From positions 12,008-76,007 of IMG/VR virus record IMGVR_UViG_3300021387_000109: a stretch of DNA of 64,000 nucleotides. One strand, written 5' to 3'. The position numbers and the translations under genes are program-made. The notes beneath the pieces are model-generated. The model searched no databases and was not told the DNA's origin. It worked only from the letters and a program-made list of their open reading frames with translations. Positions 1 through 64,000 of this stretch are shown here, in pieces (positions within the stretch are counted from its first letter, which is position 1; each line of letters begins with the position of its first letter). The DNA comes from a virus. Taxonomy: Duplodnaviria; Caudoviricetes.

Positions 1-1572
1 TACACGAATGACTTCCTTATCAGTAAGGAATACTTCATTCATTGCAATGATCTTGTAACCTATTTCCTGCATGCCTTGAGCCAGTCTTCTAAGAATGCTC
101 ATTTCTCTCTTAGAAGCAGCATCCAGAACACCTCTAATGGCAGTAGCTACCTTGGTGTTATAGGCATCACCTGCAAGACCACCAGAGAAGGCTTTAACAC
201 CTGTTAATGCTTCTGCCTCCTGGTTTTGCATTTGAACCATAAGAAGAGCAGACTGAGGCAATTCAGGGTACTTGTGTTCAATGAATCCACCACCCTGAGG
301 ATTCATTTGAGGATTGAATTCATAATCCTCACCCTGTTCAAATCTCTTCTTGTTGATAGGATCTAGCATGCCTTTAGCAAAGCCCTGTTGAGCATTTGCA
401 GATCGACCCAGAGAATCAATCATTCCTCTGGTAACTGCACCTAAAATCCGTTGATTTGCTTCTAGGAGTTCAGCATCAGGTTCACCATAAATGTTCCTTA
501 AAACAGGAATATATGGAACTACTACATAAGGAACCTTTCTATCTGGAAAAGGATTCTCTTCAAGCCTAATTAATGTATCTCTGATCCAAGTAGCAACAAT
601 AGGAACAAGCCTACCATCATCATTAATGTCATAGAACCCCCAATATTCATAAGCAACACATCTCTTTCTGGACTTGTCTGAGAATTGGAATTCATCAGGA
701 GTATCTGATGTATGTTGAGGATCATCAGTACCTATATCATCCCAATTAATCAATTCCAGATTCTTATATCTACCATCCTTGACTAAATCAGAATAACTGG
801 TTTCAAAGGATTCTATAACGAATTTAGCCCTATCCAACTGTCCATTGCAGGATGGATCAATATAAATATTCGCAGGATTGACTACTTCAACAAATGGTTG
901 ATTATGAACAATCTCTTCATCAGGAACCTGTTGATAACCTACTAATTGACCAACAATGGGGAATGGTGCCTGATTAGCCATTTCCACACCAAACTTGATT
1001 TCAGGTGGAGTCTTTTCATTGTATGTTCTTGGATCAGCTTGAGACAACTGCATTGCCTGTTGAAGCATTTGAAGTGTCTGTTGATCCTGAACAGGCACAG
1101 CCTGAAATACAGGTTCCTGTCTGATGATTGGCTTGGTTTCTCTGATCCAAGATATCTTGACAATACCAGTACCTTCATTGATGACTGCCCTTACATATTC
1201 ATCAATGAATTTAACCTTATTAAGTTTTGTATTGAATTGCCAATTAAGAAGAAGACTTTGTTGCTTGGCAGCATCTTCATCTTCAAAAGTCTTTGGAGTG
1301 ACAGAGAAAATCTTATCAGTACCTAAGAAAGGTTCAGACAGAGCAGAATATCTCCATTCTGCCTGTCTTCTAACTAACTTAGGTTGTACGCTGGATCTAC
1401 CTTTTCTAGTTCTAGGCTTTTCCGAACCAGTAACATTAAGCAGATCCTTCCAATGATTAATCTTACTTAACTGAATATCATGAGCAGGTTGAGCAGCTCT
1501 AAAATCTTCCTTTAGACCTGCTAGTGTAGGCTCATTAACCCAATCAGTTAGTTTTGTATTCTCTAAGGGCAT
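1..1572 (-). CDS. Portal protein (N4 gp59-like), 5' part; runs off the left edge
   Basis: Hand-translated from ATG at 1572: MPLENTKLTDWVNEPTLAGLKEDF...GRSSVQPKLVRRQAEWRYSALSEPFL...NIYIDPSC...LGRSANAQQG; typical N4-like portal motifs. Missing from the ORF track because it has no stop in the window. Confidence 0.92.
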   Translation of the reverse strand, partial: MPLENTKLTDWVNEPTLAGLKEDFRAAQPAHDIQLSKINHWKDLLNVTGSEKPRTRKGRSSVQPKLVRRQAEWRYSALSEPFLGTDKIFSVTPKTFEDEDAAKQQSLLLNWQFNTKLNKVKFIDEYVRAVINEGTGIVKISWIRETKPIIRQEPVFQAVPVQDQQTLQMLQQAMQLSQADPRTYNEKTPPEIKFGVEMANQAPFPIVGQLVGYQQVPDEEIVHNQPFVEVVNPANIYIDPSCNGQLDRAKFVIESFETSYSDLVKDGRYKNLELINWDDIGTDDPQHTSDTPDEFQFSDKSRKRCVAYEYWGFYDINDDGRLVPIVATWIRDTLIRLEENPFPDRKVPYVVVPYIPVLRNIYGEPDAELLEANQRILGAVTRGMIDSLGRSANAQQGFAKGMLDPINKKRFEQGEDYEFNPQMNPQGGGFIEHKYPELPQSALLMVQMQNQEAEALTGVKAFSGGLAGDAYNTKVATAIRGVLDAASKREMSILRRLAQGMQEIGYKIIAMNEVFLTDKEVIRV

Positions 1573-1605
1573 ATTAACAAACAATAATTAATTACTAATT
1601 ATCTG

Positions 1606-2670
1606 TTATTTCATGTACTTTGTAAAAAATCTTTGTATCTCTGTAGGATTAGTGCCAGAAGGAACAGTAACTTTTACATAACCATCTTCTATCTTCATTC
1701 TTATAGTATTTGAATGACTGTCAATTCGATCATTGAAAGATGGGTTCCAAGAAGGTTCTTTACTTTTATGTAATAAGAAGTCTTCATCAGGGAACACTTC
1801 ATTACAATATTGTTTAAGAGCAGTCTTATAGAATCTTGGATCTTTAAAACCATTACCTGCTTTAATAACAGGATAGTTATTTACAGACCAGGATTGAAAA
1901 TAATCTGTATCATAAAAAACCTTTGTCTTAAATACATTCTCTGAACCAAGAGTATAAAGTTCATTGTAATACTTAACCCAATCCCATTTAAGACTAAAGT
2001 TCATCATCCAGCCTAATTCACAAGCACTGGAAATATCCACATTAAATAGATCTTTACCCATTTGCTTGTAAACTTCAATGCATTCTTTCTTTTCTTTATT
2101 GGATAGAGGCTTTATTAGATTAACCTTGTTAAAGAAATCCTCTAAGGATAGAAAGTACATTTCAGGTTGACTGTAAAAGAATACTGATCCAAACAGTTGA
2201 TCTGCACACCAACCATTAACAATAGTATCAGTATCTACTGTAGATAAACAATTATCCCAATTTTTAATATGTTTTAACTGATACTTTTTATCTACTAAAT
2301 GCTGGTAAAGTTTTGGATACTCTTTAATGGAATTTTCATCCATAAGGATTATTAAATCTTCTTTACTGATTCCATTTTTTATTAGAGCCAAAAGTAAAGA
2401 AGTAGAATCAACCCCACCAGACCATTGAACAGCGATTGACTTTCCTATAAGTTCATTAGCCCGTCTATCCATTAATTCAGGTAATGGAGTATCTTTGGGT
2501 TCAGGAATAGGATCTGCTTCTTTAGACCAATTGAAGATACTATATTTATTTAAATAATTGAATCTGTCTCTACAAAGCCTACCTGTAAATATCCAGTTGG
2601 CAGTACTGAAAGGATTTCCAAACCTCTCTACAAACATTGGTAAAGTCTGTATAACTTTTATTTTTTGCAT
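1606..2670 (-). CDS. Asparagine-synthetase-like (PP-loop, N-type ATP pyrophosphatase) protein lacking a glutaminase domain
   Basis: WSGGVDS PP-loop; NGWCADQLFGS resembles AsnB SGEGADELFGG; C-terminal KTALKQY..EVFPD..LLHKSK resembles AsnB K.LLR.A...LP.....R.K. Confidence 0.7.
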   Translation of the reverse strand: MQKIKVIQTLPMFVERFGNPFSTANWIFTGRLCRDRFNYLNKYSIFNWSKEADPIPEPKDTPLPELMDRRANELIGKSIAVQWSGGVDSTSLLLALIKNGISKEDLIILMDENSIKEYPKLYQHLVDKKYQLKHIKNWDNCLSTVDTDTIVNGWCADQLFGSVFFYSQPEMYFLSLEDFFNKVNLIKPLSNKEKKECIEVYKQMGKDLFNVDISSACELGWMMNFSLKWDWVKYYNELYTLGSENVFKTKVFYDTDYFQSWSVNNYPVIKAGNGFKDPRFYKTALKQYCNEVFPDEDFLLHKSKEPSWNPSFNDRIDSHSNTIRMKIEDGYVKVTVPSGTNPTEIQRFFTKYMK

Positions 2671-3008
2671 TCAATTACCTTAGTATCTTCAAAACCAAAC
2701 TTCTCAGCATCCTTAAAGAATTCCTGAATGTCATGTTCAGTAATTTCCATAGTTGTTGGTCCCATAGGAACTCTTAACATAGGGATGAATTTAAAAGTAT
2801 TGAGAAGTTTTTCTTTTAAAGCAGATAGATCAATAATATAGTCATCATCAATCAGATTAAACTTTCTAAGTAATGGTTCAACCTGAGCATTGAATGATGG
2901 AAGAACAGAAGCAGTTAAAGTAGTTAGATCCATATTGGATACATCACCTACCTTTTGACCCAGATGCTTGGCAAACAACTCAACAAATTTAGCCTTATTA
3001 ATCTTCAT
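2658..3008 (-). CDS. Hypothetical protein (116 aa)
   Basis: ORF packed between endolysin and PP-loop gene, same strand, overlapping next gene start. Confidence 0.7.
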   Translation of the reverse strand: MKINKAKFVELFAKHLGQKVGDVSNMDLTTLTASVLPSFNAQVEPLLRKFNLIDDDYIIDLSALKEKLLNTFKFIPMLRVPMGPTTMEITEHDIQEFFKDAEKFGFEDTKVIECKK

Positions 3009-3011
3009 TTG

Positions 3012-3626
3012 TTACTCCACATAATTATTGGAGAGATTATACTGCTTGCATTGATCTAAAGGGATGTTCTGAACTCTTTTATTTAACCAGCCTGCTGTAT
3101 ATCTGAAGTGTTGCTTTAGAGAAAGATAATAAGCACCTTGATAACTATCCAGTGCTTTTAGAACCAGAATACAAGTAGTCTCTGATCCTCTTACTTTTTC
3201 CATTTTTAAGTAGGCTTGTATTGTCTTTGAACCAAGAACACCATCTTCCTTTAATAAAGGAAAGTGCGTGCCATTACCTGATAAAGCATTCAAGGATTGC
3301 TGAAACCATTTAATGGCTCTTGTAGGACCTACATTAACTCCTGCATCAATCAACTTATGGGAAATGGCAGGATTAATATCTACCAATTGATCCAGTCCTG
3401 GTTTCTGAATATAGAGGTGTGTATAAATCTCATTGGCTTGTTCCTTGGTAAGATCTACCATTTTTCCTTGATACCCATAATCTCTGGCTACTTTTTCAGT
3501 AATGCCATATTTAGTCTCTTGGCCTGGATCATATGGATCATTGGAATAAACACCTTCAACAACAATAATTGAGGCTAGGATAGTTCCTATGATTCTTGTA
3601 CTATTTGCTACCTGTTTGGCTTGCAT
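3012..3626 (-). CDS. Endolysin, glycoside hydrolase family 108 with peptidoglycan-binding C-terminus and probable SAR N-terminus (N4 gp61-like)
   Basis: EGVYSNDPYDPGQETKYGIT GH108 catalytic motif; DAGVNVGP, QQSLN, DGVLGSKT, GWLNKRV; hydrophobic IIGTILASIIVV before the catalytic Glu. Confidence 0.92.
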   Translation of the reverse strand: MQAKQVANSTRIIGTILASIIVVEGVYSNDPYDPGQETKYGITEKVARDYGYQGKMVDLTKEQANEIYTHLYIQKPGLDQLVDINPAISHKLIDAGVNVGPTRAIKWFQQSLNALSGNGTHFPLLKEDGVLGSKTIQAYLKMEKVRGSETTCILVLKALDSYQGAYYLSLKQHFRYTAGWLNKRVQNIPLDQCKQYNLSNNYVE

Positions 3627-3885
3627 AATTACTCTTAACCTCTTGTAATTGAAGCTCCAATACCTTCTTTCTTAATTCATGTTCTTCGGTAGCTCTTTGG
3701 TCTCTTTTATATTGAAAGTAGGCGTTTAAAACAAAGCCAAAGATTGTTGTTACTACACCGGCAATTACTAACATCTCATTATCGGACAGGCAACCAAAAA
3801 TACTTGTGGCTGTTCCACCGCCCATTCCCCATTTAGCACTAGCAGCGGCTAACGTTGCATCTGTGTATTCGGACAGTTCTGACAT
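3601..3885 (-). CDS. Holin
   Basis: 94 aa, hydrophobic segments (MLVIAGVVTTIFGFVLNAYF) then charged tail; overlaps endolysin start. Confidence 0.75.
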   Translation of the reverse strand: MSELSEYTDATLAAASAKWGMGGGTATSIFGCLSDNEMLVIAGVVTTIFGFVLNAYFQYKRDQRATEEHELRKKVLELQLQEVKSNYASQTGSK

Positions 3886-3949
3886 TTTTATTCTTCAAAG
3901 TAGTTGAACCAATGAGTGCCTGATTAGTAATTGCTTATCCTCTAATTCA

Positions 3950-3977
3950 ATTATACTTTTTAATGTTTATGTGAAAA
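3950..3977 (-). promoter_or_regulatory. Possible sigma70 late promoter upstream of holin/endolysin
   Basis: Minus strand TTTTCA-16 nt-TATAAT; N4 late genes use host sigma70 RNAP. Confidence 0.35.
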
Positions 3978-4299
3978 GTTTGTTATGAATCTCCCTAAAC
4001 TTCGGGAGGTCTTGTGCAAATAAAACATAGTTAAGACCCTGTATCTTCACACCATTCTTAAGGAATGGTTCAGCCTTTTTAATAAGTTCTTCACAATCTA
4101 TAAGACCATCATGATTAATGTAAGACCATTCTGGATCTCTTAGACAAAGCATCAATCTCTTTGCAAGTACCCTTCCTCCACCAAATTTGGTGAATACAGG
4201 ATTAGGATCAAAACTCTGTTTTAAAATAAATTCATCCAAGGCTTTTTGAAATACCTGGGTTAATTCATCTTCTGTTAAAACCATATCGTTAGGAAGCAT
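3967..4299 (-). CDS. Hypothetical protein (110 aa)
   Basis: ORF track; fits late-strand gene order; no clear SD. Confidence 0.6.
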   Translation of the reverse strand: MLPNDMVLTEDELTQVFQKALDEFILKQSFDPNPVFTKFGGGRVLAKRLMLCLRDPEWSYINHDGLIDCEELIKKAEPFLKNGVKIQGLNYVLFAQDLPKFREIHNKLFT

Positions 4300-4352
4300 G
4301 ATTAATATTTAAGAATTTTAATGCTAGTTTGAAAATCAGCAAATTTTAACAC

Positions 4353-4385
4353 AATAAAAAAGCTGGGTTTCCCCAGCTTATTTTT
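4353..4385 (-). terminator. Rho-independent terminator (possibly bidirectional)
   Basis: AAGCTGGG-tttc-CCCAGCTT stem flanked by A-run and T-run, right after the transporter stop. Confidence 0.75.
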
Positions 4386-5307
4386 ACTTATTAAAGTATT
4401 TTTGAGTCAAGTGTCTCATTCCCAAGTACAACATGGTAACTGCTAGAAGTACTCTAACTACTCCAAAATTACTCCATAGATCTAAAATACCTACTTTAAT
4501 AAAGATACCCCATAGAATACAAATAGCAAAGCATATAAGAGTACCTAGATTAACTCCAAAGGATTTATGCATCGCTACTGCAATAGAGTCTATAGTGGAT
4601 GTAGTAACACCTAGAACAGCTATGAATAATAGCCATGAACCAGTAAGAGAAAGTTGATAATGAGCCAGAAGATAAACCAAGGATAAATAGAAAGCAAAGA
4701 ATCCTGTAGCCCATTCAAAGGCATATCCATTGCCATTTACCTTTGCTCTTTGCCAATGCTGTAAGTCAGAGATAATACCTGACATTAAGATGCAAGCACT
4801 CCAACCAGCCCATATTAAAGAACCAGAATCTGAAGAAGGGAGTACTGTAATTGTTTGACCTTCATAAAAGCACAATCCTAGAAGAGTCATTAGAGCTAGT
4901 AAGGTAATAGCTCCTTGAAAGTTATCTGTAAAGATAGAGGCTTCAAGACCTCTCCAATACATAATACCTACAAAGAGTAATCCAATAGCAGAAACAATGA
5001 AATATGAATATTCTGAACCAAAAGGAATAGAACAGATATCATTAAGAATCTTTAGTTGAATTATTAGACAGAATGCTTGAATAATGGTAAGCAACCATTT
5101 AACAATCTTGTACTCAAGAATTTTTTCTGTAAGTATTCCTGTTTTATAAAGAATACCAAAGAAAGTTAGAGTTAGACAGTTAGCAGTAGCCCATACTAAA
5201 AAGGCTTCAGTACCTTTAGTTTGAGCTATTTGCATACCCATAATAAGAGATGTACCCCATGCCCAAGAAATGGCAATAGAGGCACCTATATAAGCAGATT
5301 TAAGCAT
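4384..5307 (-). CDS. Polytopic membrane transporter, sodium:solute symporter-like (about 10 TM segments)
   Basis: Almost entirely hydrophobic helices; ISWAWGTSLIMG resembles SSF TM1; DLQHWQRA resembles SSF DQxxWQR motif; short (307 aa) for the family. Confidence 0.65.
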   Translation of the reverse strand: MLKSAYIGASIAISWAWGTSLIMGMQIAQTKGTEAFLVWATANCLTLTFFGILYKTGILTEKILEYKIVKWLLTIIQAFCLIIQLKILNDICSIPFGSEYSYFIVSAIGLLFVGIMYWRGLEASIFTDNFQGAITLLALMTLLGLCFYEGQTITVLPSSDSGSLIWAGWSACILMSGIISDLQHWQRAKVNGNGYAFEWATGFFAFYLSLVYLLAHYQLSLTGSWLLFIAVLGVTTSTIDSIAVAMHKSFGVNLGTLICFAICILWGIFIKVGILDLWSNFGVVRVLLAVTMLYLGMRHLTQKYFNK

Positions 5308-5342
5308 AAAAAAAAATCCTCTGATTTTTAAACCAGAGGATT
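5308..5342 (-). terminator. Rho-independent terminator directly abutting the transporter ATG
   Basis: AATCCTCTG...CAGAGGATT stem followed on the minus strand by a T-run then ATG. Confidence 0.7.
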
Positions 5343-5360
5343 ATAGATTATTTAAGAAAC

Positions 5361-5588
5361 TTAGAGAGTTTCTTCAGTAATCTGTTCTTCAGGGAAGATT
5401 TCATTACCTTCTGCATCAAATTCTCTGGTTCTACCAGTAGCACCATCCTGCCAAAGATCCATATTAACGATCTTTACAGAAACCTTGGGCAGAGCATTAA
5501 GAGCCTGCTTGATAGCACCATAAAGTGCAACATCATCCTCAGCATCAGCGACACAAAGGACAGAAATATTAAAACGATTGTAAGCCAT
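5361..5588 (-). CDS. Hypothetical protein (75 aa)
   Basis: ORF track, tightly packed, acidic C-terminus. Confidence 0.7.
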   Translation of the reverse strand: MAYNRFNISVLCVADAEDDVALYGAIKQALNALPKVSVKIVNMDLWQDGATGRTREFDAEGNEIFPEEQITEETL

Positions 5589-5593
5589 AGTAT

Positions 5594-6061
5594 TTATTCA
5601 GTTTTAGTTTGTTCAGGAAGAGAAATCAAAGATTCCTCAAATGTTTGTTTAGGGGTGGATACTCCACATAGACCATTATAAATGGAATTCCTGTGATTTG
5701 CTAATGGATGAGCATATACACATGCCCTTAGCCAATCATCTCTAGTAATGGTAGATGGATTGAATGTAGGATCTCCTTGAGTAGAGAACCAGGTGTAAAG
5801 GATAAGAGTAGGCTTCTCTGTTGAAGAAGCGGGTCTCTTGATTCCTTGACAGCAATAACACCAAACCTTTCCATTACTATTAGGATACTCTTTACACCAT
5901 GCATCAGTAAAGAATACTAAAGATGGGTCAGGAATACTTGTAGAGGAGTCAAATGCAGATTTGGCTAAAGTATAAGTAATACCATCATCTGTAGTAATTT
6001 CTTTTACTGGTTCCTTATCCTTTATTTGTGAAAGGATTCTAGTAGAAGAATATACGTTCAT
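5594..6061 (-). CDS. Hypothetical protein (155 aa)
   Basis: ORF track, tightly packed; several Cys/Trp (WCYCCQG). Confidence 0.65.
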   Translation of the reverse strand: MNVYSSTRILSQIKDKEPVKEITTDDGITYTLAKSAFDSSTSIPDPSLVFFTDAWCKEYPNSNGKVWCYCCQGIKRPASSTEKPTLILYTWFSTQGDPTFNPSTITRDDWLRACVYAHPLANHRNSIYNGLCGVSTPKQTFEESLISLPEQTKTE

Positions 6062-6062
6062 A

Positions 6063-6368
6063 TTACTTATGATAGGTATCTAAAATAGCTAATCCACAAG
6101 CAGCTGCTAGATGAAGAAGATTCTCTTTCCAATCAGCAATATCACCCTTAGCCTCTGCATTCTTCAGTTCTTGATACTCCATATCAATAATTTTATTAGG
6201 AGTACCCATTAAAGAATGCCAAGTTTCAGGAGGATTCCATAGGATTTTAGAAGCATCCTTAAAGAACTCTGCATGCTGAGTTGTATCTTCAGAATGCTTA
6301 TGTTTACAAATAATAATGTAAGACATTTTAGATAAAAGAATGGTTGCACATGAGTTTATTATATGCAA
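6063..6368 (-). CDS. Hypothetical protein (true start may be the internal MSYII)
   Basis: ORF track, tightly packed. Confidence 0.6.
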   Translation of the reverse strand: MHIINSCATILLSKMSYIIICKHKHSEDTTQHAEFFKDASKILWNPPETWHSLMGTPNKIIDMEYQELKNAEAKGDIADWKENLLHLAAACGLAILDTYHK

Positions 6369-6386
6369 CCATTCTTATTTATTCAA

Positions 6387-7010
6387 CTAGCCAGCAGAGG
6401 CTGTAGTTGTAGTGGGCTTAAGTTGAGAGATTAGATAAGTAGTCTGAGCATTCATCTGAGCAGTTAGATTCTTCTCAGCTTCAAGAGCAGAAATCTTAGC
6501 CTTGGCATCAGCAAGTTCATTCTGCATATTCTCATATGCAATCTCTCTCTGAAGTTCTCTACTCTTGCAACCTTCATCAGAAATCTGATGACCTAGAACA
6601 CAGAAACCCATCTGAGTTTGAGATGCTAGTTGCTGATTCTGAAGTCTATTCTCATAGCCCTGAGTAGTAATATTATTATTAATACCACAAAGCTGTCCAG
6701 ATACACCACCAATAGCACCAACAATGGCATCACCAGTATTATTAACTAGATTGCCCATGAACATATTGGAGTTATTAGCATTCTGAAGAACAGCTAACTG
6801 AGCAGCTTGAGCAGAATCATCAGCATGAGCAATCTGGTTGGATAGAAGTGTAGCATCAACACCTACATTACCAACACCTCTATTACTCCAACCCCAACCA
6901 CCGCCACCGAAGAGCATACCTCCAATGAGGCCACCGACTAGACCAGAACCTAATCCATTGCCTAGAAAGCCATCATTGTTATTAGCAGGGAGAATTGTAG
7001 TTTCAGACAT
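6387..7010 (-). CDS. Gly-rich N-terminal membrane segment plus coiled-coil protein of a widespread uncharacterised phage family
   Basis: GLVGGLIGGMLFGGGGWGW, then N/Q/A-rich region, C..EGCKSRELQRE, NELADAKAKISALE coiled coil. Confidence 0.75.
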   Translation of the reverse strand: MSETTILPANNNDGFLGNGLGSGLVGGLIGGMLFGGGGWGWSNRGVGNVGVDATLLSNQIAHADDSAQAAQLAVLQNANNSNMFMGNLVNNTGDAIVGAIGGVSGQLCGINNNITTQGYENRLQNQQLASQTQMGFCVLGHQISDEGCKSRELQREIAYENMQNELADAKAKISALEAEKNLTAQMNAQTTYLISQLKPTTTTASAG

Positions 7011-7055
7011 TTTAGTTGCCTTTACTTACATAAGTAAGTTGTTAAAATTAATAAT

Positions 7056-7087
7056 AAAAAACCTGAACTAGTTTTTCTAGTTCAGGT
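7056..7087 (-). terminator. Rho-independent terminator after tail-fibre operon
   Basis: Perfect 11 bp stem ACCTGAACTAG/CTAGTTCAGGT with T-run on minus strand. Confidence 0.85.
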
Positions 7088-7179
7088 ACATATTAACTCT
7101 CTTTTTGGAAGGTGTAAAATTTATTTTTAAATTTTCCACAAGCCTTGCTCAAGCACGTACAATTACATTTACAAAATAA

Positions 7180-7683
7180 TTACTTTGTGAAAGTAACTGT
7201 ATAAGTACCATATACTTTATAGTTGCTACCTTTGCCTGAATATTTAGCTTGCCAGTGACTACCCAAATCAGGAACACCAGAACCAGCATATGAAAGAGAA
7301 TATCCTCCCATAGTAAGATTTGATACATATTGACTTGTATATATAATACAAAAAGCAGCACCGCTGTCATGCCTATACATAAAGTCTACACCATCAATAA
7401 TAGCATCAGCATACTCCCAAGTATTCTCACCATCTGAGTTGGGTTTTATATAAACGCTTCCACTACTCATGGGAGACCTATTGCTTCTTAAATACCCAAT
7501 ATCAGTACCAGCACTATTTTTATATCCAATAGTTTGATTTAACTTAGTAGAAGCATTAGAGTATCTATTACCTAAATCAGCACCATCGGATATTTTAAAT
7601 CCAATAGCACCTGCATTAGAGTTATTAACTAAGAATAGACTGTCTAAGTCAGTACCTGCACTATTCTTATAATTACTTGCCAT
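7180..7683 (-). CDS. Small tail-fibre-associated protein / possible adhesin tip
   Basis: Repeated YKNSAGTD(L/I) motif at N-terminus, aromatic/Gly-rich C-terminus, downstream of fibre genes. Confidence 0.55.
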   Translation of the reverse strand: MASNYKNSAGTDLDSLFLVNNSNAGAIGFKISDGADLGNRYSNASTKLNQTIGYKNSAGTDIGYLRSNRSPMSSGSVYIKPNSDGENTWEYADAIIDGVDFMYRHDSGAAFCIIYTSQYVSNLTMGGYSLSYAGSGVPDLGSHWQAKYSGKGSNYKVYGTYTVTFTK

Positions 7684-8842
7684 ATTTATTCTCTAACTCA
7701 TTAACTTTAATAACCAGTAAAGCAACTATTGCATTGTAGTCAAGAGATTTAAATCCTTTTTCATCAGTAGTAACTGCTTCAGGATATAACTTCTCTACTT
7801 CTTGGGCAATAAGACCTATCTTTCTATCTTTATTTCCTATAAAGTTATAAGAATAAGCATTGAGAGAAGATAGATTTGTATTATTAATCTTAATTAGATT
7901 CTCTTTCTTTCTAATATCTGATGTTGCTTGGAAAGAGGTAGCAAACATATTTCCATTAGTTTCATAAACACTTGAATGAGAATATGTTTGAGGATTAGCA
8001 CCTTGACTTGTAGCACCAATTAAAAATAGTTTAGAGGTACTATTTGTTGATCCAGCAGTATTTTTGGTGTCATTATCAGTTTGAATTGGAGGAGTGTATG
8101 TCTCCCATTTAGCAGTACCATCTGCTGACCATCTAAGAAACTGTCCATTTGAACCACCAGAAGGAATATGCTTATTACCAGCACTGGTTGGATGAACATA
8201 AGCGTTAGCTTTAACAAAAGCTGTAGTAGCTACTTTAGTAGAACTATCTTCCTTTTCAGGCGTAGGTGCATAAGGAGAAACTTTAAAAGTTTTAATACCT
8301 TTAATTTCTTCACTACCATCTATATGTACTACATCATCATCCTTAACTGCACCAATAGCATCTCTTAAAGCAACTTTTTGGGTATCAGTTAAATTCTGGG
8401 GATTATCTAATTTAAGCGCTTTAGCACTAATAATATCTTGTACAAATTTAGTGGACGCTGCTTTAGTAGAACTATCATCAGTACCTAAATTAGGTACTAG
8501 AGGGCTAGCACTAAATGTCTTAACACCTGAAATAGTTTGCTTGGTAGATAAAGTAACTACTGAACTAGCCTGAGGAACATCTATATTCTTTCTAGCCTGT
8601 TCCTTCTGAGCATCAGTTAATGCCTGAGAAACAGAATATTTAACAGCGGAACTATCAACAGAATCTTTAACTGCTTTAGGAGTAACAGCAATACCTCCTG
8701 AACTACCTGAATTACTTAAAGTATCAGATAATTTAACAGCACCTTTTTTATCTTTAGTAGCACTAGGAAGAATCTCTGAATTTAGAATTCTAGTAGCACC
8801 ATTACCCTGAAATAATACTTTCCAAATCTTAGGAAAATCCAT
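7673..8842 (-). CDS. Tail fibre protein with fibre repeats and C-terminal peptidase S74 chaperone domain
   Basis: AT..KKGAVKLS, repeated QxLTDAQK.QARxNI and QTISGVKTFxxSP units; FQATSDIRKKEN...GLIAQEV...SLDYNAIVA S74 domain. Confidence 0.85.
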   Translation of the reverse strand: MDFPKIWKVLFQGNGATRILNSEILPSATKDKKGAVKLSDTLSNSGSSGGIAVTPKAVKDSVDSSAVKYSVSQALTDAQKEQARKNIDVPQASSVVTLSTKQTISGVKTFSASPLVPNLGTDDSSTKAASTKFVQDIISAKALKLDNPQNLTDTQKVALRDAIGAVKDDDVVHIDGSEEIKGIKTFKVSPYAPTPEKEDSSTKVATTAFVKANAYVHPTSAGNKHIPSGGSNGQFLRWSADGTAKWETYTPPIQTDNDTKNTAGSTNSTSKLFLIGATSQGANPQTYSHSSVYETNGNMFATSFQATSDIRKKENLIKINNTNLSSLNAYSYNFIGNKDRKIGLIAQEVEKLYPEAVTTDEKGFKSLDYNAIVALLVIKVNELENKYGK

Positions 8843-8851
8843 GATATACCT

Positions 8852-11149
8852 TTACTTGTTTTCTAATTCTTTAATTCTAGCTTCTAGTTTATTAACCTTG
8901 GCTACTAACACAGCAACTACAGCATTGTAGTCAAGACTTAAGAATCCCTTTTCATCTGCTTTAACAGCATCAGGAATAACATCTTGTACTTCCTGGGCAA
9001 TTAAACCCGTATGTCTTCCATTAGTATCTTTTAGAATGTAATTATAAGATTTAATGCTTGATAGATTTAAGTCACTTATTTCTTTAATATCTGACTTTTT
9101 TCTTCTATCAGAAGTTGCTTGAAAAGATGAAGCTTTAACTTCTTTATTAAAAGTAAATGCATTATTTACTTCTACTTGACCAACATTTGTGTCACTACTA
9201 TTAAAGAATGCTATACCTGTTGCAGTACTTGTTTGGGTTTTAATGCAAAATTTTCCACCAACATTATGATCACCAAAACTTGCATCATCCCCAGATTTAT
9301 TCCAAGTATTATTTGCGAGATTAATAGCACCAGTTAGGGTACCTCCACTTAAAGGTAAATAACTATGTGTATGATTACCAGCAGCTGCTGTCGTTGCTGT
9401 AGTGCCTATAGTTAAATTACTCTTATTATTCCAAGTATATTTTTCTCCAGTGGTAACTAAAGATACATCTGTTCCTCCACTAGCAGCAGTTTTAGAAGAA
9501 TAAGTTGTATTGTTATCAGCAGGAGTCTTGAAGATAACACTAGTACCTCCTGCTGTTAACTTGTAAACAGTATTATGAGCAAGTGTTACAGTGGCTGTGC
9601 CTGAGTCAGTAGCAAGAGTTGTTGTGTGGGTATGATCACCCTTAGCAGCAGTAGTACTTGTAGTGCCTAAAGCAAGGCTACTCTTATTATTCCAGGTATA
9701 TTTCTCACCTGTAGTTACTAGAGAAACATCAGTACCACCACTTGCTGCTGTCTTTGAACTATAAGTGGTATTGGTATCAGGAGGAACTTGCCAAGTGCCA
9801 TCTTCTCTTAGGTACTTTGTGGTACCTGCTGTTGTAGAAGGAGCAGGAACCAAACCAGCTGCTGCGCCTGAGCCTGATTTAACAAAGTTACTATAAGTGG
9901 TATTGTTATCTTGTTGTGTAAATGTACCTGTAGTACCATCAACACATGTGTATGTAAATGTTGTACCACTTCTAGTAATAGTAGTAATAGCCTTATCAGC
10001 CTTGCCTTTTACATAATCGGCAATTTGTTTAGCAGGCCATACTCTATTAGCAGTATCAGTACCAGTAGTTAATTGAGCAGTAGTACCTGCTGAGTAAGTA
10101 GTATTAGTGTCTTTTACCTTCTGGTTCGTTGTACTAATACCTACAACGTGACCTTTAGCATCTCTGCTTAAAGTAATTCCAGTAATTACATTGTATTCAG
10201 TATTAAGTGCATATGCACCTGTACTAGATACATCATTTGTTAATGCAGAATCAGCATTAGCACTAGGAGTATAGTGATTACCAACAGAAGTAACTTTTGT
10301 ATCTGTATTGGTATCCTGAGTAACTAAAGTATCAGTAGTATCATCACCTCTGGTAAAAGTAATTGTTTTCCCAGAAATGCTTAAATCTTTAATGTAATTT
10401 GCACTATCACTATCTAGTTTATTTCCAATATTGTTAGCTACTGTAGTAGCAAAATTGGGATCATTACCAAGTGCTGTAGATAATTCAGAAAGTGTATTGA
10501 GAGTTTCTGGAGCATTATCAACTAATGATGCTAATTCATTAGCAATTTTTGCATCTAATACTTTTGCAGTAATTGATCTTGCAGTTGTGGCTGTACCTGC
10601 TAAAGCTTCAGCCTCTGACATGGCTGAGTATTTAGTATTAGTATCCCAATTAGAAAGTTTCCAACAACCTGTAAAAGAAGTTGCAGTATCATTTATAGTA
10701 ACTGTAGCTGTATCTTCTGCATCATATACTAATACAAGTATCGTACCTACAGGATAATGTGTAGTTACTAATGTGTCTGCATTTAGAAGAACTGGATGTT
10801 CTCCCAAATTATTAATATTTAGCGTTACACCATCAGAAACTCCTGCTACAGGTACTTTATAACTGATGGTTAAACCTGAATGAAGGGCATTTATATTACT
10901 TATTGTACCTGCCCAAATTGATCTAGTAACTCCTTTAGTACCTACAGTACCAGTAGGAGAACTAACATAATAAATACCATCCTTAGGGGATGAAGCCAGA
11001 CTAGTTAAAGTCTGTTTGTCTTCAGCAGACATGAATCCTGCTTTAGACGTTGTTGCATTACTATGAGTATGAGAAGCTCGGGCAAACTTCTCTTTACTAC
11101 CTTCTGCAAATCTTTCTAGATTATCTGGTGTAACAATATTAACTGTCAT
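8852..11149 (-). CDS. Long tail fibre protein with C-terminal peptidase S74 chaperone domain
   Basis: LVDNAPETLNTLSELSTALGNDPNFATTV fibre motif, Thr-rich DTNTTY repeats, FQATSDRRKKSD...GLIAQEV...SLDYNAVVA. Confidence 0.88.
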   Translation of the reverse strand: MTVNIVTPDNLERFAEGSKEKFARASHTHSNATTSKAGFMSAEDKQTLTSLASSPKDGIYYVSSPTGTVGTKGVTRSIWAGTISNINALHSGLTISYKVPVAGVSDGVTLNINNLGEHPVLLNADTLVTTHYPVGTILVLVYDAEDTATVTINDTATSFTGCWKLSNWDTNTKYSAMSEAEALAGTATTARSITAKVLDAKIANELASLVDNAPETLNTLSELSTALGNDPNFATTVANNIGNKLDSDSANYIKDLSISGKTITFTRGDDTTDTLVTQDTNTDTKVTSVGNHYTPSANADSALTNDVSSTGAYALNTEYNVITGITLSRDAKGHVVGISTTNQKVKDTNTTYSAGTTAQLTTGTDTANRVWPAKQIADYVKGKADKAITTITRSGTTFTYTCVDGTTGTFTQQDNNTTYSNFVKSGSGAAAGLVPAPSTTAGTTKYLREDGTWQVPPDTNTTYSSKTAASGGTDVSLVTTGEKYTWNNKSSLALGTTSTTAAKGDHTHTTTLATDSGTATVTLAHNTVYKLTAGGTSVIFKTPADNNTTYSSKTAASGGTDVSLVTTGEKYTWNNKSNLTIGTTATTAAAGNHTHSYLPLSGGTLTGAINLANNTWNKSGDDASFGDHNVGGKFCIKTQTSTATGIAFFNSSDTNVGQVEVNNAFTFNKEVKASSFQATSDRRKKSDIKEISDLNLSSIKSYNYILKDTNGRHTGLIAQEVQDVIPDAVKADEKGFLSLDYNAVVAVLVAKVNKLEARIKELENK
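9419..9772 (-). repeat. Two copies (9419-9511, 9680-9772) of an identical 31-aa module inside the long fibre gene
   Basis: NTTYSSKTAASGGTDVSLVTTGEKYTWNNKS twice; 18 of 31 codons differ synonymously (hand alignment). Confidence 0.9.
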
Positions 11150-11186
11150 ACAAAATTTACCTAACTTCTCATACCATAGTTTTAGG

Positions 11187-11849
11187 TTAGTCTGCTAAAA
11201 GAGCATCAACCTGTGCATCAGTCATAGCCTTGAATTCGGCTGTGGTTGTGTAAGCAGAGAGATCAACTACACCTGCAAGCACGTCCCAACCAGTACCATT
11301 CCAAGCTACGTTATCACCAGCCTTGACATTGGCGGCAGGATTGGCCTGAGCAACGTTGTACATATCACCAACTTCTGGAGAAGCAGGAAGTTCAGCATAT
11401 GTATCAACAGAACCCTTATAATGAACGGCAGAAGAAATCTTGCCATCAATCTCACTCTTGGTGTATGCGTCAGTAATGCCATAACCAGCAAGAGTAGTAG
11501 CCTCTACTAGAGCATCATAAGCAACTCTCTTAGTAGCATTGATACCAGAGTTAGCAGCAGCCTGCTGTGCTTCTGTAGCAACATCAGATAACTGAGTTGG
11601 AACAGTTACATCAACAGCCTTACCATCAACAGTAAGAGCAGTACCATTGACCTTGACGGATTCGATGACATTGACCTGAGCGCCAGACTCAAGACCATCA
11701 ACCTTATCCTTAAGACCAGCACCGGTCTCAGCATTACTGCGGATGGTAGCAAGATCTGCAATGTTATCCTGCTTGGTAGCGAACTTAGCTTTTACATTAG
11801 CGCCAAATCGCTGTAGGTTTTCATGGGAAACAAAAGGAAAATCAGCCAT
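11187..11849 (-). CDS. Virion structural / fibre-associated protein
   Basis: TTLAGYGITDAYTKSEID fibre motif and HYKGSV..YAELP...GDMYNV...GDNVAWNG..WDVLAG repeat module. Confidence 0.7.
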   Translation of the reverse strand: MADFPFVSHENLQRFGANVKAKFATKQDNIADLATIRSNAETGAGLKDKVDGLESGAQVNVIESVKVNGTALTVDGKAVDVTVPTQLSDVATEAQQAAANSGINATKRVAYDALVEATTLAGYGITDAYTKSEIDGKISSAVHYKGSVDTYAELPASPEVGDMYNVAQANPAANVKAGDNVAWNGTGWDVLAGVVDLSAYTTTAEFKAMTDAQVDALLAD

Positions 11850-11861
11850 TATTTATTAGCC

Positions 11862-13052
11862 TTATAAAGAAATAGCATCAACTTCAGAATCAGTGAGTTC
11901 TCTGATCAGATCCTGTTTTTCTGTCTCATAGTTAGCCTGTAAGACAGACCAATCAGAATCCTTGAACTCTCCACTAAAGTCTTTGATGCAGATGATTAAA
12001 TCTCCAACTTCGCATACTTGTCCAGCATAAGTACCAGCTTCTTTAACTGTGTACTGCCAACCGGACTTATATCCTTCAGTTGGAAGTCCATTAGCCTTGG
12101 TTACAGCACCCCTAAAGTGAATTCCTTCTGCAAGAGCAGACTGAACACCCTCTCTAAGTGATACAACCTCAGCCAATACGTTAGACTCCTCTCCATCTGC
12201 ATCAGTAATACTAACTTGACTAGCAGTAGTTTGAGGAGCAATATCCTCTCTGCCTTCATCCCCATTATGGTAAATCTGATTACCTTCAAGGAATGCGGCA
12301 GTAGAAAGAATCGTTTTGATTTGAATAAGTGCTCGTTCAGCCTTATCAATAGCATCAGCCACTTCCTGTTTACCAAGAGCGGCTACCCAAGCATTTATTT
12401 CATCCCCTTCTTGAACAGGGAACAATAACTTAACTGTCTTTGACAGTTGATCAGGAGTACCTACTTCTTCATACTGTTTATCCTTAAACAGCATCAAGCC
12501 ATTCCAGGCAAGTCTCAAATGGTTTCTTCCAACCAGATAAGAAACTTCCAATTCAACTTCAGCACCCTCACCATAAGAAGCATCTACATTCCAAACTGAC
12601 TGAACACAACCTAAACCAGAGAAAGTAAGAACTTCTGCTTCAACCTTATTGGACAGATCCTTGATTTCTTCAAGATCATTCTTGACACTATCAGCATCCA
12701 ACTTAATCAACTGGATCTGATTAAAGATATCCTGACTCTTATCCAGATCATTTTTAACATCATTAGACAGATCAGACAACTGTTCATACTGGTTCTCAAG
12801 AGCCTGTACTTTCTCCTGAGCATCTGTAATCTTTGTTATCAGTTCTTGTTTAAGATCTTCTGCAACATCCAGTTTACTTAGAAACTCTTCCAGATCTGTT
12901 AGATGCAAATAAACATCCTTAACCACATAATAGGCTTCACCTAAAATATGGTCTACAACAGGTACTGGTTGTGTACTGCCATTAGGATGATAATGACGGG
13001 GATAATTAATCTGTCTTATATATGGCTGAGGGGTTAATAATCTTGGTTCCAT
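11862..13052 (-). CDS. Virion structural / tail appendage protein
   Basis: N-terminal PVVDHILGEAY..VK.VY..L typical of N4-like appendage anchors, coiled coil, C-terminal HFRGAV....LP...GW.Y.V...G...EVGDLII module shared with the next gene. Confidence 0.65.
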   Translation of the reverse strand: MEPRLLTPQPYIRQINYPRHYHPNGSTQPVPVVDHILGEAYYVVKDVYLHLTDLEEFLSKLDVAEDLKQELITKITDAQEKVQALENQYEQLSDLSNDVKNDLDKSQDIFNQIQLIKLDADSVKNDLEEIKDLSNKVEAEVLTFSGLGCVQSVWNVDASYGEGAEVELEVSYLVGRNHLRLAWNGLMLFKDKQYEEVGTPDQLSKTVKLLFPVQEGDEINAWVAALGKQEVADAIDKAERALIQIKTILSTAAFLEGNQIYHNGDEGREDIAPQTTASQVSITDADGEESNVLAEVVSLREGVQSALAEGIHFRGAVTKANGLPTEGYKSGWQYTVKEAGTYAGQVCEVGDLIICIKDFSGEFKDSDWSVLQANYETEKQDLIRELTDSEVDAISL

Positions 13053-13078
13053 AGGAAACTCTTATAAATGTTTATTTA

Positions 13079-13106
13079 AGTATAAGCAGGATAATAGAAT
13101 ATGCAA
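13079..13106 (-). promoter_or_regulatory. Probable sigma70 late promoter for tail genes
   Basis: Minus strand TTGCAT-16 nt-TATACT in the 13053-13112 intergenic gap. Confidence 0.45.
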
Positions 13107-13112
13107 AATTAT

Positions 13113-13808
13113 TTACACCCAGCCATTCTTTCTAAATTTCATGCCTGTTCTATTAACAGAAACAGTTATGGAATCATTGGCAATGGCATCATTAACAATC
13201 TGTTCATAAATGCTCATATGCTTCTGAGCATTAACAACAGCCTCCTGAGTATTCATATTTGAATACACCTGATAAGCAACATATGCCCTTAAAGCACCTT
13301 CAAGAACTTCAGGAATCTGAATCTCCTGATCCAGATCTCCAGTAATCTTTGGATGCTTTGCCCAATACTTAACATAGAGTACTGTACCACCTACAGGTCT
13401 TCTTACCTGAAGAACATTGTATAATGGTGTGTAAACACTCCATTCCTCATCAGGATTATTAATGGGAAGTTCAATATCAGGAGATGTTCTTACTTCATAA
13501 ATCTTTAGAACATCATCTTCAAACTTATGATTTCCCAAGTCAAATATATATTTAATTTCCTTGCTTTCTTCATTTGAATATGCATGAGCATATGTAAGAG
13601 GATAATCCGTCTTCCATTCAAGCAATTCCAAATAAAGAGTTTTTTTAATCAAGGGAAACCTAGAGCAAAGTCTAAGCAATCCTTCATTTATATATTCAAC
13701 TACTACAGGTATCTTGTCTTCTTGGATCTCACCTGAACCAGAAGAACCAAACCTAGTATTGCTTAATTCTCCATGAGACAGTTGAGTTAACAGCTCACTT
13801 AATTTCAT
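13113..13808 (-). CDS. Head-tail adaptor / virion protein (N4 gp67-like)
   Basis: MKLSELLTQLSHGELSN...INEGLLRLCSRF...YVAYQVY...KFRKNGWV; follows the terminase gene as in N4. Confidence 0.8.
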   Translation of the reverse strand: MKLSELLTQLSHGELSNTRFGSSGSGEIQEDKIPVVVEYINEGLLRLCSRFPLIKKTLYLELLEWKTDYPLTYAHAYSNEESKEIKYIFDLGNHKFEDDVLKIYEVRTSPDIELPINNPDEEWSVYTPLYNVLQVRRPVGGTVLYVKYWAKHPKITGDLDQEIQIPEVLEGALRAYVAYQVYSNMNTQEAVVNAQKHMSIYEQIVNDAIANDSITVSVNRTGMKFRKNGWV

Positions 13809-15397
13809 ACAATATACGAATCCATTCTGCTTACAGGTTCTTCATATTCTTCTGGATAGATAGCATTGCCATACTGATTGACTATAACAGGAGTTTCAGC
13901 TGGTTTCCAAGGTTCTAAATATCCCAACATACTAATGGTATCCAGACAATCATCATGCCCTTTAATCCCACTTTTTGTGGTTAATTTAATTTCCTGCATG
14001 AACTTACCCATAATTATAGAATCTCTCATCTCTTCAGGAAATTTTATTTTTCCAGCCTTGAACCAAGGAACAACCATATTAAACCTAGTCAGTTTATCAA
14101 TGGATGGTCTGATACCAGGTTGATTCTTGGTTCTAGCAAAATTGAACCAGATATTCCTAGTCATCATCTCCTTTTCCAACCATTGAATAAATGCTCCCTG
14201 CTGACCTGTAATTTCAATGCCTACACTTTGAGGCTTGTAATCAACAACAAATTTGAACAAGTCATCTACATTCTTGTCCATTGTTTGTTTTTCACAAATA
14301 CCATCTACCCAGAACCAGTCTCCATTAAAGTTATAAGCCCATACACTAATGACTGAATCATCAGCAGTCTGTTTCTTACTGGTGGCAAAGTCAGTAGTAA
14401 TATAAAAGTTATACCTATTTGGATTCTTCAATAACTCAGATCTTGAATACCACCTGATTTCAGAATCCTGTACCATTCTTTCATCATCAGAAGTAATTCT
14501 TAACATCAACTCCTGATAAAAAGCATTCAACTTACCTGTCTTTAAAGCAAGATCATACTGACTTTTAATATAATCATATGAGAATCTGTCAGGCCATGCT
14601 CCTCTAAAATCCTTAATAGAACAGGGAAACTTCTCACACACAGGCCATACGTTTACATCCCATGCACCAGATTCAACAGCTTCAATCAGAATGTCATCCT
14701 TATTGAATGGAGTGCCATTGAAGATAACCTTTCTTCTTGTTGGATCAAGAGCATGGTTAACACCCTTGTAAACAGTATCTTTAATTAGATTCATTACTGT
14801 CTGAGAGTTGGCTGCTTCATCACTTAACAGGTCATCAAGCACACAAAGAACAGGTCTCTTGCCAAATATCTTTGTACCTCTTAAACCAGTAGTAGCACCA
14901 AATAACTTAACTCCCAACTGTTCTCCCTTCTTGTTCTTAAATTCCAAGTAAGCATCAGTAAACTTAGCCTCTGGAATCCATTCCTGAAGGAAATCAGAAT
15001 GTTCATATCTGAACTCAATATTCTTTCTGGCACTCTTTGCACCATTCTCCATTGAGTCAGCAATGTAAATCATTCCATCTACAGGACCAAATCCAGGTAT
15101 TTCATGGAATACTGCCAAATACAAAGTAAAGTACTCCATAAATAGAGTAGTCTTAGCGGCACCTCTAAAGCATAGATTAGCAATATATTCATTACCACTA
15201 ACTACTTTATCAAGCATAGCTAAATGAACAGCAGGAGTTTTATGACTTTCTCCTTCTGCTCCATTAACCAGTTTAATAAAACTCATGAATCCTAGAGCAA
15301 ACTCAGAAGGAACATAATTTGAAGAATTCAGATATGAATAATCTACTTGGTCTAACCAAGTATCAAGATCCTGTTTCTTAATTGTCATTTTCTTCAA
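13805..15397 (-). CDS. Terminase large subunit (N4 gp68-like)
   Basis: CFRGAAKTT Walker A, LCVLDDLL Walker B, TTDFATS and HDDCLDTISM RNase H nuclease motifs. Confidence 0.95.
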   Translation of the reverse strand: MKKMTIKKQDLDTWLDQVDYSYLNSSNYVPSEFALGFMSFIKLVNGAEGESHKTPAVHLAMLDKVVSGNEYIANLCFRGAAKTTLFMEYFTLYLAVFHEIPGFGPVDGMIYIADSMENGAKSARKNIEFRYEHSDFLQEWIPEAKFTDAYLEFKNKKGEQLGVKLFGATTGLRGTKIFGKRPVLCVLDDLLSDEAANSQTVMNLIKDTVYKGVNHALDPTRRKVIFNGTPFNKDDILIEAVESGAWDVNVWPVCEKFPCSIKDFRGAWPDRFSYDYIKSQYDLALKTGKLNAFYQELMLRITSDDERMVQDSEIRWYSRSELLKNPNRYNFYITTDFATSKKQTADDSVISVWAYNFNGDWFWVDGICEKQTMDKNVDDLFKFVVDYKPQSVGIEITGQQGAFIQWLEKEMMTRNIWFNFARTKNQPGIRPSIDKLTRFNMVVPWFKAGKIKFPEEMRDSIIMGKFMQEIKLTTKSGIKGHDDCLDTISMLGYLEPWKPAETPVIVNQYGNAIYPEEYEEPVSRMDSYIV

Positions 15398-16058
15398 TCA
15401 CTAAATCCTGTTCAATTACCTCCTTGGTTGTTGCTCCTGCCTTAATCAACTCCTGTTGCTTCTTGGCAAGTTCAACCAAGGCTTTCTTCATATCTTCTAT
15501 ACCAGAATCCTTTCTCATGTCAATATTAACTAGAGGTGCTACAGCATCAGGCTTCTTTAAATGATTGAGAATACTATCAGCTGCCATTGCTCTTACTCTT
15601 TCACTCTTGGCATTAGCCATTAACTCAGCCTGAGTATTAATAGCTTTCTGATAAATATCCTGATTAAGCACCCAGGTAGGAACCAGAGTCTGTTCAAGGA
15701 TAAGATTAACTAACTTACCTTTATTGTATGCTGCTACATAAGCAGCCTGATCCTTTGCACTAACCCCTCTTACCAAGAAGTTCTGATACCTATCCGGAAA
15801 AGTCTTGATGTAACTTTCCTGATTGCTGAATCCCATTAACTTGTAAGAGACATACTTAATGGCATTGAGATATTCATTAGCATCAAACTTACCTTCCTGA
15901 AGAATGTGCGTATATCCAATGAAGTTCTTCTTGATCTCTTCTGCTTCTACTGGATCAGATGCAACATTATTCAATTTATCCAATAGTTCCTGAGTAGCGC
16001 ATCTTCTTAAATTTTTAGGAAGTGCTTTTTCTAATAACGGCAAAGTAATCTGTTCCAT
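15378..16058 (-). CDS. Terminase small subunit-like protein (N4 gp69-like)
   Basis: YLNAIKYVSYKLMG, TFPDRY, YNKGKLVNLILEQTLVPTWVLNQD.YQKAINTQ..LM, AADSILNHLK. Confidence 0.85.
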   Translation of the reverse strand: MEQITLPLLEKALPKNLRRCATQELLDKLNNVASDPVEAEEIKKNFIGYTHILQEGKFDANEYLNAIKYVSYKLMGFSNQESYIKTFPDRYQNFLVRGVSAKDQAAYVAAYNKGKLVNLILEQTLVPTWVLNQDIYQKAINTQAELMANAKSERVRAMAADSILNHLKKPDAVAPLVNIDMRKDSGIEDMKKALVELAKKQQELIKAGATTKEVIEQDLVIEENDN

Positions 16059-16428
16059 ATGAATCCTTTTAGATAAATATAGTAGATTATATGCATTTTT
16101 TATAAAAATTCATAAAAAGGGTTCCTGTAAATAATTTGAACCAGAAAAGAAAAGATTTTTAAAAATCTACTATATCCTCCTGAAAGCCTCTAGGAGCCTT
16201 TGAGTACCCTTTGCAATAGGGTTACTAGGGCTAACCTCATTTGGTTCAATGGGGACCCTTTTTAAGCGATTTTAGAGCATATATGAGAAAGGAATAAAGG
16301 AAGGATAGATACGAATTGTTTTTTACATAATGAGAGGGGTAGATACGAATTATTTTTGATGGTAGGAGAGAGGTGTAATACCAGGGGGGCTTGCCCCCCA
16401 ATAAATCAACTATCCCCCCCCCTCTTTT
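16059..16428. other. Non-coding interval between divergent late and early blocks; probable genome end / terminal repeat region
   Basis: No ORF; 12 bp direct repeat TAGATACGAATT (16306, 16340); G6-CTTG-C6 hairpin (16384-16399); C9 run; position matches N4 genome ends. Confidence 0.55.
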
Positions 16429-16447
16429 GGACTGTCGTCCTTAATTG
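16429..16447 (+). promoter_or_regulatory. vRNAP hairpin promoter P1 (predicted +1 G16447)
   Basis: GGAC-TGTC-GTCC-TTAATT-G; template-strand loop GACA closed by C-G. Confidence 0.7.
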
Positions 16448-16477
16448 ACTATTATCCTTTACTCATGGAGGTACATC

Positions 16478-16666
16478 ATGGATAACTATGGCCTTTCTCA
16501 GATCATTTCTTATCAGCTTGCGGAAATCCGTCAGGAGTTGCGTGAGCAGAGCGAGACTGAAGAACGGAACTGGCTCGTAGAAGAGCAAGAGCGCTTAGCA
16601 GGGATTCTGTGGACTTTGCACAGTGAGAACAAGGATCTCAAGGCTAAGAAGGAAGAAGACGACTAA
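16478..16666 (+). CDS. Pre-early hypothetical protein (62 aa)
   Basis: GGAGG SD, ATG 16478, own promoter and terminator. Confidence 0.8.
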   Translation: MDNYGLSQIISYQLAEIRQELREQSETEERNWLVEEQERLAGILWTLHSENKDLKAKKEEDD

Positions 16667-16671
16667 CCTTC

Positions 16672-16715
16672 AAAGGAGAAGGAACATTTAATAATGTTCC
16701 TTTCTCCTTTTTTTT
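16672..16715 (+). terminator. Rho-independent terminator
   Basis: AAAGGAGAAGGAACATT/AATGTTCCTTTCTCCTTT stem plus T-run. Confidence 0.85.
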
Positions 16716-16787
16716 CTTTATTTATTTCTTTAACACTCTTAACACATATACACATACACACATACACACTCAACCATACTCATTATT

Positions 16788-16807
16788 AGTCCTGTCGGAC
16801 TTAATTG
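16788..16807 (+). promoter_or_regulatory. vRNAP hairpin promoter P2 (predicted +1 G16807)
   Basis: AGTCC-TGTC-GGACT-TAATT-G. Confidence 0.8.
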
Positions 16808-16833
16808 ACATTAACCTTTCTAAGGAGATTACT

Positions 16834-17046
16834 ATGGGTTTCTTCAAAGGCGATATCACCAAGACTCTTAAGAACGCTTCTAAGGCTTGGGAGATCAAGA
16901 CAAGAGAGTGGTGTATTGAAACTAAAGATCAAGCACTACTTGATTTAGCAGAACATCGAAAGGATCTTGCAGAAAGAAAGCAAGAGTTAGGAGTAGATGA
17001 AAATGCTTGGAAGGCATTACAGAAGGAATTGGAGGACTTCAAATGA
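16834..17046 (+). CDS. Pre-early hypothetical protein (70 aa)
   Basis: AAGGAG SD, own promoter and terminator. Confidence 0.8.
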   Translation: MGFFKGDITKTLKNASKAWEIKTREWCIETKDQALLDLAEHRKDLAERKQELGVDENAWKALQKELEDFK

Positions 17047-17055
17047 CCTAAAATA

Positions 17056-17090
17056 AATAAAAGAGTACTTAATGTACTCTTTTATTTTTT
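17056..17090 (+). terminator. Rho-independent terminator
   Basis: AATAAAAGAGTAC/GTACTCTTTTATT 13 bp stem plus T-run. Confidence 0.8.
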
Positions 17091-17293
17091 ATTTACTTCT
17101 TTTTTATGGTTACACCCTTATTATACTGATAGTATATATATAAGGAAGAAGAAAGTCAAGAGAAAGATACATATTAATATTAGGTAAAAGTATGTAGATT
17201 TTATTTATACTTACTTTATATTTACTTACTTCTTATATCTTCCTTATAACTTAAAGAGGTAATAACTACTAAAGTGGTTATTTATAGTTTCAC

Positions 17294-17315
17294 TAAGTTC
17301 TGACGAACTTAATTG
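17294..17315 (+). promoter_or_regulatory. vRNAP hairpin promoter P3 (predicted +1 G17315)
   Basis: TAAGTTC-TGAC-GAACTTA-ATT-G. Confidence 0.8.
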
Positions 17316-17357
17316 AAAGAGAGAATTCCTCTCTCTTAACAACTCTAGGAGGCTTCA

Positions 17358-17621
17358 ATGCTTGAAAAGTTTATCAACCAAGAAGGACTTCGTGGCTATC
17401 GTGTAGAAGAGGCCAATGGCTTCTACTTCACTACTATCGAAGGGGACGAAATGTCTGATGTAGATGTAACAGTCTACGCCTTCAGTGCAGAATACATCCT
17501 TGATCGCATCACTCCGATGCCCTTCAAGGAGCAGGCTAAGCGACTGTACAATGAGTACAAGAACTCATTCCTGTTTAACAACATGCATGCCAACCTGTCT
17601 TTGAATAATGTTCTTTATTAG
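17358..17621 (+). CDS. Pre-early hypothetical protein (87 aa)
   Basis: AGGAGG SD, own promoter and terminator. Confidence 0.8.
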   Translation: MLEKFINQEGLRGYRVEEANGFYFTTIEGDEMSDVDVTVYAFSAEYILDRITPMPFKEQAKRLYNEYKNSFLFNNMHANLSLNNVLY

Positions 17622-17635
17622 GTTGGCAAATATCT

Positions 17636-17670
17636 GACCCATCATCATTTTGGTGTTGGGTCTTTTTTTT
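17636..17670 (+). terminator. Rho-independent terminator
   Basis: GACCC...GGGTC-closed stem plus T8. Confidence 0.75.
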
Positions 17671-17671
17671 C

Positions 17672-17693
17672 TAAGTCCTGACGGACTTAATAG
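17672..17693 (+). promoter_or_regulatory. vRNAP hairpin promoter P4 (predicted +1 G17693)
   Basis: TAAGTCC-TGAC-GGACTTA-ATA-G. Confidence 0.8.
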
Positions 17694-17718
17694 GATCAAC
17701 ACACAAGGAGGATACATC

Positions 17719-17940
17719 ATGGTTCCTATGGATATCAATGCTTACAAGGCTCTTGATGCTGAATACACCAAGGTGTTTGGTGAATTGGAAAGCATCTATT
17801 ACCTTGAAGTTCTGCCCTTTGGCAAGGCAGATAATGAAGCCGAATATAGTAGGCTTCAGAGTCGTCTTTCTGAGATTTCTCGCACTATGGATAAGTGGAG
17901 AAGTCTCATTGACGAAACTGAGCAAATTCTCAAGAAGTAA
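17719..17940 (+). CDS. Pre-early hypothetical protein (73 aa)
   Basis: AAGGAGG SD before ATG 17719 (start corrected from ORF track). Confidence 0.8.
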   Translation: MVPMDINAYKALDAEYTKVFGELESIYYLEVLPFGKADNEAEYSRLQSRLSEISRTMDKWRSLIDETEQILKK

Positions 17941-17987
17941 AAGATTTGAACCAGTGGCTACTTTGACCATTGGTTCATTTCCCTATT

Positions 17988-18007
17988 AGCCCTGTCGGGC
18001 TTAATTG
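17988..18007 (+). promoter_or_regulatory. vRNAP hairpin promoter P5 (predicted +1 G18007)
   Basis: AGCCC-TGTC-GGGCT-TAATT-G. Confidence 0.8.
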
Positions 18008-18125
18008 AGCGCTTACTCCGATTAACCCTTAACCGACCAATGATTAACCCTCTTCGCCTGCTCGATTCTAGAAAGAGCAGAGACCCTCTACAGACAAGGC
18101 CAGTCTGTAGGGGGTTTTATTTTTT
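18007..18125 (+). ncRNA. Candidate pre-early small RNA (about 115 nt)
   Basis: Lies between promoter P5 and a strong terminator with no SD-led ORF; GATTAACCCT x2; CTGCTC/GAGCAG hairpin. Confidence 0.55.
18083..18125 (+). terminator. Rho-independent terminator
   Basis: ACCCTCTACAGAC/GTCTGTAGGGGGT stem plus T-rich tail. Confidence 0.85.
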
Positions 18126-18130
18126 CTCTA

Positions 18131-18150
18131 AGTCCTGACGGACTCAATTG
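18131..18150 (+). promoter_or_regulatory. vRNAP hairpin promoter P6 (predicted +1 G18150)
   Basis: AGTCC-TGAC-GGACT-CAATT-G. Confidence 0.8.
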
Positions 18151-18172
18151 ACATTTACTTTTGGAGGTTATC

Positions 18173-18583
18173 ATGTCTTATCGTCTTTGTGTTGCTGGTT
18201 CTCGTAACTTCAACAACGTTCAACTCGCTGAAGAGGTTCTGAGCCAAGTGTTCAACTTCATTGCCAAGAAGCATGGTGATGCCATCACCATTATCTCTGG
18301 AGGTGCCAAGGGCGCTGACTCCGTTGGAGAGTTGGTGGCTCATAAGCACCACTACGACATTGAACGCTATCTTCCCGATTGGGATAGGTATGGCAAGAGT
18401 GCTGGTTACAAGCGTAATCAGTCGATGTGTGCAGCCAGTAATGGCTGTGTGGTGTTCTGGGATGGTTCCAGTAGAGGGAGTCATCACATGATCGACATCT
18501 GCCGTAAGGCAGGTAAGCCGATCATGGTGGTTGACATGAACGGAAGTGTCATGGACGTGTCCAAGATTCCGTTCCTGTCGTGA
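18173..18583 (+). CDS. SLOG-superfamily protein (YspA/DUF2493-like)
   Basis: VAGSR, ISGGAKGAD, DWDRYGKSAGYKRNQSM, FWDGSSRGSHHMI; GGAGG SD before ATG 18173. Confidence 0.88.
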   Translation: MSYRLCVAGSRNFNNVQLAEEVLSQVFNFIAKKHGDAITIISGGAKGADSVGELVAHKHHYDIERYLPDWDRYGKSAGYKRNQSMCAASNGCVVFWDGSSRGSHHMIDICRKAGKPIMVVDMNGSVMDVSKIPFLS

Positions 18584-18589
18584 AGAGTT

Positions 18590-18630
18590 AGGAGCCAGAG
18601 CATGTGGTGTGCTCTGGTTCCTGCTTTTTT
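18590..18630 (+). terminator. Rho-independent terminator
   Basis: GGAGCCAGAGCA/TGCTCTGGTTCC stem plus T6. Confidence 0.7.
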
Positions 18631-18645
18631 AATAGGTAAATAGTC

Positions 18646-19053
18646 ATGAAGTTTAGAGATATTTATTGGTTCTTGAGCAATTTCTATCCTTGCAGGATTA
18701 CTTTCAATGGACATACATATTTATGTGCTGAAGCGGCATATCAAGCACAGAAATGTCCTGAAAGAGCCATAGAATTTATTAGTCTGAATGGTCTTCAGGC
18801 CAAAAGATTGGGTAGGCATGTTGCAATGGCTAAAGACTTTAATGAGCACAAGGTATACATCATGTATCAGGTGCTTTATTACAAGTTCACTCAGAATCCT
18901 GCTTTAAAAGATAAATTGCTTGGTACTCATGATCTATATCTGCAAGAGGACAATACATGGCATGACACCTATTGGGGTGTTTGCAATGGTATTGGACAAA
19001 ATGTGCTTGGCAGATTGCTCATGTGTGTTCGAGACGATTTAAAACACATCTAA
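18646..19053 (+). CDS. NADAR family ADP-ribose hydrolase (YbiA-like)
   Basis: FLSNFYP, AEAAYQAQK, KFTQN..L...LL.T, DTYWG, GQNVLGRLLM.VR. Confidence 0.92.
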   Translation: MKFRDIYWFLSNFYPCRITFNGHTYLCAEAAYQAQKCPERAIEFISLNGLQAKRLGRHVAMAKDFNEHKVYIMYQVLYYKFTQNPALKDKLLGTHDLYLQEDNTWHDTYWGVCNGIGQNVLGRLLMCVRDDLKHI

Positions 19054-19062
19054 TTCCTATAT

Positions 19063-19081
19063 GCCCTGGCGGGCTTATATG
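19063..19081 (+). promoter_or_regulatory. vRNAP hairpin promoter P7 (predicted +1 G19081)
   Basis: GCCC-TGGC-GGGC-TTATAT-G; template loop GCCA; same loop-to-G spacing as P1-P6. Confidence 0.65.
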
Positions 19082-19108
19082 GCAAAACTAACCCAAAAGG
19101 AGACAATC

Positions 19109-19624
19109 ATGCGTGATTCCAACGCTATCCAGATGCCTGTTCCCACTTCCACTGTTTCCGTTCCCACCACCACCTCTAACAAGAAGTTGACCCAGAAATG
19201 GATTAACTTCGGCATCGTTTACGACAAGAACAACCTTGAAACCTCTGATGCAGGATTCTGTGCTGCTGGGTACGGAACTCCTGCGGATGACCTTGAGGCT
19301 CTTCGCAAGAAACTTGTTAGAGGTACGAAGCAGAGCAGAGCAGTCTACAACGGACTGGTGAACATGCATCAGTACTATACCAATCTTCTTAAGGAAGGTG
19401 GTCAGTCTGAATATCAGATTATCGGGTCTCTTACTCCCGAATCTGAAAGAAAGGCTGCTGTTGAAGAAATTCTCAACAATAACCACATTTCTGAAGAACT
19501 CAAGGCTCAGATCTTGAGTGCGGCATTCCCTGAAGGTCCGAAGTGGGCTATTCAGTATCACAGACAAGGGATCAAACAGGAATCTGAGGATTCTTCGTTT
19601 GTTATTCCTACCAATCGTCTTTAA
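19109..19624 (+). CDS. N4 gp2-like ssDNA-binding RNAP II activator, paralog A
   Basis: QKWINFG, GTPADDLEAL, EGGQSEYQII, AIQYHR align by eye to gp2-family QFWLNIG, GIPLD, EPGEE..I, VQLRR; AAGGAG SD before ATG 19109. Confidence 0.6.
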   Translation: MRDSNAIQMPVPTSTVSVPTTTSNKKLTQKWINFGIVYDKNNLETSDAGFCAAGYGTPADDLEALRKKLVRGTKQSRAVYNGLVNMHQYYTNLLKEGGQSEYQIIGSLTPESERKAAVEEILNNNHISEELKAQILSAAFPEGPKWAIQYHRQGIKQESEDSSFVIPTNRL

Positions 19625-19635
19625 AAAGGAGCAAT

Positions 19636-21807
19636 ATGCTTAAGGAAATTTTCGAAAGCATGAAGGCAAGTGATTCCCTTCAAGAGGTGCAGGTCAAGAA
19701 CGAACAGACCTACGCCAATGTTAATTACTTGCCCTTCGCTGAAGAGGCTCTTTGGAAGAACAATCCGATGCTGAAGGACTACATTAAGTCCATCAGCAAT
19801 GGAGAAACTGAAGAAAAGTTCTTCAACAAACTGGTTCTTCAGATGGCACTTCAGAAGTGCGCTGACCTCAATACTCTCTGGGGTATCATGAGGACAGGTT
19901 ATTCTGAAAACAAGAACCAGTGGGTTCTTGACCTCATCAAGAGAGGTCTTGAAGCGAATCTCATGAGCCTGTCCAGCAATGGCAAGTTCATGTACCGCTA
20001 TGCTATCGGTGAAGAGGAAGAACGTGTTCTTGATGCGTTCTTCTATCCTCTGCCCTCTGTTGTGCCCATGAAGAAACTTAAGAGCAATTTTGATACCGGT
20101 TATCAGACTCTCAAGGGTCATGGACTGGTGTTGAACAGCACTGACCTTACTAAAGATCAGGATATCTGCCTTGATGTTCTCAACAATTTCCAGTCCATGA
20201 CTTTCAAAGTCAATGAGACTGTGTTGAACAATGTTAATCCCGCTTGGGATTTCGTTAGCACTCAGAAAGCAACTGAGAGTTACGAAACCTACAAGAGCAG
20301 GGTTGACCAGTTCGTGAAGTTTGAAGAGCAGTCTAAGGCTGTTCTTGAGGCACTCAAAGGACTTCCGCTTCATCTCACCGCAGAGTGGGACAAGCGTGGA
20401 AGGCTCTACGACATGGGATATCACTTCCACATCCAGTCCAAGGAATGGACTAAAGCCGCTGTAGACTTCTACATTGGCTTGCCCATCCTGAACCAGATTC
20501 ATGAAGCCAAGGGTTTCAAGGGACAGCAGTTCTCTGACATGGATTACCTGCGCATTGACATTGCAGGCTCTTTCGGTCTTGACAAGAAGACTTGGAAAGA
20601 ACGTATTGCATGGACAATGCAGCATGAAGAAGCAGGTGATCTTCTGTCTAAGGAACTCCTGTCTCAGGCTGAATCCCTTCCGCTGTACATGGCTGGTGTT
20701 CAGGCTCTAATGGATGCCAAGGCAGGCAAAGAGGTTCACTATGCAGTTAACCTCGATGCAACTGCTTCTGGTACTCAGATTCTTGGTACCCTGCTTGGTG
20801 ATGAGCAGGCCATGATGATCTGCAACGTACTTCCTGTTGCTGATCAGAGTGGTGAAGTGATGCGTCAAGATTCGTATACCATCATTCACAAGAGCGTAAT
20901 GCAACTCTTGGGTGGAGCGAATGTCATGACGTACTTTGATCCAGACCTTAATGGAATGGGTCAACGTGCCATGCCTGTATCCAGAGCACATGCCAAGTGT
21001 GCGGTGATGCGTTCCTTCTATGGATCTGAACTGATCATTGATCAGGTCTATGGAGAGGATTCTCCTGCATCTCGGGCATTCTGTCAGGCAATGGAGATTC
21101 ATGCTCCGTATGCCTGGGCATTCAACAGTGCCATGCTCGATGCCTGGGACCCTCAGGCAACTGAGTATAACTGGACGATGCCAGATGGCTTCGAGGTGCA
21201 TATCCCTGTTGAAGGTCAAGTTGCTGTTGACCTGATGTGGGGTGATACGCCTGTCACGCTCACTTATGTCAAGAGTGGCATCACCAAGAAGAAGGGACGT
21301 GCTCTTAGTGCAAACTATACGCACTCCTTCGATGCTCTGGTTCTCAGAGAGATGTATCGCCGTTGCCATTACAATCAAGGCATGGTGAACTACGTCAATG
21401 GTGTGCTTGATGGAAAGATCACCAAGGGTAATGCAACTTTGGAACAGAAGGCTCTTTGTGCAAGACTTGCAATTCTTGCCAAAGAGAGTGGGTTCCTTAG
21501 TGCAAGAATCCTTGAGTGTATCAATCCTGATACCATGTCCATTCTCACTGGACTTGAAAGCAAGATCAAAGATCTCATTGCATCTCTGCCCTCTGAGCCG
21601 TTTGAGATCATGAGCATCCACGATTGCTTCAGGTGCCTGCCTCGCTACGGCAATGACGTGCGGTATCAGTACACGAAACTCCTGTCCGAACTGAACAAGA
21701 GCAAGTGTGCTCGATTCGTCTGTGCCCAGATCAGCCCCAGACTCGTTATCAGTGATCCTGTTGACGTATCTGAGGAAATCCTTGAAGCCAATTACGCTTT
21801 GTCGTAA
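19636..21807 (+). CDS. Middle RNA polymerase (RNAP II), gp15-like and gp16-like halves fused in one 723-aa ORF
   Basis: gp15-like FYPLPSVVP, NFDTGY, DICLD, WDKRGR.Y; gp16-like YLRIDIA..FGLDK..W.ERI, LDATASG.Q (motif A), R..AK..VM..FYGS (motif B), IHDCF (motif C); no stop between. Confidence 0.92.
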   Translation: MLKEIFESMKASDSLQEVQVKNEQTYANVNYLPFAEEALWKNNPMLKDYIKSISNGETEEKFFNKLVLQMALQKCADLNTLWGIMRTGYSENKNQWVLDLIKRGLEANLMSLSSNGKFMYRYAIGEEEERVLDAFFYPLPSVVPMKKLKSNFDTGYQTLKGHGLVLNSTDLTKDQDICLDVLNNFQSMTFKVNETVLNNVNPAWDFVSTQKATESYETYKSRVDQFVKFEEQSKAVLEALKGLPLHLTAEWDKRGRLYDMGYHFHIQSKEWTKAAVDFYIGLPILNQIHEAKGFKGQQFSDMDYLRIDIAGSFGLDKKTWKERIAWTMQHEEAGDLLSKELLSQAESLPLYMAGVQALMDAKAGKEVHYAVNLDATASGTQILGTLLGDEQAMMICNVLPVADQSGEVMRQDSYTIIHKSVMQLLGGANVMTYFDPDLNGMGQRAMPVSRAHAKCAVMRSFYGSELIIDQVYGEDSPASRAFCQAMEIHAPYAWAFNSAMLDAWDPQATEYNWTMPDGFEVHIPVEGQVAVDLMWGDTPVTLTYVKSGITKKKGRALSANYTHSFDALVLREMYRRCHYNQGMVNYVNGVLDGKITKGNATLEQKALCARLAILAKESGFLSARILECINPDTMSILTGLESKIKDLIASLPSEPFEIMSIHDCFRCLPRYGNDVRYQYTKLLSELNKSKCARFVCAQISPRLVISDPVDVSEEILEANYALS

Positions 21808-21815
21808 CTGACTAG

Positions 21816-21855
21816 CCCTTGGGAGACTTCGGTCTCTCAAGGGTATTTTTTTTTT
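21816..21855 (+). terminator. Rho-independent terminator (C-UUCG-G loop)
   Basis: CCCTTGGGAGAC-TTCG-GTCTCTCAAGGG plus long T-run. Confidence 0.9.
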
Positions 21856-21918
21856 CTTCCAGATTTCTAAAAGATTTCGCAGTCTTGGGTTGGAATCTAT
21901 TTTTCTTTCAGATTTCTT

Positions 21919-21938
21919 TGCCGCTTCGCGGCATTTTG
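21919..21938 (+). promoter_or_regulatory. vRNAP hairpin promoter P8, triloop type (predicted +1 G21938)
   Basis: TGCCGC-TTC-GCGGCA-TTTT-G; template loop C-GAA-G as in N4; same 10 nt loop-to-G spacing as P1-P7. Confidence 0.65.
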
Positions 21939-22018
21939 GCAATAGTCACTTTCAACCGATTTCGCAGCTTTGGAACGGGAAGTGATTTTGCTTCTCAAAC
22001 TTAAAGGAGATTTTTATA

Positions 22019-22503
22019 TGCGTACCGATGCACAGATTAACGAAGCGATGGCTACTCTTCAGGCAGTTTTCGGCAAGCCTGCTGTTCCTGCGACCGCACC
22101 TATGACAGTCACTGAAAAGAAGGCATCTCAGTACTGGGCGCATCTTGGTTTTATTACGAACCTTGATCTGCTTCAGGAACATAACATCAAGGGTTTGACC
22201 TATCTCTTTGAGAGTGGTTTCCCTGTTGATGGTATTAAGGACAAGCTTGAGAACTTCTCAACCAATGAAGAAGCCGTTGAGTATAACGAGCAGATTGGTC
22301 TGAAGAACGGAATCCGAGCTGATATTATTGCAGCTATGGCTGATCTTGAGTGTGGTGACTTCAAGGCTGTCGCACTTACGGATGATCCTGCTAACGGAGA
22401 TCCCATTCTTGTGATTCGTAGGCTTGATCCGAACAACAAGAGAGCTGAGATTAATCTCAAGAAGACTCTGAGTATGCGTACTCAGGCTCGCAAGACCTTC
22501 TAG
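22019..22503 (+). CDS. N4 gp2-like ssDNA-binding RNAP II activator, paralog B
   Basis: KASQYWAHLG, SGFPVDG, DLECGD, LVIRRL align to gp2-family motifs; AAAGGAG SD before ATG 22019. Confidence 0.65.
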
Positions 22504-22510
22504 TTAATCC

Positions 22511-22551
22511 AAGGGGAAGTAGATTAATTTCTACTTTCCCCTTATTCTTTT
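22511..22551 (+). terminator. Rho-independent terminator
   Basis: AAGGGGAAGTAGA/TCTACTTTCCCCTT stem. Confidence 0.8.
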
Positions 22552-22562
22552 AAGGAATAGTC

Positions 22563-22835
22563 ATGAATATTGCAAATAGTATTTATGAGGTTGCAAAGAA
22601 TCTTGATCCAGACAGCAAGAAGGCCATGCTTAAGGCTATGTGTGCTGGAACCAAAGTTCTTGTTGGACCCAAGAAGTACAAGGTCATTATCTTTCCAGAT
22701 GGATCTGCAATTGATGTCATCCGTGTAAACGGAGAGAAAGTCCATTCTGTGCTTACAGATAAAGAGGCTTTGATTGCCAGCTGCTGGATGGCTGAAGCAA
22801 GAACTATTCTTGATGACATTTCAGACCTCTTTTAA
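22563..22835 (+). CDS. Hypothetical protein (90 aa)
   Basis: AAGGA SD, ORF track. Confidence 0.75.
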   Translation: MNIANSIYEVAKNLDPDSKKAMLKAMCAGTKVLVGPKKYKVIIFPDGSAIDVIRVNGEKVHSVLTDKEALIASCWMAEARTILDDISDLF

Positions 22836-22844
22836 CTACCTAAT

Positions 22845-23140
22845 TTTGCATTGAGAAGAATTGAAAAGGCAGATAGTATCTGTCTTTCTAGTGGATAACT
22901 CACCGCTACTCATAGAGTAGTTTTATTAACTCCACTAGGTAACAGAAAATGCTCTTCTTAAAACTTATATGCGCTGTGTTTTTGTTAGGGTTCAAAGTTC
23001 TATTAGAACGATTCATCCTTCCAAATCTCACAAGAGCCATTAAAGTCTTTTAGAACTCTTAAATCTGTAAAGGTTTAAGAGATTTTCTTTACCTTTGCGG
23101 ATTGAGTTATAGGCGGGGCTTTATGCCCTGCCTTTTCTTT
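22845..23140 (+). ncRNA. Candidate structured ncRNA (about 290 nt) ending in a terminator
   Basis: ORF-free; hairpins at 22863-22888, 22888-22938 (inner 22906-22920), alternative pairings at 23054-23108; terminator 23111-23140. Confidence 0.5.
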
Positions 23141-23158
23141 TCTTTAAAGGAGACAGCC

Positions 23159-23215
23159 ATGATTGTTTATCCGGATTGGATGGGAGATGATTATTCTGAG
23201 AATAGTTTTCCGTAG
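23159..23215 (+). CDS. 18-aa micropeptide MIVYPDWMGDDYSENSFP
   Basis: AAAGGAG SD at good spacing; sits between two terminator-like hairpins. Confidence 0.45.
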   Translation: MIVYPDWMGDDYSENSFP

Positions 23216-23242
23216 AATTAATAAAGCCCTCAATAGAGGGCT

Positions 23243-23305
23243 TATTTATTAGTGTTCGGTGGTAGAGTTTTGCTCCTATTGGCTACTGTCGAACACTAAT
23301 AAATA
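23243..23305 (+). ncRNA. 23 bp hairpin with 17 nt loop containing CTCCTA (sRNA or RNase III site)
   Basis: TATTTATTAGTGTTCGGTGGTAG pairs with CTACTGTCGAACACTAATAAATA; three G-U pairs favour a plus-strand RNA. Confidence 0.55.
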
Positions 23306-23323
23306 ACTATTTTGGAGATAGTC

Positions 23324-23584
23324 ATGTCTAGATCCTTTAGATCTATACCTGTTGCCAAATGGCACAGGCATCATAATAAAAATACGCTACTGCGTAAGAT
23401 AATTCGAGCCAAAGATAGAATGAGATTAATCAAGGCAATTAAGGAAGAAAATCTAGACTCCTATATTCCTGCAACTCTTTTAGATGTAGGAGAGCGCTTT
23501 GATGATCCAATTTTACGTTCGCCAAGAAGTTTAGAAATTTGGTGTACAGAATTTAAAGATTTGGCAATCCTTTGCCGCAAATAG
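23324..23584 (+). CDS. Basic hypothetical protein (MSRSF-type)
   Basis: GGAG SD before ATG 23324. Confidence 0.7.
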   Translation: MSRSFRSIPVAKWHRHHNKNTLLRKIIRAKDRMRLIKAIKEENLDSYIPATLLDVGERFDDPILRSPRSLEIWCTEFKDLAILCRK

Positions 23585-23593
23585 GAGATAGTC

Positions 23594-23776
23594 ATGGATA
23601 TTCCTGTCTACCCATCAAAAGAAGCAGAAGAACTTGCTCGTGAATATGAAGAGCAAGAATTTGCCATTCTCGTAGTTAAGGGTCATCTGACCCGAGATGA
23701 ATTCAAAACCCTCACTGGAAAGTCCTTTGAGGATTATTTAAAGGAAATCGAGGAGATTGACGATGATCCTGTGTAA
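23594..23776 (+). CDS. Hypothetical protein (60 aa)
   Basis: AGGAG SD. Confidence 0.75.
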   Translation: MDIPVYPSKEAEELAREYEEQEFAILVVKGHLTRDEFKTLTGKSFEDYLKEIEEIDDDPV

Positions 23777-24104
23777 TAGCTTTTCAATCAACATGCTGCC
23801 TAAATTCATTGGGGCATGTGATATTCATATTGAATCCATTAGCAAGGAAGGAGCAATGAGTTTAACTCATGCTGCTCAGATTAATGGAAAACTAAAGTCC
23901 ATTATTGGGCATCCAGACATTGCAAAGATTGTCCAGAATGAACTTCAACTTGATATGGATCTCTTTAATCGAGAGACTTTCAAATGGACTGAAAAGACTG
24001 AGAACCTTTTAGTAGCTCAGTATATGGGTGAGAGACTTCCTGAAGGAACCAGAACTCTTCCTACTGGTTCAATTATCATTTACTATCTGGTGATGCGAAA
24101 ATGA
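23763..24104 (+). CDS. AcrIII-1 / DUF1874 (STIV B116, YddF-like) ring nuclease homolog
   Basis: ILCNSFSINML, SIIGHPDIAKIV (GH motif), NRE, LLVAQYMGERLPEG..TLP; AGGAG SD before ATG 23763. Confidence 0.8.
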   Translation: MILCNSFSINMLPKFIGACDIHIESISKEGAMSLTHAAQINGKLKSIIGHPDIAKIVQNELQLDMDLFNRETFKWTEKTENLLVAQYMGERLPEGTRTLPTGSIIIYYLVMRK

Positions 24105-24406
24105 TTGATTTAAGAATTTCATCCTATTCCCGAGTAGTTCAGTTCCTGAAGAAGAGAGGTTTTGAGTTTAATACCATTACCTTTCCTATGAAAGATTGCA
24201 TGAACATTGGGAGATATAAGCAACAGTTCTCTCTTTGCTTGACTTACAGTGTTGAAGGAATTCAACATGTATATATCAACATTAAATGGAAATCTCAACA
24301 TGGCCCAATCATAGTTGATAGAGTCATTCCTGTTGCTTTAAGGAGAGGTATGACTCTCAAAGAGATCTGTTTACGTGCTCTATTTAATCTCATGGTGAAT
24401 GAATGA
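24101..24406 (+). CDS. Hypothetical protein (101 aa)
   Basis: ATGA overlap coupling with neighbours. Confidence 0.65.
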   Translation: MIDLRISSYSRVVQFLKKRGFEFNTITFPMKDCMNIGRYKQQFSLCLTYSVEGIQHVYINIKWKSQHGPIIVDRVIPVALRRGMTLKEICLRALFNLMVNE

Positions 24407-24717
24407 CAGAAAGAAAATTCTTTCAAGTTTCCTTTGGAAATAAGAAAATTATCATCTATTCCAAAGTGATCGGAGAAGGGTATGAAGCAATATTTGAGCA
24501 TGAAGGAATACTCTGTTTTGCTTCTGTTATTAATCTTTCAGATCATGTACTCTATAAGGAAGGAAATATAGAGTGTATGATCTTTCCAATTGATCCCAAC
24601 ACTCATGAAATAGATTTTGGAACTGAACTATACATTAATAGAACAGATTCCAAAGATATGCTTTGGTTTATTAAACAATGTATTGACGACTTTACGGAGG
24701 AATATCATGCGTCTTGA
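24403..24717 (+). CDS. Hypothetical protein (104 aa)
   Basis: ATGA overlap coupling. Confidence 0.7.
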   Translation: MTERKFFQVSFGNKKIIIYSKVIGEGYEAIFEHEGILCFASVINLSDHVLYKEGNIECMIFPIDPNTHEIDFGTELYINRTDSKDMLWFIKQCIDDFTEEYHAS

Positions 24718-24901
24718 CATTCAGACATCAGATGAAACCAATGTTCATATTGACATTGATACTGATGAACTTAAGTTGCTTCTTGAACATAAGGAATGGC
24801 TTATTGCCAATAAAGAAAAAGCAGCTGAGTTCAGTATGAACCAGATTGCTTTGCTCAGAAGTCTGTTTGAAGTTTTGAGTGCCGAAAAGTCTTCTAAGTA
24901 A
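24707..24901 (+). CDS. Hypothetical protein (64 aa)
   Basis: GGAGG SD before ATG 24707 (start corrected). Confidence 0.7.
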   Translation: MRLDIQTSDETNVHIDIDTDELKLLLEHKEWLIANKEKAAEFSMNQIALLRSLFEVLSAEKSSK

Positions 24902-24929
24902 GCATAAAACCCCTCATCATTAGAGGGGT

Positions 24930-25010
24930 TATTTATTAGCATCCAGATAGACTTTGCTTCGTTTGATGTTCCTTCTATCCTTGTTCGTTTTATCTGGGTG
25001 CTAATAAATA
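24930..25010 (+). ncRNA. 20 bp hairpin with 41 nt pyrimidine-rich loop (sRNA or RNase III site)
   Basis: TATTTATTAGCATCCAGATA pairs with TATCTGGGTGCTAATAAATA; same outer arms and context as 23243-23305. Confidence 0.55.
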
Positions 25011-25029
25011 ATCACAAAAGGAGATTGTT

Positions 25030-25347
25030 ATGATTAAAGAACTCATTTCTAGTTTATCTTATAGAGAACATTCTCCCTTTAAGGAGAATGAATTTGGATA
25101 TGGTTTTTATTGCCATTTCAAACTGTTCTCTCATCCTTTCTATGCTTCTATTAGAGAGCATGATAATGGAGAGATAGTCTCATTCATTCATGATGAGGCT
25201 ACAGGGGATATTCTTTATAAGGACTATCCTGAAACACTCTCTAAGGAATCTCTTGAAGAAACAATCATTCTCTGGTTGAACCAAGAGATTAGTATCAACA
25301 ATGACACAGAAGATGATTACTTCTGCGAGGAGGAAATAAATGTGTGA
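25030..25347 (+). CDS. Hypothetical protein (105 aa)
   Basis: AAAGGAG SD. Confidence 0.75.
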   Translation: MIKELISSLSYREHSPFKENEFGYGFYCHFKLFSHPFYASIREHDNGEIVSFIHDEATGDILYKDYPETLSKESLEETIILWLNQEISINNDTEDDYFCEEEINV

Positions 25348-25624
25348 ACATTATGTTATTGAACTTGTGGGTCTCAATTATCGAGAACCCAAGTATTTCA
25401 CTAATGTGAAAGAGGTTGCTAAGTATCTTCAGATTACTACTAGTTCAGTGTATCACTATCTGAACACAGGAGTTGCCAATAACTGTGGATATAAGTTCCG
25501 TACAGTCTTTGGCAAGAAGGCAAAGATTACTCGCATCTCTGCCATTTATAACTTCCTCTATTGGGAGACTACAGGATGGAGAAAATCTATCAAAAATTGG
25601 ATGAGGCGTACAACCTGCATCTAG
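25340..25624 (+). CDS. Small helix-turn-helix protein
   Basis: FTNVKEVAKYLQITTSSVYHYLN HTH pattern; GAGGAGG SD. Confidence 0.6.
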   Translation: MCEHYVIELVGLNYREPKYFTNVKEVAKYLQITTSSVYHYLNTGVANNCGYKFRTVFGKKAKITRISAIYNFLYWETTGWRKSIKNWMRRTTCI

Positions 25625-25797
25625 ATGTAGATAGTCTAATCATTAAGACATTAGACAAAATGTCCTCAATTGAGGATACGGAAGATATTTATAGAGGACT
25701 AAATACTGTTATTTGGTCCTTAACCAATTTGGAGAGAATCTGTAATGCTCACCTTGACTCCAAGCAAGACAAAGGAAGCACTGATCAAGTGCTTTAA
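25576..25797 (+). CDS. Hypothetical protein (73 aa)
   Basis: GGAG SD before ATG 25576. Confidence 0.6.
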   Translation: MEKIYQKLDEAYNLHLDVDSLIIKTLDKMSSIEDTEDIYRGLNTVIWSLTNLERICNAHLDSKQDKGSTDQVL

Positions 25798-26770
25798 AGC
25801 AAAACTCGTTCCCTTTCTCCAGAGTTCACCTGGAATGGGAAAGAGTAGTCTCATTAAGGAAATTGCCAAGGAATGGAATCTTGAACTAATTGATGTTCGA
25901 CTTTCCACTATGGAACCCTGTGATTTAAACGGCTTACCAACATTTGATATGGATGGTAAAGCTACATTCCATCCTTATTCCATGTATCCTCTTGAAGGCA
26001 TGACACCTCCTGAAGGTAAAGATGGTTGGCTGTTGTTCCTTGATGAATTTAATGCTGCACCTAGAGCAGTTCAGGCAGCAGCCTATAGAGTGGTGTTGGA
26101 TCATGAAATTGGACAATACAAACTTCATCCAAACTGTCTTGTTGCCTGTGCTGGTAATTTGTCTACTGATAATGCCATCACTACTCGATTGAGTACAGCA
26201 ATGCTTTCAAGACTTATCCATATTCATATGGAAGTTAGTCTTAAGGATTGGATGGAGGCAGTAGCAATTCCTCAGGCATATGATGAGAGAGTTATTGCTT
26301 TCTTGAATATGTATCCTGACAAATTGATGCAGTTTGATCCAGAAAGAGAAGATGAAACATTCTCTTGTCCACGAACATGGGAATTCACTAATAGACTAAT
26401 TAAGCCTATTAAGAATCTCACTGAGACTGATGCAATTCTTCTATCTGGAACAATTACACCAGATATTGCTACTGAATTTGTTCAGTTTACCAAGGTCTAT
26501 AAGCACCTTGTTACTTTGAAGGAAATTGTTGATAAGGATGGAGATTGTCCTGTTCCTGATGATATGGCTACAAGATATGCCATCTTGGTTCATCTTATGA
26601 TGAATGTTAAGAAAGATGATTTTGAACCAGTATTGAAATATGTGGATAAGTTCGATTCTTCAATGAAGATTGTTTTCGTCAGAAACATCATCAAGAGAAT
26701 GCCTGAATTTAGAACACATCCAGCAATGGTTCAGATGATCATTAGGGAAGGCAAGTATCTCCTTGGATAG
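25745..26770 (+). CDS. MoxR-like AAA+ ATPase (N4 gp24-like)
   Basis: SSPGMGKS Walker A, LLFLDEF Walker B, AGN, SRLIH, FSCPRTW. Confidence 0.92.
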   Translation: MLTLTPSKTKEALIKCFKAKLVPFLQSSPGMGKSSLIKEIAKEWNLELIDVRLSTMEPCDLNGLPTFDMDGKATFHPYSMYPLEGMTPPEGKDGWLLFLDEFNAAPRAVQAAAYRVVLDHEIGQYKLHPNCLVACAGNLSTDNAITTRLSTAMLSRLIHIHMEVSLKDWMEAVAIPQAYDERVIAFLNMYPDKLMQFDPEREDETFSCPRTWEFTNRLIKPIKNLTETDAILLSGTITPDIATEFVQFTKVYKHLVTLKEIVDKDGDCPVPDDMATRYAILVHLMMNVKKDDFEPVLKYVDKFDSSMKIVFVRNIIKRMPEFRTHPAMVQMIIREGKYLLG

Positions 26771-26772
26771 TT

Positions 26773-27894
26773 ATGGATGACAAGCAAATACTTGATAGGA
26801 TCAAGGCATCTGCATTCGTGTACAGCAATACAGCATTCCTAGGAATCATTTCCTGTATGCTGACTCTTGACTGGAAGGAAAATCATCCTGAAGTTCAGGA
26901 AGACTTTAATGCCGGTATCTATTATAAGAAGAAGTTATTGCTTCTTAAGAAGGACTGGTTTTTAAGTCTTCCCAAGAAACAACAGACAGGTGTTTTCCTG
27001 CATGAATTGTGGCATGCTGCAAGACTTCATGATGTAAGACTTGGTGATAGAGATCCTTTAATTTGGAATATTGCTGGTGACTTCAGAATCAATAATGACT
27101 TGCTCAAGGATGGTTTTGAATTACCTCCTGATTGCTTGCAGAATTCCAAATATACAAGGGACATATCTGAAGAAGAAATCTATGATGAGATCTATCAGGC
27201 ATCTCCCCGGATAAAGGCAAAGTATGTCAATCAGTTAAATGCCATTGGTCATGACGTTCAGCAGGTTAATGAAGAAGAAAAACTTGCTCAAGTCATGATG
27301 GTTCAGCAGGCTATTCAGCAAATGAAAGTCACAGGTGCTGGAAAGGTTCCTGGTGACATTGAGAAAGTTCTATCCAATTACCTTAAGCCAAAACTTCCTT
27401 GGTGGAGACTTTTAAGAAATTACTTGACAGATTCCTTGGATATTGAGTGGTCTTGGAAAAGACCCAATAAACGATTCAAGGATATTTATCTGCCCAGCAT
27501 TACCAAGGAAGAGGGTAAACTTACACATGTAGTTCTGTTCTTAGATACCTCTGGATCAATTTCAGAGAAAACTCTTGAAAGGTTTAATTCAGAGGTACGA
27601 TTTATTCAGGAAGTTCTTTGTCCTGAAAAGTTAACTGTCATTCAGTTTGACTATACAATTCAAAAAGTTCAGGAATGGAAAGAAGGACAACATTACCGGA
27701 ACATCAAGATGTACGGTGGTGGTGGTACTTCACTCCATGAAGTTCATGATTGGATTGTCAAGAACATGCCTACGTGTGCAATCATCTTCAGTGATCTCTG
27801 GTGTGAACCAATGGAACAAGTAAAGGTTCCTGTCATCTGGGTCATTGAAGGTGATCATGAAGAACCCTCATTTGGTAAGAGTTTTAGAATATGA
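26773..27894 (+). CDS. Metallopeptidase-like plus VWA domain protein (N4 gp25-like)
   Basis: HELWH, WNIAGDFRIN, LDTSGSI MIDAS, GGGGTS, IIFSD. Confidence 0.9.
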   Translation: MDDKQILDRIKASAFVYSNTAFLGIISCMLTLDWKENHPEVQEDFNAGIYYKKKLLLLKKDWFLSLPKKQQTGVFLHELWHAARLHDVRLGDRDPLIWNIAGDFRINNDLLKDGFELPPDCLQNSKYTRDISEEEIYDEIYQASPRIKAKYVNQLNAIGHDVQQVNEEEKLAQVMMVQQAIQQMKVTGAGKVPGDIEKVLSNYLKPKLPWWRLLRNYLTDSLDIEWSWKRPNKRFKDIYLPSITKEEGKLTHVVLFLDTSGSISEKTLERFNSEVRFIQEVLCPEKLTVIQFDYTIQKVQEWKEGQHYRNIKMYGGGGTSLHEVHDWIVKNMPTCAIIFSDLWCEPMEQVKVPVIWVIEGDHEEPSFGKSFRI

Positions 27895-28706
27895 ATAACA
27901 CACCTAAAGTAGAAATTATTGCTGATTCTATTAATAGAAGTTGCCCAAGGTTGACAACATTCAGGTTAACCTATTGGAGACCAATCCTTGCGGAGATGAA
28001 TACTCATAGAGTGTTCTCTCGCAATGCCAGTTCCTCAAGAGCAATGAGGTTTGAAAATCTTGTTGATCAGGTAGTGGATGATCCTTGGATGCCTAAGCAT
28101 TGGGCTTCTGAGCAGAAGGGAATGGTTGCAGGTGAAGAATTTGATGAAAAGACTAAGAATTTCATTGAGAAGCAGATTGCAGAATTAGCCAGATATACGG
28201 CTGAAACTCTAATGCATATCAATGACAGTGTGATTAATCAGACTGGCAAGGGAATTCATAAGGAATTCATCAATCGTTACCTTGAACCATTCCGTCCAGT
28301 AACTCAACTGATTACTGCAACGGATTGGACTAATTTCTTTAAGTTGCGTACTGCTTCTGATGCACAGCCTGAGATTAGAGATGTTGCTCTTGCAATGCAG
28401 GATCTATATCTCTCTCATACTCCTGAAGTAATCAAGGACAATGGCTGGCATCTTCCCTTCATTACTGAAGAAGAGAAAACAAAGTATGACATCAATATCT
28501 TGAAGAAGATTTCTGTTGCCAGGTGTGCAAGAGTGTCATATGACTCAACTAAGTTCGATCTGGACAAGGATATTGCCCTACATGACAGATTGCTTAAGAA
28601 TGGGCATTTAAGCCCATTTGAGCATATTGCCACTCCAATGTTCACGAAGGTATTGGAAAGGAATTTCCGAGGTTGGAACCAGTATAGAACAATGCTTGCT
28701 GGTTAA
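27891..28706 (+). CDS. thyX: Flavin-dependent thymidylate synthase
   Basis: EMNTHRVFSRNASSSRA, NFFKLR, AQPEI, SVARCARVSY, HLSPFEH. Confidence 0.9.
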   Translation: MNNTPKVEIIADSINRSCPRLTTFRLTYWRPILAEMNTHRVFSRNASSSRAMRFENLVDQVVDDPWMPKHWASEQKGMVAGEEFDEKTKNFIEKQIAELARYTAETLMHINDSVINQTGKGIHKEFINRYLEPFRPVTQLITATDWTNFFKLRTASDAQPEIRDVALAMQDLYLSHTPEVIKDNGWHLPFITEEEKTKYDINILKKISVARCARVSYDSTKFDLDKDIALHDRLLKNGHLSPFEHIATPMFTKVLERNFRGWNQYRTMLAG

Positions 28707-28712
28707 TTGATT

Positions 28713-28745
28713 AAATCCCCTGTCTAATAAACAGGGGATTTTCTT
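28713..28745 (+). terminator. Rho-independent terminator
   Basis: AAATCCCCTGT/ACAGGGGATTT 11 bp stem. Confidence 0.75.
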
Positions 28746-28749
28746 ATTT

Positions 28750-29040
28750 ATGCTACAAGATCCTACCAGACTTTTTTACAATGATTTCAAATATGCATAT
28801 GAACATTGGTTGGATGCTGTAGCATCTGAACCAGAAGGAGAATTTAGTGAAGAAGCCCTTAATTGGGAGGCTTTACTGGTTAAACGCTGTGTAGCAGCAG
28901 TAAAGAAACATTTGATTCCTCCTTATCTTGAAGTCAAAAAGACTACAAGAGGAGTAGAATCTCTTACTCTCATTGCTCCTGACAATAAGAACTATTGGGA
29001 ATACATCAGAAATTGGTTAGGAGTTATTGACCATATTTAA
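28750..29040 (+). CDS. Hypothetical protein (96 aa)
   Basis: ORF track. Confidence 0.65.
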   Translation: MLQDPTRLFYNDFKYAYEHWLDAVASEPEGEFSEEALNWEALLVKRCVAAVKKHLIPPYLEVKKTTRGVESLTLIAPDNKNYWEYIRNWLGVIDHI

Positions 29041-29041
29041 T

Positions 29042-29069
29042 GGGCCTATAGCTCAATTGGTTAGAGCAC
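29042..29069 (+). pseudogene. Orphan 5' fragment of a tRNA gene (acceptor 5' strand plus D arm)
   Basis: GGGCCTA-TA-GCTC-AATTGGTTA-GAGC-A then AT-rich sequence; no matching 3' half found. Confidence 0.75.
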
Positions 29070-29126
29070 TTGATTAAATAAACTGATTTAATTATAATTT
29101 AATTTATTTAAAAGGGTGCTTTAACT

Positions 29127-29567
29127 ATGGAAATACAATTAGAATATCCATACAACAAAGATTGGCGTAAAGGATACTTAGTAAAAAATTCTGAAAACCG
29201 AGATACAGTAATTTTGTTCAACTCATCTTCAGATAGATCTTCTACCCAATATGCAAGATATCTAATGGCTGTCTCTTTGCAAAGATATTTAACAGATGAT
29301 GAAACTGTAGATCATATAGATGGTAATAAAAATAATAATGATTTGAAAAATCTACAGATTTTATCTAAAGGAGATAACATTAGAAAATCTTCTAAAAAAC
29401 CAGATTATATTTGTATATGTCCTATTTGTCATAAAACATTTACAGTTCCTAGAAAAAAAGCTTCTGGCATTGTGGCAAAGAAGAAAATACTTTCAGGAAC
29501 TAAATGTTGTTCTAGACAATGTGGATATAAACAAGTATCTAAAACATTAATGGGCCGTGAGCCATAG
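29127..29567 (+). CDS. HNH homing endonuclease with C-terminal zinc finger
   Basis: VDHIDGNKNNNDLKNLQILS..DN HNH motif; CPIC and CCSRQC; stop codon lies inside the following tRNA. Confidence 0.9.
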   Translation: MEIQLEYPYNKDWRKGYLVKNSENRDTVILFNSSSDRSSTQYARYLMAVSLQRYLTDDETVDHIDGNKNNNDLKNLQILSKGDNIRKSSKKPDYICICPICHKTFTVPRKKASGIVAKKKILSGTKCCSRQCGYKQVSKTLMGREP

Positions 29568-29628
29568 TAGTAGAGGCAGCGTTCTCATAAAGCGCAGACA
29601 GTAGGTGCAAGTCCTACACGGCCTACCA
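29552..29628 (+). tRNA. tRNA-CAT (Met or Ile2), non-canonical D arm
   Basis: GGGCCGT/ACGGCCT acceptor, GCGTT-CTCATAA-AGCGC, GTAGG-TGCAAGT-CCTAC, encoded CCA; G8 and no G18G19. Confidence 0.8.
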
Positions 29629-29634
29629 AATTTT

Positions 29635-29952
29635 ATGAAGAAGCGTTTTAACATTACTGCTACTATCCTTGATAAGCATGGAAAGGTTATTAGTGTAGGA
29701 CACAATTCCTATGTTAAGACTCATCCCCTACAGGCTCAATTAGCCCATAAAGTAGGCAAGGATAAGAAAGTATTCTTACATGCTGAAGTAGCAGCAATCA
29801 TTAAAGCAGGTAAAAGGATCAAGAAAGCACATACAATCTACATTACTAGGTACAATGCCAAAGGTGATCCTGTAAATGCATGTCCTTGCGCTATTTGCAG
29901 TTCTTTGATCCATGCTGTAAGAATTCCTAATGTGGTGTATACAAATGATTAA
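29635..29952 (+). CDS. Zinc-dependent cytidine/dCMP deaminase family protein
   Basis: SVGHN, LHAEVAAI, CPCAIC (HxE...PCxxC). Confidence 0.85.
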   Translation: MKKRFNITATILDKHGKVISVGHNSYVKTHPLQAQLAHKVGKDKKVFLHAEVAAIIKAGKRIKKAHTIYITRYNAKGDPVNACPCAICSSLIHAVRIPNVVYTND

Positions 29953-30955
29953 ATATCCTCACATTGAAAATATTTCTACTATTTCAAGTACACAACTAGT
30001 TCAACTAAACAATAAGACTTATTGTGTAACTGAGAAGATTCATGGTGCAAATTGTCAGTTTGTACATACCAAGAAGTATGCTGATGCTTGGGGAATCTTC
30101 TCTAGGAATAACCAGATTACTAATGAAAGTTTCTACAATGCTGTAGAAGTTTTAAAAGCAGAGATTATGAATCCTGCTTGGGCTGTTGAAGATTATCTTA
30201 GTAAATCTGGTTATCCTAGTGATAAGTATTATTATTTTGGAGAAATCTTTGGTGGTTGTTATGACCATCCAGAAGTACCCAAGGCAGTTGGAGCCAAGAG
30301 AGTTCAGAGAGGTGTTTATTATTCTCCTAAAAATCATTGGAAGTGCTTTGATATTGGCATTGAAAAAGATGGAGAGTTTCACTTCATTCCTCAGAAGATT
30401 TTATTTGCTGCTTATAAAGAAACCAACTTTCCTGTAGTACCTCTTCTTGGTGTTTACAGTACTCTTGAAGATGCTCTGAAGCATCCAAATAATGGTTTAT
30501 CAATTGTCCATAAGGACTATGGACTTCCTCCTATTGATAACAATATCATGGAGGGTGTTGTAATCAAACTTTGGGGTGAAGACACACCTTTCAATGATGA
30601 ACGAGTAGTCTTTAAGAATAAGAATGAAATTTTCAGCGAAAAAGCTCATAGTCAAAAGCAGCGAGACATTAAAGTACTATCTGAAAATTTTAGTGCTGTA
30701 TGTCAGATTGCTGATACATATTTGACTTCTAACAGAATTATCAATGCAATGTCTCATATTGGTGAATGTACCTTTAAGGACATTGGTTCAATCCTGAAGG
30801 AAGTTATTACTGATATTCATGATGAAATGAGTAAGGATTGTCCTGAATTCATTGCCTTGGAAAAAAAGGAACAGTCAACAGTCTGTAAACTTCTTTCTAC
30901 AAAAGCTGCTAAAATGATCAAAGAAGAAATCCTTAAACAGAGTACTGGCGCTTGA
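29945..30955 (+). CDS. RNA ligase 2 (T4 Rnl2-like)
   Basis: YPHIEN, TEKIHGAN (motif I), FSRN, FGEIFGG, FDI, MEGVVIK, FKNKNE.FSEK. Confidence 0.9.
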   Translation: MIKYPHIENISTISSTQLVQLNNKTYCVTEKIHGANCQFVHTKKYADAWGIFSRNNQITNESFYNAVEVLKAEIMNPAWAVEDYLSKSGYPSDKYYYFGEIFGGCYDHPEVPKAVGAKRVQRGVYYSPKNHWKCFDIGIEKDGEFHFIPQKILFAAYKETNFPVVPLLGVYSTLEDALKHPNNGLSIVHKDYGLPPIDNNIMEGVVIKLWGEDTPFNDERVVFKNKNEIFSEKAHSQKQRDIKVLSENFSAVCQIADTYLTSNRIINAMSHIGECTFKDIGSILKEVITDIHDEMSKDCPEFIALEKKEQSTVCKLLSTKAAKMIKEEILKQSTGA

Positions 30956-30990
30956 CTAGAAATCCTAGGAAATTAGTCAAGTGAAAAATA

Positions 30991-31054
30991 AGAATCGCTT
31001 TGGTAGTCTTCCTGGATCAGGGATGAGGAGGTTCAATTCCTCCCGATTCTTCCA
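30991..31054 (+). ncRNA. 64 nt tRNA-like RNA lacking a D stem (GAT at the anticodon position)
   Basis: AGAATCG/CGATTCT acceptor, T73 and CCA; GGAGG-TTCAATT-CCTCC T arm; 11 nt unpaired D region with TGGTAG; TTCC-TGGATCA-GGGA arm lacking U33 and purine 37. Confidence 0.65.
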
Positions 31055-31072
31055 CTTAATTCAAGGAGCATT

Positions 31073-31393
31073 ATGTCCAGATCATATAAAAAACATCCAG
31101 TTCATCCTATAACAGTTAGTGATTCAGAAAAGAATGATAAGAAGATCTGGCATTCATGCTTTAGATCCAAATCCAAACAATACATCAAAAATAAGTTGGT
31201 CTTTAATGATGATTGGGATTTCCCAATCCATTTTAGAAATGTATCCAATGTTTGGTGCTTTGATAAAGATGGTAAATGCTGGTTTTATCCTCTTACTTGG
31301 AAACGTGGTAAATCCATGTTTAAAAAGGATATAAAGACCTTGAGAAAATACCTGTATACTCAAAAATACCTTTATCAATTGTTTGGAAAGTAA
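31073..31393 (+). CDS. Basic hypothetical protein (MSRSY-type)
   Basis: AAGGAG SD; MSRSYKK.P...K...W..FR....NVWCFDKDGK. Confidence 0.75.
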   Translation: MSRSYKKHPVHPITVSDSEKNDKKIWHSCFRSKSKQYIKNKLVFNDDWDFPIHFRNVSNVWCFDKDGKCWFYPLTWKRGKSMFKKDIKTLRKYLYTQKYLYQLFGK

Positions 31394-31448
31394 AGACTTT
31401 GAGCCAAGACAGTTCTTTGGCGTAAAAGCACATAATAATTAACTATCT

Positions 31449-31523
31449 GGGTCTATAATACAAAGGTTAGTATAGCGGACTTTTAATCCGTCTATCTGAG
31501 TTCGAGTCTCAGTGGACCCACCA
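31449..31523 (+). tRNA. tRNA-Lys(TTT)
   Basis: GGGTCTA/TGGACCC acceptor, GCGGA-CTTTTAA-TCCGT, CTGAG-TTCGAGT-CTCAG, ACCA. Confidence 0.92.
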
Positions 31524-31530
31524 CAGAATT

Positions 31531-31711
31531 CATCATTATAAGCACGAAGAAGAATCAGGTATAGCGTACTTGATTTAGAGTTAACATGGAGGGTTAGTTG
31601 AGTACTCAACAACTAATCTATGTCTTGTTTAAAGAGCGAAAGCAATAGATTGCATGCAAATCTGTTGTATAAGTCACTTGTAAAACTCTCTGAATCCGGC
31701 TTATAATGATG
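31531..31711 (+). ncRNA. Candidate multibranch ncRNA (about 180 nt) between tRNA-Lys and tRNA-fMet
   Basis: Perfect 13 bp closing stem CATCATTATAAGC/GCTTATAATGATG plus at least five internal hairpins with G-U pairs. Confidence 0.65.
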
Positions 31712-31719
31712 TCACTAAT

Positions 31720-31793
31720 CGCGGAATGGTGTAATAGATGCACACAAGGCTCATAACCTTGAAGACTAGGTGCAATTCCTTGTTCCGCAACCA
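31720..31793 (+). tRNA. tRNA-CAT, initiator-like (C1:A72 mismatch)
   Basis: C-GCGGAA/TTCCGC-A acceptor, CAAGG-CTCATAA-CCTTG, ACCA; only two G-C pairs at the base of the anticodon stem; one T-stem mismatch. Confidence 0.85.
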
Positions 31794-31800
31794 ATTAACC

Positions 31801-31902
31801 GAGAAAAGAGGAAAATTTTTTTGATTAACCCCTAGAGTAGTTGGCTATTTGTTACAGAAACTATTCAATGGTATCGAAGAATTTTGTGCAACCTCTTTTC
31901 TC
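31801..31902 (+). ncRNA. Candidate rod-shaped ncRNA (about 100 nt) between tRNA-fMet and tRNA-Asn
   Basis: GAGAAAAGAGG/CCTCTTTTCTC 11 bp closing stem, then AAAATTTTTT/GAAGAATTTT and GAGTAGTT/AACTATTC helices. Confidence 0.55.
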
Positions 31903-31907
31903 TTTAT

Positions 31908-31983
<76 letters not shown>

Positions 31984-31984
<1 letters not shown>

Positions 31985-32290
31985 TTTAAAATGGTGCTTT
32001 GATTTCTTAATTCAATCCCGTAGAACATAGGCAATTTAAAAGGCACCATTTTAAATAGGACAAGATACGTGAGCAACTCATGTTGCTTCAAAGGTTTAAG
32101 CGTGTAACAAGAGATCTCTGTCAAGAAGTCTCTAGCGGGCAAAAGAAGTACGCCTCGACTTACCTCCTCCCGTATGATGAAAGGATATCCGTAGATATTC
32201 CTGCTCTTAAACCTTGGGAATCACACTAATGAGAGGCAAAGTTTGTAGAATACTCATATCGACATTAGTATGAAACCCTAAACCCTAATT
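31984..32290 (+). ncRNA. Structured spacer between tRNA-Asn and tRNA-Arg: 17 bp hairpin (31984-32056) plus a multibranch domain
   Basis: ATTTAAAATGGTGC/GCACCATTTTAAAT; AAGGTTTAAG/CTTAAACCTT (32091-32215); loop CCTCGACTTACCTCCTCC. Confidence 0.55.
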
Positions 32291-32295
32291 ATTAA

Positions 32296-32372
32296 CTCTC
32301 CATAGCATAACTGGAAAATGCCACAGACTTCTAATCTGTAGACTGTAGGTTCGAGTCCTACTGGAGAGACCA
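32296..32372 (+). tRNA. tRNA-Arg(TCT)
   Basis: CTCTCCA/TGGAGAG acceptor, ACAGA-CTTCTAA-TCTGT, GTAGG-TTCGAGT-CCTAC, ACCA. Confidence 0.93.
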
Positions 32373-32376
32373 GAAT

Positions 32377-32441
32377 TTGAACCAAGGGAAGTTATCTTTC
32401 ACTCATGACTTTTATTGCCTCCTATGCTTCTCTTGGTTCAA
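32377..32441 (+). ncRNA. 15 bp hairpin whose 35 nt loop is antisense to an SD-plus-ATG region
   Basis: TTGAACCAAGGGAAG/CTTCTCTTGGTTCAA; loop reverse complement CATAGGAGGCAATAAAAGTCATGAGTGAAAGATAA. Confidence 0.65.
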
Positions 32442-32455
32442 TCCGATTTTCAACT

Positions 32456-32540
32456 GCCTGAGTGTCGTAACTAGTAGCCGAAGCAGACTTAAAATCTGCC
32501 GCCGAAAGGCGTGTGGGTGCAAATCCCACCTCAGGTACCA
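32456..32540 (+). tRNA. tRNA-Leu(TAA)
   Basis: GCCTGAG/CTCAGGT acceptor, GCAGA-CTTAAAA-TCTGC, long variable arm CGCC-GAAA-GGCG, ACCA. Confidence 0.92.
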
Positions 32541-32553
32541 TTTTTCAATTCCT

Positions 32554-32922
32554 ATGCCTTCTACAAATTATCCAAATACTAGTTATGCAAGTCCAAATGT
32601 TAGTTATGTAAGGCCAGCTATTACAACTGGTATGCCCATAACAACTGCTTTTAAAGCTGTTGAAGATAATTTGGATAAATTAAATGATGCTGTATTTAAT
32701 TCCATTCAAGTTGATTCAGATTGGAAAATATCTGCATATGCTCATGCATGGACAACTAGTTACTTTGGTAAAACTAGAATTATTCTAAAAAATATTGGAA
32801 TAGAAATTAATTTAGATGTAGATGAAGATGCTTTAGAGAAATTAATTAAAGATCTTCAAGTTCATTTAAACTACATCAGAGATACCAGATCCAAGTGGTA
32901 TCTAGGTGAGCTATCTAAATAG
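32554..32922 (+). CDS. Hypothetical protein (start uncertain)
   Basis: 3' part of track ORF 32377-32922 after removing the tRNA overlap; no clear SD. Confidence 0.5.
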   Translation: MPSTNYPNTSYASPNVSYVRPAITTGMPITTAFKAVEDNLDKLNDAVFNSIQVDSDWKISAYAHAWTTSYFGKTRIILKNIGIEINLDVDEDALEKLIKDLQVHLNYIRDTRSKWYLGELSK

Positions 32923-32930
32923 AGGTATCT

Positions 32931-32990
32931 ATGACTGAAACAATGGTATTTTATATTTGTTTAACTGTTGGTGCAGTAGTAGTTCTATAA
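32931..32990 (+). CDS. 19-aa hydrophobic micropeptide MTETMVFYICLTVGAVVVL
   Basis: AGAGGT SD; exactly fills the gap between two genes. Confidence 0.45.
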   Translation: MTETMVFYICLTVGAVVVL

Positions 32991-32998
32991 GGATTTCT

Positions 32999-33358
32999 AT
33001 GACTAAGACTATTGAACTTACACAAGAAGAATTTGATCTTCTAGTCTATCTTTTAGATAAAGGTATTGATTGGGCAGAAACTAATCAAGATAAGATAGCA
33101 GGTATTGCTCTTAGCACTAAACTTGAAGCTCAGTCAAATGATTGGAAGACACGTTTTGAACTTGAGTATAGACAATTAAAGAAACGTACTCTAAAACTTA
33201 ATGATGTGCTTACCAAATGGGATAGTAAAGGAATACCTCCTGGTATTACTAAATGTCCCAAGAGTCTCTATGAGTGGCAGTATCAGAGTATGCTTCAATA
33301 CTTAGGTGCTCTAGAAGCAAGAGCAACAATTTTAGGAATTAATTTACATAAGGATTAA
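32999..33358 (+). CDS. Conserved phage protein (DWKTRF..EY.QL..R..KL family)
   Basis: SNDWKTRFELEYRQLKKRTLKL...CPKSL...QYQSM.QYL..LEARA; AAGGA SD before ATG 32999. Confidence 0.7.
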   Translation: MTKTIELTQEEFDLLVYLLDKGIDWAETNQDKIAGIALSTKLEAQSNDWKTRFELEYRQLKKRTLKLNDVLTKWDSKGIPPGITKCPKSLYEWQYQSMLQYLGALEARATILGINLHKD

Positions 33359-33360
33359 AC

Positions 33361-33633
33361 ATGAAGAGAATTTTTAATGAACTGGTTCTTGACAGACATT
33401 CTGGAACTGTAGAAATCAGTTCTTATGTTTCTGATGAAGATGCAAGAGAACGTAGAGGAGAAGTTCGTATTGAACAGGAAATTAATGGACATCATATCTC
33501 CTTGGATCTTCTTCCTGAAGAAGCAAATGCTTTATCTGCTGCTATCTTTCAAGCCACTTATCATATTGATAGGGAATTGACATATAAGTATGAGCAAGAA
33601 GTATCTACTCCGGTTAAGCAGGACGGAGCTTGA
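33361..33633 (+). CDS. Hypothetical protein (90 aa)
   Basis: AAGGA SD. Confidence 0.7.
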   Translation: MKRIFNELVLDRHSGTVEISSYVSDEDARERRGEVRIEQEINGHHISLDLLPEEANALSAAIFQATYHIDRELTYKYEQEVSTPVKQDGA

Positions 33634-33823
33634 ACTTATTCAAGAAGTCCTAAGAACTAATGCAGATTACATAAAGATACTTTATGGTTTATATCTGCGC
33701 TCAGGATGCTTAGAGACAGAAAAAGAAACTGTTGATAAGTCTCTTACCATCTGCAACAAAATAGATAAAGTATTGGATGTTGCAAATGACAAAGCACAAC
33801 CAAAATCTACAAAAGATTCTTGA
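33590..33823 (+). CDS. Hypothetical protein (77 aa)
   Basis: ORF track, packed. Confidence 0.55.
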   Translation: MSKKYLLRLSRTELELIQEVLRTNADYIKILYGLYLRSGCLETEKETVDKSLTICNKIDKVLDVANDKAQPKSTKDS

Positions 33824-34016
33824 ACCATTCAAACTTTATCAGTTTGATGTAAAAGAATTACTTGACTTCTTTATCTTTCTTGAAGCCCATATGGATTACA
33901 TAGAAAGTGCAATCTATACATCTAGAACAAGTGAAGCAGCAGAAACTGCTAGAACAATTGAAAAGATTGCTAAAGATGGTATAGATTTATGTGAAGAATT
34001 AATGAGGAGTAGATAA
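33786..34016 (+). CDS. Hypothetical protein
   Basis: ORF track, packed; start set to ATG 33786. Confidence 0.55.
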   Translation: MTKHNQNLQKILEPFKLYQFDVKELLDFFIFLEAHMDYIESAIYTSRTSEAAETARTIEKIAKDGIDLCEELMRSR

Positions 34017-34336
34017 TGAAGGAAGATGATTTTAGATACCTCCTTGAAAAGAAGATATGTGAAGTACTAGAACCCCTCAAGTTTAGTATTGAGAAGTGTG
34101 TTCCAGGAGAATTTGAAGCACATTTTATTGGTCCTAATAGAACCATGCGATTGACTGTGAATACAGTTAATCATGTTACATTACTCTGGTATGAAGATGC
34201 TGGAGAAATTAGGATCAAATATCCAGCAAATGAAACTGGTAGATATGAACAAAAAATGTTTTTACAGGATATTTGTAAACAACAGAGTTTCGATAACAAT
34301 GACTATATCTCCTGTATTTTTAGAGGGGGAGATTAA
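34016..34336 (+). CDS. Hypothetical protein (106 aa)
   Basis: GAGGAG SD, TAATG coupling. Confidence 0.7.
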   Translation: MKEDDFRYLLEKKICEVLEPLKFSIEKCVPGEFEAHFIGPNRTMRLTVNTVNHVTLLWYEDAGEIRIKYPANETGRYEQKMFLQDICKQQSFDNNDYISCIFRGGD

Positions 34337-34338
34337 TA

Positions 34339-34719
34339 ATGTCTGAATGGACTTTATACCTAATTATTATTGTTCATAACCTAGATTCTATTCTAGGTAT
34401 TCTGCTTTGTTTATTCCTCTGTGTAGTAACTGTATGTGCTGCATTTGGAATTACTGGATATGTCATGTGTGATGAATATGAATCATCCAGATTTAAAAGC
34501 AAAATGCAATTCTTTAAAAAGATTTTAATGCATCCTCTTACAGTAGGATTTTTAATTCTCTCTCTTCTCTCTTCAATTCTGGTTCCTTCTTACAAAGAGA
34601 TTGTTGCTATTTACATTATTCCTAAGGTAATTAATGCACAGATGACCCAGAAACTTCCAGAGACAATCAATCTCTTCCTAAACAAATATATTAAGGAAAT
34701 GTCCAATGAGAAGCACTAA
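34339..34719 (+). CDS. Membrane protein with two hydrophobic segments
   Basis: ILGILLCLFLCVVTVCAAFGITG and LTVGFLILSLLSSILVPS; .IYIIPK motif. Confidence 0.7.
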   Translation: MSEWTLYLIIIVHNLDSILGILLCLFLCVVTVCAAFGITGYVMCDEYESSRFKSKMQFFKKILMHPLTVGFLILSLLSSILVPSYKEIVAIYIIPKVINAQMTQKLPETINLFLNKYIKEMSNEKH

Positions 34720-34909
34720 GAAGGAAGTTGGTATCTTTATTGAGGAGCAATTAACAGATCTAAGAAATCTTGTAAAGGATCTTAAGAAACCTGAAGATTT
34801 GATCCATAAGGAAAGAGATCCTCTTCAGGATATTTATGAACACCTTTATAAGATTAAAAAGTCTTTGGATTACTATAAGATTGCTCCTATTACATCCGTA
34901 AACAGTTAA
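34706..34909 (+). CDS. Hypothetical protein (67 aa)
   Basis: AAGGA SD, packed. Confidence 0.6.
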   Translation: MRSTKKEVGIFIEEQLTDLRNLVKDLKKPEDLIHKERDPLQDIYEHLYKIKKSLDYYKIAPITSVNS

Positions 34910-34917
34910 GGAAATAT

Positions 34918-35298
34918 ATGGAAAAGAATACAGATATGGTGAATAGACCACCACACTATAAGAAGCATATTGCTACTCTTGAACCTATTGATGTTCTAGA
35001 GTATCTTACCTTCAATCTTGGCAATGCCTTCAAGTATCTTATTCGAGCCAAGGATAAAGGAAATGAACTTCAGGATTTGAAGAAGTCAGAGTGGTATTTT
35101 CAAAGAGCTACTAGGAGAGGTGAAGTCGATGAATTAAAGCCAAAGACCCTTCTTCTACTAAGTTTATACTTTAAACATCAAAAGCAAGTATTTAAAGTAG
35201 GAGAATATAGATATGATTATTTTGAGCCAGATGCAATAATTGGTAATATGCGTAGATATATTCAATTCCGAATTGAAGAACTTGAGGAAAAAGAATAA
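34918..35298 (+). CDS. DUF3310 family protein (T7 gp1.7-like nucleotide kinase domain)
   Basis: DMVNRPPHY, EPIDV, FNLGNAFKYLIRA..KG..QDLKKSEWY. Confidence 0.85.
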   Translation: MEKNTDMVNRPPHYKKHIATLEPIDVLEYLTFNLGNAFKYLIRAKDKGNELQDLKKSEWYFQRATRRGEVDELKPKTLLLLSLYFKHQKQVFKVGEYRYDYFEPDAIIGNMRRYIQFRIEELEEKE

Positions 35299-35840
35299 TG
35301 GAAGAATTTGTTGAAAAGCGAGTGAAGATGCGTAATAACTTCGGTAGGAAGTTTGAAGTCTGCAAGAAGTATATTTCAGATCATGGTGAAACCAATATTG
35401 TTCTTCCTAGGAGACAAACTCCTCATTCAGCAGGATATGACTTTTATTGTGCAGAAACTGTTAGAATTCCTTCTATTTGGAAACAGGCTATCAAAGCTCT
35501 ATTTCTAAGGAAACCTGTACAACCTACAGTGGTGTTTACTCATGTCAAAGCTAAAATGCGTCCTAACGAGTTTCTTTTACTCGCTAATAGATCGAGCAGT
35601 CCTAGTAGGCTGGGTCTTGTATGTGCTAATGGTGTCGGCATTGTGGATAGGGATTTCTACAATAATCCTGATAACGATGGCGATATTGGTTTCTCCTTTT
35701 ATAATCTTATGCCTTGGGATACAGTACTTCATCCAGGTGACAGGATTGGACAAGGTATTTTCCAAACGTACCTAAAGACAGAAGATGATAGTCCCCTTAT
35801 TAAGTCAAGGTCTGGTGGCTTTGGTTCAACCAATAAGTAA
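35298..35840 (+). CDS. dut: Trimeric dUTPase
   Basis: SAGYDF, RSS, NGVGIVDRDFY, GDRIGQGIF, RSGGFGST. Confidence 0.93.
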   Translation: MEEFVEKRVKMRNNFGRKFEVCKKYISDHGETNIVLPRRQTPHSAGYDFYCAETVRIPSIWKQAIKALFLRKPVQPTVVFTHVKAKMRPNEFLLLANRSSSPSRLGLVCANGVGIVDRDFYNNPDNDGDIGFSFYNLMPWDTVLHPGDRIGQGIFQTYLKTEDDSPLIKSRSGGFGSTNK

Positions 35841-36267
35841 ATACCTTATCTCTGGTTCTATAGGCATAGCAATAGGTCTAGGAATAGCATCCTATTACTA
35901 TAACCTGAAAATGGATAGGATTACTAAAGACTATGTGGCATCCATTGATCAGGCTAGATCCAAAGAGAAGGAATGGATGCAGGTTGCAAATGAAATTGAG
36001 AACGCTTACAAAGATAAACTTACTGCTGTTAATAGGGATCACAACGAACTTGTTAATGGGTTGCGCAAGCAACTCAGTGAGTATTCCCAAAGAGTGTCCT
36101 CAACTTCAACAACCTCCAGCAAGTCTGATGATTCAACCAGAAGAACCGAAGTGGCAGAAAGACTTGGAGATCTTGTTGAATTCTCTTCAAAGTGTTCTAA
36201 GCGAGTTGACCAACTCATTATCCAAGTAAATTCTCTTCAGGAGTTTATTAAGAATGAGCGAAAATAG
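35785..36267 (+). CDS. Inner-membrane spanin (Rz-like); start uncertain
   Basis: N-terminal TM (LISGSIGIAIGLGIASYYY) plus coiled-coil periplasmic domain; contains an embedded lipoprotein gene. Confidence 0.8.
   Translation: MIVPLLSQGLVALVQPISKYLISGSIGIAIGLGIASYYYNLKMDRITKDYVASIDQARSKEKEWMQVANEIENAYKDKLTAVNRDHNELVNGLRKQLSEYSQRVSSTSTTSSKSDDSTRRTEVAERLGDLVEFSSKCSKRVDQLIIQVNSLQEFIKNERK
35990..36229 (+). CDS. Outer-membrane spanin lipoprotein (Rz1-like), fully embedded
   Basis: MKLRTLTKINLLLLIGITTNLLMG-C lipobox, Pro-rich CPQLQQPPASLM. Confidence 0.8.
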   Translation: MKLRTLTKINLLLLIGITTNLLMGCASNSVSIPKECPQLQQPPASLMIQPEEPKWQKDLEILLNSLQSVLSELTNSLSK

Positions 36268-36553
36268 TCTTGTCACCAGATTTCAAAAGTATGACCCAGA
36301 GGACATTAACTTTGTAAATATGGTTTGTCATATCAGAGGAATTGAATCCCCTTTTGTTTTAATGGTTGATCTATATGATGAAGTTCAAGCATTAAGAAGT
36401 AATGGAGATGGCATATCTACTGTTCTAGATATAGGTACAGGAGATCGAGTTGTTGATTCAAAAATAAAGAATCTTCATCAAGAAATTGCTTTAGATTTCC
36501 TTAGACCTACTCTTGGTTCAATAAAGAAGAAATTCTATGATACCTTTGGATGA
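36254..36553 (+). CDS. Paralog array A, member 1 (most diverged)
   Basis: FVNMVCHIRGIESPF matches the array motif loosely; AGGAG SD. Confidence 0.6.
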   Translation: MSENSLVTRFQKYDPEDINFVNMVCHIRGIESPFVLMVDLYDEVQALRSNGDGISTVLDIGTGDRVVDSKIKNLHQEIALDFLRPTLGSIKKKFYDTFG

Positions 36554-36854
36554 AAGCCTACGGGATATCTGTAATATCTGTACTATAGCTGATCTTGATA
36601 ATCCTCTTAAGCAAATTTTAAAAATTGTTGAGGATAGTCTATCTGAATGTAATAGTACTCTAAATGTAACTTTTGGTATAGAACAGAAAGTAAATGATGC
36701 TTGGCTAAACAATCCACTTTATATAGATATGATTAATGAAATTCATTTTGCCCAGCGAAGAATACAGTGTTCTATGGACCCTCTTAAATATTTAAGGGTA
36801 GTTTTATTAGATGCTCTCTCAGAACGAAAAATCAGTTCAGACTCCTCTAGATAA
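36537..36854 (+). CDS. Paralog array A, member 2
   Basis: ICNICTIADLDNPL. Confidence 0.6.
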   Translation: MIPLDESLRDICNICTIADLDNPLKQILKIVEDSLSECNSTLNVTFGIEQKVNDAWLNNPLYIDMINEIHFAQRRIQCSMDPLKYLRVVLLDALSERKISSDSSR

Positions 36855-37116
36855 CTTAAAAGAGTTCTGTAAAACCTATCAATTAGAAGACCCTTCCCAA
36901 GAATTTGAGAAGGGTTTTTTAGATCTTATTGAAAGTTTTGGACAACAATTGGAATTTTTTGCAGGCAGTATCTGGTATGTTAAAAATTGCTGTCCAAGAT
37001 TCATATTGGATACTATCAGTATACCTACTGAAAGAAAACTAACTGAATTTAAGACAGCCTATGCTGAAGCACGACATAAGTTTCTTACAGATCCAAAAGA
37101 TAACTCAGTTCTGTGA
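36811..37116 (+). CDS. Paralog array A, member 3
   Basis: LKEFCKTYQLEDPS. Confidence 0.65.
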   Translation: MLSQNEKSVQTPLDNLKEFCKTYQLEDPSQEFEKGFLDLIESFGQQLEFFAGSIWYVKNCCPRFILDTISIPTERKLTEFKTAYAEARHKFLTDPKDNSVL

Positions 37117-37390
37117 GTTATATAACTTGGAAAATCCTCTGATTCCTGTAATGGAAGAATTTGAATGGATACTAACATATTTACATGACTGTATCTCTTC
37201 ACATACTAGATATTTAAAAAATTGTGAACGAATTCTAGAGCAAGTATGTCCAGATGAAATAAGAATAAGAAATGATATATCAAAGCGATATCAAGATGCT
37301 TTAAATAAATATTCAGCATTTTATTGGCATGATGGTTTCTACTCAACAGTACATTTAGCTATGACTAATAAAGGAGAAAATAATGAGTAA
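37061..37390 (+). CDS. Paralog array A, member 4
   Basis: ITQFCELYNLENPL. Confidence 0.65.
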   Translation: MLKHDISFLQIQKITQFCELYNLENPLIPVMEEFEWILTYLHDCISSHTRYLKNCERILEQVCPDEIRIRNDISKRYQDALNKYSAFYWHDGFYSTVHLAMTNKGENNE

Positions 37391-37892
37391 TCCATCTTAT
37401 CCACTAGGAACAGTCGTATATAACATGAGTAAACCATATTATTCAGAAGAAATAATTCAGACATGTTTGGATCGTACCAAGGGTACATCTGGATTTAGCA
37501 ATACTTTATATGAAGCCTGTTTTAATTGTGATGAAGAAACTTTTAAGAATCTTCAAAACATTGTTCAAAAGGAAAAACGGAAGATACTAGAATTCTGTAC
37601 TTTATATGAACTTACTCCTCCAACTCAAATCTTTGAAATATATCAGTATTTTCTTGAAAGAACCCTTGCAGTTCTAGAAAGTCTTCAAAGTGATTATGAC
37701 TATCTAAAGGAAAGAGTTCAAGAACTTGATTCTGTTCTTGATTATGACTATGAAGATGTTCGTAGTGATAATTCTATTGATGACATCTTTAGAGCCATTA
37801 AGCAGAATGATGTAACAGAAGATTATGAACGTGAACTTAAGCGTCTATCAAAAACTCTAGAATGTCTATTTCCCTATGAGGATGAGAAATGA
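37383..37892 (+). CDS. Paralog array A, member 5
   Basis: ILEFCTLYELTPPT; AAAGGAG SD. Confidence 0.75.
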   Translation: MSNPSYPLGTVVYNMSKPYYSEEIIQTCLDRTKGTSGFSNTLYEACFNCDEETFKNLQNIVQKEKRKILEFCTLYELTPPTQIFEIYQYFLERTLAVLESLQSDYDYLKERVQELDSVLDYDYEDVRSDNSIDDIFRAIKQNDVTEDYERELKRLSKTLECLFPYEDEK

Positions 37893-38257
37893 TTGCAGAT
37901 ACGATAGATCCAAAGGAATTAAGAGAACAATATAAGAAGGTCAAAGAATTTTGTACTTTGTATGAAATAAAAGATCCATTTCTAGAATTCTATGATTCCT
38001 ACTTTAGTGAGTTTCTTAATGAGGTCGATAATCTTTTAAATATTGTAGATGAGATTAATGAAACTGGAAAAGTTCTTTCTGAAAAACTGCCTGATGACAG
38101 TATTGCAATTGAAAAACCTCTCATTGAAAGAGTTTACTCTACTCATAACAATGTACTCTTCAAGGCTCTTATTTCTCAATCAGAAATATTGCTAGAGGAA
38201 TCTAAAACAAAGTTACAGGAATACGATAAAGTCCTTAGACAAGTATTTAAAGTATAA
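37889..38257 (+). CDS. Paralog array A, member 6
   Basis: VKEFCTLYEIKDPF; GAGG SD. Confidence 0.75.
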   Translation: MIADTIDPKELREQYKKVKEFCTLYEIKDPFLEFYDSYFSEFLNEVDNLLNIVDEINETGKVLSEKLPDDSIAIEKPLIERVYSTHNNVLFKALISQSEILLEESKTKLQEYDKVLRQVFKV

Positions 38258-38258
38258 A

Positions 38259-39518
38259 ATGAATCTAACAAATGAACAACAGAAGGCAGTTGATGCCTTT
38301 TTCTCCTTCCTACTCTCGGAAGATAAGAATTTTTACCTCTTCGGGAGTGCAGGAACAGGTAAAAGTTTTTTAATCAAGTATTTCCTGGATTCTGTACTCG
38401 AACAATATAGACAAACTAATCAACTTTATAGTCTGAATGATCCATTGGATCATGTCGTTGTGTCTGCACCTACTCATAAGGCTGTAGAAGCTTTACATGA
38501 CAAGACTAATAAAGAGGTTATTACAACCTTTGAAGCTATTCAGGTTAGAGTAAAGACTTCTGGAAGAAAGGTTGAGTACATTCCTTATGGACCAATGCCA
38601 AGCACTGACATTCTCTTTATTGATGAATGTTCTTTTCTACCTGAAGATCTACTTCCTTTTATCAATGCTTGTGCAAAGAAGGTTGTCTATATTGGAGATC
38701 CTTATCAATTGATTCCTGAAAAGGGTATCAACTGGCTCAAATATACTTCTAAAGCAAGTATTCTTACTGAAGTCAAGAGAACTGGTAATCAGGATATTAT
38801 GGATATGAGCAATTATCTAAGAAATCTCTTGATTTCTGGATCAAAGAATAAGATTGATGTTACTCTAGATTCTGATTGCATTCATATTTTGAATGATGAT
38901 CAAATGATCAAAAATCTAGATGATACTTTCAAGACTTCAGATACAAATGGTAAGGTTCTTTGCTTTACCAATGAATGTGTATTGAATTATCTAAAGTATA
39001 TTCAATCTACAGTCAGGAAAGAATTTCGGGATAGAGTTCCAAAGAATACTTATATTAATAATGCATTTACAGAAATTAGTCAGAATAGAAAATTCTATCC
39101 TGAAACTCCTATTAAGCTAATTAAGTTTATAGAGGATAGAAACTTTAGAGGTATTGATTATGAAGTATGGAATTGTGAAGTCTATGGAAGAATTCACACT
39201 CTTCCTGTAGTTAAGAATGCAAATGAACTGAAACTTGCTCTTAGAAAGTATTGGGATAATACAGATGTCTATGATACCTTGAAGAAAGGTTTTGTTGATC
39301 TTAGACAGCCTTGGGCAAGTACCATTCATAAATCTCAAGGAAGTTCTTATGACACAGTATTTATTGACCTGAATTCTTTCAAGGTCTGTAAAGATTTGGA
39401 AACTGCCATCAGACTTCTCTATGTGGCTGTGTCAAGAGCAGTTGATAAAGTTTATCTTTATGGCTCACTTCCGAAACGATTTGGGAGTATCAAAGATGCG
39501 AATGCTTTGTCAATTTGA
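38259..39518 (+). CDS. Superfamily 1 (Dda/RecD-like) DNA helicase
   Basis: GSAGTGKS, APTHKAV, FIDECS, GDPYQL, LTEVKR, ASTIHKSQGSSYD, LYVAVSRA. Confidence 0.93.
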   Translation: MNLTNEQQKAVDAFFSFLLSEDKNFYLFGSAGTGKSFLIKYFLDSVLEQYRQTNQLYSLNDPLDHVVVSAPTHKAVEALHDKTNKEVITTFEAIQVRVKTSGRKVEYIPYGPMPSTDILFIDECSFLPEDLLPFINACAKKVVYIGDPYQLIPEKGINWLKYTSKASILTEVKRTGNQDIMDMSNYLRNLLISGSKNKIDVTLDSDCIHILNDDQMIKNLDDTFKTSDTNGKVLCFTNECVLNYLKYIQSTVRKEFRDRVPKNTYINNAFTEISQNRKFYPETPIKLIKFIEDRNFRGIDYEVWNCEVYGRIHTLPVVKNANELKLALRKYWDNTDVYDTLKKGFVDLRQPWASTIHKSQGSSYDTVFIDLNSFKVCKDLETAIRLLYVAVSRAVDKVYLYGSLPKRFGSIKDANALSI

Positions 39519-40053
39519 TGTAGATGTAGGAATCAAAACCCACAAAGTAACTAAGCAAATCTTTAAAGGTGCTGCTTTTATTTATTATGATACCTTGGTT
39601 CATACATTGGAACAGATTTCAAAAGATCCAGTACCTTATTGTGCAAGATTCAGAGGACAGGTCTTCATTGACCCAGAAGCATATGTAAATTTTTATGATT
39701 TATCACATCCTGTAATAATCACAGAAGAGTCTCCTACATATGATCTGTTTGTACAACTCAGAGACAATCTTAATGTCCTGCGTACAGATGTCCGTTTGAT
39801 TAATCAGTATATCATTACTTTAGAATTAGCCTATGGTAAGGATAGACAAAAACTAAGAAATGCCATTCCTGACATTCTTACCAGATTCTTTAATCTAGAA
39901 GATATTCCTAGAACTGCTCAAGGTAATTATTCTGATAAGTTTTCTCCGAACATCAAGAAGATGATAGAAGATAGACTGGACTATTATTGCAGTCTAAGTG
40001 TGTTTATGGAAACCAAGTATGGACAAGTCTTCGATTCTAATTTTGACAACTGA
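39496..40053 (+). CDS. Conserved N4-like protein upstream of DNA polymerase
   Basis: RNAIPDIL...L..IPRT pattern and position between helicase and polymerase; GGAG SD before ATG 39496. Confidence 0.6.
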   Translation: MRMLCQFDVDVGIKTHKVTKQIFKGAAFIYYDTLVHTLEQISKDPVPYCARFRGQVFIDPEAYVNFYDLSHPVIITEESPTYDLFVQLRDNLNVLRTDVRLINQYIITLELAYGKDRQKLRNAIPDILTRFFNLEDIPRTAQGNYSDKFSPNIKKMIEDRLDYYCSLSVFMETKYGQVFDSNFDN

Positions 40054-41977
40054 GAATAGAGCAGACAAGATCAAGAAGGAATACATTGACAAAATCCATT
40101 TAGATCCAAGCAATATTCAGGTAGGCACTCTTTACGTAGATAAGACAAGGAAGAAAACCAAGACCTCAGACATTAAAGAGTATCTGTCTTCTATCTCTGA
40201 AGAGATCAGTAAGTATGATTATGTACTCATTGCTGATCCAGAATATTTTAAAGTATATTCTGGTTCAAAGAATGCAGTACAGTCTCTAGGTTATCTTATT
40301 CCTGTTGGTTCTCAAAAAGTTGCCTATCTGCCTAACTATAAGGCTATCTTCTATGATCCAGTAAAGACAAGAGCAAATATTGATATTGCAATTAATGCTC
40401 TTAACAAGGATCTGGAAGGTAAATATCAAGATCCAGGTAAGGATATTATTGAATATTCCTGTTATCCAGATACTGTAGAAGATATCCAAGAAGCTCTAGA
40501 AGCCATTAAATTGGCTCCTAAGTTGACTTGTGATATTGAAACTTATTCCTTGCATGTACAGGATGCAGGATTAGCCTCTATTACCTTCTGTTGGAATGAG
40601 CATAAAGGCATAGCCTTCAAGATTGATGATGGAAAAGACAAACCTAACTATATGGTTAGAAAGTTTCTTAAAGACTTTTTTATGTCTTATCGAGGAACTC
40701 TGATATTCCATAACATCTCTTTTGATGCAACTATCCTTATTTATAATCTCTTTATGGAGGATATTGAGGATGTTCAACATCTTCTCTTGGGTCTTCGGAC
40801 TCTTCTTTGGAACTTTGAAGACACTAAGCTTATTGCTTATCTTGCTACTAATTCTTGTTCTGGTAATGAACTAGGTTTGAAAGCACTCTCTAGAGAGTTT
40901 GCTGGAAACTATGCTCAGGAAGATATTGATGATGTAACTAAGATTCCTCTAGATCAATTGCTTCAATATAACCTTACTGACGGATTGGCTACTTGGTATG
41001 TCTATAACAAGTACTATCCCAAGATGGTTAATGATGATCAATTAGAGATTTATGAAGAACTCTTCAAGCCTGCTGTAGTTGACATTGTTCAGATGCAACT
41101 GACAGGCATTCCTATGGATATGAACAGAGTTCTTGAAGTAGAACAGATACTTCTAAATGATCAGAATGCAGCACTTGAGACAATCAAGAACAATAAGTAT
41201 GTACAACAGTATGTCAACATCCTGAATGAAAGATGGGTTACCCAAAAGAATAACAAATTAAAGACCAAAAGAGTTACTATAGAGGATGCTCATGAAGAAT
41301 TCAATCCTAGAAGTCCTCTACATCTGAAAGGTCTTTTATATGATTTTTTGGAGTTACCTATACTCGCTAAAACAGCAACCTGTCAACCTAGCACGGATGG
41401 AGATACTATTACTGCTCTACGTAATCATACGACTGATCCAGATGTGCTATCTGTACTACAAGGGCTTTTAGATTATTCTGCTGTTGATAAGATCTTGACT
41501 GCCTTCATACCTGCATTTAAACGAGCTATAAAGGCCCGTAGTGGCCATCATTACCTCTTGGGAGGGTTCAACCTTGGTGGTACTGTTAGTGGTCGTCTAA
41601 GCAGTTCTAAGCCGAATTTACAGCAATTGCCCTCTACAGGCTCAAAGTATGCTAAGGTTATCAAGTCCTGTTTCAAGGCACCTGAAGGATGGTTATTCTG
41701 TGGTCTAGACTTTGCTGCTTTGGAAGATCATATTTCAGCACTAACCACCAAAGACCCCAATAAACTCAAAGTCTATGAACAGTCTTTTGACGGGCATTGT
41801 TTAAGAGCATTCTCCTATTTTGGAGATCAGATGCCTGACATTACTGCTGAGATTGAAGAAGTAAAGAAACCTGGAAAGGTGTACAAAGTGGAACTAGATG
41901 ATGGTTCTATCAAGTATTTGAATGAAAATAATCCTGAATTAAAGGAGTTGTTAAATGAGAGTAACAAAAGCAATTAG
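40019..41977 (+). CDS. Family A DNA polymerase, N-terminal part (UDG-like N-term, 3'-5' exonuclease, thumb, motif A)
   Basis: TCDIET, FHNISFD, YNLTDGLAT, GGTVSGRLSSSKPNLQQLP, GLDFAALED, DGHCLRA; ends before motif B. Confidence 0.93.
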   Translation: MDKSSILILTTENRADKIKKEYIDKIHLDPSNIQVGTLYVDKTRKKTKTSDIKEYLSSISEEISKYDYVLIADPEYFKVYSGSKNAVQSLGYLIPVGSQKVAYLPNYKAIFYDPVKTRANIDIAINALNKDLEGKYQDPGKDIIEYSCYPDTVEDIQEALEAIKLAPKLTCDIETYSLHVQDAGLASITFCWNEHKGIAFKIDDGKDKPNYMVRKFLKDFFMSYRGTLIFHNISFDATILIYNLFMEDIEDVQHLLLGLRTLLWNFEDTKLIAYLATNSCSGNELGLKALSREFAGNYAQEDIDDVTKIPLDQLLQYNLTDGLATWYVYNKYYPKMVNDDQLEIYEELFKPAVVDIVQMQLTGIPMDMNRVLEVEQILLNDQNAALETIKNNKYVQQYVNILNERWVTQKNNKLKTKRVTIEDAHEEFNPRSPLHLKGLLYDFLELPILAKTATCQPSTDGDTITALRNHTTDPDVLSVLQGLLDYSAVDKILTAFIPAFKRAIKARSGHHYLLGGFNLGGTVSGRLSSSKPNLQQLPSTGSKYAKVIKSCFKAPEGWLFCGLDFAALEDHISALTTKDPNKLKVYEQSFDGHCLRAFSYFGDQMPDITAEIEEVKKPGKVYKVELDDGSIKYLNENNPELKELLNESNKSN

Positions 41978-42407
41978 AGAATATATTGAAGATCAAGTCA
42001 GGCTGAAGACCAAGTCTCAGTTGGAAGAAATTGAGACTCAGATCAAGAAGTGGGATGATGATCTTGAAGTTCAAAAGAATAAGTTTAAGGCATTAGGAAA
42101 TAAGGAAATTATCAAGTTTGTTACGGCCTTATATCCTAAGCTTCAAAAAGTCACTCCTAAGGATACTACTTTTCATCTATCTCTCTGGAGTCGACAAGGT
42201 GAAGCCTTAGAAGATTTTATTGGAGGCTTTACTGACTTCTTTGAAGATAAGATTCGTTTTAAATATACGAATCCATATACAGAGAAGAAGCAGAAGTTTA
42301 TTAATCTGCGTGAACAGAAGATTACTGAAATCATTCTCCAACTGGAACTTGGAGCCAAGAGAGAAGAACTTCAGGAAATGCTTTCCAATATTATTATTGA
42401 AGTTTAA
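41955..42407 (+). CDS. Hypothetical protein (150 aa) inside the polymerase gap
   Basis: AAGGAG SD within the last polymerase codons. Confidence 0.75.
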   Translation: MRVTKAIREYIEDQVRLKTKSQLEEIETQIKKWDDDLEVQKNKFKALGNKEIIKFVTALYPKLQKVTPKDTTFHLSLWSRQGEALEDFIGGFTDFFEDKIRFKYTNPYTEKKQKFINLREQKITEIILQLELGAKREELQEMLSNIIIEV

Positions 42408-42409
42408 TC

Positions 42410-42718
42410 TTGAAAGTACTAACTTTTGAAGACAAAACCTCTAAAAGATCCTTTCCTTTCTCCAGTTCAACAATAACAAAGATCAGAAAAGAGTTTCCTC
42501 ATATTGAAGAAGATGAACTCTTTAAGAAACTGGTTGATGTTGTTGTTAAATGCAGATGGGAAAGGACTGATTCCTTCTGGTGGAAGACACCTACAAGTGG
42601 GCATGTTAGAGGTAAGAGCGGTTATCTAAAAACAGGTTTATCGAAGGTTTACATTGAAAATACAAGAGATAGACCCAAAACTAGCCGAAGTAGAAATCAT
42701 CAACAGCATCAAAAGTAG
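42410..42718 (+). CDS. Possible hypothetical protein inside the polymerase gap
   Basis: TTG start, no clear SD; 3' end overlaps polymerase part 2. Confidence 0.4.
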   Translation: MKVLTFEDKTSKRSFPFSSSTITKIRKEFPHIEEDELFKKLVDVVVKCRWERTDSFWWKTPTSGHVRGKSGYLKTGLSKVYIENTRDRPKTSRSRNHQQHQK

Positions 42719-43370
42719 ATACAAAGCCTTAAGACAGAAATCTAAAGCCCCAACGTTCGCCTTAACTTATGGAGGAACATACAGGACTTTGATGACTAAT
42801 TGTGGTTTTGATGAAACAACTGCAAAAACAGTTGAAGCAAAGTACCATGAACTCTATTCGGTTTCAGATCAGTGGGTTAAGAACAAACTGATCCAAGCTT
42901 CCAAGGATGGATATGTAACAGTTGCTTTTGGACTAAGAGTAAGAACTCCAGTCATTAAGCAATGTATTCTTAATACCAAGGTAACACCCAAAGAAGCAGA
43001 AGCAGAAAAGAGAACAGCAGGAAATGCTTTAGGACAGTCTTGGGGCTTATTGAATACTAGAGCAGGAATAGAGTTCAACTCTTTGGTTAGGGAATCCCCT
43101 TATAAGTATTCAATAAAGCCCTGTGTTCAAATTCATGATGCACAGTACTTCTTGATCAAGGATGATCCAGATGTAATCCTATGGGCTAATGAACATCTTG
43201 TAAAAGCAGTTCAATGGCAGAATCATCCGGATATCTATCATGAACGTGTTAAACTTGGTGGTGAATTTTCTATATTCTGGCCTGATTGGTCTCATGAGTT
43301 AACTTTACCCAATAAATTGACTAAAGAAGAATTGATCTCTTTGGTTCAAAACTATGTGAAATCACAATGA
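42654..43370 (+). CDS. Family A DNA polymerase, C-terminal part (motifs B and C)
   Basis: RQKSKAPTFALTYGGT (motif B), RTAGNALGQS, QIHDAQY (motif C); TTG start with weak AAGG SD. Confidence 0.9.
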   Translation: MKIQEIDPKLAEVEIINSIKSRYKALRQKSKAPTFALTYGGTYRTLMTNCGFDETTAKTVEAKYHELYSVSDQWVKNKLIQASKDGYVTVAFGLRVRTPVIKQCILNTKVTPKEAEAEKRTAGNALGQSWGLLNTRAGIEFNSLVRESPYKYSIKPCVQIHDAQYFLIKDDPDVILWANEHLVKAVQWQNHPDIYHERVKLGGEFSIFWPDWSHELTLPNKLTKEELISLVQNYVKSQ

Positions 43371-43657
43371 CTGAGAAGAAATATTATTTCTATTTGCTTA
43401 CTGCTGAACTTTCTAGTAGACATAAGAATGAAAAAGAATCTATTAGATTTCCAATCTCTACTATAGTACCTTGGTCTAAGAACCATTTCACTCAGAAAGA
43501 TCTTGAATCTCTGGTTCAAAAACTTTCTGATGCTGCTAAGGAATGTTGTGACAAGAGTAATTATGAATTCAAGAGTTATGAACTTCTTGCTCTAAGTTAT
43601 CTTGGACACATGACCAAGGAAGAATTTTCAGGAAAGAATGATGAAGTTCACGAATGA
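43367..43657 (+). CDS. Hypothetical protein (96 aa)
   Basis: ATGA coupling, packed. Confidence 0.65.
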   Translation: MTEKKYYFYLLTAELSSRHKNEKESIRFPISTIVPWSKNHFTQKDLESLVQKLSDAAKECCDKSNYEFKSYELLALSYLGHMTKEEFSGKNDEVHE

Positions 43658-44606
43658 GTCTTCAGTACCACTTCCTCTGGCAGTATGGGCAGTAGATGAT
43701 GATTATGATTTTGTTAATGATCCTGATTATTTCTCTGTTACTTCTTTACTTAAGCCTATTCGACAGGTGGTGCTATCTAAAAGAATTGATCCTGACTCAA
43801 TTAAGACAGATGTGGAAGGTCTTGTAGCCATTGCTATGGGCAAGAGCATCCATGCTGGAATTGAAAGAGCATGGACAAGAAATCTAGTCACCAATCTAAA
43901 GTTGCTTGGTTATCAGGATGGAATCATCAAGCGTTTCAAGGTCAATCCTGAAACGATTAGTGAAGGTGACATTCCTGTTTACATTGAGCAGAGGAAGATC
44001 AAGGAATTTGAAGGATTCAAGATCGGAGGAAAGTATGACATGGTTCTGGATGGTGTGGTATACGACAACAAGTCCACTTCCACATTCAAGTGGACCAACC
44101 ATTCCAGTGACGATGACTACATCAAGCAAGGTAGTCTTTATCGTTGGTTGAACCAGGATAAGATTACCTCAGACTATATCCGTATTAACTTTATTTTTAC
44201 GGATTGGTCTAAGTTAAGTGCAATTAAAGATCCTGAATATCCACAGCACAAGGTAGCATACAGAGATTATCCTCTCATGAGCATTCCTGAAACGGAAAGG
44301 TTCCTGAGAGAGAGACTGGCTCAAATCAAGCGGTATTGGAATAGTCCTGATGATGAGATTCCAGAATGTACTGATGAAGAACTCTGGAGAACTCCCACCA
44401 AGTACAAGTACTTTGTCAATCCATCTGCTTCTAGAGCAACCAAGAACTTTGATTCTCTGGCTGAAGCAAAGAAATGGATGGCTGACATGGGTAAAGGTGT
44501 AATCCGCATTGTTCCAGGTGAAGCCAGACGCTGCAACTACTGTAATGCTGTACCTATTTGTGAACAGTATAAGAGGTTACACAGTGGATCTGAGCAATGT
44601 TCCTAA
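43638..44606 (+). CDS. PD-(D/E)XK exonuclease with C-terminal Cys cluster (N4 gp42-like)
   Basis: SVTSLLKP.RQ, GKSIH, YIEQR, GKYD....YDNKST, RCNYC...ICEQ. Confidence 0.85.
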   Translation: MMKFTNESSVPLPLAVWAVDDDYDFVNDPDYFSVTSLLKPIRQVVLSKRIDPDSIKTDVEGLVAIAMGKSIHAGIERAWTRNLVTNLKLLGYQDGIIKRFKVNPETISEGDIPVYIEQRKIKEFEGFKIGGKYDMVLDGVVYDNKSTSTFKWTNHSSDDDYIKQGSLYRWLNQDKITSDYIRINFIFTDWSKLSAIKDPEYPQHKVAYRDYPLMSIPETERFLRERLAQIKRYWNSPDDEIPECTDEELWRTPTKYKYFVNPSASRATKNFDSLAEAKKWMADMGKGVIRIVPGEARRCNYCNAVPICEQYKRLHSGSEQCS

Positions 44607-46758
44607 TCCCCCTGTAATTGATGAGATTGTTGAGGTACTATGCAACAAGACTCAGAATACGGATAAGGGATTTTTCAAAGTAGAAGTAGCCTACTTCCTT
44701 GCGAAGATGGCTGCCTGTATGAGAGCAAAGATCCAGACTAAGGATAGAGGTGATGTACCTGTTAACCTCTATGCTTTAGCCCTTGGATCAAGTGGCTATG
44801 GCAAAGGCCACAGCATCTCCATTATGGAGAATGACTTTATCGCAGGCTTCAAGACAAGGTTCTTTGAAGAAACGATGCCCGAGATTTCCAATAAACATCT
44901 GGTCAGGCTGGCTCAGGATAGAGCAATCAGAAACAACACTGAAGAAGAGAAGGAATTAGAAGCTCTAGAAGGCGAATATAAGCGCCTAGGAGCGTATCCT
45001 TTCACCTTTGATAGTGGTACTGCCCCCGCAGTAAAACAACTGCGTGAGAAGCTCATTTTGGCTGATTGTGGGGCTATCAATCTTCAGATTGATGAAATCG
45101 GTTCTAATCTGATTGGTGCTACGGAAGTCTTGAATACATTCCTTGAATTGTACGATCAGGGACAAATCAAGCAAAAGCTGGTAAAGAACACAGTAGATAA
45201 CACAAGAGGAGAAGATCGTGATGGCAAAACACCTACGAACATGCTTCTCTTTGGAACTCCTGTAAAGCTTCTGGATGGATCTCAGACAGAAGATCAGTTC
45301 TATTCTTTTTTAGAGATTGGCTATGCAAGAAGATGCATCTTTGGAATTGGCAAACCATCAAAGAAATCTTCTCATAATCTAACACCGGCTGAGATCTTTG
45401 CAAAACTGACAAGTCCTCAGAATGCAGCTACAGTCAAGAAGTGGAGAACCACCTTCACTAGATTGGCTAACCCTGACAAGTATGATTGGGGAATGCAGAT
45501 AGCAGATGCTACTTCCATAAAGTTAATTGAGTATAAATGTGAGTGTGAAAAACTTGCTGATGAACTTCCTGAACATGAAGAAATCAGAAAGGCAGAACTC
45601 TCCCATAGATACTTCAAGGCTTTAAAATTGGCAGGTGCATTGGCTTTTGTTGATGAAAGTCTTGAAGTGACAATGACGCATTTGCTTCAGGCAATTAAGT
45701 TGGTTGAAGAATCAGGTAATGCTTTCTCTGCCATTTTGACTAGAGAAAAGGCTTACATGAAACTAGCCAAATACATTGCCCAAACAGATACAGAAGTCAC
45801 TCATGCTGATTTGACAGAAGCACTTCCATTCTATAAGTCTGGAGTTGGAGCCAGAAATGAAATGATGAGTCTTGCAATGGCATGGGGCTATAAGCACCAT
45901 ATCATTATCAAGAAATCATTCGTGGATGGTATTGAATTCTTTAAGGGTGAAACTCTTAAGGAAACAAATCTAAATGAAATTATTGTCTCTTATTCAGATG
46001 AATCTCAATTCCAGAACCCTGTGGATGCTTTTGCATGGGGATATCAAAATGAAAGAGCACCTTGGAACCAGATGAATGTTCTGGTTCAATCACCAGGAAT
46101 TCATTGGTGCAACCACTTCTTTATTGATGGACATAGGTGTGAAGAGTCTGTAATGACTAAGTTCAACATGATTGTTGTTGATGTGGATCATGGCATTAAA
46201 CTCAGTAGTGTTCATGAACTCCTCAAGGAGTACAAGTTCATTACATACACAACCAAGAGACATCAAACGGAAGGTGAAGATAGATTCCGAATTCTTATTC
46301 CGATTAACTATGAGCTGGATCTTAGTTCAGAAGAATATAAGGAATTTATGAACAACTTCCTGAGGTGGTTGCCCTTTGAATCTGATGAATCTGCGAACCA
46401 AGCAAGCAAGAAGTGGCTCTCTAATCCTAATGGTATCTTCTATCAGAATGATGGAAAACTGTTGGATGCTCTGATGTTCATTCCAAAGACTAGTAGGAAT
46501 GAACAATATAAGAAAGACATTCAGAAGATTGAGAATCTGGATGCTCTGGAAAGATGGTTTGCCAATTTAATGACAAATGGAAATCGTAATAATCTTCTTA
46601 TTAGATATGCATTGACTCTAGTAGATAATGGCTGTCCATTGCATGAAGTAGAAGCCAAGGTAAGGCATCTCAATAAGTCAATTGTCAATGGCATCTCTGA
46701 TGAAGAGATTAGTAATACGATTATGGTAACTGTAGCTAAGAGGTGTAATAGTGCCTGA
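44584..46758 (+). CDS. Primase/helicase-like replication protein (N4 gp43-like)
   Basis: SSGYGKG, DSGTAPAVKQ, QIDEIG, SHRYFKALKLAG, C-terminal GNRNNLLIRYAL primase C-term; GTG start 44584 with AAGAGG SD. Confidence 0.85.
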   Translation: MDLSNVPNPPVIDEIVEVLCNKTQNTDKGFFKVEVAYFLAKMAACMRAKIQTKDRGDVPVNLYALALGSSGYGKGHSISIMENDFIAGFKTRFFEETMPEISNKHLVRLAQDRAIRNNTEEEKELEALEGEYKRLGAYPFTFDSGTAPAVKQLREKLILADCGAINLQIDEIGSNLIGATEVLNTFLELYDQGQIKQKLVKNTVDNTRGEDRDGKTPTNMLLFGTPVKLLDGSQTEDQFYSFLEIGYARRCIFGIGKPSKKSSHNLTPAEIFAKLTSPQNAATVKKWRTTFTRLANPDKYDWGMQIADATSIKLIEYKCECEKLADELPEHEEIRKAELSHRYFKALKLAGALAFVDESLEVTMTHLLQAIKLVEESGNAFSAILTREKAYMKLAKYIAQTDTEVTHADLTEALPFYKSGVGARNEMMSLAMAWGYKHHIIIKKSFVDGIEFFKGETLKETNLNEIIVSYSDESQFQNPVDAFAWGYQNERAPWNQMNVLVQSPGIHWCNHFFIDGHRCEESVMTKFNMIVVDVDHGIKLSSVHELLKEYKFITYTTKRHQTEGEDRFRILIPINYELDLSSEEYKEFMNNFLRWLPFESDESANQASKKWLSNPNGIFYQNDGKLLDALMFIPKTSRNEQYKKDIQKIENLDALERWFANLMTNGNRNNLLIRYALTLVDNGCPLHEVEAKVRHLNKSIVNGISDEEISNTIMVTVAKRCNSA

Positions 46759-47479
46759 TTCAAATGATCAACTGGTACTAATTTGTGGTTACTCTGCCAA
46801 TGGTAAGTCTGCTTCTTTAAGGAACATCAGGAACCAGGAGAAATGGTACTATTGTTCCTGTGAAGCAGGCAAGAAGCTCCCCTTCAAGAATAAGTTTAAT
46901 TTCTTGAAGGTATCTGATCCATATCAGGTATATGAGGCTTTTGATCATGGCAAGGATGATCCAAACTGTGAAGGCATTGTGATTGATTCATTATCCTTCC
47001 TAATGGATATGTTTGAGGTAATGTATGTCAAGAATGCCTCAAATACCATGAAAGCATGGGGGGAGTATGGAGACTTCTTCAGAACCCTCATGCAGGAGAA
47101 GGTAACTACCTTTAACAAGCCTGTAATCTTCATTGCTCATGTCAAAGATGTTCTTGATGAAAAGTCAATGGAGATTAAGACTTCCGTTCCTATTAAAGGT
47201 TCTCTGGCTGGACAAGGTGTTGAAGCTTTCTTCAGTACTGTTGTAGCAGCTAAGAAGATTCCTATTAAGGAACTTGAGGGATACAAGTCTGATCTTCTTC
47301 ACATTGATGATGAAGAAAAGGAACTTGGATTTAAGTATGTGTTTCAGACGAGAATCACTGGTAAAACAACTGGTGAGAGAATTAGATCTCCGATGGGTCT
47401 GTTCTCCAAAAATGAAACCTTTATGGACAATGATGCACAGATCCTGTTGGATCATCTAAATGAATTTTATAAGGAATAA
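46751..47479 (+). CDS. AAA ATPase (N4 gp44-like, Sak4-like)
   Basis: GYSANGKSASL, IVIDSLSFLMDMFE, IFIAH, RIRSPMG. Confidence 0.85.
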   Translation: MPDSNDQLVLICGYSANGKSASLRNIRNQEKWYYCSCEAGKKLPFKNKFNFLKVSDPYQVYEAFDHGKDDPNCEGIVIDSLSFLMDMFEVMYVKNASNTMKAWGEYGDFFRTLMQEKVTTFNKPVIFIAHVKDVLDEKSMEIKTSVPIKGSLAGQGVEAFFSTVVAAKKIPIKELEGYKSDLLHIDDEEKELGFKYVFQTRITGKTTGERIRSPMGLFSKNETFMDNDAQILLDHLNEFYKE

Positions 47480-47484
47480 GTAAA

Positions 47485-48183
47485 ATGAGCATTTTTGCTA
47501 ACATGACAACCAATGGTCTAGAGGAACAGAAGGATTCTCTCGGTGGTTACTCTCCTCTTGAGACCAATATCTATGAAGCCACAATCAAGGCACTCTATGC
47601 ACAGACTGCCAAGAGTGGTGCTATGTCTCTCAACCTCATTGCTGACATTGATGGTCGTGAGTATCGTGAGACTGTTTATATCACCTCTAAGGATGGTGTG
47701 AACTATTATGTGAATAAGGCAGGTAAGAAGGCTCCTCTTCCTGGTTTCATTACCATGAATGATCTCTGCCTGTGTGCAGTTGGTCGTGAACTCTCTGAAC
47801 TTGAAACTGAGACCAAGGTCATCAAGCTTTATAATCGTGAAGCTAAGACCGAAATGCCTACTGAAGTTCCAATGGTTGTTGATCTTATTGGAACCAAGGT
47901 TGCTCTTGGCATCTTCAAAGAAAAGGTCAACAAGCAGGTTCTTGAAGGCAATACCTATGTGGATTCTGATGAAACTCGTGAACAGAATGTGATCAACAAG
48001 GTGTTCCATCTTGAGACTCACAAGACTGTCAATGAGGCCAAGAATGACCTTGAAGCAGAGTTCTGGGACAAGTGGCTTGCCAAGAATCAGGGCAAGGTGA
48101 TTGACCGGACAAAGAAAGGTGTAAAGAGCAATGCTCCTAAGGCATCTGCTCCTGCTCCCAAGAAGAGTCTGTTCGCTAAGTAG
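47485..48183 (+). CDS. Single-stranded DNA-binding protein (N4 gp45-like)
   Basis: SGAMSL, YRETVYITS, LPGFI..NDL, N.I.KVFH, C-terminal KKSLF. Confidence 0.85.
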   Translation: MSIFANMTTNGLEEQKDSLGGYSPLETNIYEATIKALYAQTAKSGAMSLNLIADIDGREYRETVYITSKDGVNYYVNKAGKKAPLPGFITMNDLCLCAVGRELSELETETKVIKLYNREAKTEMPTEVPMVVDLIGTKVALGIFKEKVNKQVLEGNTYVDSDETREQNVINKVFHLETHKTVNEAKNDLEAEFWDKWLAKNQGKVIDRTKKGVKSNAPKASAPAPKKSLFAK

Positions 48184-48184
48184 T

Positions 48185-48601
48185 ATGAAGTACTGCCAAT
48201 ATGAATTGGTAGTACCTGCATCTGTAAAGGTTGGGAGAAAGAAATATTCTCTCAACCTTAATATTTATCGAAACTTGAATCCATACATCTTGAACCAGAT
48301 GAAAAGAAACTTTACAGATCTGGTAAAAGATCAACTGGATCAACTCCCTAAATTCAAAACTTTAAAAATCACTTATGTCTTTTACCATAAAGGCAAGAGG
48401 TTGATTGATGTATCGAACTTTTGTTCGATAGTAGATAAGTTTTTTAGCGATGCTTTAGTAGAAGCTAAGATTATCAAGGATGACAACTATACGATTATCC
48501 CGCAAGTAGTCTATGCCTTCGGTACTCCTACTACAGAAGAATCCCATTTTAGAATTAAATTAGAAGGTTTAACCTATGAAAATCAATCTGACACAGCCTG
48601 A
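48185..48601 (+). CDS. RusA-like Holliday junction resolvase
   Basis: LNLNIYRN, DVSN..SIVDKFFSDALV...I.DDN. Confidence 0.8.
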   Translation: MKYCQYELVVPASVKVGRKKYSLNLNIYRNLNPYILNQMKRNFTDLVKDQLDQLPKFKTLKITYVFYHKGKRLIDVSNFCSIVDKFFSDALVEAKIIKDDNYTIIPQVVYAFGTPTTEESHFRIKLEGLTYENQSDTA

Positions 48602-48845
48602 AATTGAACAGGCCATCAAGGACTATCTTAAGAATTACATCTCTATGCCTGGATGTGACTTCCGTATTGAAATGAGTGCTACCAGAGGTGCTGCTGGATT
48701 CATTGCAGAAGTTACTGTCTGCAAGGCAGAAGAGGTTCATACTCTTACTCCAAAGCAACTTGAAAAACCTGTTCCTGAAGTAAATACTGAAACAGGTGAA
48801 GTTGAACAGCCTAAGAGACAGTCTCTCTTCTCAGGTTTAAAGTAA
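48576..48845 (+). CDS. Conserved N4-like small protein
   Basis: MKINLTQPEIEQAIKDY...SLFSGL; AAGG SD. Confidence 0.7.
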   Translation: MKINLTQPEIEQAIKDYLKNYISMPGCDFRIEMSATRGAAGFIAEVTVCKAEEVHTLTPKQLEKPVPEVNTETGEVEQPKRQSLFSGLK

Positions 48846-49079
48846 ATGGACAACTCTGATAAAGTAGTCTTAATTGATGCCTCTAATGGAATAATTATGG
48901 AATATAAAGGTATCAAAGGTTCCTTATTTATTGATCCAGAGGCTGAAATTCTGCGTGGACAACTATTGAATACTAGTAAAATCCTTCTTATTTATGAAGG
49001 TAACACAATTGAAAGCATTAAGAAAACTTTCAAGAAATGTGTTAAAGCATACTTAGAAATGCTAACTGTGAAAGATTAG
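48846..49079 (+). CDS. HicB-like antitoxin N-terminal domain, orphan
   Basis: MEYKG..GS...D.E..ILRG.LL.....I.YEG.TI......F...V..YLE; no DNA-binding C-terminus and no hicA nearby. Confidence 0.7.
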   Translation: MDNSDKVVLIDASNGIIMEYKGIKGSLFIDPEAEILRGQLLNTSKILLIYEGNTIESIKKTFKKCVKAYLEMLTVKD

Positions 49080-49092
49080 TGTACAATAGGAA

Positions 49093-49302
49093 TCGAAGCG
49101 AAGAGTGGTAATATTGTAGTCATACTGACATGACAATCCTAGAAAGTTAAATCGGACCCCATCCACCAACACCACCATCCGATTTAACTTTCAGATGAAT
49201 CCTTGGGGTTTAACTCCTTAAATTCGTTTCATGCATATCTCCTTTACCCGAGGGTTCATCTGAAAGTTTATTTTAGACCTGCTTTTAAGCAGGTCTTTTT
49301 TT
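49093..49302 (+). ncRNA. Candidate small RNA (about 210 nt) with two long overlapping hairpins and own terminator
   Basis: 15 bp stem 49142-49192 with C-rich loop; 22 bp stem 49186-49268 with loop antisense to AAAGGAG...ATG; TACAAT at 49082; terminator 49275-49302. Confidence 0.7.
49275..49302 (+). terminator. Rho-independent terminator
   Basis: AGACCTGC/GCAGGTCT stem plus T-run. Confidence 0.85.
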
Positions 49303-49316
49303 ATATAGGCACCAAC

Positions 49317-49580
49317 ATGATTGATCTGAATAATATTGACATGTCTTTTGATAAAGGCATGCTAGGCATTGAATTGTCTAGAGAACGCTGGGAAATTATT
49401 CATAATGCTCTATTAACTTATGCCAAGAGTGATGTACATGCAATCAATCTCAATTCTTTTGATGATGTTGCAGAATTGTATTTAGATGTTCATGGAGTAT
49501 TGAAACTGTATGATCAGCAACTTGATAGATATAAGAAGATTGAAGGGCTTAAAAGAGCAGGACATAGAACCACTAAATAA
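49317..49580 (+). CDS. Hypothetical protein (87 aa)
   Basis: ATG 49317 after terminator (track start lies inside the RNA element). Confidence 0.6.
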   Translation: MIDLNNIDMSFDKGMLGIELSRERWEIIHNALLTYAKSDVHAINLNSFDDVAELYLDVHGVLKLYDQQLDRYKKIEGLKRAGHRTTK

Positions 49581-50055
49581 GTTTATTGAAGCCTTAGAGA
49601 ATGGTAGAAAGGCTCAACTAATAGCCTATGGAACAGTTGCAGGAACGGGGTGCAATATACTTAAATATTTAAAAATAGCACTTATTGATTTAAAACATTT
49701 TGTTCTATTCGCAAATACTTCTTACTTACGAATATATAAAGAAGCTTTTGATGCTTTAAATAAAGTACAGACAGCTATTTGGGAAGGTAAAAAGAGTTGG
49801 GAATATACAGAATTTTTAGGCTGTTTTATAGATGAATTTGTAGTCTATGATTTTACAAAGTTTTTAAAAAATCTAATGGAACAGATTATAAATAATAATT
49901 ATATAGAGACTGAGTTAAATCGTAAGCATTACACAATAATAAGTGATGTTTTATTTCGACTTATAAAAGCACAAATGGCTATCAATGATCAGGGAATGGA
50001 AGAATATTTAGAAACTGCCTATAGATACTTTCAATCTGGAGTAGATAATGATTGA
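49510..50055 (+). CDS. Paralog array B, member 1
   Basis: KFIEALENGRKAQLIAYG...C. Confidence 0.7.
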   Translation: MISNLIDIRRLKGLKEQDIEPLNKFIEALENGRKAQLIAYGTVAGTGCNILKYLKIALIDLKHFVLFANTSYLRIYKEAFDALNKVQTAIWEGKKSWEYTEFLGCFIDEFVVYDFTKFLKNLMEQIINNNYIETELNRKHYTIISDVLFRLIKAQMAINDQGMEEYLETAYRYFQSGVDND

Positions 50056-50533
50056 ATCTCTAAGCAAAGAAGAAATACAACAGTATAAAAAATTCGTTGA
50101 TGCATTAGAAACTGCTAGAAATGCTCAGATCTTAGCATATGGAGAGACTATAAGTTATAAGTGCAAATTCTTTAGAGACCTTGAACGAGTTTTAGATTGT
50201 TTAGAATATCCATATGGAACATACGTATCTAGGAATATAATAGAAGTACTTGAAGATATTCGTTTAACACTTGAAAGAAAATCAAGAAAAAGTTCTACAT
50301 ATAGAGCATATTCAGAGTGTTTTTTACCTGAAGAAGCTATATTAGATTTTATAGACTTTATTCTAACAATAATAGATAAAACCACTGGTTTTACTATGGA
50401 AGAATATTATAACTATAGTTCAGCAAATTATATGCTTAGTTGTTATATTCGAGCACAACTATCACATAGTTCTGATACCATAGAAAAATATATTGCAATA
50501 GGTAGCAAACATTATAAAAATTTGTTTGGATAA
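50048..50533 (+). CDS. Paralog array B, member 2
   Basis: YKKFVDALETARNAQILAYG...CKFF; GGAG SD. Confidence 0.78.
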   Translation: MIESLSKEEIQQYKKFVDALETARNAQILAYGETISYKCKFFRDLERVLDCLEYPYGTYVSRNIIEVLEDIRLTLERKSRKSSTYRAYSECFLPEEAILDFIDFILTIIDKTTGFTMEEYYNYSSANYMLSCYIRAQLSHSSDTIEKYIAIGSKHYKNLFG

Positions 50534-50536
50534 ATT

Positions 50537-51040
50537 ATGAGTAAATTTTTCCTTGAAAATCATGCTATGCAATATAAGAAGTTTGCTGATGCTCTAGAAA
50601 ATGCTAGGAATGCCCAGATATTGGTGTATGGAAAAACTAAAAGTTGGCACTGTAAACTTTTTGATGAACTTGAATGGGCTTTAGTATATTCTTGGAGACA
50701 TATGTCTGATGGAACAAAAGAAGCTTTTAATTATAAGATTAACCATATCCGTGAAGTATTAAAGAAAAAGTCAAAGAAAAGTTCCATCTATAGAGCATAT
50801 ACAATGTGCTTCTTACCTGAAGAAACTATGCTAGAGTTTATAGATTTTATTTCAATAGCAAGAGTTATGGCTGAAGTTTGTAATCTTGATGATTTTGAAG
50901 TAGAAACTTATGACAGAGCAAATGATATGATTAAAGCATATATTCAAGCACAATCTTTATTTGATTCTTCTATGTATGCAGAGGAAATGGCAAGTTATCT
51001 TAGAATGGCTAACTATGACTATAAGCTACTGTTTGGATAA
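50537..51040 (+). CDS. Paralog array B, member 3
   Basis: YKKFADALENARNAQILVYG...CKLF. Confidence 0.78.
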   Translation: MSKFFLENHAMQYKKFADALENARNAQILVYGKTKSWHCKLFDELEWALVYSWRHMSDGTKEAFNYKINHIREVLKKKSKKSSIYRAYTMCFLPEETMLEFIDFISIARVMAEVCNLDDFEVETYDRANDMIKAYIQAQSLFDSSMYAEEMASYLRMANYDYKLLFG

Positions 51041-51070
51041 AAGAAAAGCCCCTTTTCAGGGGCTTCTTTT
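51039..51070. terminator. Bidirectional terminator at the convergence of middle and late blocks
   Basis: AGCCCC-ttttca-GGGGCT with A-rich and T-rich flanks. Confidence 0.8.
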
Positions 51071-51071
51071 A

Positions 51072-51590
51072 TTAATTAAGGGTTCTACCCTTTCTTACTA
51101 TTGCAAACCAATCATCAGCAAATAGATCTTCATTGCTGGGAATGTAATGTCTTTCAGAAGGCATCAGATTCTCATCAATTTCTCGAATAGATAGTTCAGG
51201 ATAATCTACTCCAACAATTCCACTCCAAGACCTGATATCTCCGTCATCATCAAGATTGAACCAAGCCTCTCTTCCAAAGACATTTGCAGGATTCTCCTCA
51301 TCATTCATGGATGCAAACATCTCTGCAAAAGTCATGCCTCTCTTAACAACAAGAGCATTCTCAGGAAGATCCAGAGCCATCTTAAGAGCATATAGTTCAT
51401 TAATCTCTTCAGGTGCTACTTCTTCTGGTTCTGTTTTCTTCTTTGGTTCGTTATCTTTCTTTGGCTCAGAAGTGTTCTTCTTAGCATCATTTCCTCCAAA
51501 GAGTAGTTCTAGGAACATACCAAAAGCCTTGGCTTCATCCTTTTCTGCTAGCATTTTATTGAACTTTTCATCAAACTCTTTCTGATTCAT
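51072..51590 (-). CDS. Protein with C-terminal DUF2829 / Tad2-like domain and acidic N-terminal extension
   Basis: MTFAEMF...VFGREAW and YIPSNEDLFADDW resemble DUF2829 M.F.EAL...R.GW and W.PSQ.D.LA.DW; AGGA SD before ATG 51590. Confidence 0.6.
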   Translation of the reverse strand: MNQKEFDEKFNKMLAEKDEAKAFGMFLELLFGGNDAKKNTSEPKKDNEPKKKTEPEEVAPEEINELYALKMALDLPENALVVKRGMTFAEMFASMNDEENPANVFGREAWFNLDDDGDIRSWSGIVGVDYPELSIREIDENLMPSERHYIPSNEDLFADDWFAIVRKGRTLN

Positions 51591-51659
51591 TTTAGTATTC
51601 CTATATAGGTCTATTGACAATAGGGATATTAAACCATTCTAAAAGGACTTAGTTGACCT

Positions 51660-51887
51660 ATGTCAAAAGACGTTGAATTTGTAGAAAACCTGTCTAATAA
51701 CTGTCCTAAGTGGTTATTCAAGTTATTAACCAGATTTTTCTTTATTCCTTACTTTACATTAAACCTTTGGTTCGTAAAGTTTAGACTTCATTGCTTGGAT
51801 AAATACCATATTACTTCTGCTTGGTGGAAGTTATTACTGATATTTATCGCAAGCTATGTAGCAGTAGTTTTACTTACTCAGTATTAG
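51660..51887 (+). CDS. Small membrane protein (75 aa)
   Basis: Two hydrophobic stretches; AAGGA SD; convergent 4 nt overlap with vRNAP stop. Confidence 0.55.
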   Translation: MSKDVEFVENLSNNCPKWLFKLLTRFFFIPYFTLNLWFVKFRLHCLDKYHITSAWWKLLLIFIASYVAVVLLTQY

Positions 51888-54800
51888 GCTAACATATTTG
51901 GAACAGCCATAAGTGGATGCATAGTAAAGGCATTGGCGAGCATCTCAGGACCAATAGCAAAACTCAGAGTACCTCTGAACATTGCACCTAAGAAGTTATC
52001 TGTAATGATATTGTTAATGCCTAGTAAGCTAGGTGTAGCACAAGCCATTAAAACAAACAATGGATTATTTCTTACAAGAGTACTCATTGAATGAAGCACT
52101 CTAAGTTTGTAGTTCCAGAACCAAGCCAAACCTATATTTTCCAAGTATCCTCTGACTCTACCTGGATGTCTATTGTAATCAACAAAGGCATCTCTCAGTT
52201 CTTCCTGGATCATCTTAGGAGTCCAACCCTTGGCTTCTAAATGCTCTTTAACTATCTGCTTGGCAATAAAGTCACCATACATTAGTGTCTTATTTAATGC
52301 TGTATAAAGAGCAGTATCCTTGGTAATAAGACCATACTTAACTACTGAAGATAGAGAATCAGGAATTGCTGATTCAAGTTTCTTGTAGAGATCTCCACTA
52401 AAATAAGTGGAATCATCAGCAGCAACACCCATTTCTTCTACAGTATTCATATGACCCCAATTAACCAATTGACTTACTGGAGACTCATTAAGAGCCTTTG
52501 TAGTAGAGTCAATAATTGCCTGATACTTATTATGCATGGCTGAACCAGCAGGATAAGAATCTCTCATAGCAACAGCAGATTGAAGTTCAACTGTATTCTT
52601 TAAGTATGCTTCGCTGGCAACCTGTATTTCCTTATATCTCTTAATCATGGTGATAGGACTAATACCATAAGCCATGCAGGTAAAGATATTAGAAATAATG
52701 TTACCGGCTAGAACACTTATAGAACGAACCAGAATAGTTTCTTTGGCTCCCTTAACACCCTTTTGAAGTATTGCTTCACCATTCTTCAGGTAATAAACAC
52801 ACTTGGGTCCAAGGAACAATTTAAGAATATTTGTAATAGTCTCAACAGCTTTGGGAGACATGTTGGTTTTACCAGTAAACATGTCAACCACAGAGAATTC
52901 TCTAATACCAATCACTTCATAGACCAAGTTCCTTGGAACCATAAATACTCCTTCCTTGCCATACTCAGCCTCAATGAGTTTATGGTATCTAGGTGGAAGC
53001 ATATCTAATGCCTCTTTAACAAGAGGATTCTTTTCTGCCAATTCATAAAGATTCACATATTCAGAATCTTTTAATGAATATCCTTTTCTATTTCCAGCAG
53101 CATCTTTTCTACCATTCTTCCAAAGGTCTGCCAACATCTTAAGAGATGAAATGGCAGTAGCCTGAGAACTTACTTCTTCCAAGACACGACCTTGGAAAAT
53201 ACCAATCTGATCAGAGGCTTTATCAGAAGGCTTCAGGTACTTATCTTTAAATTCCTTGGAAACAATAGGTTCAATACCTGACCAATTACCCTTATGATCA
53301 AATACCTGACGGAATGGAATACCTTCTTTAATTAGATCTTGAGCCTTGTTTTGTGGCAATACCTTGCCAAAACTATTAACGCTAAGACCATTATTACTGT
53401 CAGAACCTCTGTAGGACATACGAGTATGTCTGACAATACCTTCAGAGAATCTAGAGTTGCCACCAAAAGGTGTGTACCAGACATTCCTATTTTCCTTGGT
53501 TCTAACAAAGCCAGAATCTGATAAGTCAACATCAGAATACACAATGGATGCTTCAGTAGTCTGCTGTAAAGGAGTAAAGCCCTTATGAGCATTCAGTCTC
53601 ATGCCAAAGGAAATATTTACATTGGCTTTATCCTGAGTATCCAAGGCTTTTTTATAGTTATTAAACATACCTTCCAGACCAGTTAGATCTGTCTTGGCTA
53701 GTTCACTAACTTGAGTAGTATCCATTAAGGATAAAGCCTTCAGAGAAATATACTTGTCAAGATGCTTTGCTCTTTCTAATGCTTTCTGTTGAAGTATCTG
53801 TCTAGATTTACCCTTTTGATAGGAGTTGCTTGCATCCCATACAATGGATAAAGCATTGGTTCTAAGGATACCATTTGCTTCACCTGTAGCAAGATACTTG
53901 GCTAAATTATCAGCAAGTAACTTTTGTTCTGCTGTAAGGTTAGCAGCTTGTAAGGATGCTCTCATTTGAGCACCTCTAGCATTGCCATCAGTAACATACT
54001 TAATAGCATCATTAAAATCAAAGCTGGATGCTAGATCAGTCTTGATTAGATTATTGTAGATAGCTGTATCCTGCTCACCAGTTAACTCATTTTTAAAGAG
54101 TTTTCTTAGAGCATTGGGAACAACGTGAGCAGCCCTATAACGTACAGAGTCTACTTCAGACTTGGATGCATTAAGTTTGTTATAAATTTCAGTAGCACCA
54201 GTTCTTGTATCTGAACCAGTGATATCAAGGCATAACCTACGAATCCATTCAGGCATTTCCTTCTCACCAATGATGCTTAATACAGGCTGTAAACCAGCAT
54301 CAACAAATGGACTTAAAGGAGTATGTCTAAGGACACTCTTAATGCCATTTCTAAGAGCTATATTGGCATTATCTAAAGATTTCTCTATTCTATTTCTCTG
54401 TTGTACCTGATTTAATTTATCTGCATGATCTGCAATAAAGTTAATCAGTTGAGACATCTCTTGTTGAGCATTTCTACCATTAATGTCATAAGAAGACTTT
54501 TGAGCATGCTCAAGCATGTTATTGCCAAAATTCATTAAAGCTCTATCTATAGCCATGCCATGAGTAGCCTTCTTATACTTGGTGTAAGGAATCTTCTTGA
54601 GAACATTCTGGATTTCAGGAGATGCCATAGCCATAGCAAAGAAATGTGCTACACCATAAGATTCTGGATCTTTGGTTGCATCTGTGTTGACAGACTTATT
54701 AATAAATAGAGCATCATACTTAGCCTGACCATTACCACTAAACATGGATGGTTTAATGTGTTCCATAGCATTCTTATAGATCTCGTTCATATATGTGAAC

Positions 54801-57800
54801 TGATTACCTTGGAATGGCTTGGAAATCATCATTAATCCAGCGGCAGATAGAGCAGTTGTTGTATCCAATGGGTCTAATCCAAAAGTTACAAATGCATCTC
54901 TCATACTGTTTTCCATAGCATCAAATACCTTGTTTGGTAGAGGTTTGCTGATGTATGGAGTAAATATACTTCTGAATCTCTGGAAGAACTGATTGCCCGA
55001 TTGAGAAGAACCAGAACCAAGAGAATATAGAGCATTCAATGCTGTTTGAGAGGCAGTAGAAGTTACTCTTGCCTGTGCAGTACCTAGAACACAATGAGCA
55101 AGAACATCGTATTCAGTAACTTCAGGATTAACACCAGGATTTATAAATGTAGGTACATAATCCTTTGCAAAGCCAATTTGGAAAAAGTGTCGGATACCTT
55201 GGATGGTAGCAGCAATAATATCTCTAATTTGCTTTAACCAAGAAGACCCTTTAATTTCATTAATTAAACTATCAGCAAGAGTTTCACCAAAAATTTCTTT
55301 AATCTGAGTTTCATTGGTTGAACCAGATAACATTGCTGTTACATGAGGACTGGTTAAAGCATATGCACAAAATTCTTGCACAGCAACATAATCATTTGGT
55401 GCATTTTTAATTAGTTCTGCAATATCTATAACAGATTTAGAAAAAGAACCAATAAAAGGATTACTTTTATCTTTAGGGTTTTCTAAATAATCATTATATC
55501 GACGTATAAAGTCATTCTTTAAAGTAATGATATGTTCAATTTTATGTACAGCATCTTCACCAGCACTATTACGAAATGCTTCTGGATCAGTAAAGTAATT
55601 ATCTAATGCTGACTGTAAACTCATGTGAATAAGTTCATGCACTAGATTTTGATAAAATGCTGTGTCTTCCTCATCCTTTTGAACTACTACAATTGCTTTA
55701 CTAGCAGCTATGTAAATACCCTTAAGGTTAGTCGGTATACGTTTATTATTACTTTGACCCTTCTCATTTACATCTAAAGCACGAACAAGTTTTCTAGCAT
55801 CCTTTTCAGAAGATACTGTGTAAAGTTTTAGTCCATTAAAAGCATTCTTGAATGCTGGATTATTAAAACTATTCTCCATTAATGCCTTTAAGAATGAACT
55901 TAAATGCATAGCTTGGGGGGATGCAATCTTTTTCTTTCCTTTTCTCTCATTAAGTTTGGAAGATAACTTAAGCATTCTGGTTCTATAGCCATTAATAATC
56001 TCTAATGCTCTCTCTCGGGATACTCCAGAGAAATCTACATAAGATCCATTAATGCCTAAACTATCAAGAAGAATATCTGTCATAGGAGTATTATCAGGAG
56101 TTCTTTCCTTAACAGATCTACTCTTCTCAGATTTTTCTTTAGCCTTATTATCTTCAGCTATTCTATCTTGAGTTGCTTTATCACTTTCATTATTTAATTT
56201 TTTGAGTTTCTTATTGTAGTATTCATTAAGTTTTGCAACGATTGCTTCAGTAGAAGCATCTTTATATTGCATAACTCGATCATAACAAGCCTTTTCTTTA
56301 GGATCTTTAGAATTTTCTAAAGCTTTAAATTCTTCTAAAGACAGGTGTCTTAAAGAACTAACTTGATTTGGATCAATTAATACTGAAATTGCTGGTTCAT
56401 GCGTACCTGCAATTTGTTCATTACACATACCCATACAAAGCTGTGCATAGATTCTTGCCTGTCTGTCATTGTCAAGACGAGTAAGGTTATCTATTAGATC
56501 ATCCCAGATGTTTGACTTGGATGATGGGTCTAAGGATCTCCAATCTAAGAGTTCATTGAAAGCAATTGAAGATCTTGAATCACGTTGTTCAAGATTTAAC
56601 TCAGGATTAATCATACTGTTCTTTTCACCAAACAGTTGATTCATAGCATCTGCTATATTCTGAGCTTCTCTTAAATCTTTAATATATTCTTCAGGCTTAT
56701 GATCCTTATCTCTATTTTTATAAAGATCGTATTCAGACTTAAGGAAAACACCGACACCTGTTTCGTTATATAGATAGTTGTTCTTAGGTTTCTTTCCATT
56801 CTCGTCTGGCATATCATGGAAATTCAATGCATCAAGACGAGACATCATAAATTTAACTAATTCAGCATTCTCAGGCTTTTTCATATTTTCCTGCATATGT
56901 TTGACTGACTCTAAGAGCCAGAAACTGGTATGCATGGTATCATCTGAAAAGATCTTGCCTATAGTCTTAGATGCTTTAATGCCTACTTCTTTAGCGTCAT
57001 TTGGATTGGTTGCTGTTCCGTCATAGATAGTTAAGATATTCTTAAACAGCGCAGACAGATCCATTGCATTAGCAAATGCTACGTCACCCATTGAGAATGT
57101 TGTACCTGGATCAGTAGACATCTTTGGATTTTCTGTCATTCTGACAGTAGACTCTAGCTTATCAGCAGATTTATCTGACATAAGCCCAATCTGATCATCA
57201 GAATTGGTAGAAGCACTTGTCATGGAAACCATGTTAAAAGTAACTTTGGTATTAGCATCCTTACCAATATTGACTAATCCAACAAACTCTTGAGCATACT
57301 GCATGGCAGTATTAAGGTCTTCTGAAGAAAGACCAAGAACAGGCTGTTCTTTCTTATTAACAGCAAGATTCTTTTCCTTGATTATTTGCTGAATCTTATA
57401 GTCATAAACAAATTGGAAAATAGCAGTTGCCAAGTGAGATATGCCAGTTTTTGCTAAAGTTAAAGGTCTAGCCTGTTCATAGGCTTCAGCGTAACCCTTA
57501 TACATTTCCTTGGCAGCAGTACCCTGAAGAAGATTCTTCATGTTCTGTTCTGTCCTTGGAGATATATCAAAAGTCTTGAAACTGAATCTACTGAAATCAC
57601 CAGATTGCAGACCTTTATTAATAATTGTCTGTCTTAAATTATTGGGTTCACCTCTATTATTTTTCTTGGTGATTTCCCAATAATTGGTCTTGAACTTATC
57701 AGACTTATCTTCCCAAGAAATATTGGTTGAATAGACAATCATTGATCCAATGTGATCACTGAATCTTTCTTGAATCTCTTTCCTTAGATCAGCCTCTGCC

Positions 57801-60800
57801 TTATTCTGAGGATATCTATAAGCACTAACAATCTCTCTGAGTTGCTTCATTCTAGCTTCTGGATCAAGATCTTCTAATAGACCTAAATCTGCCATATAGA
57901 AGGCTAGAGCATTAAGATCAGCATTTAGTAATTGATACTCACCTTGGCCTTTACCCCATGTAAGAGTACCAACACCATTAAGTTCATCAGGTTTCTTATA
58001 AATGACAGCATCAACTGGTTTTCCATTAGCATCAATTATGGTTGTAGGTAATCCAGAATGAATTATCTCATCTAGAATTTCATTAGCATCCGAATATAGA
58101 TCTGCAAGATTTCCAATGAAGTGTTTAAGGATATTGCCTGCACAAGCAGCATCAGTACCTGAATAGCCTGTAGGAATAACCTGTTTCTTTAACCAGGTTC
58201 TATCAGCAGAAGCATCTCCTTCTTGCATATGAGCAAGTGCTTCTACCATTGACCCAGAAGCAATCTGAGCAAGAATTTGATCCTTAAAGTTAATGGTTCC
58301 ATTAAGGAAGAAATCAAGCACTTCCTTATAGGCAGTAACCTTATTTCTTGCATGTTTAGCATCTTCAGATGCATCATTAAAGGATGCTACATACTTGTCA
58401 TGGTCGTCTTTAACTTTTTCAGACAAGTGTCTTAAGGCACTATCACCATTCTTGGAATAGAAGTCTGCTGTAGTTTTATATCTTCTTGGCTTAGATGTTA
58501 CTTTAATGGTCATACCATTGTAAGTTATGCCATCTAAGTTCATGGAAGGACCATAAGTTAATTTACCATACCAAGCACGATATCTAGCAAGAGGATGTAC
58601 TTTACCAAAGAACACACCTAAAAGACCTAGACGTTCTAATTCATTAACAGAGAACTGACCTACATTTTGAGTCATGTTCTTTGTACAAGTACCATTAGAC
58701 TTACCATCAAAGTCAATATAAACATCAGTAGTGAAGTTTTTTAACTTCTCTGGATCTTTCTTGGCATCTGTATACTTGATTAATTCATCAAGGCAATGGA
58801 AGAAGTTATTGTTGATATCTCCGTTGTCAATGCCTAAGGCTCTAAGAGTTTTATTAAATGCTAAAGCCTGTGCAATTGTTGGATGTTCAATAGCAAAGTA
58901 CTTTCTAGCCTCTGTAACAATAGGATTCTCAATAGTAACAGTATTACCATTGGCATCTACTGCCTGTACATCACCAAAGGCTTGTTCAAGTTCTGCTGTG
59001 TAATCTTCCTTATTCATGTAGTCTTCAGGCTTAAGACCAAAGATAGCCTGTCCTAGACCACCTAGGAAGTATGATTTAGCATCAGAATCCTTGGAAAGAT
59101 CTATTGTGCTTCTCATGCAAGTAAAGCACTCACGATAAACCTTATTGTTCATCGGATTGGTACCTGCATCCAGTTGGTCTCTATTTGCTCTACTGAATGA
59201 AGGAGCAAAGTGAAGTACATAAGGATCTAGGGCTTTCTGAAGATCAACATTGTCTAATACATCATCAATGGTTGTACCTGTTGGAATCAAGCCATCAGTA
59301 ATACCCTTGCTGATAATACCATTAACTCTATTAATAACATCTTGCAGAGCAAACTGCATTGGTAATGCTTGAGACTGTAAAATTGACTTTTTAATGTCAA
59401 TATCTGTCTCTCTATAGACAGTACCTTGTTGAGCCAGAAGAACATCAACACTTCTTTCTGACATAACATCATAGGAGCCATCTTCTTTTCTGGGCAGACA
59501 TCTTAAATAATTCTTGATATTAGCCCATTCTGCTTTATATTCTTTAGATGCTTTATTTCTACCTGCTTCAATCTGGACTTTATCAAGTTTATCCTTACTA
59601 TGAACCTTCTTAAACTTAGCACTCTTACTAAAGAACTTTCTTACAATACCACTGGTTCCATGATCCAGATCTTGTTTGGTTAAGAAGGTAAATCTATCCT
59701 TCTTGCCTGCTTCTCTATCTTTCTTTAACTGTTCTCTAAAGGCTTCAGAGTAGTCAATATCAACAACAGAAGAATTTTCTTTAGCAAAGATATCATCAAA
59801 GATGGTATCTAAGCCATACTGAGAATACAGTTTAAAGGCATCTTTCTGTTTTGGATCAAACCAGACAAGATCCTTGGTTCTCTTACCAGCATTGGGATTT
59901 TCATATTCCTGTGTTTGATTAGAGTTATTCTGACCTTGTTTGTTATTCTTGCCTTTATGCGCATTAGAACTCTTTGGTGTTCCTGCATGTCTATTTTCAC
60001 TTCCAGCAGAAGCAAAGACATCATTAATGCCATCAAGATTTATATTCTGATTCTGAGTATTACTCTGAGATTGTCCTGCTTGTTTTTTGGTAGGTTCTCC
60101 TTTGCCTTCCTGTAGAACAACCTTAGTAATATTTATGTACTTGGCCTCTTTAAGTGCATGAAGAGCTTCATAAGCCATAGCCTTATAAAGATCCTCTGCA
60201 AGGCCAGAAGGAAGTCTGGTATCAAATTTAACACCAGAATAGTTCATCATCTTAGATGCAATGGATTCCACCATATTGTCAATGGTAGAGCCATACATTA
60301 AAGCACGACCTTGATCTCTCTTCTTTGGATCTTTCAGATAATCACTTAAAGTGACACCATAAGTTTCTTCTACTCTAGATGCATCTAGATAAGATTGTCT
60401 AAGACTTGCTCCAATAGCAGCCTGTAAAGTAGCAGTTGTTAAGCATTCAACAAAATCTTCATCTACCTTAAATTGCTTGTTCTTAAGGGCATCAAAATCT
60501 AAACAATTTAAAGCGAGATACTGCTTGGAATAACCTAATGTAGCATTAAGAGATGCTCTAATATCATCTCTATTGCCTAGACTATTTTTTAGATTGTCAT
60601 AGGCTGTTTTCATCTGCATATTTAAATTATTTGTAAGGGCAGATTTGAAATCTTCTGCCAGTACTTTATTGCAGATATCATTCCAAGATTTCTTAGCATT
60701 TTCATCTGTTTTAGCCAAATCTCTTAACTGACGTAGAGATCTTGCTAAATCAGGATTATTAGCTGTAATGTAGTTAATAAGGTTATCAGCATCTCTATTT

Positions 60801-63800
60801 ATACCGATTAGATGGCTAAAGAACTCTTTATAGGATCTGAATCCAGTTCTCTTAGCTATGTCATCCTTATCAGCAAATTGACCCAATAGAGCCTTTCTAG
60901 CAATACTGCTTCTAGCCTTTGCTGTCTCTGGTTCAATACGATTACTTTCAGTTTTTTCAATAGCCTGTTTGAGTTCTTCATCTGTAATCTGTGAAGAGAT
61001 GTCTATTGGATCTGCATCAGCAATAGATAGGGTATCCCTGTACTCATCTGTAGATTCAAAGGTAGTTCTAGGAGCAGACTTAAGACCTAACTCTGATACG
61101 ATTTCAGGAGAGATATCTAAGACAGTTGAAAGACCTTTTAATAGACCATTCTCAATAAGATTTTCATCTATTGATTCATCTAATTTAGTATTCTTATCAT
61201 AGAAAGGAATGTTAGACTGTTTGGCTAAACTAACCACACCTGGAATACTGTGATAAGCATCAAGGATTGAAAGACCAAAAGCAGCCTGTTTAATAGCACG
61301 TCTAGCGTAAACTCTACTTCTATCATTACCTGGTTCGTAGAATCTTGTAAAGGGTGTTACTTCACCATTCTTTGGAGCAATGGAAGTATATGTAAATCTC
61401 TGTTTTCTTTGCTTTCCATTTTTTCCTAATGTAGGCTTTATACCTTGTTCAATAATTGCATTAGCCTTATTAGTCTCAGCGGCAGTAAGTCTGGCTAGAT
61501 TATGTAAAGCCTTGGCAACATCATCTGCTTTATTTAAAGCAACTCCTTGCTCAAGATCCTTCATTAATTGGAACATGGATCTGCCAGTATCTTCTTTATT
61601 TATACCTTTGGCTGACTTCTCATCTTCAGAAAGACTGTAGAAGTTACTCATGACAGTATCTAGGTTACGTTCGCCATGTTGAATGTCAGTACTGTCTATG
61701 AGTTGTTTTACAGCAGAAATACGAGCATTGATAAGAGCGGCAATCTCTTTATCCTTTCTAGAGATACCTGACTCTTTAGGTGCATTAACAATCTTCTTGG
61801 TGGTATCTATAATACTATCCACCTTGTCTATGGGAATATTCTTATCAGAAGATTGGCTCAGAGCAAACAGTAAAGTATTTAGATTAGACTTACCCTTTCT
61901 TGAGGGTGTAATGGTTGACTGTGACCCTTCAGAAACAGGTTGAGTTTTCTCAGGATTGGCCTCATTTAGAACAGCGTCAATACCACCTGCCTGTTCAACA
62001 TAGTAGTCAGCGGCTTCTTGAATATTTTGTTTTAAGCCAACATCATTAAAAGCATTTTCTCTGCTCTTAAGAGTATTAATGTAATCCTGAGTTTGCTTCT
62101 TTAAATTCTCTGAACCAGAGTTCTCAGCGGCTTCATTAAGAGTCTTGATATCCTCATCAGAAACAGAGAGAGATTCTGCTAGTTCTAGAGTAGCAGCAGC
62201 TGCGGCAGCTCTTGCATCATCAGACTTGGTAGTATCAGTGTAGGCATCACGGAGAACCTTAAATTGTTCTTTAAGGCTTGGCTTAGATACAATATTACCT
62301 TCTTCATTGGTTTCACCATCTCTAGCCTTAATAAACTTATCCTTGGTATCCTGATCCAGAGTATCAAAGATATCCTGTGAGAACTTTCTTCTCTTATTGA
62401 GATCATTTTCAAAGACTTTTTTAAGACCTGCTTTTCTACCTTCAGAAATAGAATCATCTTCATCAATTTGCTGTGCAATATTTGCATTAACAGAACTGAT
62501 ACTAGAAGCAGATTCAAGAGGTGTCTCAGATGCTTTAGCAGTTTCTCCACTAGTTTCCTGAGTATCTTCTTTAGATCCAGTAATCTTATTCTTAAGGTAC
62601 ATAGCACCTTGGGCTGCACCACCAAAAGTATTGACAGCAGTACGAGGTGCAGTCATGCCAAGGGTACCAACTACAGCACCACCCATAGCCTTACCAACAC
62701 CTTCACCAAGATCTTGGTTTCTATCAACATATTGTTGACTTAGAAGATTCTGTAAGTACTGACCACCACCTTCAGTAGCCATTTCTTCCAAATACTCTGG
62801 AGTCATTTCCAGTTGAGTACCAGCGGCTTTTCTAATAGGATTAAAGCCTGCTTTTGGAGAAAGACGAGTAGCGGCTCTAGTAAATGGTCTTTCAAGGAAT
62901 TGGGTTGCAGGAGAAAGCAGGGAGGCTAGTAAACCTGTACCAATACCGCTCTTGAGAGCAACATTATGAGCAATATCTTCTCTTGCCTGTTGCTCTGCTT
63001 CTGCTTGGGATTTACCTTCCTGCTGATATCTTTGAACTAACTCACCAAATACTGGAGAAGATTCATAAAGACTTTCTGTAGTTACCTTAGTTGGATCAAG
63101 AAGTTCAGTCAAGGCTTGAGAGAACTGTCCACCACCTTCCATGCCAAACTGAGATACTGCCCAAGGTGTATATTTCTCAAGTCTGGGCATTTGAGCAGGA
63201 ATCTGTTCAACAGCGGCTGTTCTTTCAGCAGCTTTGGCTAACTGTTCTGTAGCAGATCCCATGAATCCTTTAGATGCTCTAGCAACACCATTCATTAGTC
63301 CTCTGGTTCCAGCACCGGCTATACCAGCACTAACCATTGAACCAATGCCTTCTGCACCTAATTTTTGCCAATTACCTGTCTTAAAAGCATTAGAGATAGA
63401 ACCAAGGAAGTTTCTGCCACCTCTCTTAAACATTGCTTCAGTAGGAGACATTCCATTCTTAATGTCTTCTTCATACTGAGCCTGATTTCTAGCAGTATCT
63501 CTGGCTTCTTCTCTTTCAAAGAGTCTTTCTTGTGCCTGTTCTGCAACTGAACCAAGAGAACGAGAATATTCTCTAGCAGCATTAGATAAATTGGCTAGAC
63601 CTTGAGATACACCTCTAGCACCAATCAAGCCTGTTCCAAAAGAGGCTAGATCAACTAATCCAGTACCAACACCTGTTGCTACATTTTTTGTGGTATCTAG
63701 TATGGTATCACCAAGAGTTTTTGTGGTTGAAGCCATATAATCTCTAGACTCATCTAACCCTTCTTGGGTTCTTTGTCTAATAGCATCGGCTGTACCAGCA

Positions 63801-63883
63801 CCTCTTCTAGCATCTAAGGCTTCAGGATCAAGAGCAGATTGAATTAAATCAAGCAGGTAATCGGAATTTTGGATTTCTGGCAT
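51884..63883 (-). CDS. Virion-encapsidated RNA polymerase (N4 gp50-like), about 3999 aa from ATG 63883
   Basis: SRANRDQL (TxxGR position), YIDFDGKSNG (motif A), RTWLKKQVIPTGY (Rx3Kx7Y motif B), IYDG (motif C), C-terminal YGDFIAK and GL.WF.NYKLR; size and position as in N4. Confidence 0.93.
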   Translation of the reverse strand: MPEIQNSDYLLDLIQSALDPEALDARRGAGTADAIRQRTQEGLDESRDYMASTTKTLGDTILDTTKNVATGVGTGLVDLASFGTGLIGARGVSQGLANLSNAAREYSRSLGSVAEQAQERLFEREEARDTARNQAQYEEDIKNGMSPTEAMFKRGGRNFLGSISNAFKTGNWQKLGAEGIGSMVSAGIAGAGTRGLMNGVARASKGFMGSATEQLAKAAERTAAVEQIPAQMPRLEKYTPWAVSQFGMEGGGQFSQALTELLDPTKVTTESLYESSPVFGELVQRYQQEGKSQAEAEQQAREDIAHNVALKSGIGTGLLASLLSPATQFLERPFTRAATRLSPKAGFNPIRKAAGTQLEMTPEYLEEMATEGGGQYLQNLLSQQYVDRNQDLGEGVGKAMGGAVVGTLGMTAPRTAVNTFGGAAQGAMYLKNKITGSKEDTQETSGETAKASETPLESASSISSVNANIAQQIDEDDSISEGRKAGLKKVFENDLNKRRKFSQDIFDTLDQDTKDKFIKARDGETNEEGNIVSKPSLKEQFKVLRDAYTDTTKSDDARAAAAAATLELAESLSVSDEDIKTLNEAAENSGSENLKKQTQDYINTLKSRENAFNDVGLKQNIQEAADYYVEQAGGIDAVLNEANPEKTQPVSEGSQSTITPSRKGKSNLNTLLFALSQSSDKNIPIDKVDSIIDTTKKIVNAPKESGISRKDKEIAALINARISAVKQLIDSTDIQHGERNLDTVMSNFYSLSEDEKSAKGINKEDTGRSMFQLMKDLEQGVALNKADDVAKALHNLARLTAAETNKANAIIEQGIKPTLGKNGKQRKQRFTYTSIAPKNGEVTPFTRFYEPGNDRSRVYARRAIKQAAFGLSILDAYHSIPGVVSLAKQSNIPFYDKNTKLDESIDENLIENGLLKGLSTVLDISPEIVSELGLKSAPRTTFESTDEYRDTLSIADADPIDISSQITDEELKQAIEKTESNRIEPETAKARSSIARKALLGQFADKDDIAKRTGFRSYKEFFSHLIGINRDADNLINYITANNPDLARSLRQLRDLAKTDENAKKSWNDICNKVLAEDFKSALTNNLNMQMKTAYDNLKNSLGNRDDIRASLNATLGYSKQYLALNCLDFDALKNKQFKVDEDFVECLTTATLQAAIGASLRQSYLDASRVEETYGVTLSDYLKDPKKRDQGRALMYGSTIDNMVESIASKMMNYSGVKFDTRLPSGLAEDLYKAMAYEALHALKEAKYINITKVVLQEGKGEPTKKQAGQSQSNTQNQNINLDGINDVFASAGSENRHAGTPKSSNAHKGKNNKQGQNNSNQTQEYENPNAGKRTKDLVWFDPKQKDAFKLYSQYGLDTIFDDIFAKENSSVVDIDYSEAFREQLKKDREAGKKDRFTFLTKQDLDHGTSGIVRKFFSKSAKFKKVHSKDKLDKVQIEAGRNKASKEYKAEWANIKNYLRCLPRKEDGSYDVMSERSVDVLLAQQGTVYRETDIDIKKSILQSQALPMQFALQDVINRVNGIISKGITDGLIPTGTTIDDVLDNVDLQKALDPYVLHFAPSFSRANRDQLDAGTNPMNNKVYRECFTCMRSTIDLSKDSDAKSYFLGGLGQAIFGLKPEDYMNKEDYTAELEQAFGDVQAVDANGNTVTIENPIVTEARKYFAIEHPTIAQALAFNKTLRALGIDNGDINNNFFHCLDELIKYTDAKKDPEKLKNFTTDVYIDFDGKSNGTCTKNMTQNVGQFSVNELERLGLLGVFFGKVHPLARYRAWYGKLTYGPSMNLDGITYNGMTIKVTSKPRRYKTTADFYSKNGDSALRHLSEKVKDDHDKYVASFNDASEDAKHARNKVTAYKEVLDFFLNGTINFKDQILAQIASGSMVEALAHMQEGDASADRTWLKKQVIPTGYSGTDAACAGNILKHFIGNLADLYSDANEILDEIIHSGLPTTIIDANGKPVDAVIYKKPDELNGVGTLTWGKGQGEYQLLNADLNALAFYMADLGLLEDLDPEARMKQLREIVSAYRYPQNKAEADLRKEIQERFSDHIGSMIVYSTNISWEDKSDKFKTNYWEITKKNNRGEPNNLRQTIINKGLQSGDFSRFSFKTFDISPRTEQNMKNLLQGTAAKEMYKGYAEAYEQARPLTLAKTGISHLATAIFQFVYDYKIQQIIKEKNLAVNKKEQPVLGLSSEDLNTAMQYAQEFVGLVNIGKDANTKVTFNMVSMTSASTNSDDQIGLMSDKSADKLESTVRMTENPKMSTDPGTTFSMGDVAFANAMDLSALFKNILTIYDGTATNPNDAKEVGIKASKTIGKIFSDDTMHTSFWLLESVKHMQENMKKPENAELVKFMMSRLDALNFHDMPDENGKKPKNNYLYNETGVGVFLKSEYDLYKNRDKDHKPEEYIKDLREAQNIADAMNQLFGEKNSMINPELNLEQRDSRSSIAFNELLDWRSLDPSSKSNIWDDLIDNLTRLDNDRQARIYAQLCMGMCNEQIAGTHEPAISVLIDPNQVSSLRHLSLEEFKALENSKDPKEKACYDRVMQYKDASTEAIVAKLNEYYNKKLKKLNNESDKATQDRIAEDNKAKEKSEKSRSVKERTPDNTPMTDILLDSLGINGSYVDFSGVSRERALEIINGYRTRMLKLSSKLNERKGKKKIASPQAMHLSSFLKALMENSFNNPAFKNAFNGLKLYTVSSEKDARKLVRALDVNEKGQSNNKRIPTNLKGIYIAASKAIVVVQKDEEDTAFYQNLVHELIHMSLQSALDNYFTDPEAFRNSAGEDAVHKIEHIITLKNDFIRRYNDYLENPKDKSNPFIGSFSKSVIDIAELIKNAPNDYVAVQEFCAYALTSPHVTAMLSGSTNETQIKEIFGETLADSLINEIKGSSWLKQIRDIIAATIQGIRHFFQIGFAKDYVPTFINPGVNPEVTEYDVLAHCVLGTAQARVTSTASQTALNALYSLGSGSSQSGNQFFQRFRSIFTPYISKPLPNKVFDAMENSMRDAFVTFGLDPLDTTTALSAAGLMMISKPFQGNQFTYMNEIYKNAMEHIKPSMFSGNGQAKYDALFINKSVNTDATKDPESYGVAHFFAMAMASPEIQNVLKKIPYTKYKKATHGMAIDRALMNFGNNMLEHAQKSSYDINGRNAQQEMSQLINFIADHADKLNQVQQRNRIEKSLDNANIALRNGIKSVLRHTPLSPFVDAGLQPVLSIIGEKEMPEWIRRLCLDITGSDTRTGATEIYNKLNASKSEVDSVRYRAAHVVPNALRKLFKNELTGEQDTAIYNNLIKTDLASSFDFNDAIKYVTDGNARGAQMRASLQAANLTAEQKLLADNLAKYLATGEANGILRTNALSIVWDASNSYQKGKSRQILQQKALERAKHLDKYISLKALSLMDTTQVSELAKTDLTGLEGMFNNYKKALDTQDKANVNISFGMRLNAHKGFTPLQQTTEASIVYSDVDLSDSGFVRTKENRNVWYTPFGGNSRFSEGIVRHTRMSYRGSDSNNGLSVNSFGKVLPQNKAQDLIKEGIPFRQVFDHKGNWSGIEPIVSKEFKDKYLKPSDKASDQIGIFQGRVLEEVSSQATAISSLKMLADLWKNGRKDAAGNRKGYSLKDSEYVNLYELAEKNPLVKEALDMLPPRYHKLIEAEYGKEGVFMVPRNLVYEVIGIREFSVVDMFTGKTNMSPKAVETITNILKLFLGPKCVYYLKNGEAILQKGVKGAKETILVRSISVLAGNIISNIFTCMAYGISPITMIKRYKEIQVASEAYLKNTVELQSAVAMRDSYPAGSAMHNKYQAIIDSTTKALNESPVSQLVNWGHMNTVEEMGVAADDSTYFSGDLYKKLESAIPDSLSSVVKYGLITKDTALYTALNKTLMYGDFIAKQIVKEHLEAKGWTPKMIQEELRDAFVDYNRHPGRVRGYLENIGLAWFWNYKLRVLHSMSTLVRNNPLFVLMACATPSLLGINNIITDNFLGAMFRGTLSFAIGPEMLANAFTMHPLMAVPNMLA

Positions 63884-63891
63884 AGTAGCAA

Positions 63892-63927
63892 TAAAAAAAA
63901 AATACACCTTGTAATGAGGTGTATTTT
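63892..63927 (-). terminator. Rho-independent terminator just upstream of vRNAP
   Basis: AAAATACACC/GGTGTATTTT stem followed on minus strand by a T-run. Confidence 0.75.
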
Positions 63928-63948
63928 AACAGATCTTAATAAGTATGC

Positions 63949-63999
63949 TTAAATTATTCTCTTATCTAAATCTGAATTACGAGTAAAGAGTGATTGCTT
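63949..63999 (-). CDS. 3' end of the upstream late gene (partial)
   Basis: Open frame KQSLFTRNSDLDKRII-stop just before the terminator. Confidence 0.3.
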   Translation of the reverse strand, partial: KQSLFTRNSDLDKRII

Positions 64000-64000
64000 T

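Follow-up and report, generated by a model that had tools for sequence, protein, structure and literature searches.

Judged from its sequence, the product of a 723-codon open reading frame in an uncultured N4-like phage of ruminant gut is the second (middle-gene) RNA polymerase of that phage, a T7-family enzyme of minimal size that belongs to the N4 RNAP II type and in which the homologs of N4 gp15 and gp16 form one polypeptide. N4 RNAP II itself is the textbook "single-subunit" polymerase that is made in two pieces. The single-chain form of this middle polymerase is real and conserved, and by its sequence it is probably functional. It was one of several single-chain lineages present in metagenomes, and it was undescribed in the searchable literature. 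We favour the view, with moderate confidence, that the one-chain layout in this clade was a re-fusion of two genes.

The gene was located in a stretch of 64,000 nucleotides (hereafter the window), corresponding to positions 12,008 to 76,007 of IMG/VR record IMGVR_UViG_3300021387_000109. The source record was complete (76,007 bp) and had terminal repeats. The genome encoded a virion RNA polymerase and also N4-type primase, DNA polymerase, helicase and terminase, and was therefore assigned to an N4-like phage. No second, separate RNAP II gene was found in the complete 76,007-bp record. The relevant features, in window coordinates, were as follows.

18589-18623, strand not stated: terminator-like hairpin upstream of the NADAR gene (terminator prediction)
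18646..19053, plus strand: NADAR-domain gene (PF08719, 9e-25)
19061..19624, plus strand: upstream gp2-like gene, 187 aa, candidate ssDNA-binding RNAP II cofactor (phrog_4099, 5.9e-5, a weak match)
19626-19632, plus strand: Shine-Dalgarno sequence AAAGGAG of the polymerase gene, four bases 5' of the ATG (sequence reading)
19636..21807, plus strand: single-chain RNAP II gene, 723 open codons and then a TAA stop (21805-21807)
19636..20475, plus strand: RNAP1/gp15-like module, residues 1-280 (6dt7_A, PHROG 2166, T7 mapping)
20389-20403, plus strand: DX2GR motif, D252-R256, within W251-DKRGR-L257 (T7 D421 = D252, R425 = R256)
20476-20529, plus strand: linker, residues ~281-298, at the N4-type split site (junction alignments)
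20530..21804, plus strand: RNAP2/gp16-like module (palm and fingers), residues 299-723 (6dt7_B, Foldseek, T7 mapping)
20755-20757, plus strand: motif A, D374 (counterpart of T7 D537)
20983-21024, plus strand: motif B, R450-G463, with R450/K454/Y462/G463 (counterparts of T7 R627/K631/Y639/G640)
21619-21624, plus strand: motif C, H662-D663 (counterparts of T7 H811/D812)
21815..21855, plus strand: intrinsic terminator on the 3' side of the polymerase gene, with a 13-pair stem, a TTCG loop and a T run
22018..22503, plus strand: second gp2-like gene, 161 aa, starting at ATG 22018 (phrog_4099, 4.8e-4, a weak match)
22513-22540, strand not stated: terminator beyond the second gp2-like gene (terminator prediction)
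51884..63907, minus strand: virion RNA polymerase, 4007 aa (phrog_2206 "virion RNA polymerase", 2.9e-218)

The initial annotation, made from the letters and their open reading frames, had described gp15-type motifs followed by gp16-type motifs in a 723-aa ORF and had concluded that the two homologs were one polypeptide. Both the motifs and the homology of the two halves agreed with this description, and the same phage also carried the virion RNAP. The N-terminal part (residues ~17-280) belonged to PHROG 2166, the family that N4 gp15 matched at 1e-118, while residues 297-723 matched PHROG 2051, the N4 gp16 family, at 9e-108. In a phmmer search against the PDB, residues 31-278 were matched by 6dt7_A (RNAP1, 4.7e-29) and residues 297-723 by 6dt7_B (RNAP2, 2e-84). 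These two entries, both chains of N4 RNAP II, were the only solved structures matched by sequence. Additionally, the 723-aa protein scored 36.6 bits against PF00940 (T7-like single-subunit RNAP; cut-off 22) and matched phrog_414 at 3e-38. The KAAVDF segment occupied residues 273-278. Each of the T7 catalytic residues that were checked mapped to an identical residue of the chain in the alignment, H563 aligned with T7 H784, and D374, K454 and D663 were invariant across 60 sequences.

Structure prediction gave the same picture. AlphaFold2, run with a 60-sequence alignment, produced one compact model (pLDDT 93.9, pTM 0.93) with the predicted right-hand polymerase fold. The best Foldseek match of this model was 6dt7_B (TM 0.94), and whole-chain T7 RNAP was also matched (E 2.7e-21); 6dt7_B, T7 RNAP and mitochondrial RNAPs were all found at a probability of 1.00.

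The NADAR gene was the first gene past the hairpin at 18589-18623 and therefore probably headed the transcription unit of the polymerase. Between the end of the upstream gp2-like gene and the start codon of the polymerase there were 11 nt. The product of this gp2-like gene had a QxWINxG motif that aligned with N4 gp2, and a homologous ORF adjacent to the polymerase gene of the single-chain relative P0004 gave a faint match to PF26984 (Phage_N4_Gp2). For the second gp2-like gene the mechanical ORF start was TTG 21970, and an AAAGGAG at 22004-22010 preceded ATG 22018; the protein was 26% identical to N4 gp2 over 92 residues. N4 gp2 matched phrog_4099 at 6e-50, and a Pfam search of the two gp2-like ORFs gave no match. 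Their weak phrog_4099 matches suggested that the polymerase probably still uses gp2-type cofactors.

The enzyme shared some features with the closest known systems and differed from them in others. Like N4 RNAP II, it had both homologous halves (32% and 41% identity), the same motifs and the same minimal size class, with 723 residues against a total of 673 for gp15/RNAP1 (269 aa) and gp16/RNAP2 (404 aa) of N4 (PDB 6DT7). Also as in N4, the genome had a virion RNAP and, by weak matches, gp2-family candidates. However, N4 RNAP II is a heterodimer encoded by two genes, whereas the window enzyme was one chain from one gene, with an 18-residue linker, predicted to be ordered, at the boundary of the halves. 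The cofactor genes differed as well, since N4 gp2 is encoded about 3.5 kb upstream, whereas two gp2-like copies directly flanked the polymerase gene in the window. Like T7 RNAP (Autographiviridae, PF00940), the enzyme was a single chain whose catalytic residues mapped one to one. Unlike T7 RNAP, it was 160 residues shorter, shared about 15% identity with it and grouped with the N4-type enzymes. The RNAPII of Pseudomonas phage LUZ7 is a heterodimer whose activity depends on a small ssDNA-binding cofactor, Drc, which is unrelated to gp2 (PMC7145618). The window enzyme resembled it as an N4-type middle polymerase and differed from it in being a single chain and in having gp2-family candidates.

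The linker was found where the initial annotation had put it (about 20470-20530, approximately 20 residues), and its length was close to 18 residues. In the N4 alignment, the end of gp15 and the start of gp16 flanked this segment, which was about 13 residues longer than the matching stretch of T7 RNAP, the insertion lying precisely at the N4 split site. In the window clade the linker ended in QQFSDMDYLRIDIA (junction alignments), and its last residues, QQFS..., matched the MxxF(T/S) start of gp16-type proteins made as separate chains. The junction of the gp15 and gp16 parts had neither a stop nor a frameshift, being a single ORF in which the fusion was kept across the clade. The earlier statement that there was no stop, frameshift or Shine-Dalgarno-ATG pair at this place was borne out in that the ORF was open and had no conserved internal start.

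When 1.84 billion cluster representatives were searched in full with HMMER, 1429 relatives were found. Among the best 150 of these representatives, 16 were single chains across the junction (634-772 aa), and the remainder were gp16-type proteins of about 400 aa. One protein that could have been taken as fused by its length, P0056 (654 aa), proved to be of the gp16 type, its additional sequence not corresponding to gp15. All of the single-chain clusters came from metagenome assemblies, none of them with an NCBI or UniRef name, and several were on 57-76-kb contigs; gp2 genes were upstream in both of the two loci inspected. In the best 80 IMG/VR loci the fused form was found once (L013, from the window's own clade), the halves were on separate ORFs in 71, and the gp16 half stood alone within the flank in eight. 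The uniqueness that the initial annotation had implied therefore did not hold, since one-piece N4-type enzymes recurred and were fairly frequent in metagenomes.

Other uncultured single-chain N4-type RNAPs (for example P0009, P0010, P0025, P0030, P0079, P0104 and P0129) shared the common architecture (634-772 aa) and came from N4-like contigs with gp2 genes, in metagenomes only. They differed from the window enzyme in belonging to separate lineages (23-34% identity) whose junctions were either non-homologous or short and T7-colinear. Several of them paired with split sister forms at 97-100% support, which suggests separate events.

In cultured phages, tblastn searches were performed with the whole protein, two junction windows and two other fused forms. 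No fused gene was present among the matches listed, all of which were in 2-3 pieces. Likewise, no published description of a fused N4-type RNAP II was found in the searchable literature. The earlier remark that no case had been described held within that scope. It had been considered that fused forms might already be common and described; they were recurrent in metagenomes, yet a description was not found in the searchable literature. A 2015 review noted that phages with a virion RNAP all have the heterodimer as well, and described as unclear how the heterodimer arose and what benefit it brings (PMC4496689). A 2017 paper distinguished only three layouts, namely the single gene of T7, the adjacent genes of N4 and the separated genes of G7C, a fused enzyme of the N4 type not being among them (PMC5418858).

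The junctions of the family members fell into distinct types. All of the separate gp16-type proteins (~60 examined) started at one residue, with MxxF(T/S)xxEYLxIDIA. Six other single-chain forms were exactly T7-colinear at the junction and did not have the F(T/S) motif; these six may be unsplit relics, which made it plausible that an unsplit ancestor persisted in some lineages. The remaining single-chain forms, including the window clade, had extra junction residues followed by the F(T/S) motif, and the extra residues were of differing lengths and non-homologous between lineages. Such a pattern is expected from independent read-through fusions, each of which joins the tail of gp15 through a spacer to the head of gp16.

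Split relatives provided examples of what could precede a fusion. Nine split IMG/VR loci had both genes in one frame with TAA alone between them. At the gene boundary of L015 and L016 there was a Shine-Dalgarno sequence, TAA, one codon and ATG, so that a single substitution would fuse pairs of this type. In L014 and L017 the two genes were set apart by 19 open codons or two stops. Stop-codon recoding in the same-frame relatives was ruled out, as the codons between the genes were ordinary TAA, after which came a Shine-Dalgarno sequence and ATG. The nearest non-fused relatives of the window clade, P0017 and P0014, were both split and had the layout of the window, with an opposite-strand terminase beside the early genes. 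In P0017, a 255-aa gp15-like gene was 14 nt upstream of the gp16-like gene, and in P0014 a NADAR gene lay between the gp15-like and gp16-like halves.

Phylogenetic trees with T7-like RNAPs, which the initial annotation had proposed as a check, revealed repeated switches of layout but did not reject a basal placement of the window clade. In the tree of the gp16 part (83 rows; outgroups T7, SP6 and Syn5), monophyly of the split forms was rejected (p-AU 1.9e-6). The site-heterogeneous (PMSF) tree grouped the window clade with P0054 (97/83) and had five supported nodes before the window clade (100/99, 92/88, 99/94, 94/91 and 96/93); its cost was 13 fusions versus 37 independent splits. When the window clade was placed beside the T7/SP6/Syn5 outgroup, p-AU was 0.60 under LG+G4, with the constrained tree even ahead by 12 lnL units, and 0.29 in the AU test with PMSF site frequencies.

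The tree of both halves (54 rows, 634 columns) left out the junction columns. Three pairs of fused and split sisters were recovered in it, namely fused P0025 with split P0077 (support 100/100), fused P0129 with split P0152 (100/100) and fused P0009 with split L015 (97/90). The supported branches forced at least four changes of state. The window clade joined split P0017 at just 89/45, and the base of the N4-type radiation was a polytomy. The window enzyme was inside this radiation, which a branch with 100/100 support set apart from T7/SP6/Syn5, and the window clade was outside the 99/99-supported clade of classical split forms containing N4. The one-gene and two-gene layouts have switched repeatedly in the family, at one fixed site.

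The initial annotation had left two origins for the single chain, an unsplit ancestral state and a re-fusion. This proved to be the right question, and the evidence narrowed it toward re-fusion because of the junction anatomy, the nearest relatives and parsimony, although a basal position survived the AU tests. The putative starting state would be two adjacent, translationally coupled genes in the same frame. Loss of the stop codon would then turn the tail of gp15, a short spacer and the N-terminus of gp16 into the present 18-residue linker. This event would predate the divergence of a fused clade whose members are now only 27-40% identical and which would include the window enzyme, P0003, P0004/P0006, P0007 and probably P0054. 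Selection would have maintained the linker ever since the fusion. By analogy with N4, the polymerase gene would be an early gene transcribed by the injected virion RNAP, in a unit of the NADAR, gp2-like and RNAP II genes bounded by the two terminators. RNAP II would then transcribe the middle genes from a single-stranded or melted template, assisted by the gp2-like proteins encoded on either side of it, again by analogy with N4. We infer the timing of expression, the dependence on the gp2-like proteins and the direction of change.

A less probable, though possible, history is that the window clade was never split. The single-gene state would then be ancestral to the N4 heterodimer, the clade would have a lineage-specific loop at the later cut site, and the other lineages would have been cut, for instance through invasion by a homing endonuclease. 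One paper has already put forward the hypothesis that such an endonuclease disrupted an originally single gene (PMC5418858), and T7-colinear single-chain forms do exist in the family. The basal placement, slightly better in likelihood under LG+G4, and the position outside the classical split forms with N4 are consistent with this history as well. However, it would demand that the gene was split independently many times and always at the same residue, as counted above on the PMSF tree. Moreover, the linker was an insertion relative to T7 at the split site and carried the N-terminal motif of separate gp16 proteins, and the nearest relatives with a matching gene layout were split. It is thus only tentatively that the window clade can be seen as a surviving unsplit lineage, a living intermediate between the T7-like single-subunit enzymes and the N4 heterodimer, within a phage already equipped with the virion-RNAP programme. 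If this were true, the virion-RNAP strategy would be older than the split, and the split would have been acquired later and repeatedly, always at one residue, for example because a homing endonuclease, or a mobile cassette carrying the stop and start, had spread.

Apart from its origin, the presence of single-chain enzymes inside phages with a virion RNAP suggests that the split is dispensable for the N4 programme. Fused P0025 and split P0077, fused P0129 and split P0152, and the window clade and split P0017 could serve as matched natural pairs for testing the effect of the split on assembly, stoichiometry and cofactor binding. A compact 82-kDa polymerase from one gene would also be simpler to express and engineer than a heterodimer. 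The value of the finding is limited, since neither the family nor the mechanism of the enzyme is new and one-piece forms are fairly frequent in metagenomes.

It is conceivable but improbable that the chain is a precursor, giving two working pieces through proteolysis of the linker or an extra internal start that produces a gp16-like subunit. Cultured relatives are heterodimers as a rule, and M302, the sole Met near the junction, lies just past the linker and is preceded by an AAGGGA at a distance of 15 nt. However, the spacing between AAGGGA and M302 was poor, and this residue was Leu in P0003, P0004 and P0007, which ruled out a conserved internal start at the junction. A precursor also fits poorly with a linker that was modelled as ordered (pLDDT 96-97) and whose length was strictly conserved, being the same in all five clade members.

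Single-chain homologs of 723-740 aa were found in other public assemblies at 98, 83, 58, 55 and 40% identity. Moreover, in a DNA run on sheep gut from a different study, two contigs (20118-20581 and 20459-20807) spanned the junction without an indel. The seven differences that these contigs showed between 20463 and 20484 were all at third codon positions, the pattern expected from a translated frame under selection. The initial annotation had asked for read support across the junction; the contigs bridged it without an indel, which is support at the level of contigs, not raw reads. An assembly artefact was ruled out by the independent homologs and the bridging contigs. That the fusion stems from faulty assembly or sequencing, or that the gene is a pseudogene in decay, in a phage that really makes two subunits or none, is very improbable: the sole full-length holder of the exact DNA (X1) was probably the source run, but the open junction was kept in five diverged homologs from other samples, the contigs of the independent study crossed it with synonymous-type changes only, the catalytic residues were all intact, the fold was predicted at high confidence and the genome had no second RNAP II gene.

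Contigs from RNA libraries (X4 and X5) also overlapped the polymerase gene, an overlap that is no sign of transcription. The runs that held the phage DNA were ruminant or animal gut samples.

On two IMG/VR contigs from split relatives (L015:2720-2760 and L016:3775-3815), the genes for the RNAP1 and RNAP2 subunits of the polymerase were in the same frame and separated by just TAA, one codon and ATG, and the Shine-Dalgarno sequence was embedded in the end of RNAP1. This arrangement represents tight translational coupling, and a single substitution would be enough to produce a fusion. In P0077, the split sister of the fused cluster P0025, the polymerase halves were located at 1954-2751 and 5001-6197 of contig L096, with 2.2 kb between them. 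Six small genes occupied this interval, one of which had a ribosomal L12-like domain (PF00542).

The single-chain polymerase gene of the window was flanked by two diverged ORFs with weak matches to the gp2 family, that of the ssDNA-binding cofactor of N4 RNAP II:

19061-19624, on one side (phrog_4099, 5.9e-5)
22018-22503, on the other side (phrog_4099, 4.8e-4)

Both shared a QxW(I/A)xxG motif with N4 gp2. N4 itself has one gp2, which precedes the polymerase genes by ~3.5 kb. The polymerase terminator was followed by:

21856-22017, spacer
21920-21932, hairpin GCCGC-TTC-GCGGC within it (5-bp stem, 3-nt loop)

A GATTTCGCAG motif was repeated in this spacer, near 21872 and 21959. The hairpin and the repeated motif may serve the second gp2-like gene as promoter elements.

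Two early-region genes were found shortly upstream of the polymerase:

18161-18583, YspA/SLOG-type gene (PF10686, 1.8e-12)
18646-19053, NADAR gene (PF08719, 9e-25)

In the split relative P0014, a NADAR gene (L094:4604-5008) was positioned between the two polymerase halves.

Elsewhere, the window encoded:

51884-63907, minus strand, virion RNAP (4007 aa)
7673-8842 and 8852-11149, minus strand, two adjacent tail-fibre genes

The virion RNAP was ~500 residues longer than that of N4 (~3500). The two tail-fibre genes had a C-terminal domain in common, and it matched the distal tip regions of numerous phage fibres.

Follow-up and report, generated by a model that had tools for sequence, protein, structure and literature searches.

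Long sense-strand RNA hairpins between the genes and tRNAs of an uncultured N4-like phage, four of five with loops similar to the sequence that docks the ribosome onto mRNA

Five conserved long RNA hairpins lie between genes and tRNAs of an uncultured N4-like phage (Schitoviridae) from ruminant gut metagenomes, and the loops of four of them resemble the sequence with which the ribosome docks onto mRNA. The window, i.e. the whole stretch of DNA that was analysed (64,000 nucleotides), represents 84% of the 76-kb phage genome. The hairpins probably serve as modules of RNA processing or stability and may, as an extra role, dampen translation. Nothing shows that any of them is a gene-specific silencing guide, as had been proposed in an initial annotation, whose observation was partly confirmed and whose interpretation was partly supported.

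Structure and location of the hairpins

Four of the five plus-strand elements listed initially were recovered as real hairpins of 16–26 bp (E1, E2, E4 and E5), whereas the third, which carries ACCUCCU (32137–32166), showed no significant structure (fold z -0.95) and falls within a possible 49-codon reading frame of the ORF list (32080–32229). A further hairpin, at 31982–32058, had been missed; together, the five folds have z-scores of -4.4 to -6.7. All features described below are on the plus strand, and the neighbours of all hairpins are plus-strand genes and tRNAs.

The helices belong to the coding-strand RNA and are maintained by selection. In every hairpin, the plus-strand fold is more stable than the minus-strand fold, and the approximately 13 non-Watson-Crick stem positions are all G-U and none A-C on the plus strand, so that the G-U pairs favour the plus strand in every element; a common strand preference had been noted initially for four stems. 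All stem substitutions in close relatives keep pairing, two of them as compensatory changes from G-C to A-U. Stems of at least 18 bp with loops of 15–45 nt, enumerated with at most three G-U pairs allowed, numbered 3 on the plus strand versus 0.1 in 20 dinucleotide shuffles; E1 was left out by the G-U limit and is an additional case. Strandedness also bears on the idea that the minus strand is functional, with antisense transcripts displaying ribosome-binding sites and mini-ORFs in their loops. That strand does carry a strong Shine-Dalgarno (SD) sequence plus ATG in E4 and E5 and SD-like words in E1 and E2, but its helices are weaker in every case, no ATG is present in E1 and E2, the peptides are not conserved and all neighbouring genes and tRNAs face the other way, which makes this idea barely credible.

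The hairpins occupy three kinds of site: terminator-to-SD junctions (E1, E2), inter-tRNA spacers (E4, 31982–32058) and, in the case of E5, a 3' untranslated unit upstream of a terminator. At the first junction, the U-tract of the intrinsic terminator T1 (23224–23243, identified by terminator scan and fold) forms the 5' arm of E1 (23242–23306; 24–25 bp, 17-nt loop AGUUUUGCUCCUAUUGG, z -6.5), whose 3' end lies 8 nt upstream of the SD of gene 23324–23584. The U-tract of T2 (24908–24930, identified likewise) is the 5' arm of E2 (24929–25011; 21–26 bp, loop of 37–41 nt with UUCCUUC and AUCCUUG, z -4.8), which ends 12 nt upstream of the SD of gene 25030–25347. The stems had been described as unrelated; E1 and E2, however, have in common an AT-rich, conserved outer stem of 11 bp (TTATTTATTAG/CTAATAAATAA), the start in a terminator U-tract and an SD 8–12 nt downstream. 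In relatives, the E1 loop is conserved at 17/17 positions and the stem shows three changes, all wobble-preserving, compared with differences at about 10 of 54 positions in the adjoining micro-ORF. E2 was compared in seven relatives, in which the stem is conserved, the 5' half of the loop is replaced and the 3' half UUCUnUCCUUGUUC is kept; in relative L010, this block is base-paired inside the loop.

The location of E1 and E2 exactly between terminator and operon start and their conserved, AT-rich outer stem would also suit a DNA-level function, with single-stranded cruciform loops or AT-rich arms acting as promoters for the T7-like RNAP II and a gp2-type single-strand binding cofactor. Hairpin or single-stranded promoters are known for N4-type polymerases (PMC4496689, PMC9163698), and a gp2 homologue is encoded in relatives. 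We nevertheless regard such a function as improbable. On the plus strand, which is the non-template strand, all wobbles are G-U; a template-strand hairpin would therefore carry A-C mismatches, and substitutions in relatives add further G-U wobbles. E4 and 31982–32058 are located inside a tRNA precursor and E5 precedes a terminator, start codons directly after other terminators here imply that read-through suffices, and the hairpin promoters known from N4 and LUZ7 have stems of 4–7 bp and loops of 3–4 nt. The early-promoter hairpin family of this genome is found at 16430–19070.

Within the tRNA cluster, the hairpin at 31982–32058 (18 bp, 39-nt loop, z -4.7) has its 5' end at the CCA of tRNA-Asn. 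E4 (32377–32441; 15–16 bp, loop of 33–35 nt with GCCUCCUA, z -4.4) fills the spacer between tRNA-Arg and tRNA-Leu, beginning 5 nt past the CCA; the gene downstream, beyond a tRNA, has no SD. For E4, the single relative, L019, is nearly identical and therefore uninformative.

The E5 unit comprises hairpin A (49144–49190; 13–16 bp, loop not conserved), whose 3' arm overlaps the 5' arm of E5, E5 itself (49186–49268; 22–23 bp, 39-nt loop with ACUCCUUA and AUCUCCUUUA, z -6.7) and the intrinsic terminator C (49275–49302), called from sequence and conserved in relatives. E5 is the only long hairpin followed by a U-rich run (UUUAUUUUA), after which the separate terminator comes. The next gene (49317–49580) lacks an SD, and TACAAT, a putative promoter element, is conserved after the stop codon upstream of E5. 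Variant B of E5, found in relatives, shows two compensatory G-C to A-U pairs in the stem and keeps the 3' half of the loop, whereas the 5' half is replaced, yet again with ACCUCCUA, so that two anti-SD sites are retained. The same E5 sequence occurs both in relatives with a downstream gene 99% like that of the window and in those with one only 66% like it, so that E5 lies at a recombination junction.

Helices of at least 20 bp (about two turns), the length of RNase III substrates, are present in E1 (24 bp), E2 (21–26 bp) and E5 (22 bp), and E4 (15–16 bp) and 31982–32058 (18 bp) stay under two helical turns. All helices are uninterrupted apart from G-U pairs, and their loops measure 17–41 nt. 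A terminator scan of positions 16000–35900, a range with E5 outside it, called T1, T2 and other sites as intrinsic terminators, whose mark is a GC-rich hairpin with a U-tract immediately after it, and none of the long hairpins. Rfam 15 covariance models at the gathering score matched five tRNAs and no other family in the whole window, leaving the hairpins unmatched. In the only RNA run, viewed at the contig level, there were a few contigs, all of them away from the hairpins, and transcript ends were not seen.

Anti-SD sequences in the loops

The anti-SD pattern was defined post hoc, whereas the set of five hairpins in which it was tested was chosen objectively. Their loops contain 10 anti-SD five-mers, compared with 1.6 when shuffled with composition preserved (P about 3e-4) and 0.79 expected from other plus-strand intergenic sequence. 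Sense SD words are absent from them. An unbiased k-mer recurrence test of the loops was not significant; TCCT and CTCCT nevertheless ranked top. Anti-SD enrichment is thus shown by the targeted tests. One hairpin of the five (31982–32058) has no anti-SD motif in its loop. CUCCU/UCCUU blocks are the only loop parts conserved in relatives.

At 68% pyrimidine and 12% G, versus 52% and 17% in other intergenic sequence, the loops could also serve to bind a protein or the 30S subunit, e.g. ribosomal protein S1 on pyrimidine-rich single strands, and act as standby sites, translational enhancers or operators for a phage RNA-binding protein. The conserved loop blocks, the position of E1 and E2 just upstream of operon-first SDs and the lack of an SD in the genes past E5 and E4 are in keeping with this notion. 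It is quite unlikely all the same, given that a terminator (E5) or a tRNA (E4) lies in front of the gene downstream, that the loose preference of S1 leaves the specific CUCCU word unexplained and that no candidate RNA-binding protein was identified.

Search for targets

The mini-ORFs read on the minus strand of two loops (MSER and MKRI; SD, ATG, three codons and TAA) are literally present, so that these loops are perfect antisense copies of a translation start. Each loop had been proposed to be an antisense guide aimed at the translation start of a specific host defence or competitor gene. Antisense SD-N-ATG occurs in 2 loops versus 0.14 expected, and the anti-SD plus anti-ATG block of E5 is kept in relatives. 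The codons past the ATG, by contrast, are not conserved (MKRI* becomes a 16-codon frame in relatives), and E1 and E2 lack the anti-ATG/codon part altogether. An exact search of 185,579 species genomes, from which the host may be absent, gave no match to 21–24 nt of the loop complements of E4 or E5. Moreover, a loop that already contains an SD is not unlikely, in AT-rich sequence, to have an ATG within 4–12 nt and an early stop as well.

Among 65 phage translation starts, the best single target was no better paired with the loops than with shuffled loops. Because the mean duplex energy over all 65 starts was lower than for shuffled loops (P 0–0.05) while the best single target did not stand out, generic SD pairing is indicated. 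The single notable 8-nt match is not conserved in the relative, and no specific phage target was found. Gene-specific guides are accordingly very improbable, and generic SD sponges, which had been named as an alternative from the start, fit better. As for the usual features of regulatory small RNAs, conserved blocks are present and the complementarity found is to generic SDs only. Such RNAs are discrete transcripts that have a 3' terminator of their own and either a promoter or a processing site; here, E5 has a canonical terminator downstream, E4 would be cut out by tRNA processing, and E1 and E2 sit inside mRNA leaders.

Hairpins in other Schitoviridae

Long hairpins at the same kinds of site were found in N4, St11Ph5, JWAlpha, LUZ7 and the distant relatives G001 and L006. 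Their anti-SD content is inconsistent: enrichment was not significant in the syntenic regions of six other Schitoviridae, where hairpins are present, nor in the hairpin loops of G001 and L006. In coliphage N4, hairpins of 24 and 26 bp abut tRNAs, and one 44-nt loop holds CCUCC twice; an Rfam search of the N4 tRNA region returned tRNAs only. The syntenic orf69–orf70 spacer of LUZ7 (z -6.2) contains a hairpin with a CUUCCUGUCUCCUAG loop and is reported to yield abundant small RNAs late in infection (PMC9163698). Long sense-strand hairpins hence clamp tRNA spacers and operon junctions family-wide, including an unannotated 1.5-kb region of coliphage N4.

These hairpins without consistent anti-SD sequence lend a modest chance to a purely structural explanation, according to which the helices matter as RNase III sites, exonuclease barriers and tRNA folding insulators, and the anti-SD words are a side effect of loops that are kept free of structure and are rich in pyrimidine and poor in G. 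The local hairpin without the motif, the non-significant k-mer test and the base-paired motif of L010 E2 point the same way. The enrichment above composition-preserving shuffles, the fully conserved E1 loop and the regained anti-SD sequence in the replaced half of the E5 loop argue against it.

Proposed function

We tentatively propose, at somewhat less than even confidence, that the sense-strand hairpins punctuate polycistronic middle transcripts and the tRNA precursor, and that their loops, if active, are generic anti-SD elements. As the terminator at 28713–28741 lies only 8 nt upstream of the next ATG, read-through should be normal and the hairpins will be transcribed. Bacterial RNase III substrates include near-perfect helices of 22–26 bp, and processing by this enzyme, which the initial annotation had named as a refutation of its hypothesis, would still be the default expectation for helices of this size. 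From what is established about tRNA maturation, the spacer hairpins would have to be cut out when RNase P and 3' processing mature the tRNAs on either side. The hairpins would thereby set transcript units apart and yield discrete stem-loop RNAs with protected ends. Release by tRNA processing (E4, 31982–32058) or next to terminators (E1, E2, E5), as envisaged initially, agrees with their positions. In this lineage, the pyrimidine-rich loops may present, once or twice, the sequence CUCCU(U), which resembles the 16S tail and could pair with the GGAG core of SDs. The early and middle genes of the phage themselves have strong SDs (AAGGAGAU-type). Rather than guiding the silencing of particular genes, the loops might in this way dampen translation or sponge up SDs generically, either in cis or once released.

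Several observations speak against this proposal. E4 and 31982–32058 fall short of two helical turns, and T7-type internal loops are absent. The anti-SD pattern, besides being post hoc and not significant in the unbiased k-mer test, is missing from one hairpin, paired within the L010 E2 loop and not significantly enriched in six other Schitoviridae or the G001 and L006 loops. A sponge binding all SDs would also hit the phage's own genes.

A bolder version, which we consider unlikely, is that Schitoviridae encode stem-loop RNAs with 16S-tail-mimicking loops that titrate SDs globally, their position being conserved from the rumen phage to N4 and LUZ7. Released by RNase III or tRNA processing, they would retune translation at the early-to-late switch; the hairpin 32702–32795 of NC_008720 would be the N4 member and the late sRNA locus the LUZ7 member. 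Little of the non-coding RNA in lytic phages has been charted, and transcription has a model system in the N4-like phages. If the loops do bind SD sites, they would represent a simple, general viral route to translation tuning, and the idea is directly testable as N4 infects E. coli K-12. If the hairpins are processing sites only, they would still explain tRNA maturation and operon uncoupling in these phages.

Comparison with known systems

PeSL (promoter-early stem-loop) cassettes of T4-type phages join a strong sigma-70-like early promoter to a terminator stem-loop. They resemble the present elements as conserved intergenic terminator/stem-loop cassettes bordering small-gene modules. No sigma-70-like promoter is present at E1 or E2, however, promoter-like sites being depleted in the region (29 versus 55 expected), and the long stem-loops are distinct from the terminators; the elements were therefore not assigned to this class.

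The N4-like hairpin promoters (vRNAP early; LUZ7 middle) are likewise inverted repeats in the same phage family. Besides their small stems and loops, they are characterized by template-strand action and a conserved flanking or downstream motif. With stems of 16–26 bp, loops of 17–41 nt and wobbles favouring the non-template strand, the hairpins share none of these promoter features.

The E5 locus is syntenic with the LUZ7 sRNA1–3 locus (PMC9163698), following a gp47-like gene and preceding the vRNAP end of the middle region, and both are highly structured, the LUZ7 hairpin loop carrying UCUCCUA. Sequence homology between the two is not detectable, the stem in LUZ7 has 13 bp and anti-SD enrichment there is not significant; the LUZ7 sRNAs were seen experimentally, whereas an RNA from E5 is predicted.

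Pyrimidine-rich loops complementary to the SD core and placed on stable hairpins are also found in the S. aureus RNAIII hairpins, RsaE/RoxS and prophage DicF, regulatory RNAs whose C/U-rich loops block SDs. Unlike these RNAs, which have defined targets and short stems, the phage hairpins combine RNase III-length stems with very large loops, and no specific target was found.

The T4 tRNA cluster gives rise to the stable 'species 1 and 2' RNAs, the first of which is an RNase III substrate. As in T4, structured non-tRNA RNAs would be co-transcribed in a phage tRNA cluster and released by tRNA processing; here, single clamped hairpins fill each spacer.

Phage T7 early and late mRNAs contain RNase III processing hairpins between genes, which are irregular helices with small apical loops and an internal loop that directs single-strand cleavage. 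The elements described here share with them the long intercistronic sense stem-loops, the location beside terminators and translation starts and the setting of a phage with a T7-like RNA polymerase. E1, E2 and E5 have the length of such sites and lack the internal loop and small apical loop; in contrast to the T7 hairpins, they and their shorter counterparts are near-perfect helices of 16–26 bp with open loops of 17–41 nt, and constitute candidate cleavage sites.

Genome context of the elements

The source record comprises 76,007 bp with direct terminal repeats, and the window covers its bases 12008-76007. The phage is N4-like (Schitoviridae), with a single-chain RNA polymerase (RNAP) II (19636-21807), a virion RNAP of 4007 residues (51884-63907, minus strand) and an N4-type replication module. 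Its G+C content is 37%, its primase shares only ~61% identity with that of any cultured phage, and the metagenome runs containing it were obtained from the gut of sheep, goat and other animals. RNAP II is one polypeptide of 723 residues that matches both N4 gp15-type and gp16-type profiles; in N4, gp15 and gp16 are two separate RNAP II subunits. All reported elements are located within 16400-51900, a region of plus-strand early and middle genes with six tRNAs. At 16430-19080, at least six short hairpins (e.g. AGTCCTGTCGGACT), followed by TTAATTGA, are each placed upstream of an early gene and are likely the virion-RNAP early promoters of this phage. The spacer 3' of the RNAP II terminator (21845-22017), upstream of gene 22018-22503, contains the words GATTTCGCAG and CAGATTTCT twice each. 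The product of gene 23763-24104 matches PF08960 (STIV_B116-like) in a precomputed table for an identical contig.

Inventory of long hairpins

Stems were enumerated exhaustively (at least 15 pairs, G-U allowed, at most one mismatch, loops of 15-45 nt). The plus strand contained 10 stems of at least 15 pairs, compared with 2.6 in 20 dinucleotide shuffles, and 3 of at least 18 pairs, compared with 0.1, so that the long stems reported in the initial annotation are indeed present beyond chance. Five intergenic plus-strand hairpins stood out: E1 (23242-23306; stem 24 bp, loop 17 nt, fold z -6.5), E2 (24929-25011; stem 21-26 bp, loop 37-41 nt, z -4.8), a previously unlisted hairpin (31982-32058; stem 18 bp, loop 39 nt, z -4.7), E4 (32377-32441; stem 15-16 bp, loop 33-35 nt, z -4.4) and E5 (49186-49268; stem 22 bp, loop 39 nt, z -6.7). 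E1 is an additional case outside the above counts, left out by a filter of at most three G-U pairs. In all five, the plus strand folded more stably than the minus strand. The segment 32137-32166, originally proposed as a further element, folded no better than shuffles (z -0.95), and lies inside a possible 49-codon ORF. The region of E1, E2, the unlisted hairpin and E4 (22800-33000) is spanned by DNA contigs from sheep and goat gut runs; an RNA run mapped on it gave only seven contigs, of which five match the stretch exactly; none of the seven overlies a hairpin.

A hairpin at 29058-29127 was excluded from the family, as its 5' arm is a remnant of a tRNA 5' half. This tRNA lookalike (29041-29068; GGGCCTATAGCTCAATTGGTTAGAGCAC) has no 3' half and directly precedes gene 29127-29567. 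Contigs of relatives connect the same point elsewhere (29068 to 29620; 31494 to 29049), a sign that the tRNA-like sequence may be a place of rearrangement.

Strand asymmetry and evolution of the stems

Close relatives were retrieved via neighbouring proteins. In E1, E2, E5 and their relatives, all ~13 non-Watson-Crick stem positions are G-U on the plus strand and none is A-C, in agreement with the same-strand G-U bias noted before. A hairpin of template-strand DNA would carry A-C mismatches, and the pattern therefore points to an RNA helix. Compared with its relatives, the E1 stem differs at three positions (C-G to U-G, G-C to G-U and G-U to A-U), with pairing kept at all of them; E2 stems vary by wobble changes only, and in E5 two pairs change from G-C to A-U in a fully compensatory manner and another from U-G to U-A. 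In the stem alignments, 100% of the cells pair, as against 26-67% when the partner is shifted by 1-3 columns; as each element was represented by just two or three distinct sequences, formal shuffle controls had no power. This substitution pattern is what would be expected of selection on a plus-strand RNA helix, and the RNA-structure part of the explanation, taken alone, is considered very probable.

Three types of sites

Plus-strand RNA helices under selection are found at operon junctions, in tRNA spacers and in a unit preceding a terminator. E1 and E2 form the first type. The stems had been described as unrelated, which does not apply to these two, since the outer stem TTATTTATTAG/CTAATAAATAA is common to both. 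Each begins inside a terminator U-tract (intrinsic terminators at 23224-23243 for E1 and 24908-24930 for E2), and 8-12 nt separate its end from the Shine-Dalgarno (SD) sequence of the gene that opens the next block. This position, together with the promoter habit of the phage family, would also suit a function of E1 and E2 as promoters at the level of DNA, a reading contradicted by the restriction of the G-U asymmetry to the plus strand. The terminator at 28713-28741 lies only 8 nt ahead of the next start codon, so that read-through is normal here; E1 and E2 would therefore be transcribed, and promoters at these sites would not be needed. In a distant relative, G001, three long hairpins abut each other, one of them with a TTATTTATTCAG outer stem. 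An 18-codon micro-ORF with a strong SD (23158-23214; MIVYPDWMGDDYSENSFP) is conserved in two relatives (L010, L014). Its changes there include many synonymous ones and a single M/F replacement, so that it is probably a real micro-protein gene.

E4 and the hairpin at 31982-32058 constitute the second type, fillers of inter-tRNA spacers that start 0-5 nt past a CCA. A stem also closes the Met-Asn tRNA spacer. The third type is E5, which forms, with a preceding hairpin A and a following canonical terminator, a unit within a 237-nt spacer. This unit is identical across relatives whose downstream gene (49317-49580) is 99% or only 66% like that of the window, and E5 therefore also marks a recombination junction; the pattern indicates mosaic exchange with its junction at the terminator of the unit. 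The identity of only 66% in some relatives refers to a comparison with L028 (6001-6264). At another position, between an AAA_24 gene and the gene in SSB position, the relatives L013 (7923-8184) and L028 (3923-4184) contain a structured-looking insert of 261 nt, perhaps a small mobile element, perhaps an intron; the corresponding gap in the window is 5 nt (47479-47485).

Anti-SD motifs in the loops

The loops of five objectively chosen hairpins, including the motif-less 31982-32058 (165 nt in total), contained 10 occurrences of CCTCC/CTCCT/TCCTT/TCTCC at six distinct sites, compared with 1.6 in composition-preserving loop shuffles (P about 3e-4) and 0.79 expected from the rate in the remaining plus-strand intergenic sequence (3976 nt). 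Mirror-image words occurred twice and sense SD words never. The motif set was picked post hoc, with the data already seen, and the reported enrichment of anti-SD loops holds for this directed count, whereas an unbiased test, asking whether any k-mer recurs across the loops as widely as the leading one, was not significant (P 0.75), with TCCT and CTCCT as the top-ranked 4-mer and 5-mer. In the main rival explanation, which is judged unlikely, the anti-SD words are a by-product of loops rich in pyrimidines.

The E1 loop is identical in the relatives at 17 of 17 positions, next to a micro-ORF in which ~10 of 54 positions differ. Among relatives, the E2 and E5 loops keep their motif-bearing 3' halves, and their 5' halves are replaced. 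The replaced 5' half of E5 again contains ACCUCCUA. Conservation provides moderate independent support for anti-SD loops. A new CAAGGGG within the E2 loop of L010 is predicted to pair with the motif there, and anti-SD words are mostly missing from the long hairpins in two distant relatives, G001 and L006.

Search for specific targets

The initial annotation had described two loops as antisense copies of gene starts and proposed that each loop is a silencing guide aimed at the start of a host or competitor gene. Minus-strand readings of this kind are present in E4 (AGGAGG-N11-ATG AGT GAA AGA TAA) and E5 (AAGGAG-N6-ATG AAA CGA ATT TAA), and antisense SD-N-ATG occurs in two loops against 0.14 expected. 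E1 and E2 lack an ATG, and in the relatives of E5 the SD and ATG are retained in a frame that now has 16 codons. What is both significant and conserved is therefore the SD complement rather than a copy of a gene start. When the duplex energy of each loop was calculated against all 65 plus-strand translation starts, the mean was below that of shuffled loops for E1, E2, E4 and E5 (P 0-0.05), and the best single phage target among these starts was never exceptional (P 0.17-0.37). The longest exact complements in the phage sequence measured 8-11 nt; an 8-nt match of the E1 loop at a gene start (23580; gene 23594) was discarded as a specific target because it is lost in L010. An exact search of 185,579 species genomes, a set possibly not including the host, gave no match for the loop complements of E4 (24 nt) and E5 (21 nt). 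The loops therefore look like generic mimics of the 16S rRNA tail (CUCCUUA, CCUCCU) rather than guides.

Distribution in the Schitoviridae

DNA searches of public phage collections retrieved no close relatives. In single-protein scans of IMG/VR, two of three proteins had no match and the third led to one distant relative (G001); a metagenome scan led to another (L006). The intergenic DNA of both gave no alignment to the window. A scan of IMG/VR with the E1/E2 outer-stem pattern was negative, and the sole match of the E5 stem pattern, within a coding region, was attributed to chance.

In coliphage N4 (NC_008720), a stretch of 1.5 kb without annotation in RefSeq (32112-33632) contains four tRNAs along with a tRNA-like remnant. 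The tRNAs are abutted by three long hairpins: 32702-32795 (24 bp with three G-U on the plus strand, 2 nt past tRNA-Thr, 44-nt loop with two CCUCC), 32933-33045 (26 bp) and 33133-33216 (14 bp). A likeness of the N4 hairpin arm (CACACTATAG) to T7-type promoter cores was considered and dropped. The intergenic regions of N4 contain ordinary terminators and no E1/E2-type hairpins. Non-coding stretches of St11Ph5, JWAlpha and LUZ7 harbour 20-23 bp stems that enclose loops of 28-53 nt. The LUZ7 orf69-orf70 spacer, syntenic with E5, is strongly structured (z -6.2), with a 13-bp hairpin and a CUUCCUGUCUCCUAG loop, and is reported, from ONT-cappable-seq, to give rise to abundant small RNAs (< 250 nt) late in infection (PMC9163698). 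When anti-SD words were formally counted in syntenic non-coding DNA of six phages (N4, LUZ7, St11Ph5, VBP47, R7L and Frozen), no significant excess emerged; thus, the family-wide trait is the long clamping hairpin and not the loop motif. The anti-SD loop is established for the lineage of the window phage only; N4 and LUZ7 each provide one suggestive case.

Proposed mechanism and comparison with known systems

Near-perfect helices of 22-26 bp are substrates of RNase III. From established knowledge, the RNAs in the tRNA spacers would have to be released by RNase P and tRNA 3' maturation, and RNase III would cut the 22-26 bp helices; such cleavage is given an even chance. More speculatively, the exposed CUCCU(U) might pair with the SD cores of early and middle genes, whose SDs are of the AAGGAGAU type, and exert generic damping. 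SD pairing by the loops is seen as doubtful, and the composite of processing-released hairpins and generic anti-SD damping is put forward tentatively.

No Rfam family matched the elements; the matches comprised only tRNAs, five of them in the whole window, and tRNAs alone in the N4 tRNA region as well. The main value of the idea is that it is testable in N4 and E. coli. Compared with hairpin promoters, intrinsic terminators and PeSL cassettes, the elements lack defining features of each. Their loops are reminiscent of those of C-rich-loop SD-blocking sRNAs, and by their putative mode of work they would most resemble T7-type RNase III sites and the stable RNAs of the T4 tRNA cluster.

What the first reader, a model, noticed from the sequence alone, without database searches (positions are those of the whole stretch)
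32377..32441. Hairpin whose whole loop is the antisense of a translation initiation region
The 35 nt loop reverse-complements to CAT-AGGAGG-CAATAAAAGTC-ATG AGT GAA AGA TAA: a perfect SD, spacer, start codon and three codons. The stem G-U pair becomes a C-A mismatch on the minus strand, so the plus-strand (antisense) RNA is the favoured form. The AGTCATG start context is also used by four phage genes (18646, 22563, 23324, 23594), but I found no full match in the window.
Basis: partly seen in the sequence, partly recalled or inferred. Interest (0 to 1): 0.7.

Follow-up and report, generated by a model that had tools for sequence, protein, structure and literature searches.

The report
Conserved hairpin between two phage tRNAs
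An RNA hairpin sits between two tRNA genes of an N4-like rumen phage and exposes the mirror image of a ribosome binding site in its loop, but no matching message was found, so it is most likely a self-folding spacer RNA of the tRNA operon whose regulatory role is unproven.

Summary
The hairpin is real. It has a 15-16 bp stem with one G-U pair, a 33-35 nt unpaired loop and a fold z-score of -4.4. It lies on the transcribed strand, in the 83-nt spacer between tRNA-Arg(UCU) and tRNA-Leu(UAA) of a 76-kb N4-like sheep/goat-gut phage.

The loop's complement does read AGGAGG, 11 nt, ATG. About 1 in 1000 random 35-mers of this genome do the same.

Two relatives keep the hairpin. The more distant one keeps the anti-SD and anti-start blocks but loses the AGTC context and the 3-codon mini-ORF. 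Silent sites of the next gene are equally conserved (88%), so conservation proves little. A remote relative has Arg and Leu 4 nt apart, so the hairpin is probably a lineage-specific insertion.

No cognate target was found:
- Phage start sites pair with the loop no better than with shuffled loops.
- 50,697 phage records gave nothing.
- 185,579 species genomes gave one chance hit.

There is no RNA evidence.

CUCCU occurs in 3 of the 7 strongest hairpin loops of this phage (P about 0.001; 0.015 without this one).

Best reading: a stem-clamped spacer RNA of the tRNA operon. A general anti-SD role is possible; a specific antisense role is unlikely. This scan has noted similar anti-SD hairpins in tRNA spacers of other phages.

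The parts
32296..32372 (+). tRNA-Arg(UCU) with encoded CCA, directly upstream
   Evidence: ARAGORN; Rfam tRNA, 66.7 bits
32373..32376 (+). 4-nt A/U-rich linker between the CCA and the stem. It is a possible RNase E-type cut site (inferred)
   Evidence: Sequence; identical in L005 and L006
32377..32391 (+). 5' arm of the hairpin
   Evidence: 87% identical in L005
32392..32426 (+). Unpaired loop of 35 nt, 78% identical in L005
32404..32406 (+). CAT, the complement of a start codon, inside a block of 8 nt conserved in L005
32418..32423 (+). CCTCCT, the anti-Shine-Dalgarno hexamer, inside a block of 14 nt conserved in L005. Predicted unpaired (0.96 or more)
32427..32441 (+). 3' arm of the hairpin
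   Evidence: T32431 (G-U partner) is C in L005
32442..32455 (+). 14-nt single-stranded trailer up to the RNase P site of tRNA-Leu
32456..32540 (+). tRNA-Leu(UAA), directly downstream
31984..32056 (+). Sister hairpin flush against tRNA-Asn, with a 17-bp stem and a 39-nt loop (z = -5.2). Same build, unrelated sequence, no anti-SD

Best explanation
The hairpin is a self-contained, stem-clamped RNA module in an internal spacer of the phage's tRNA operon.

**How it would work**
- It is transcribed on the plus strand as part of one long precursor. That precursor carries the Rnl2 ligase gene, six tRNAs and the next genes.
- It folds on its own between tRNA-Arg and tRNA-Leu.
- It is cut free, or left as a trailer, when RNase P cuts at the 5' end of tRNA-Leu and an endonuclease cuts the A/U-rich linker after the CCA of tRNA-Arg.
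- The long stem is the selected part. It keeps the inserted 65 nt from interfering with tRNA folding, and it stops 3' exonucleases.
- The exposed loop has no cognate target. Its anti-SD tract is either chance or a second, general function (see the first rival).

**Shown**: the position, the strand, the fold, presence in two relatives and absence from remote relatives.

**Inferred**: transcription, processing, stability and any function.
For: - **Position.** The hairpin sits 4 nt after the CCA of tRNA-Arg and 14 nt before tRNA-Leu, on the tRNA strand.
- **Transcription unit.** No terminator-like site lies between 28741 and 33403, so the tRNA island and its neighbouring genes look like one transcription unit.
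- **Fold.** It is significant (z = -4.4), persists in the full precursor, and is better on the plus strand in both versions.
- **All four long spacers are closed by long stems next to the tRNA ends.** The closing stems are 31531/31711, 31801/31902, 31984/32056 and 32377/32441.
- **Stem upkeep in L005.** The 12 lower pairs are kept, G-U becomes G-C, and the upper stem is rebuilt from other bases (z = -4.5).
- **Arms against loop.** The arms changed at 3 of 30 positions and the loop at 8 of 36.
- **Precedent in phage T4.** Small RNAs of unknown function are known in the tRNA region of phage T4 (RNAC and RNAD; PMC3014915, PMC9697503).
- **Precedent in E. coli.** A tRNA-operon spacer is released as a working RNA (3'ETS-leuZ; PMC8166272).
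Against: - Remote relatives process Met-Arg-Leu with spacers of only 7 and 4 nt, so no hairpin is needed for tRNA maturation.
- Insulation does not explain why 65 nt were inserted in the first place.
- Conservation is not above neutral. Fourfold-degenerate sites of the adjacent gene are 88% identical between the window and L005, against 83% for the spacer.
- The difference between arms and loop is not statistically significant.
- This reading leaves two things unexplained: the perfect anti-SD plus anti-start tract, and the recurrence of CUCCU in other large hairpin loops.
Confidence: 0.35

Rival explanations
1. General anti-Shine-Dalgarno RNA. Once freed by tRNA processing, the hairpin uses its exposed CCUCCU, helped by the nearby CAU, to pair with strong GGAGG-type ribosome binding sites. 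Targets would be host messages or the phage's own early genes. This would dampen their translation in the middle phase. It would need no single cognate target.
For: - CCUCCU is predicted unpaired and is kept in L005 inside a 14-nt identical block.
- CTCCT occurs in the loops of 3 of the 7 strongest perfect hairpins of the window (23242, 32377, 49186). P is about 0.001, or about 0.015 if this hairpin is left out.
- A further ACCTCCT lies in the Asn-Arg spacer at 32162.
- GGAGG-type sites are concentrated in the early genes behind the N4-type promoters (16467, 17348, 17707, 18163), while most other genes use weaker sites.
- This scan has noted similar anti-SD hairpins in tRNA spacers of other phages. 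These are unchecked leads.
Against: - Pairing of the loop with 65 phage start regions is no better than for shuffled loops: best -20.1 against -19.0 +/- 2.2 kcal/mol, reached by 30% of shuffles.
- The early starts reach only -10 to -17 kcal/mol.
- A general anti-SD RNA would also hit the phage's own genes.
- The loops are pyrimidine-rich, which inflates the motif test.
- The motif was chosen after it had been seen.
- There is no expression evidence.
Confidence: 0.25
2. Neutral relic or selfish palindromic insertion. A short inverted-repeat sequence was inserted between tRNA-Arg and tRNA-Leu and is carried along without function. The TIR-like reading of its loop is coincidence.
For: - The hairpin is absent from remote relatives with adjacent Arg-Leu.
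- The tRNA island is a hot spot for insertions. An HNH gene or the 106-aa ORF is present or absent between close relatives.
- The spacer is no better conserved than silent sites next door.
- The Lys-Met spacer holds a partial copy of tRNA-Lys, which suggests decaying duplicates.
Against: - The four spacer stems are unrelated in sequence, so this is not one mobile family.
- In L005 the upper stem is rebuilt rather than lost.
- The chance of a perfect SD-to-ATG complement in one loop is about 0.001.
Confidence: 0.22
3. One reading: a specific antisense RNA. The whole loop pairs with one cognate translation initiation region of a host or a co-infecting phage and blocks it.
For: - The complement of a full TIR is displayed in an open loop.
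- Both conserved blocks map to the SD and to the start codon with its first codon.
Against: - There is no match of 11 nt or more on any plus-strand transcript of the phage.
- Only E = 3-9 matches were found in 50,697 phage records.
- The 19 conserved positions match once in 596 Gb of species genomes, at a non-TIR site.
- The spacer part and the codons differ between relatives.
- The 11-nt spacing is atypical.
Confidence: 0.07
4. The minus strand is the working one: a real ribosome binding site and mini-ORF read leftwards. Alternatively, the element is a DNA-level signal such as an N4-type hairpin promoter.
For: A perfect AGGAGG and ATG on the minus strand. N4-like phages use DNA hairpins as promoters (PMC9163698).
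Against: - All genes from 18.1 to 51 kb are on the plus strand.
- The mini-ORF is 4 codons here and 15 in L005.
- The minus-strand fold is weaker.
- This phage's own early promoters are six short hairpins with a shared motif at 16431-18151, and none lies near the tRNAs.
- Known N4-type promoters have 4-7 bp stems and 3-4 nt loops (PMC9163698).
Confidence: 0.03

Closest known systems
Phage T4 RNAC and RNAD (small RNAs from the T4 tRNA region)
   Same: They are small non-tRNA RNAs encoded among phage tRNA genes, made from the same region as the tRNAs, and of unknown function (PMC3014915, PMC9697503).
   Different: No sequence or family link was found (no Rfam match). This element is a plain 65-nt hairpin in an N4-like phage, and its RNA has not been observed.
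E. coli 3'ETS-leuZ, a tRNA-operon spacer released as a base-pairing sponge RNA
   Same: It is a spacer of a polycistronic tRNA transcript that is excised and acts by base pairing (PMC8166272).
   Different: It is an external 3' trailer, not an internal spacer, and it sponges small RNAs rather than start sites. That review states that no stable internal spacer had been reported. No partner is known here.
C-rich or anti-SD loop regulatory RNAs (S. aureus RNAIII and RsaE, B. subtilis RoxS; own knowledge)
   Same: An unpaired pyrimidine-rich loop complementary to Shine-Dalgarno sequences.
   Different: Those are independent genes with short loops and proven targets. This one has a 35-nt loop in a tRNA spacer and no target or expression data.
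N4-type hairpin promoters of Schitoviridae
   Same: A hairpin in an N4-like genome.
   Different: Known promoters have 4-7 bp stems and 3-4 nt loops (PMC9163698). This phage has six of that kind at 16431-18151. The element here has a 15-bp stem and a 35-nt loop.
tRNA-linked hairpins of murine gammaherpesvirus 68 (tRNA-miRNA units; own knowledge)
   Same: A viral tRNA-like unit followed directly by a hairpin, which is freed by tRNA 3' processing.
   Different: It belongs to a eukaryotic virus and the miRNA pathway, so it is an analogy of layout only.

Membership tests
Trans-acting antisense RNA with a cognate TIR target | Extended complementarity to a real translation initiation region | tested here: not met
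   - Own genome: longest plus-strand word 10 nt.
- TIR duplex energies are no better than for shuffled loops.
- Phage records: E = 3-9 only.
- 185,579 species genomes: one non-TIR hit.
- Limits: only exact patterns were searched and the host is unknown.
Trans-acting antisense RNA with a cognate TIR target | A discrete transcript of the proposed strand | tested here: inconclusive
   An RNA library of the source sample holds 100% identical contigs at 28588-28766, 31476-31700 and 35283-35453, but none over the hairpin. Contigs show no strand, and DNA carry-over is possible.
Trans-acting antisense RNA with a cognate TIR target | Pairing region conserved in relatives beyond the neutral level | tested here: inconclusive
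   Blocks of 14 and 8 nt are kept in L005. But the loop is 78% identical, against 88% at fourfold sites of the next gene.
tRNA or tRNA-like RNA | Cloverleaf or match to a tRNA model | tested here: not met
   ARAGORN and Rfam (E up to 5) call the six tRNAs, and Rfam gives two further weak tRNA-type matches elsewhere (30990-31051, 29042-29110). Neither reports anything at 32373-32455.
Any Rfam 15 family | Covariance-model match | tested here: not met
   No match over 32373-32455 at gathering score or at E up to 5.
N4-type hairpin promoter | Short stem, 3-4 nt loop, shared flanking motif | tested here: not met
   The promoter motif of this phage occurs 6-7 times at 16431-19082 and not near the tRNAs. 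The stem and loop sizes differ from published ones (PMC9163698).
Intrinsic terminator | GC-rich stem, small loop, U-tract right after the stem | tested here: not met
   The terminator scan of 28500-33500 finds only 28713 and 33403. The loop is 35 nt and no T-run abuts the stem.
Minus-strand protein-coding mini-ORF | Reading frame conserved in relatives | tested here: not met
   Four codons in the window, 15 in L005 after a 1-nt deletion.
Spacer-derived RNA of a tRNA operon (T4 RNAC/RNAD, 3'ETS-leuZ type) | Lies in a transcribed spacer of a tRNA cluster and folds independently | tested here: met
Spacer-derived RNA of a tRNA operon (T4 RNAC/RNAD, 3'ETS-leuZ type) | Accumulates as a stable processed RNA | not testable with these tools
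   Only contigs of one old RNA run were available.

The most novel reading that the evidence does not exclude
The hairpin is one of a set of phage RNAs with long stems and large open loops: here at 23242, 32377 and 49186, plus the ACCUCCU domain at 32162. Each displays a copy of the ribosome's anti-Shine-Dalgarno sequence. tRNA processing or termination would release them, and they would damp translation from strong ribosome binding sites (host or early-phage messages). That would be an RNA-based counterpart of protein translational repressors such as T4 RegA. If the similar hairpins this scan noted in tRNA spacers of unrelated phages are the same thing, it would be a widespread, undescribed class of phage regulatory RNA.
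Probability: 0.22. Interest if true: 0.75.

Novelty: new member of a known kind. Interest (0 to 1): 0.35.

Why it matters
Phage tRNA clusters have been known since T4 to hold small non-tRNA RNAs whose role is still unknown. If spacer hairpins like this one are released and use an exposed anti-SD loop, phages would have a cheap, protein-free way to shift translation between infection phases or away from the host. The tRNA genes would double as processing signals. As it stands, the element is a well-defined candidate for that test. It is not evidence for it.

Tried and rejected
- **More relatives by DNA pattern.** Three scans of viral contigs, a loop-free stem pattern in viral contigs and two metagenome scans found none. 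The five metagenome hits have no tRNAs and unrelated loops, so they are chance.
- **Relatives by protein.**
  - The Rnl2 ligase gave two contigs that end before the hairpin.
  - The 122-aa downstream protein gave L005 and L006 only.
  - ThyX and DNA polymerase gave 73 N4-like loci. Almost none has a tRNA island, and none has this spacer.
- **Sequencing runs.** The RNA run from the source sample has no contig over the hairpin. DNA contigs of sheep and goat gut runs cover it, but their letters there were not listed.
- **Pairing between the loops of the two sister hairpins** (31984 and 32377): -10.2 kcal/mol, reached by 13% of shuffles, so rejected.
- **tRNA-Lys anticodon-loop look-alike in the loop**: not kept in L005, so rejected as a decoy.
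- **Best genome-wide duplexes of the loop** (-26 kcal/mol at 26244 and elsewhere) lie inside coding regions, not at start sites.
The host could not be identified.
- **Literature.** Searches found no paper describing anti-SD hairpins in phage tRNA spacers.

Full report
**Context**

The window is bases 12008-76007 of a 76,007-bp virus record with terminal repeats.
- It is an N4-like phage. The 4007-aa ORF at 51884-63907 matches the virion RNA polymerase family (E = 3e-218). The ORF at 19636-21807 matches the N4-like RNA polymerase II.
- Six short hairpins with a shared motif at 16431-18151 look like N4-type early promoters.
- Runs that hold the DNA are sheep, goat and other animal gut metagenomes.
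- Genes from 18.1 to 51 kb are all on the plus strand.

**What lies at the coordinates**

ARAGORN and Rfam place six tRNAs at 29552-32540. They lie around and downstream of an Rnl2-type RNA ligase gene at 29930-30955.

The finding lies in the 83-nt spacer between tRNA-Arg(UCU), 32296-32372, and tRNA-Leu(UAA), 32456-32540. The stem begins 4 nt after the CCA of tRNA-Arg and ends 14 nt before tRNA-Leu.

- 15 pairs, one of them G-U, and an open loop of 33-35 nt.
- As plus-strand RNA: -21.8 kcal/mol, z = -4.36.
- The minus strand is weaker, at -19.0 kcal/mol and z = -2.45.
- In the full Arg-hairpin-Leu precursor the hairpin persists. The CCUCCU hexamer stays unpaired with probability 0.96 or more.

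**Is the 'antisense TIR' more than chance?**

The complement reads AGGAGG, 11 nt, ATG, three codons, TAA.
- That SD-to-ATG pattern occurs 7 times in the genome. Three of these are real plus-strand gene starts, all with 5-7 nt spacers.
- It occurs in 0.09% of random 35-mers.
- For one loop this is unlikely. For a reader scanning many loops in many windows it is not decisive.

**Relatives**

- *L006* (about 97% identical) has the same hairpin.
- *L005* (85% identical over 689 nt) keeps it with changes:
  - The G-U pair becomes G-C.
  - Two A-U pairs at the top are lost, and a new 5-pair upper helix forms (z = -4.5).
  - The loop keeps a 14-nt block with the anti-SD and an 8-nt block with the anti-start.
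  - The four bases between these blocks change, which removes the AGTC context.
  - A 1-nt deletion changes the minus-strand mini-ORF from 4 to 15 codons.
- *Identity to L005 by part*: arms 87-93%, loop 78%, whole spacer 83%, tRNA-Arg 74%, tRNA-Leu 73%. Upstream of tRNA-Arg it is 44%, which is unalignable.
- *Neutral level*: fourfold-degenerate sites of the adjacent 122-aa gene are 88% identical. The spacer is therefore not conserved above the local neutral level, and I do not count conservation as evidence of function.
- *Remote N4-like relative L013*: it has Met-Arg(UCU)-Leu(UAA) with spacers of 7 and 4 nt. Some 50 other N4-like loci have no such island. The hairpin is therefore probably a lineage-specific insertion, not a requirement of tRNA maturation. 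A loss in L013 cannot be excluded.

**Target searches**

- *Own genome.* The longest plus-strand match to the loop complement is 10 nt. The best duplexes lie inside coding regions.
- *Phage start regions.* Against 65 start regions the best energy was -20.1 kcal/mol. Shuffled loops gave -19.0 +/- 2.2, and 30% of them did as well. The small early genes with GGAGG sites reach -10 to -17.
- *Phage records.* blastn of the hairpin against 50,697 records gave only E = 3-9.
- *Species genomes.* The 19 positions conserved in both versions, scanned as an exact pattern over 185,579 species genomes, matched once. The match is antisense inside a 391-aa ORF of a Nitrospirales genome.
- *Conclusion.* A cognate, near-perfect target is not supported. 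Imperfect targets in an unidentified host are not excluded.

**Expression**

An RNA library from the source sample has four 100% identical contigs in the 8-kb stretch laid. One covers the Lys-Met spacer (31476-31700). None covers the hairpin. These are contigs, so they give no strand or ends, and DNA carry-over is possible.

**Wider pattern in this phage**

All four long tRNA spacers are closed by long stems next to the tRNA ends, as earlier notes of this scan said.

I listed the perfect stems of 15 pairs or more with 12-55 nt loops. There are seven, and three carry CTCCT in the loop (23242, 32377, 49186).
- From random windows of the same strand, P is about 0.001.
- Leaving out the hairpin under study, P is about 0.015.
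- The loops are pyrimidine-rich and the motif was chosen after it had been seen, so this is suggestive only.
- A further ACCTCCT lies in the Asn-Arg spacer.

**Reading**

What is shown is a plus-strand, independently folding hairpin. It was probably inserted between two tRNAs, and it has been kept in structure through one round of divergence.

- *Most likely (0.35).* It is a stem-clamped spacer RNA of the tRNA operon. The stem insulates the insert from the tRNAs and stops exonucleases, and tRNA processing sets it free. The closest precedents are T4 RNAC and RNAD, whose roles are unknown (PMC3014915, PMC9697503), and the E. coli 3'ETS-leuZ spacer RNA (PMC8166272).
- *General anti-SD role (0.25).* This is the main rival and the most novel reading.
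- *Functionless insertion (0.22).* This cannot be dismissed.
- *Specific antisense reading (0.07).* This is unlikely.
- *Minus-strand or promoter readings.* The data speak against them (PMC9163698).

This scan has flagged similar anti-SD hairpins in tRNA spacers of other phages. I did not check those notes. My literature searches found no description of such a class.

Noticed in passing
window 16431-18151: Six copies of a short hairpin (5-bp stem, 4-nt loop) followed by a shared TAATTGA-type motif, each ahead of a small ORF with a GGAGG ribosome site. They look like N4-type virion-polymerase early promoters (0 of 100 shuffles give as many matches).
   Followed up: partly
window 23242-23306 and 24927-25013: Two paralogous very long hairpins (24-25 pairs, z about -7 to -8) share their outer arm sequence. 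Each follows a terminator-like GC hairpin and precedes the ribosome site of a gene (23324, 25030). The loops are pyrimidine-rich, and one holds CTCCT.
   Followed up: partly
window 49142-49268, within the gap 48602-49509: Two overlapping long hairpins lie in a roughly 900-nt stretch where the only listed ORF is a TTG-start one that I judged spurious. The second has 22 pairs and a 39-nt loop with CTCCTT twice and a CATG, and is followed by a terminator-like hairpin.
   Followed up: no
window 31476-31700: A 225-nt contig, 100% identical, from an RNA library of the source sample covers the 3' half of tRNA-Lys and most of the structured Lys-Met spacer. This may be a hint that this spacer RNA exists, but DNA carry-over is not excluded.
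   Followed up: partly
window 31559-31571 against 31470-31482: The Lys-Met spacer holds a 13-nt copy (12 of 13) of the D-arm to anticodon-stem part of tRNA-Lys, so the spacers may contain decayed tRNA duplicates.
   Followed up: no
window 29047-29546 and 31055-31444; L002, L004: The tRNA island is an insertion hot spot. The HNH gene at 29127-29567 is absent in L002. The 106-aa ORF at 31073-31393 is absent in L004 and replaced by another HNH gene in L002.
   Followed up: partly
window 32541-32556 (also 19050-19063, 29920-29932): The 122-aa gene starts 13 nt after the CCA of tRNA-Leu and has no Shine-Dalgarno site. Three genes share AATTCCTA just before the ATG. After tRNA processing, this message would be nearly leaderless.
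   Followed up: no
window 30990-31051: A tRNA-like element with a paired acceptor stem and T arm. ARAGORN does not call it, and it scores only 22 bits against a tRNA-type Rfam model. It is conserved in L002 and L004.
   Followed up: no
L013 4726-4976: A remote N4-like relative carries Met-Arg(UCU)-Leu(UAA) with 7- and 4-nt spacers. This is the compact form of the same tRNA trio.
   Followed up: yes

Follow-up and report, generated by a model that had tools for sequence, protein, structure and literature searches.

In late infection by the Pseudomonas N4-like phage LUZ7, ONT-cappable-seq has revealed 'unusual intergenic transcription' in the orf69-orf70 gap, with three abundant species of < 250 nt (sRNA1-3), two of which share a start site and differ in their terminator (Putzeys et al., 2022; PMC9163698). 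Sequential terminators and read-through were described for the orf64-orf69 operon in the same study (PMC9163698). On the map of the LUZ7 record, the orf69-orf70 gap lies after SSB and gp66-69, and before gp70-72 and the convergent virion RNA polymerase (vRNAP) gene. The gap folds with z = -6.2 and, with the coordinates and strand of the sRNAs inferred from the sequence, reads in order as a sigma-70-like promoter, a C/A-rich leader with almost no G, a 13-bp hairpin with UCUCCU in its 30-nt loop, and a terminator. A homologous gap occurs in LIT1 (L222:9353-9758) and in loci L223-L226 as well as in LUZ7 (L082:9645-10042), and the GenBank record of PEV2 marks part of it, on the + strand, as 'very strongly transcriptionally expressed'. 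Conservation among five Litunavirus genomes and LUZ7 extends to the -35 box, to a distal long hairpin (at least 12 bp) and to the first of the terminators. One octamer, which lies in an unpaired linker and matches the 16S 3' tail core, is invariant throughout the Litunavirus set, with variation in its flanking bases and in the hairpin loop. The sequence of the LUZ7 gap was matched only in Luzseptimavirus, and that of the LIT1 gap only in Litunavirus and LUZ7. Several Pseudomonas N4-like records have spurious ORFs annotated in this sRNA gap.

The same slot in N4 (L163 4114-5632) is a 1.5-kb unannotated gap between gp47 and gp48, in which we found four tRNAs, two tRNA-like remnants, further stem-closed segments, a terminator, and a 19-bp hairpin whose 44-nt loop carries CCUCC twice. 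Two long-stem segments of the N4 gap, at 4869-4932 and 4942-5038, have T-arm-like sequence. In Fifi287 the slot holds eight tRNAs, with a 12-bp hairpin (34-nt loop) before them and a terminator at the end. More widely, tRNAs were located 0.8-2.7 kb 3' of SSB at 24 of the 91 unique N4-like loci with enough sequence, and at two loci (L087, L139) the tRNAs alternate with hairpins of 13-27 bp stems and 22-56 nt loops, several of them arranged as tandem pairs. The slot between SSB and vRNAP in Schitoviridae is an RNA island of tRNAs, stem-clamped spacers and sRNAs, a conclusion that is independent of the function of the element described below, and that should help in annotating a family whose gaps often stay blank or receive spurious ORFs. 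The island is optional, as Xanthomonas PB119 and Burkholderia HN05 have no such RNA features in the slot. A group I intron (Rfam RF00028, 63 bits) was observed downstream of the replication genes in a related phage (L006:7548-7797).

The element that we describe here occupies this slot in an uncultured phage. The window, which is the whole stretch of DNA analysed (64,000 nt), comprises bases 12008-76007 of a complete virus record of 76,007 bp that has direct terminal repeats and a GC content of 37%. By its gene content the phage is assigned to the N4-like podoviruses (Schitoviridae); its nearest cultured relatives are Erwinia phages of the Fifi and S6 type, with an SSB identity of only 52%. 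Genes for a primase, a Sak4-like protein, an N4-type SSB, a RusA-like resolvase, p89 and p77 follow one another on the + strand, and are succeeded by the element, four orphan genes and the convergent vRNAP gene (Table 1); the genes upstream of the element are syntenic with the orf64-orf69 operon of LUZ7. The element begins 0.9 kb 3' of SSB, lies within the 237-nt gap between p77 and p87, and is present as a single copy in the phage genome. Searches of Pfam, PHROGs and ESM Atlas gave nothing significant for the orphan genes (p87, p181, p161 and p167); a 13.6-bit match of p167 to an RNA-ligase C-terminal domain was below threshold and was dismissed. Six tRNAs were found in the window by ARAGORN and Rfam (five by Rfam alone), all at 29.5-32.5 kb.

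Table 1. Location of the element's parts and of the genes and promoters considered with it; positions are counted from the first base of the window.
Feature	Position	Strand	Basis or remark
Candidate vRNAP early promoters (four)	16428-16448, 16788-16808, 17296-17316, 17988-18008	+	Ahead of first small genes
T4 Rnl2-type RNA ligase, 341 aa	29930-30955	+	PF09414 + PF18043
p77, HicB-like gene, 77 aa	48846-49079		Directly upstream of element
TACAAT, candidate -10 box (weak promoter at best)	49082-49087	+	Read directly
Small 5-bp hairpin in 5' leader	49119-49134	+	In MFE and centroid folds
Hairpin 1, 15-bp stem	49142-49156 with 49178-49192	+	Inverted repeat, 15/15 Watson-Crick
7-nt direct repeat, 5' copy	49142-49148	+	Complementary to 49186-49192
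Loop 1, 21 nt, C/A-rich	49157-49177	+	Zero G, CACC x3
Shared arm, 7 nt (3' arm of stem 1, 5' arm of stem 2)	49186-49192	+	
Hairpin 2, 22-bp stem with two G-U pairs	49186-49207 with 49247-49268	+	Inverted repeat, 91% DNA-level complementarity
Loop 2, 39 nt, G-poor	49208-49246	+	3 G
CUCCUU, two copies in loop 2	49214-49219, 49239-49244	+	
7-nt direct repeat, 3' copy	49262-49268	+	Identical to 5' copy, complementary to 49186-49192
Intrinsic terminator: 9-bp stem (5 G-C pairs), 4-nt loop, seven U	49275-49303 (stem-loop 49275-49296)	+	
p87, orphan gene, 87 aa	starts 49317		Directly downstream of element
Virion RNA polymerase (vRNAP), 4007 aa	51884-63907	-	

A first-pass annotation of this DNA had drawn two long interlocking hairpins, one with a perfect stem and CACC three times in its loop, the other with CTCCTT twice in a larger loop, and a terminator behind them. 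A repeat finder and direct reading recovered the first hairpin where it had been placed; the second was likewise found in its place, and a + strand scan called the terminator, which also forms in the folds and is the sole small-loop hairpin in the unit. The overlap of the two helices was borne out too: since the identical heptamers that flank the pair compete for the shared arm, the junction between the helices can slide. On the + strand the minimum free energy is -65.0 kcal/mol (z = -5.7), and none of 200 shuffled sequences did as well. The G-U pairs of hairpin 2 form only in + strand RNA, and the - strand has no U-run after the terminator stem. Partition-function folding from three 5' ends gave the same two hairpins each time. 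The loops are predicted to be unpaired with p = 0.82-1.0 for every assumed 5' end (0.92-1.0 for loop 1; 0.82 and 0.99 for the CUCCUU motifs).

The composition of the element also departs from chance. There are only three G in the 60 nt of the loops (p ~9e-4), and two of the ten copies of CTCCTT in the 35-kb + strand block fall within loop 2, for which the probability in 39 nt is ~5e-5 at the block-wide rate and ~6e-4 given the loop composition. By our own estimate, an exact 7-nt overlap of the helices has a chance of ~6e-5. The CACC word, on the other hand, is too short to carry meaning alone, as a C/A-rich loop would give three copies of it. No ORF of at least 40 aa was found in the region of the element, and neither ARAGORN nor Rfam found a tRNA or tmRNA at 49.0-49.3 kb. 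Rfam 15 searched with the element (E up to 10) returned at best <= 26 bits against thresholds of 35-160, with E >= 0.025, and on the whole window yielded five tRNAs elsewhere and nothing further. A type III toxin-antitoxin RNA, a MITE and a REP-like repeat were considered and rejected, the element being single-copy and devoid of tandem repeats, and its ends inside the 7-nt direct repeats not being inverted repeats. These results support a non-coding, strongly structured + strand unit with a real terminator. We conclude that the unit is a real orphan element of structured RNA, not a product of chance, and that the slot it occupies is a conserved site of RNA genes in N4-like phages.

Its resemblance to the sRNA region of LUZ7, LIT1 and PEV2 is one of position and design only, and blastn and nhmmer found no sequence similarity between the element and the LUZ7 and LIT1 RNAs. 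All lie in the same slot, past SSB and the genes on the resolvase side and with a few small genes before the convergent vRNAP gene, and all are non-coding and strongly folded, with one or more intrinsic terminators, a C/A-rich unpaired stretch, and a long hairpin whose large, G-poor loop has a pyrimidine motif resembling an anti-Shine-Dalgarno (anti-SD) sequence. The Pseudomonas phage RNAs differ in having a good -35 box that is conserved between two genera, whereas the promoter of the element is weak. Furthermore, in the element the motifs sit in hairpin loops and the helices share an arm, and it is known from sequence alone. In design the element parallels small RNAs that experiments have revealed in cultured relatives; its function is putative.

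We found no homologue of the element itself. Searches by blastn of 50,697 phage records gave no match, nor did blastn and nhmmer searches of 160 related loci (80 from IMG/VR and 80 from metagenomes) gathered via SSB, and a search for loci by way of the flanking p77 and p87 proteins was equally empty. No viral contig matched a pattern that fixed the stem and left the loop free, and pattern scans of virus and genome collections returned nothing specific. The best relative among the 160 loci has 68% SSB identity, while SSB relatives at 97% and 89% identity are present in the protein collection. Synteny with the relatives runs through the resolvase and p89 and then breaks: p77 and the four downstream genes have no counterpart in the relatives' loci or the collections searched, and the region therefore turns over fast. 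Class relatives L009, L091 and L092 carry too few substitutions for informative covariation.

Both loops had been likened in the first-pass annotation to the 3' tail of 16S rRNA. For loop 2 the likeness stands, in that its anti-SD hexamers are accessible, but the CACC of loop 1 has no complementarity to start regions: none of 94 phage start regions was matched by this loop. The ribosome-binding sites of the phage are of the SD type, with extended AAGGAG forms the commonest upstream words, and the CUCCUU copies of loop 2 are complementary to this consensus, with a match that extends past the core. Loop 2 has perfect complementarity of at least 8 nt to eight of the 94 start regions, as opposed to 2.6 +/- 1.9 for shuffled loops (6 of 500 reach eight), and of at least 9 nt to four. 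The pairing runs through the SD in six of the eight, and each of the eight belongs to an early or middle gene on the + strand. When duplex energies with the 94 start regions were computed, neither loop did better than shuffled loops. The search for host targets that had been proposed came back empty, as the 22-nt complement of loop 2 had zero matches in 185,579 species genomes. The 54 genome matches to a 19-nt piece of loop 1 were taxonomically scattered and of low complexity, and were read as chance.

To look beyond this phage, we assembled non-coding hairpins of N4-like loci (stem >= 12 bp, loop 8-60 nt), which formed 70 loop clusters. CTCC occurs 13 times in these clusters against 4.8 expected (0 of 500 shuffles), which ranks it second of the 256 tetramers, and leaving out the window of this phage it still occurs 11 times against 4.6 (1 of 1000 shuffles), although - strand ribosome-binding sites in some loci may slip through the ORF-based filter of the set. 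GGAG shows no enrichment. The class-wide effect is modest, with 12 of the 70 clusters carrying the motif, and long hairpins favour one strand only weakly across loci (15 vs 7 at >= 17 bp). The invariant linker octamer of the LIT1-type phages also favours the anti-SD reading, which is in part more than an anecdote.

Several bacterial sRNAs, among them RNAIII and RsaE of S. aureus, LhrC of Listeria and Cuckoo/alpha-r14, have C/U-rich anti-SD loops. Like the element, they combine several hairpins and a terminator with exposed pyrimidine motifs complementary to SD sequences, for which masking of ribosome-binding sites has been proposed. The hallmark of such RNAs, accessible SD-complementary motifs in loops or linkers, is seen here in the two CUCCUU copies. 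The element differs in that its loops are far larger (21 and 39 nt) and its stems far longer and perfect, and in being phage-encoded and matching no Rfam model.

The element is probably a small regulatory RNA. Our leading interpretation, which we hold tentatively, is that it is a terminator-ended riboregulator that masks SD sites. We infer a + strand non-coding RNA module of ~170-220 nt that would end at the intrinsic terminator. Read-through from the replication operon could produce it as a 3'-UTR-derived RNA; alternatively, it would start at a weak promoter immediately past the HicB-like gene. The long stems might clamp the RNA against nucleases, keeping it compact, and may serve as entry points for RNase III, while the G-poor loops would remain single-stranded as its working parts. 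Loop 2 would pair with the SD regions of strongly SD-led messages and so lower translation initiation, the candidate targets being early and middle genes of the phage after use, or host messages. Such an action would be similar in effect to the RegB/RegA shut-off of T4, and similar in mechanism to that of the bacterial sRNAs with C-rich loops. One point against it is that 22-bp perfect stems exceed those of typical base-pairing sRNAs and would suit RNase III.

How the RNA would begin bears directly on another account. The first-pass annotation took the unit to be a stand-alone transcript headed by a TACAAT box. The box exists and matches a -10 hexamer at 5/6 positions, but the best -35 at 17-nt spacing matches only 3/6, a sigma-70 consensus scan called no promoter there, and the hexamer doubles as the 5' arm of a 7-bp helix with 49112-49118. 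Given so weak a promoter, and a start 3 nt past the stop codon of p77, the unit could equally be a 3' UTR. This start, together with the strong terminator at the other end, suits a cis-acting 3'-end module of the replication (middle) operon, whose long helices would be RNase III sites and/or exonuclease barriers and which would set the 3' end and half-life of the upstream mRNA, along with read-through into the four downstream genes, the content of the loops being incidental. We regard such a cis role as possible, nearly as likely as the riboregulator, and compatible with a 3'-UTR-derived sRNA. The 15- and 22-bp stems, if stacked on the shared strand, would form ~30 bp, and either the stack or the 22-bp stem alone would provide the double-stranded ~20 bp or more within an operon transcript that RNase III would recognize. 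The closest relatives with data have a comparable arrangement: a 14-bp hairpin and terminator come right after the p89 homologue in L004, L005 and L085. In L004 (3215-3631; also in L005, L085 and L086) they open a ~420-nt non-coding stretch (z = -8.9) that has a nested long-range helix and two terminators, is followed by a tRNA-Leu, and matches no Rfam family. The sequential terminators and read-through of the syntenic LUZ7 operon, and the position of other long hairpins of this phage, which abut gene starts, point the same way.

The RNase III sites of T7 and the sib region of lambda are long double-stranded segments between cistrons or in 3' UTRs, and the element resembles them in having a double-stranded length of the size cleaved by RNase III. 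The T7 sites, however, have an irregular structure that is interrupted by internal loops and capped by small apical ones; unlike the element, they have neither anti-SD motifs nor shared-arm pairing, and a 7-nt helix overlap is no feature of known RNase III sites. Open, G-poor loops with two exact anti-SD hexamers would likewise be needless in a stabilizer or a cleavage site. Moreover, the phage encodes no RNase III, so that such a role would depend on the host's enzyme.

The setting of the element in an RNA island raises a further explanation, namely that it is a relic of an ancestral island, whose two spacer-type hairpins and terminator were left behind, with little or no function beyond termination, in a phage that has its tRNA genes elsewhere (29.5-32.5 kb). 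Spacer RNAs of tRNA clusters include RNA C and RNA D of T4 and the 3'ETS-leuZ sponge of E. coli, and hairpins in the style of the element fill the inter-tRNA spacers of N4-like islands: they accompany the tRNA clusters in the slot of N4, Fifi287, L087, L139 and others, and they are found in the spacers of this phage's own tRNA cluster. The fast turnover of the region, in which p77 and p87-p167 lack homologues in relatives, would also fit a relic. As opposed to such spacers, however, the element is flanked by no tRNA, so that its ends, instead of being cut by RNase P and RNase Z, must be set by the terminator and by a promoter or processing. Stems in which 15/15 and 22/22 positions pair, departing from Watson-Crick only by G-U, together with the exact 7-nt overlap, point to purifying selection over decay, and the loops are of non-random composition and motifs. 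We therefore think a relic improbable.

That the inverted repeats act in DNA, as a cruciform, a hairpin promoter, an origin or a recombination site, seems to us very unlikely. They are near-perfect and adjoin SSB, Sak4 and RusA-like genes, and N4-like phages employ DNA hairpins for their early promoters, with LUZ7 using them for middle promoters as well. Cruciform extrusion is nonetheless disfavoured by loops as large as 21 and 39 nt, and the G-U positions become mismatches in the - strand hairpin of a cruciform. Hairpin promoters of the N4 type combine a 4-7-bp stem and a 3-4-nt loop with conserved bases at the flanks, and those of LUZ7 have stems of at least 6 bp and 3-4-nt loops, patterns absent from the element. 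The candidate early promoters of this phage (Table 1) have 4-bp stems that covary between copies, 4-nt loops (TGTC or TGAC) and an invariant 9-mer, CTTAATTGA, and the element contains no such motif. A different motif was noticed at 21870-21975 (+), between a strong terminator and the gene at 22018. It is 10 nt long, has a TTGG word behind it, and is present in two copies ~83 nt apart; it may be a middle-promoter motif, and it too is absent from the element.

Function on the - strand, with the complement of loop 2 as a mini-ORF or leader peptide, has the slightest likelihood of the readings that we considered. The complement does read, as had been pointed out, as an SD, a 6-nt spacer, ATG, three codons and a stop, and is thus a textbook start region, but any loop that is anti-SD and anti-AUG looks alike when read backwards. 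The neighbouring genes and the terminator are all + oriented, no gene lies downstream on the - strand, and late transcription of that strand should end at the bidirectional terminator that a scan placed at 51044-51067. The fold is also weaker on this strand (z = -3.4), with A-C mismatches.

The shared arm gives the unit an unusual geometry. With one uninterrupted central strand common to both helices, it is a dumbbell whose nick can move, and the segment 49142-49261 (120 nt = 2 x 30 paired + 21 + 39) would close into a 30-bp dumbbell. It is conceivable, though highly improbable, that the unit is pre-circular: in such a model the ends of a trimmed 120-nt RNA would abut as a nick in the 30-bp duplex and be sealed by a ligase, which would yield a circular RNA, covalently closed and proof against exonucleases, with the anti-SD loops on display. 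Rnl2 enzymes seal nicks in duplex RNA, such a nick being their preferred substrate. The phage encodes an RNA ligase of this type (Table 1) with both the nucleotidyltransferase and the Rnl2 C-terminal domains; it lies inside the tRNA cluster and adjoins an HNH endonuclease gene and a dCMP/cytidine deaminase-family gene. An Rnl2-type ligase is absent from N4, LUZ7 and Fifi287, and is present in the record behind L009, a relative with a large RNA island.

Small RNAs of this slot are so far known only as the unexplained transcripts of LUZ7 and the strong transcription in PEV2. Should the RNA be transcribed and work by way of its loops, an uncultured lineage would join this sparse set, and one conserved slot would emerge as the place at which strictly lytic N4-like phages encode small regulatory RNAs. 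The common logic that this would suggest is that an RNA copy of the ribosome's mRNA-docking sequence mutes SD-led messages at a switch between stages of infection.

Further repeats and hairpins were observed elsewhere in the window. A 123-nt direct repeat (50256-50378 and 50745-50867, 73% identity) indicates that the orphan genes p161 and p167 are paralogues. Within the terminal repeat, 63899-63927 (= genome 6-34) holds a hairpin with a 13-bp stem, a 3-nt loop and a T-run behind it, just upstream of the start of the vRNAP gene on the - strand. Two hairpins on the + strand, one of 24 bp with a 17-nt loop (23242-23306) and one of 25 bp with a 37-nt loop (24927-25013), have stems that open with a common 11-mer, and each ends ~17 nt before a start codon; their loops are pyrimidine-rich and contain anti-SD-like words. 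A 17-bp hairpin at 24540-24583 has a loop of the opposite kind, rich in GGA.
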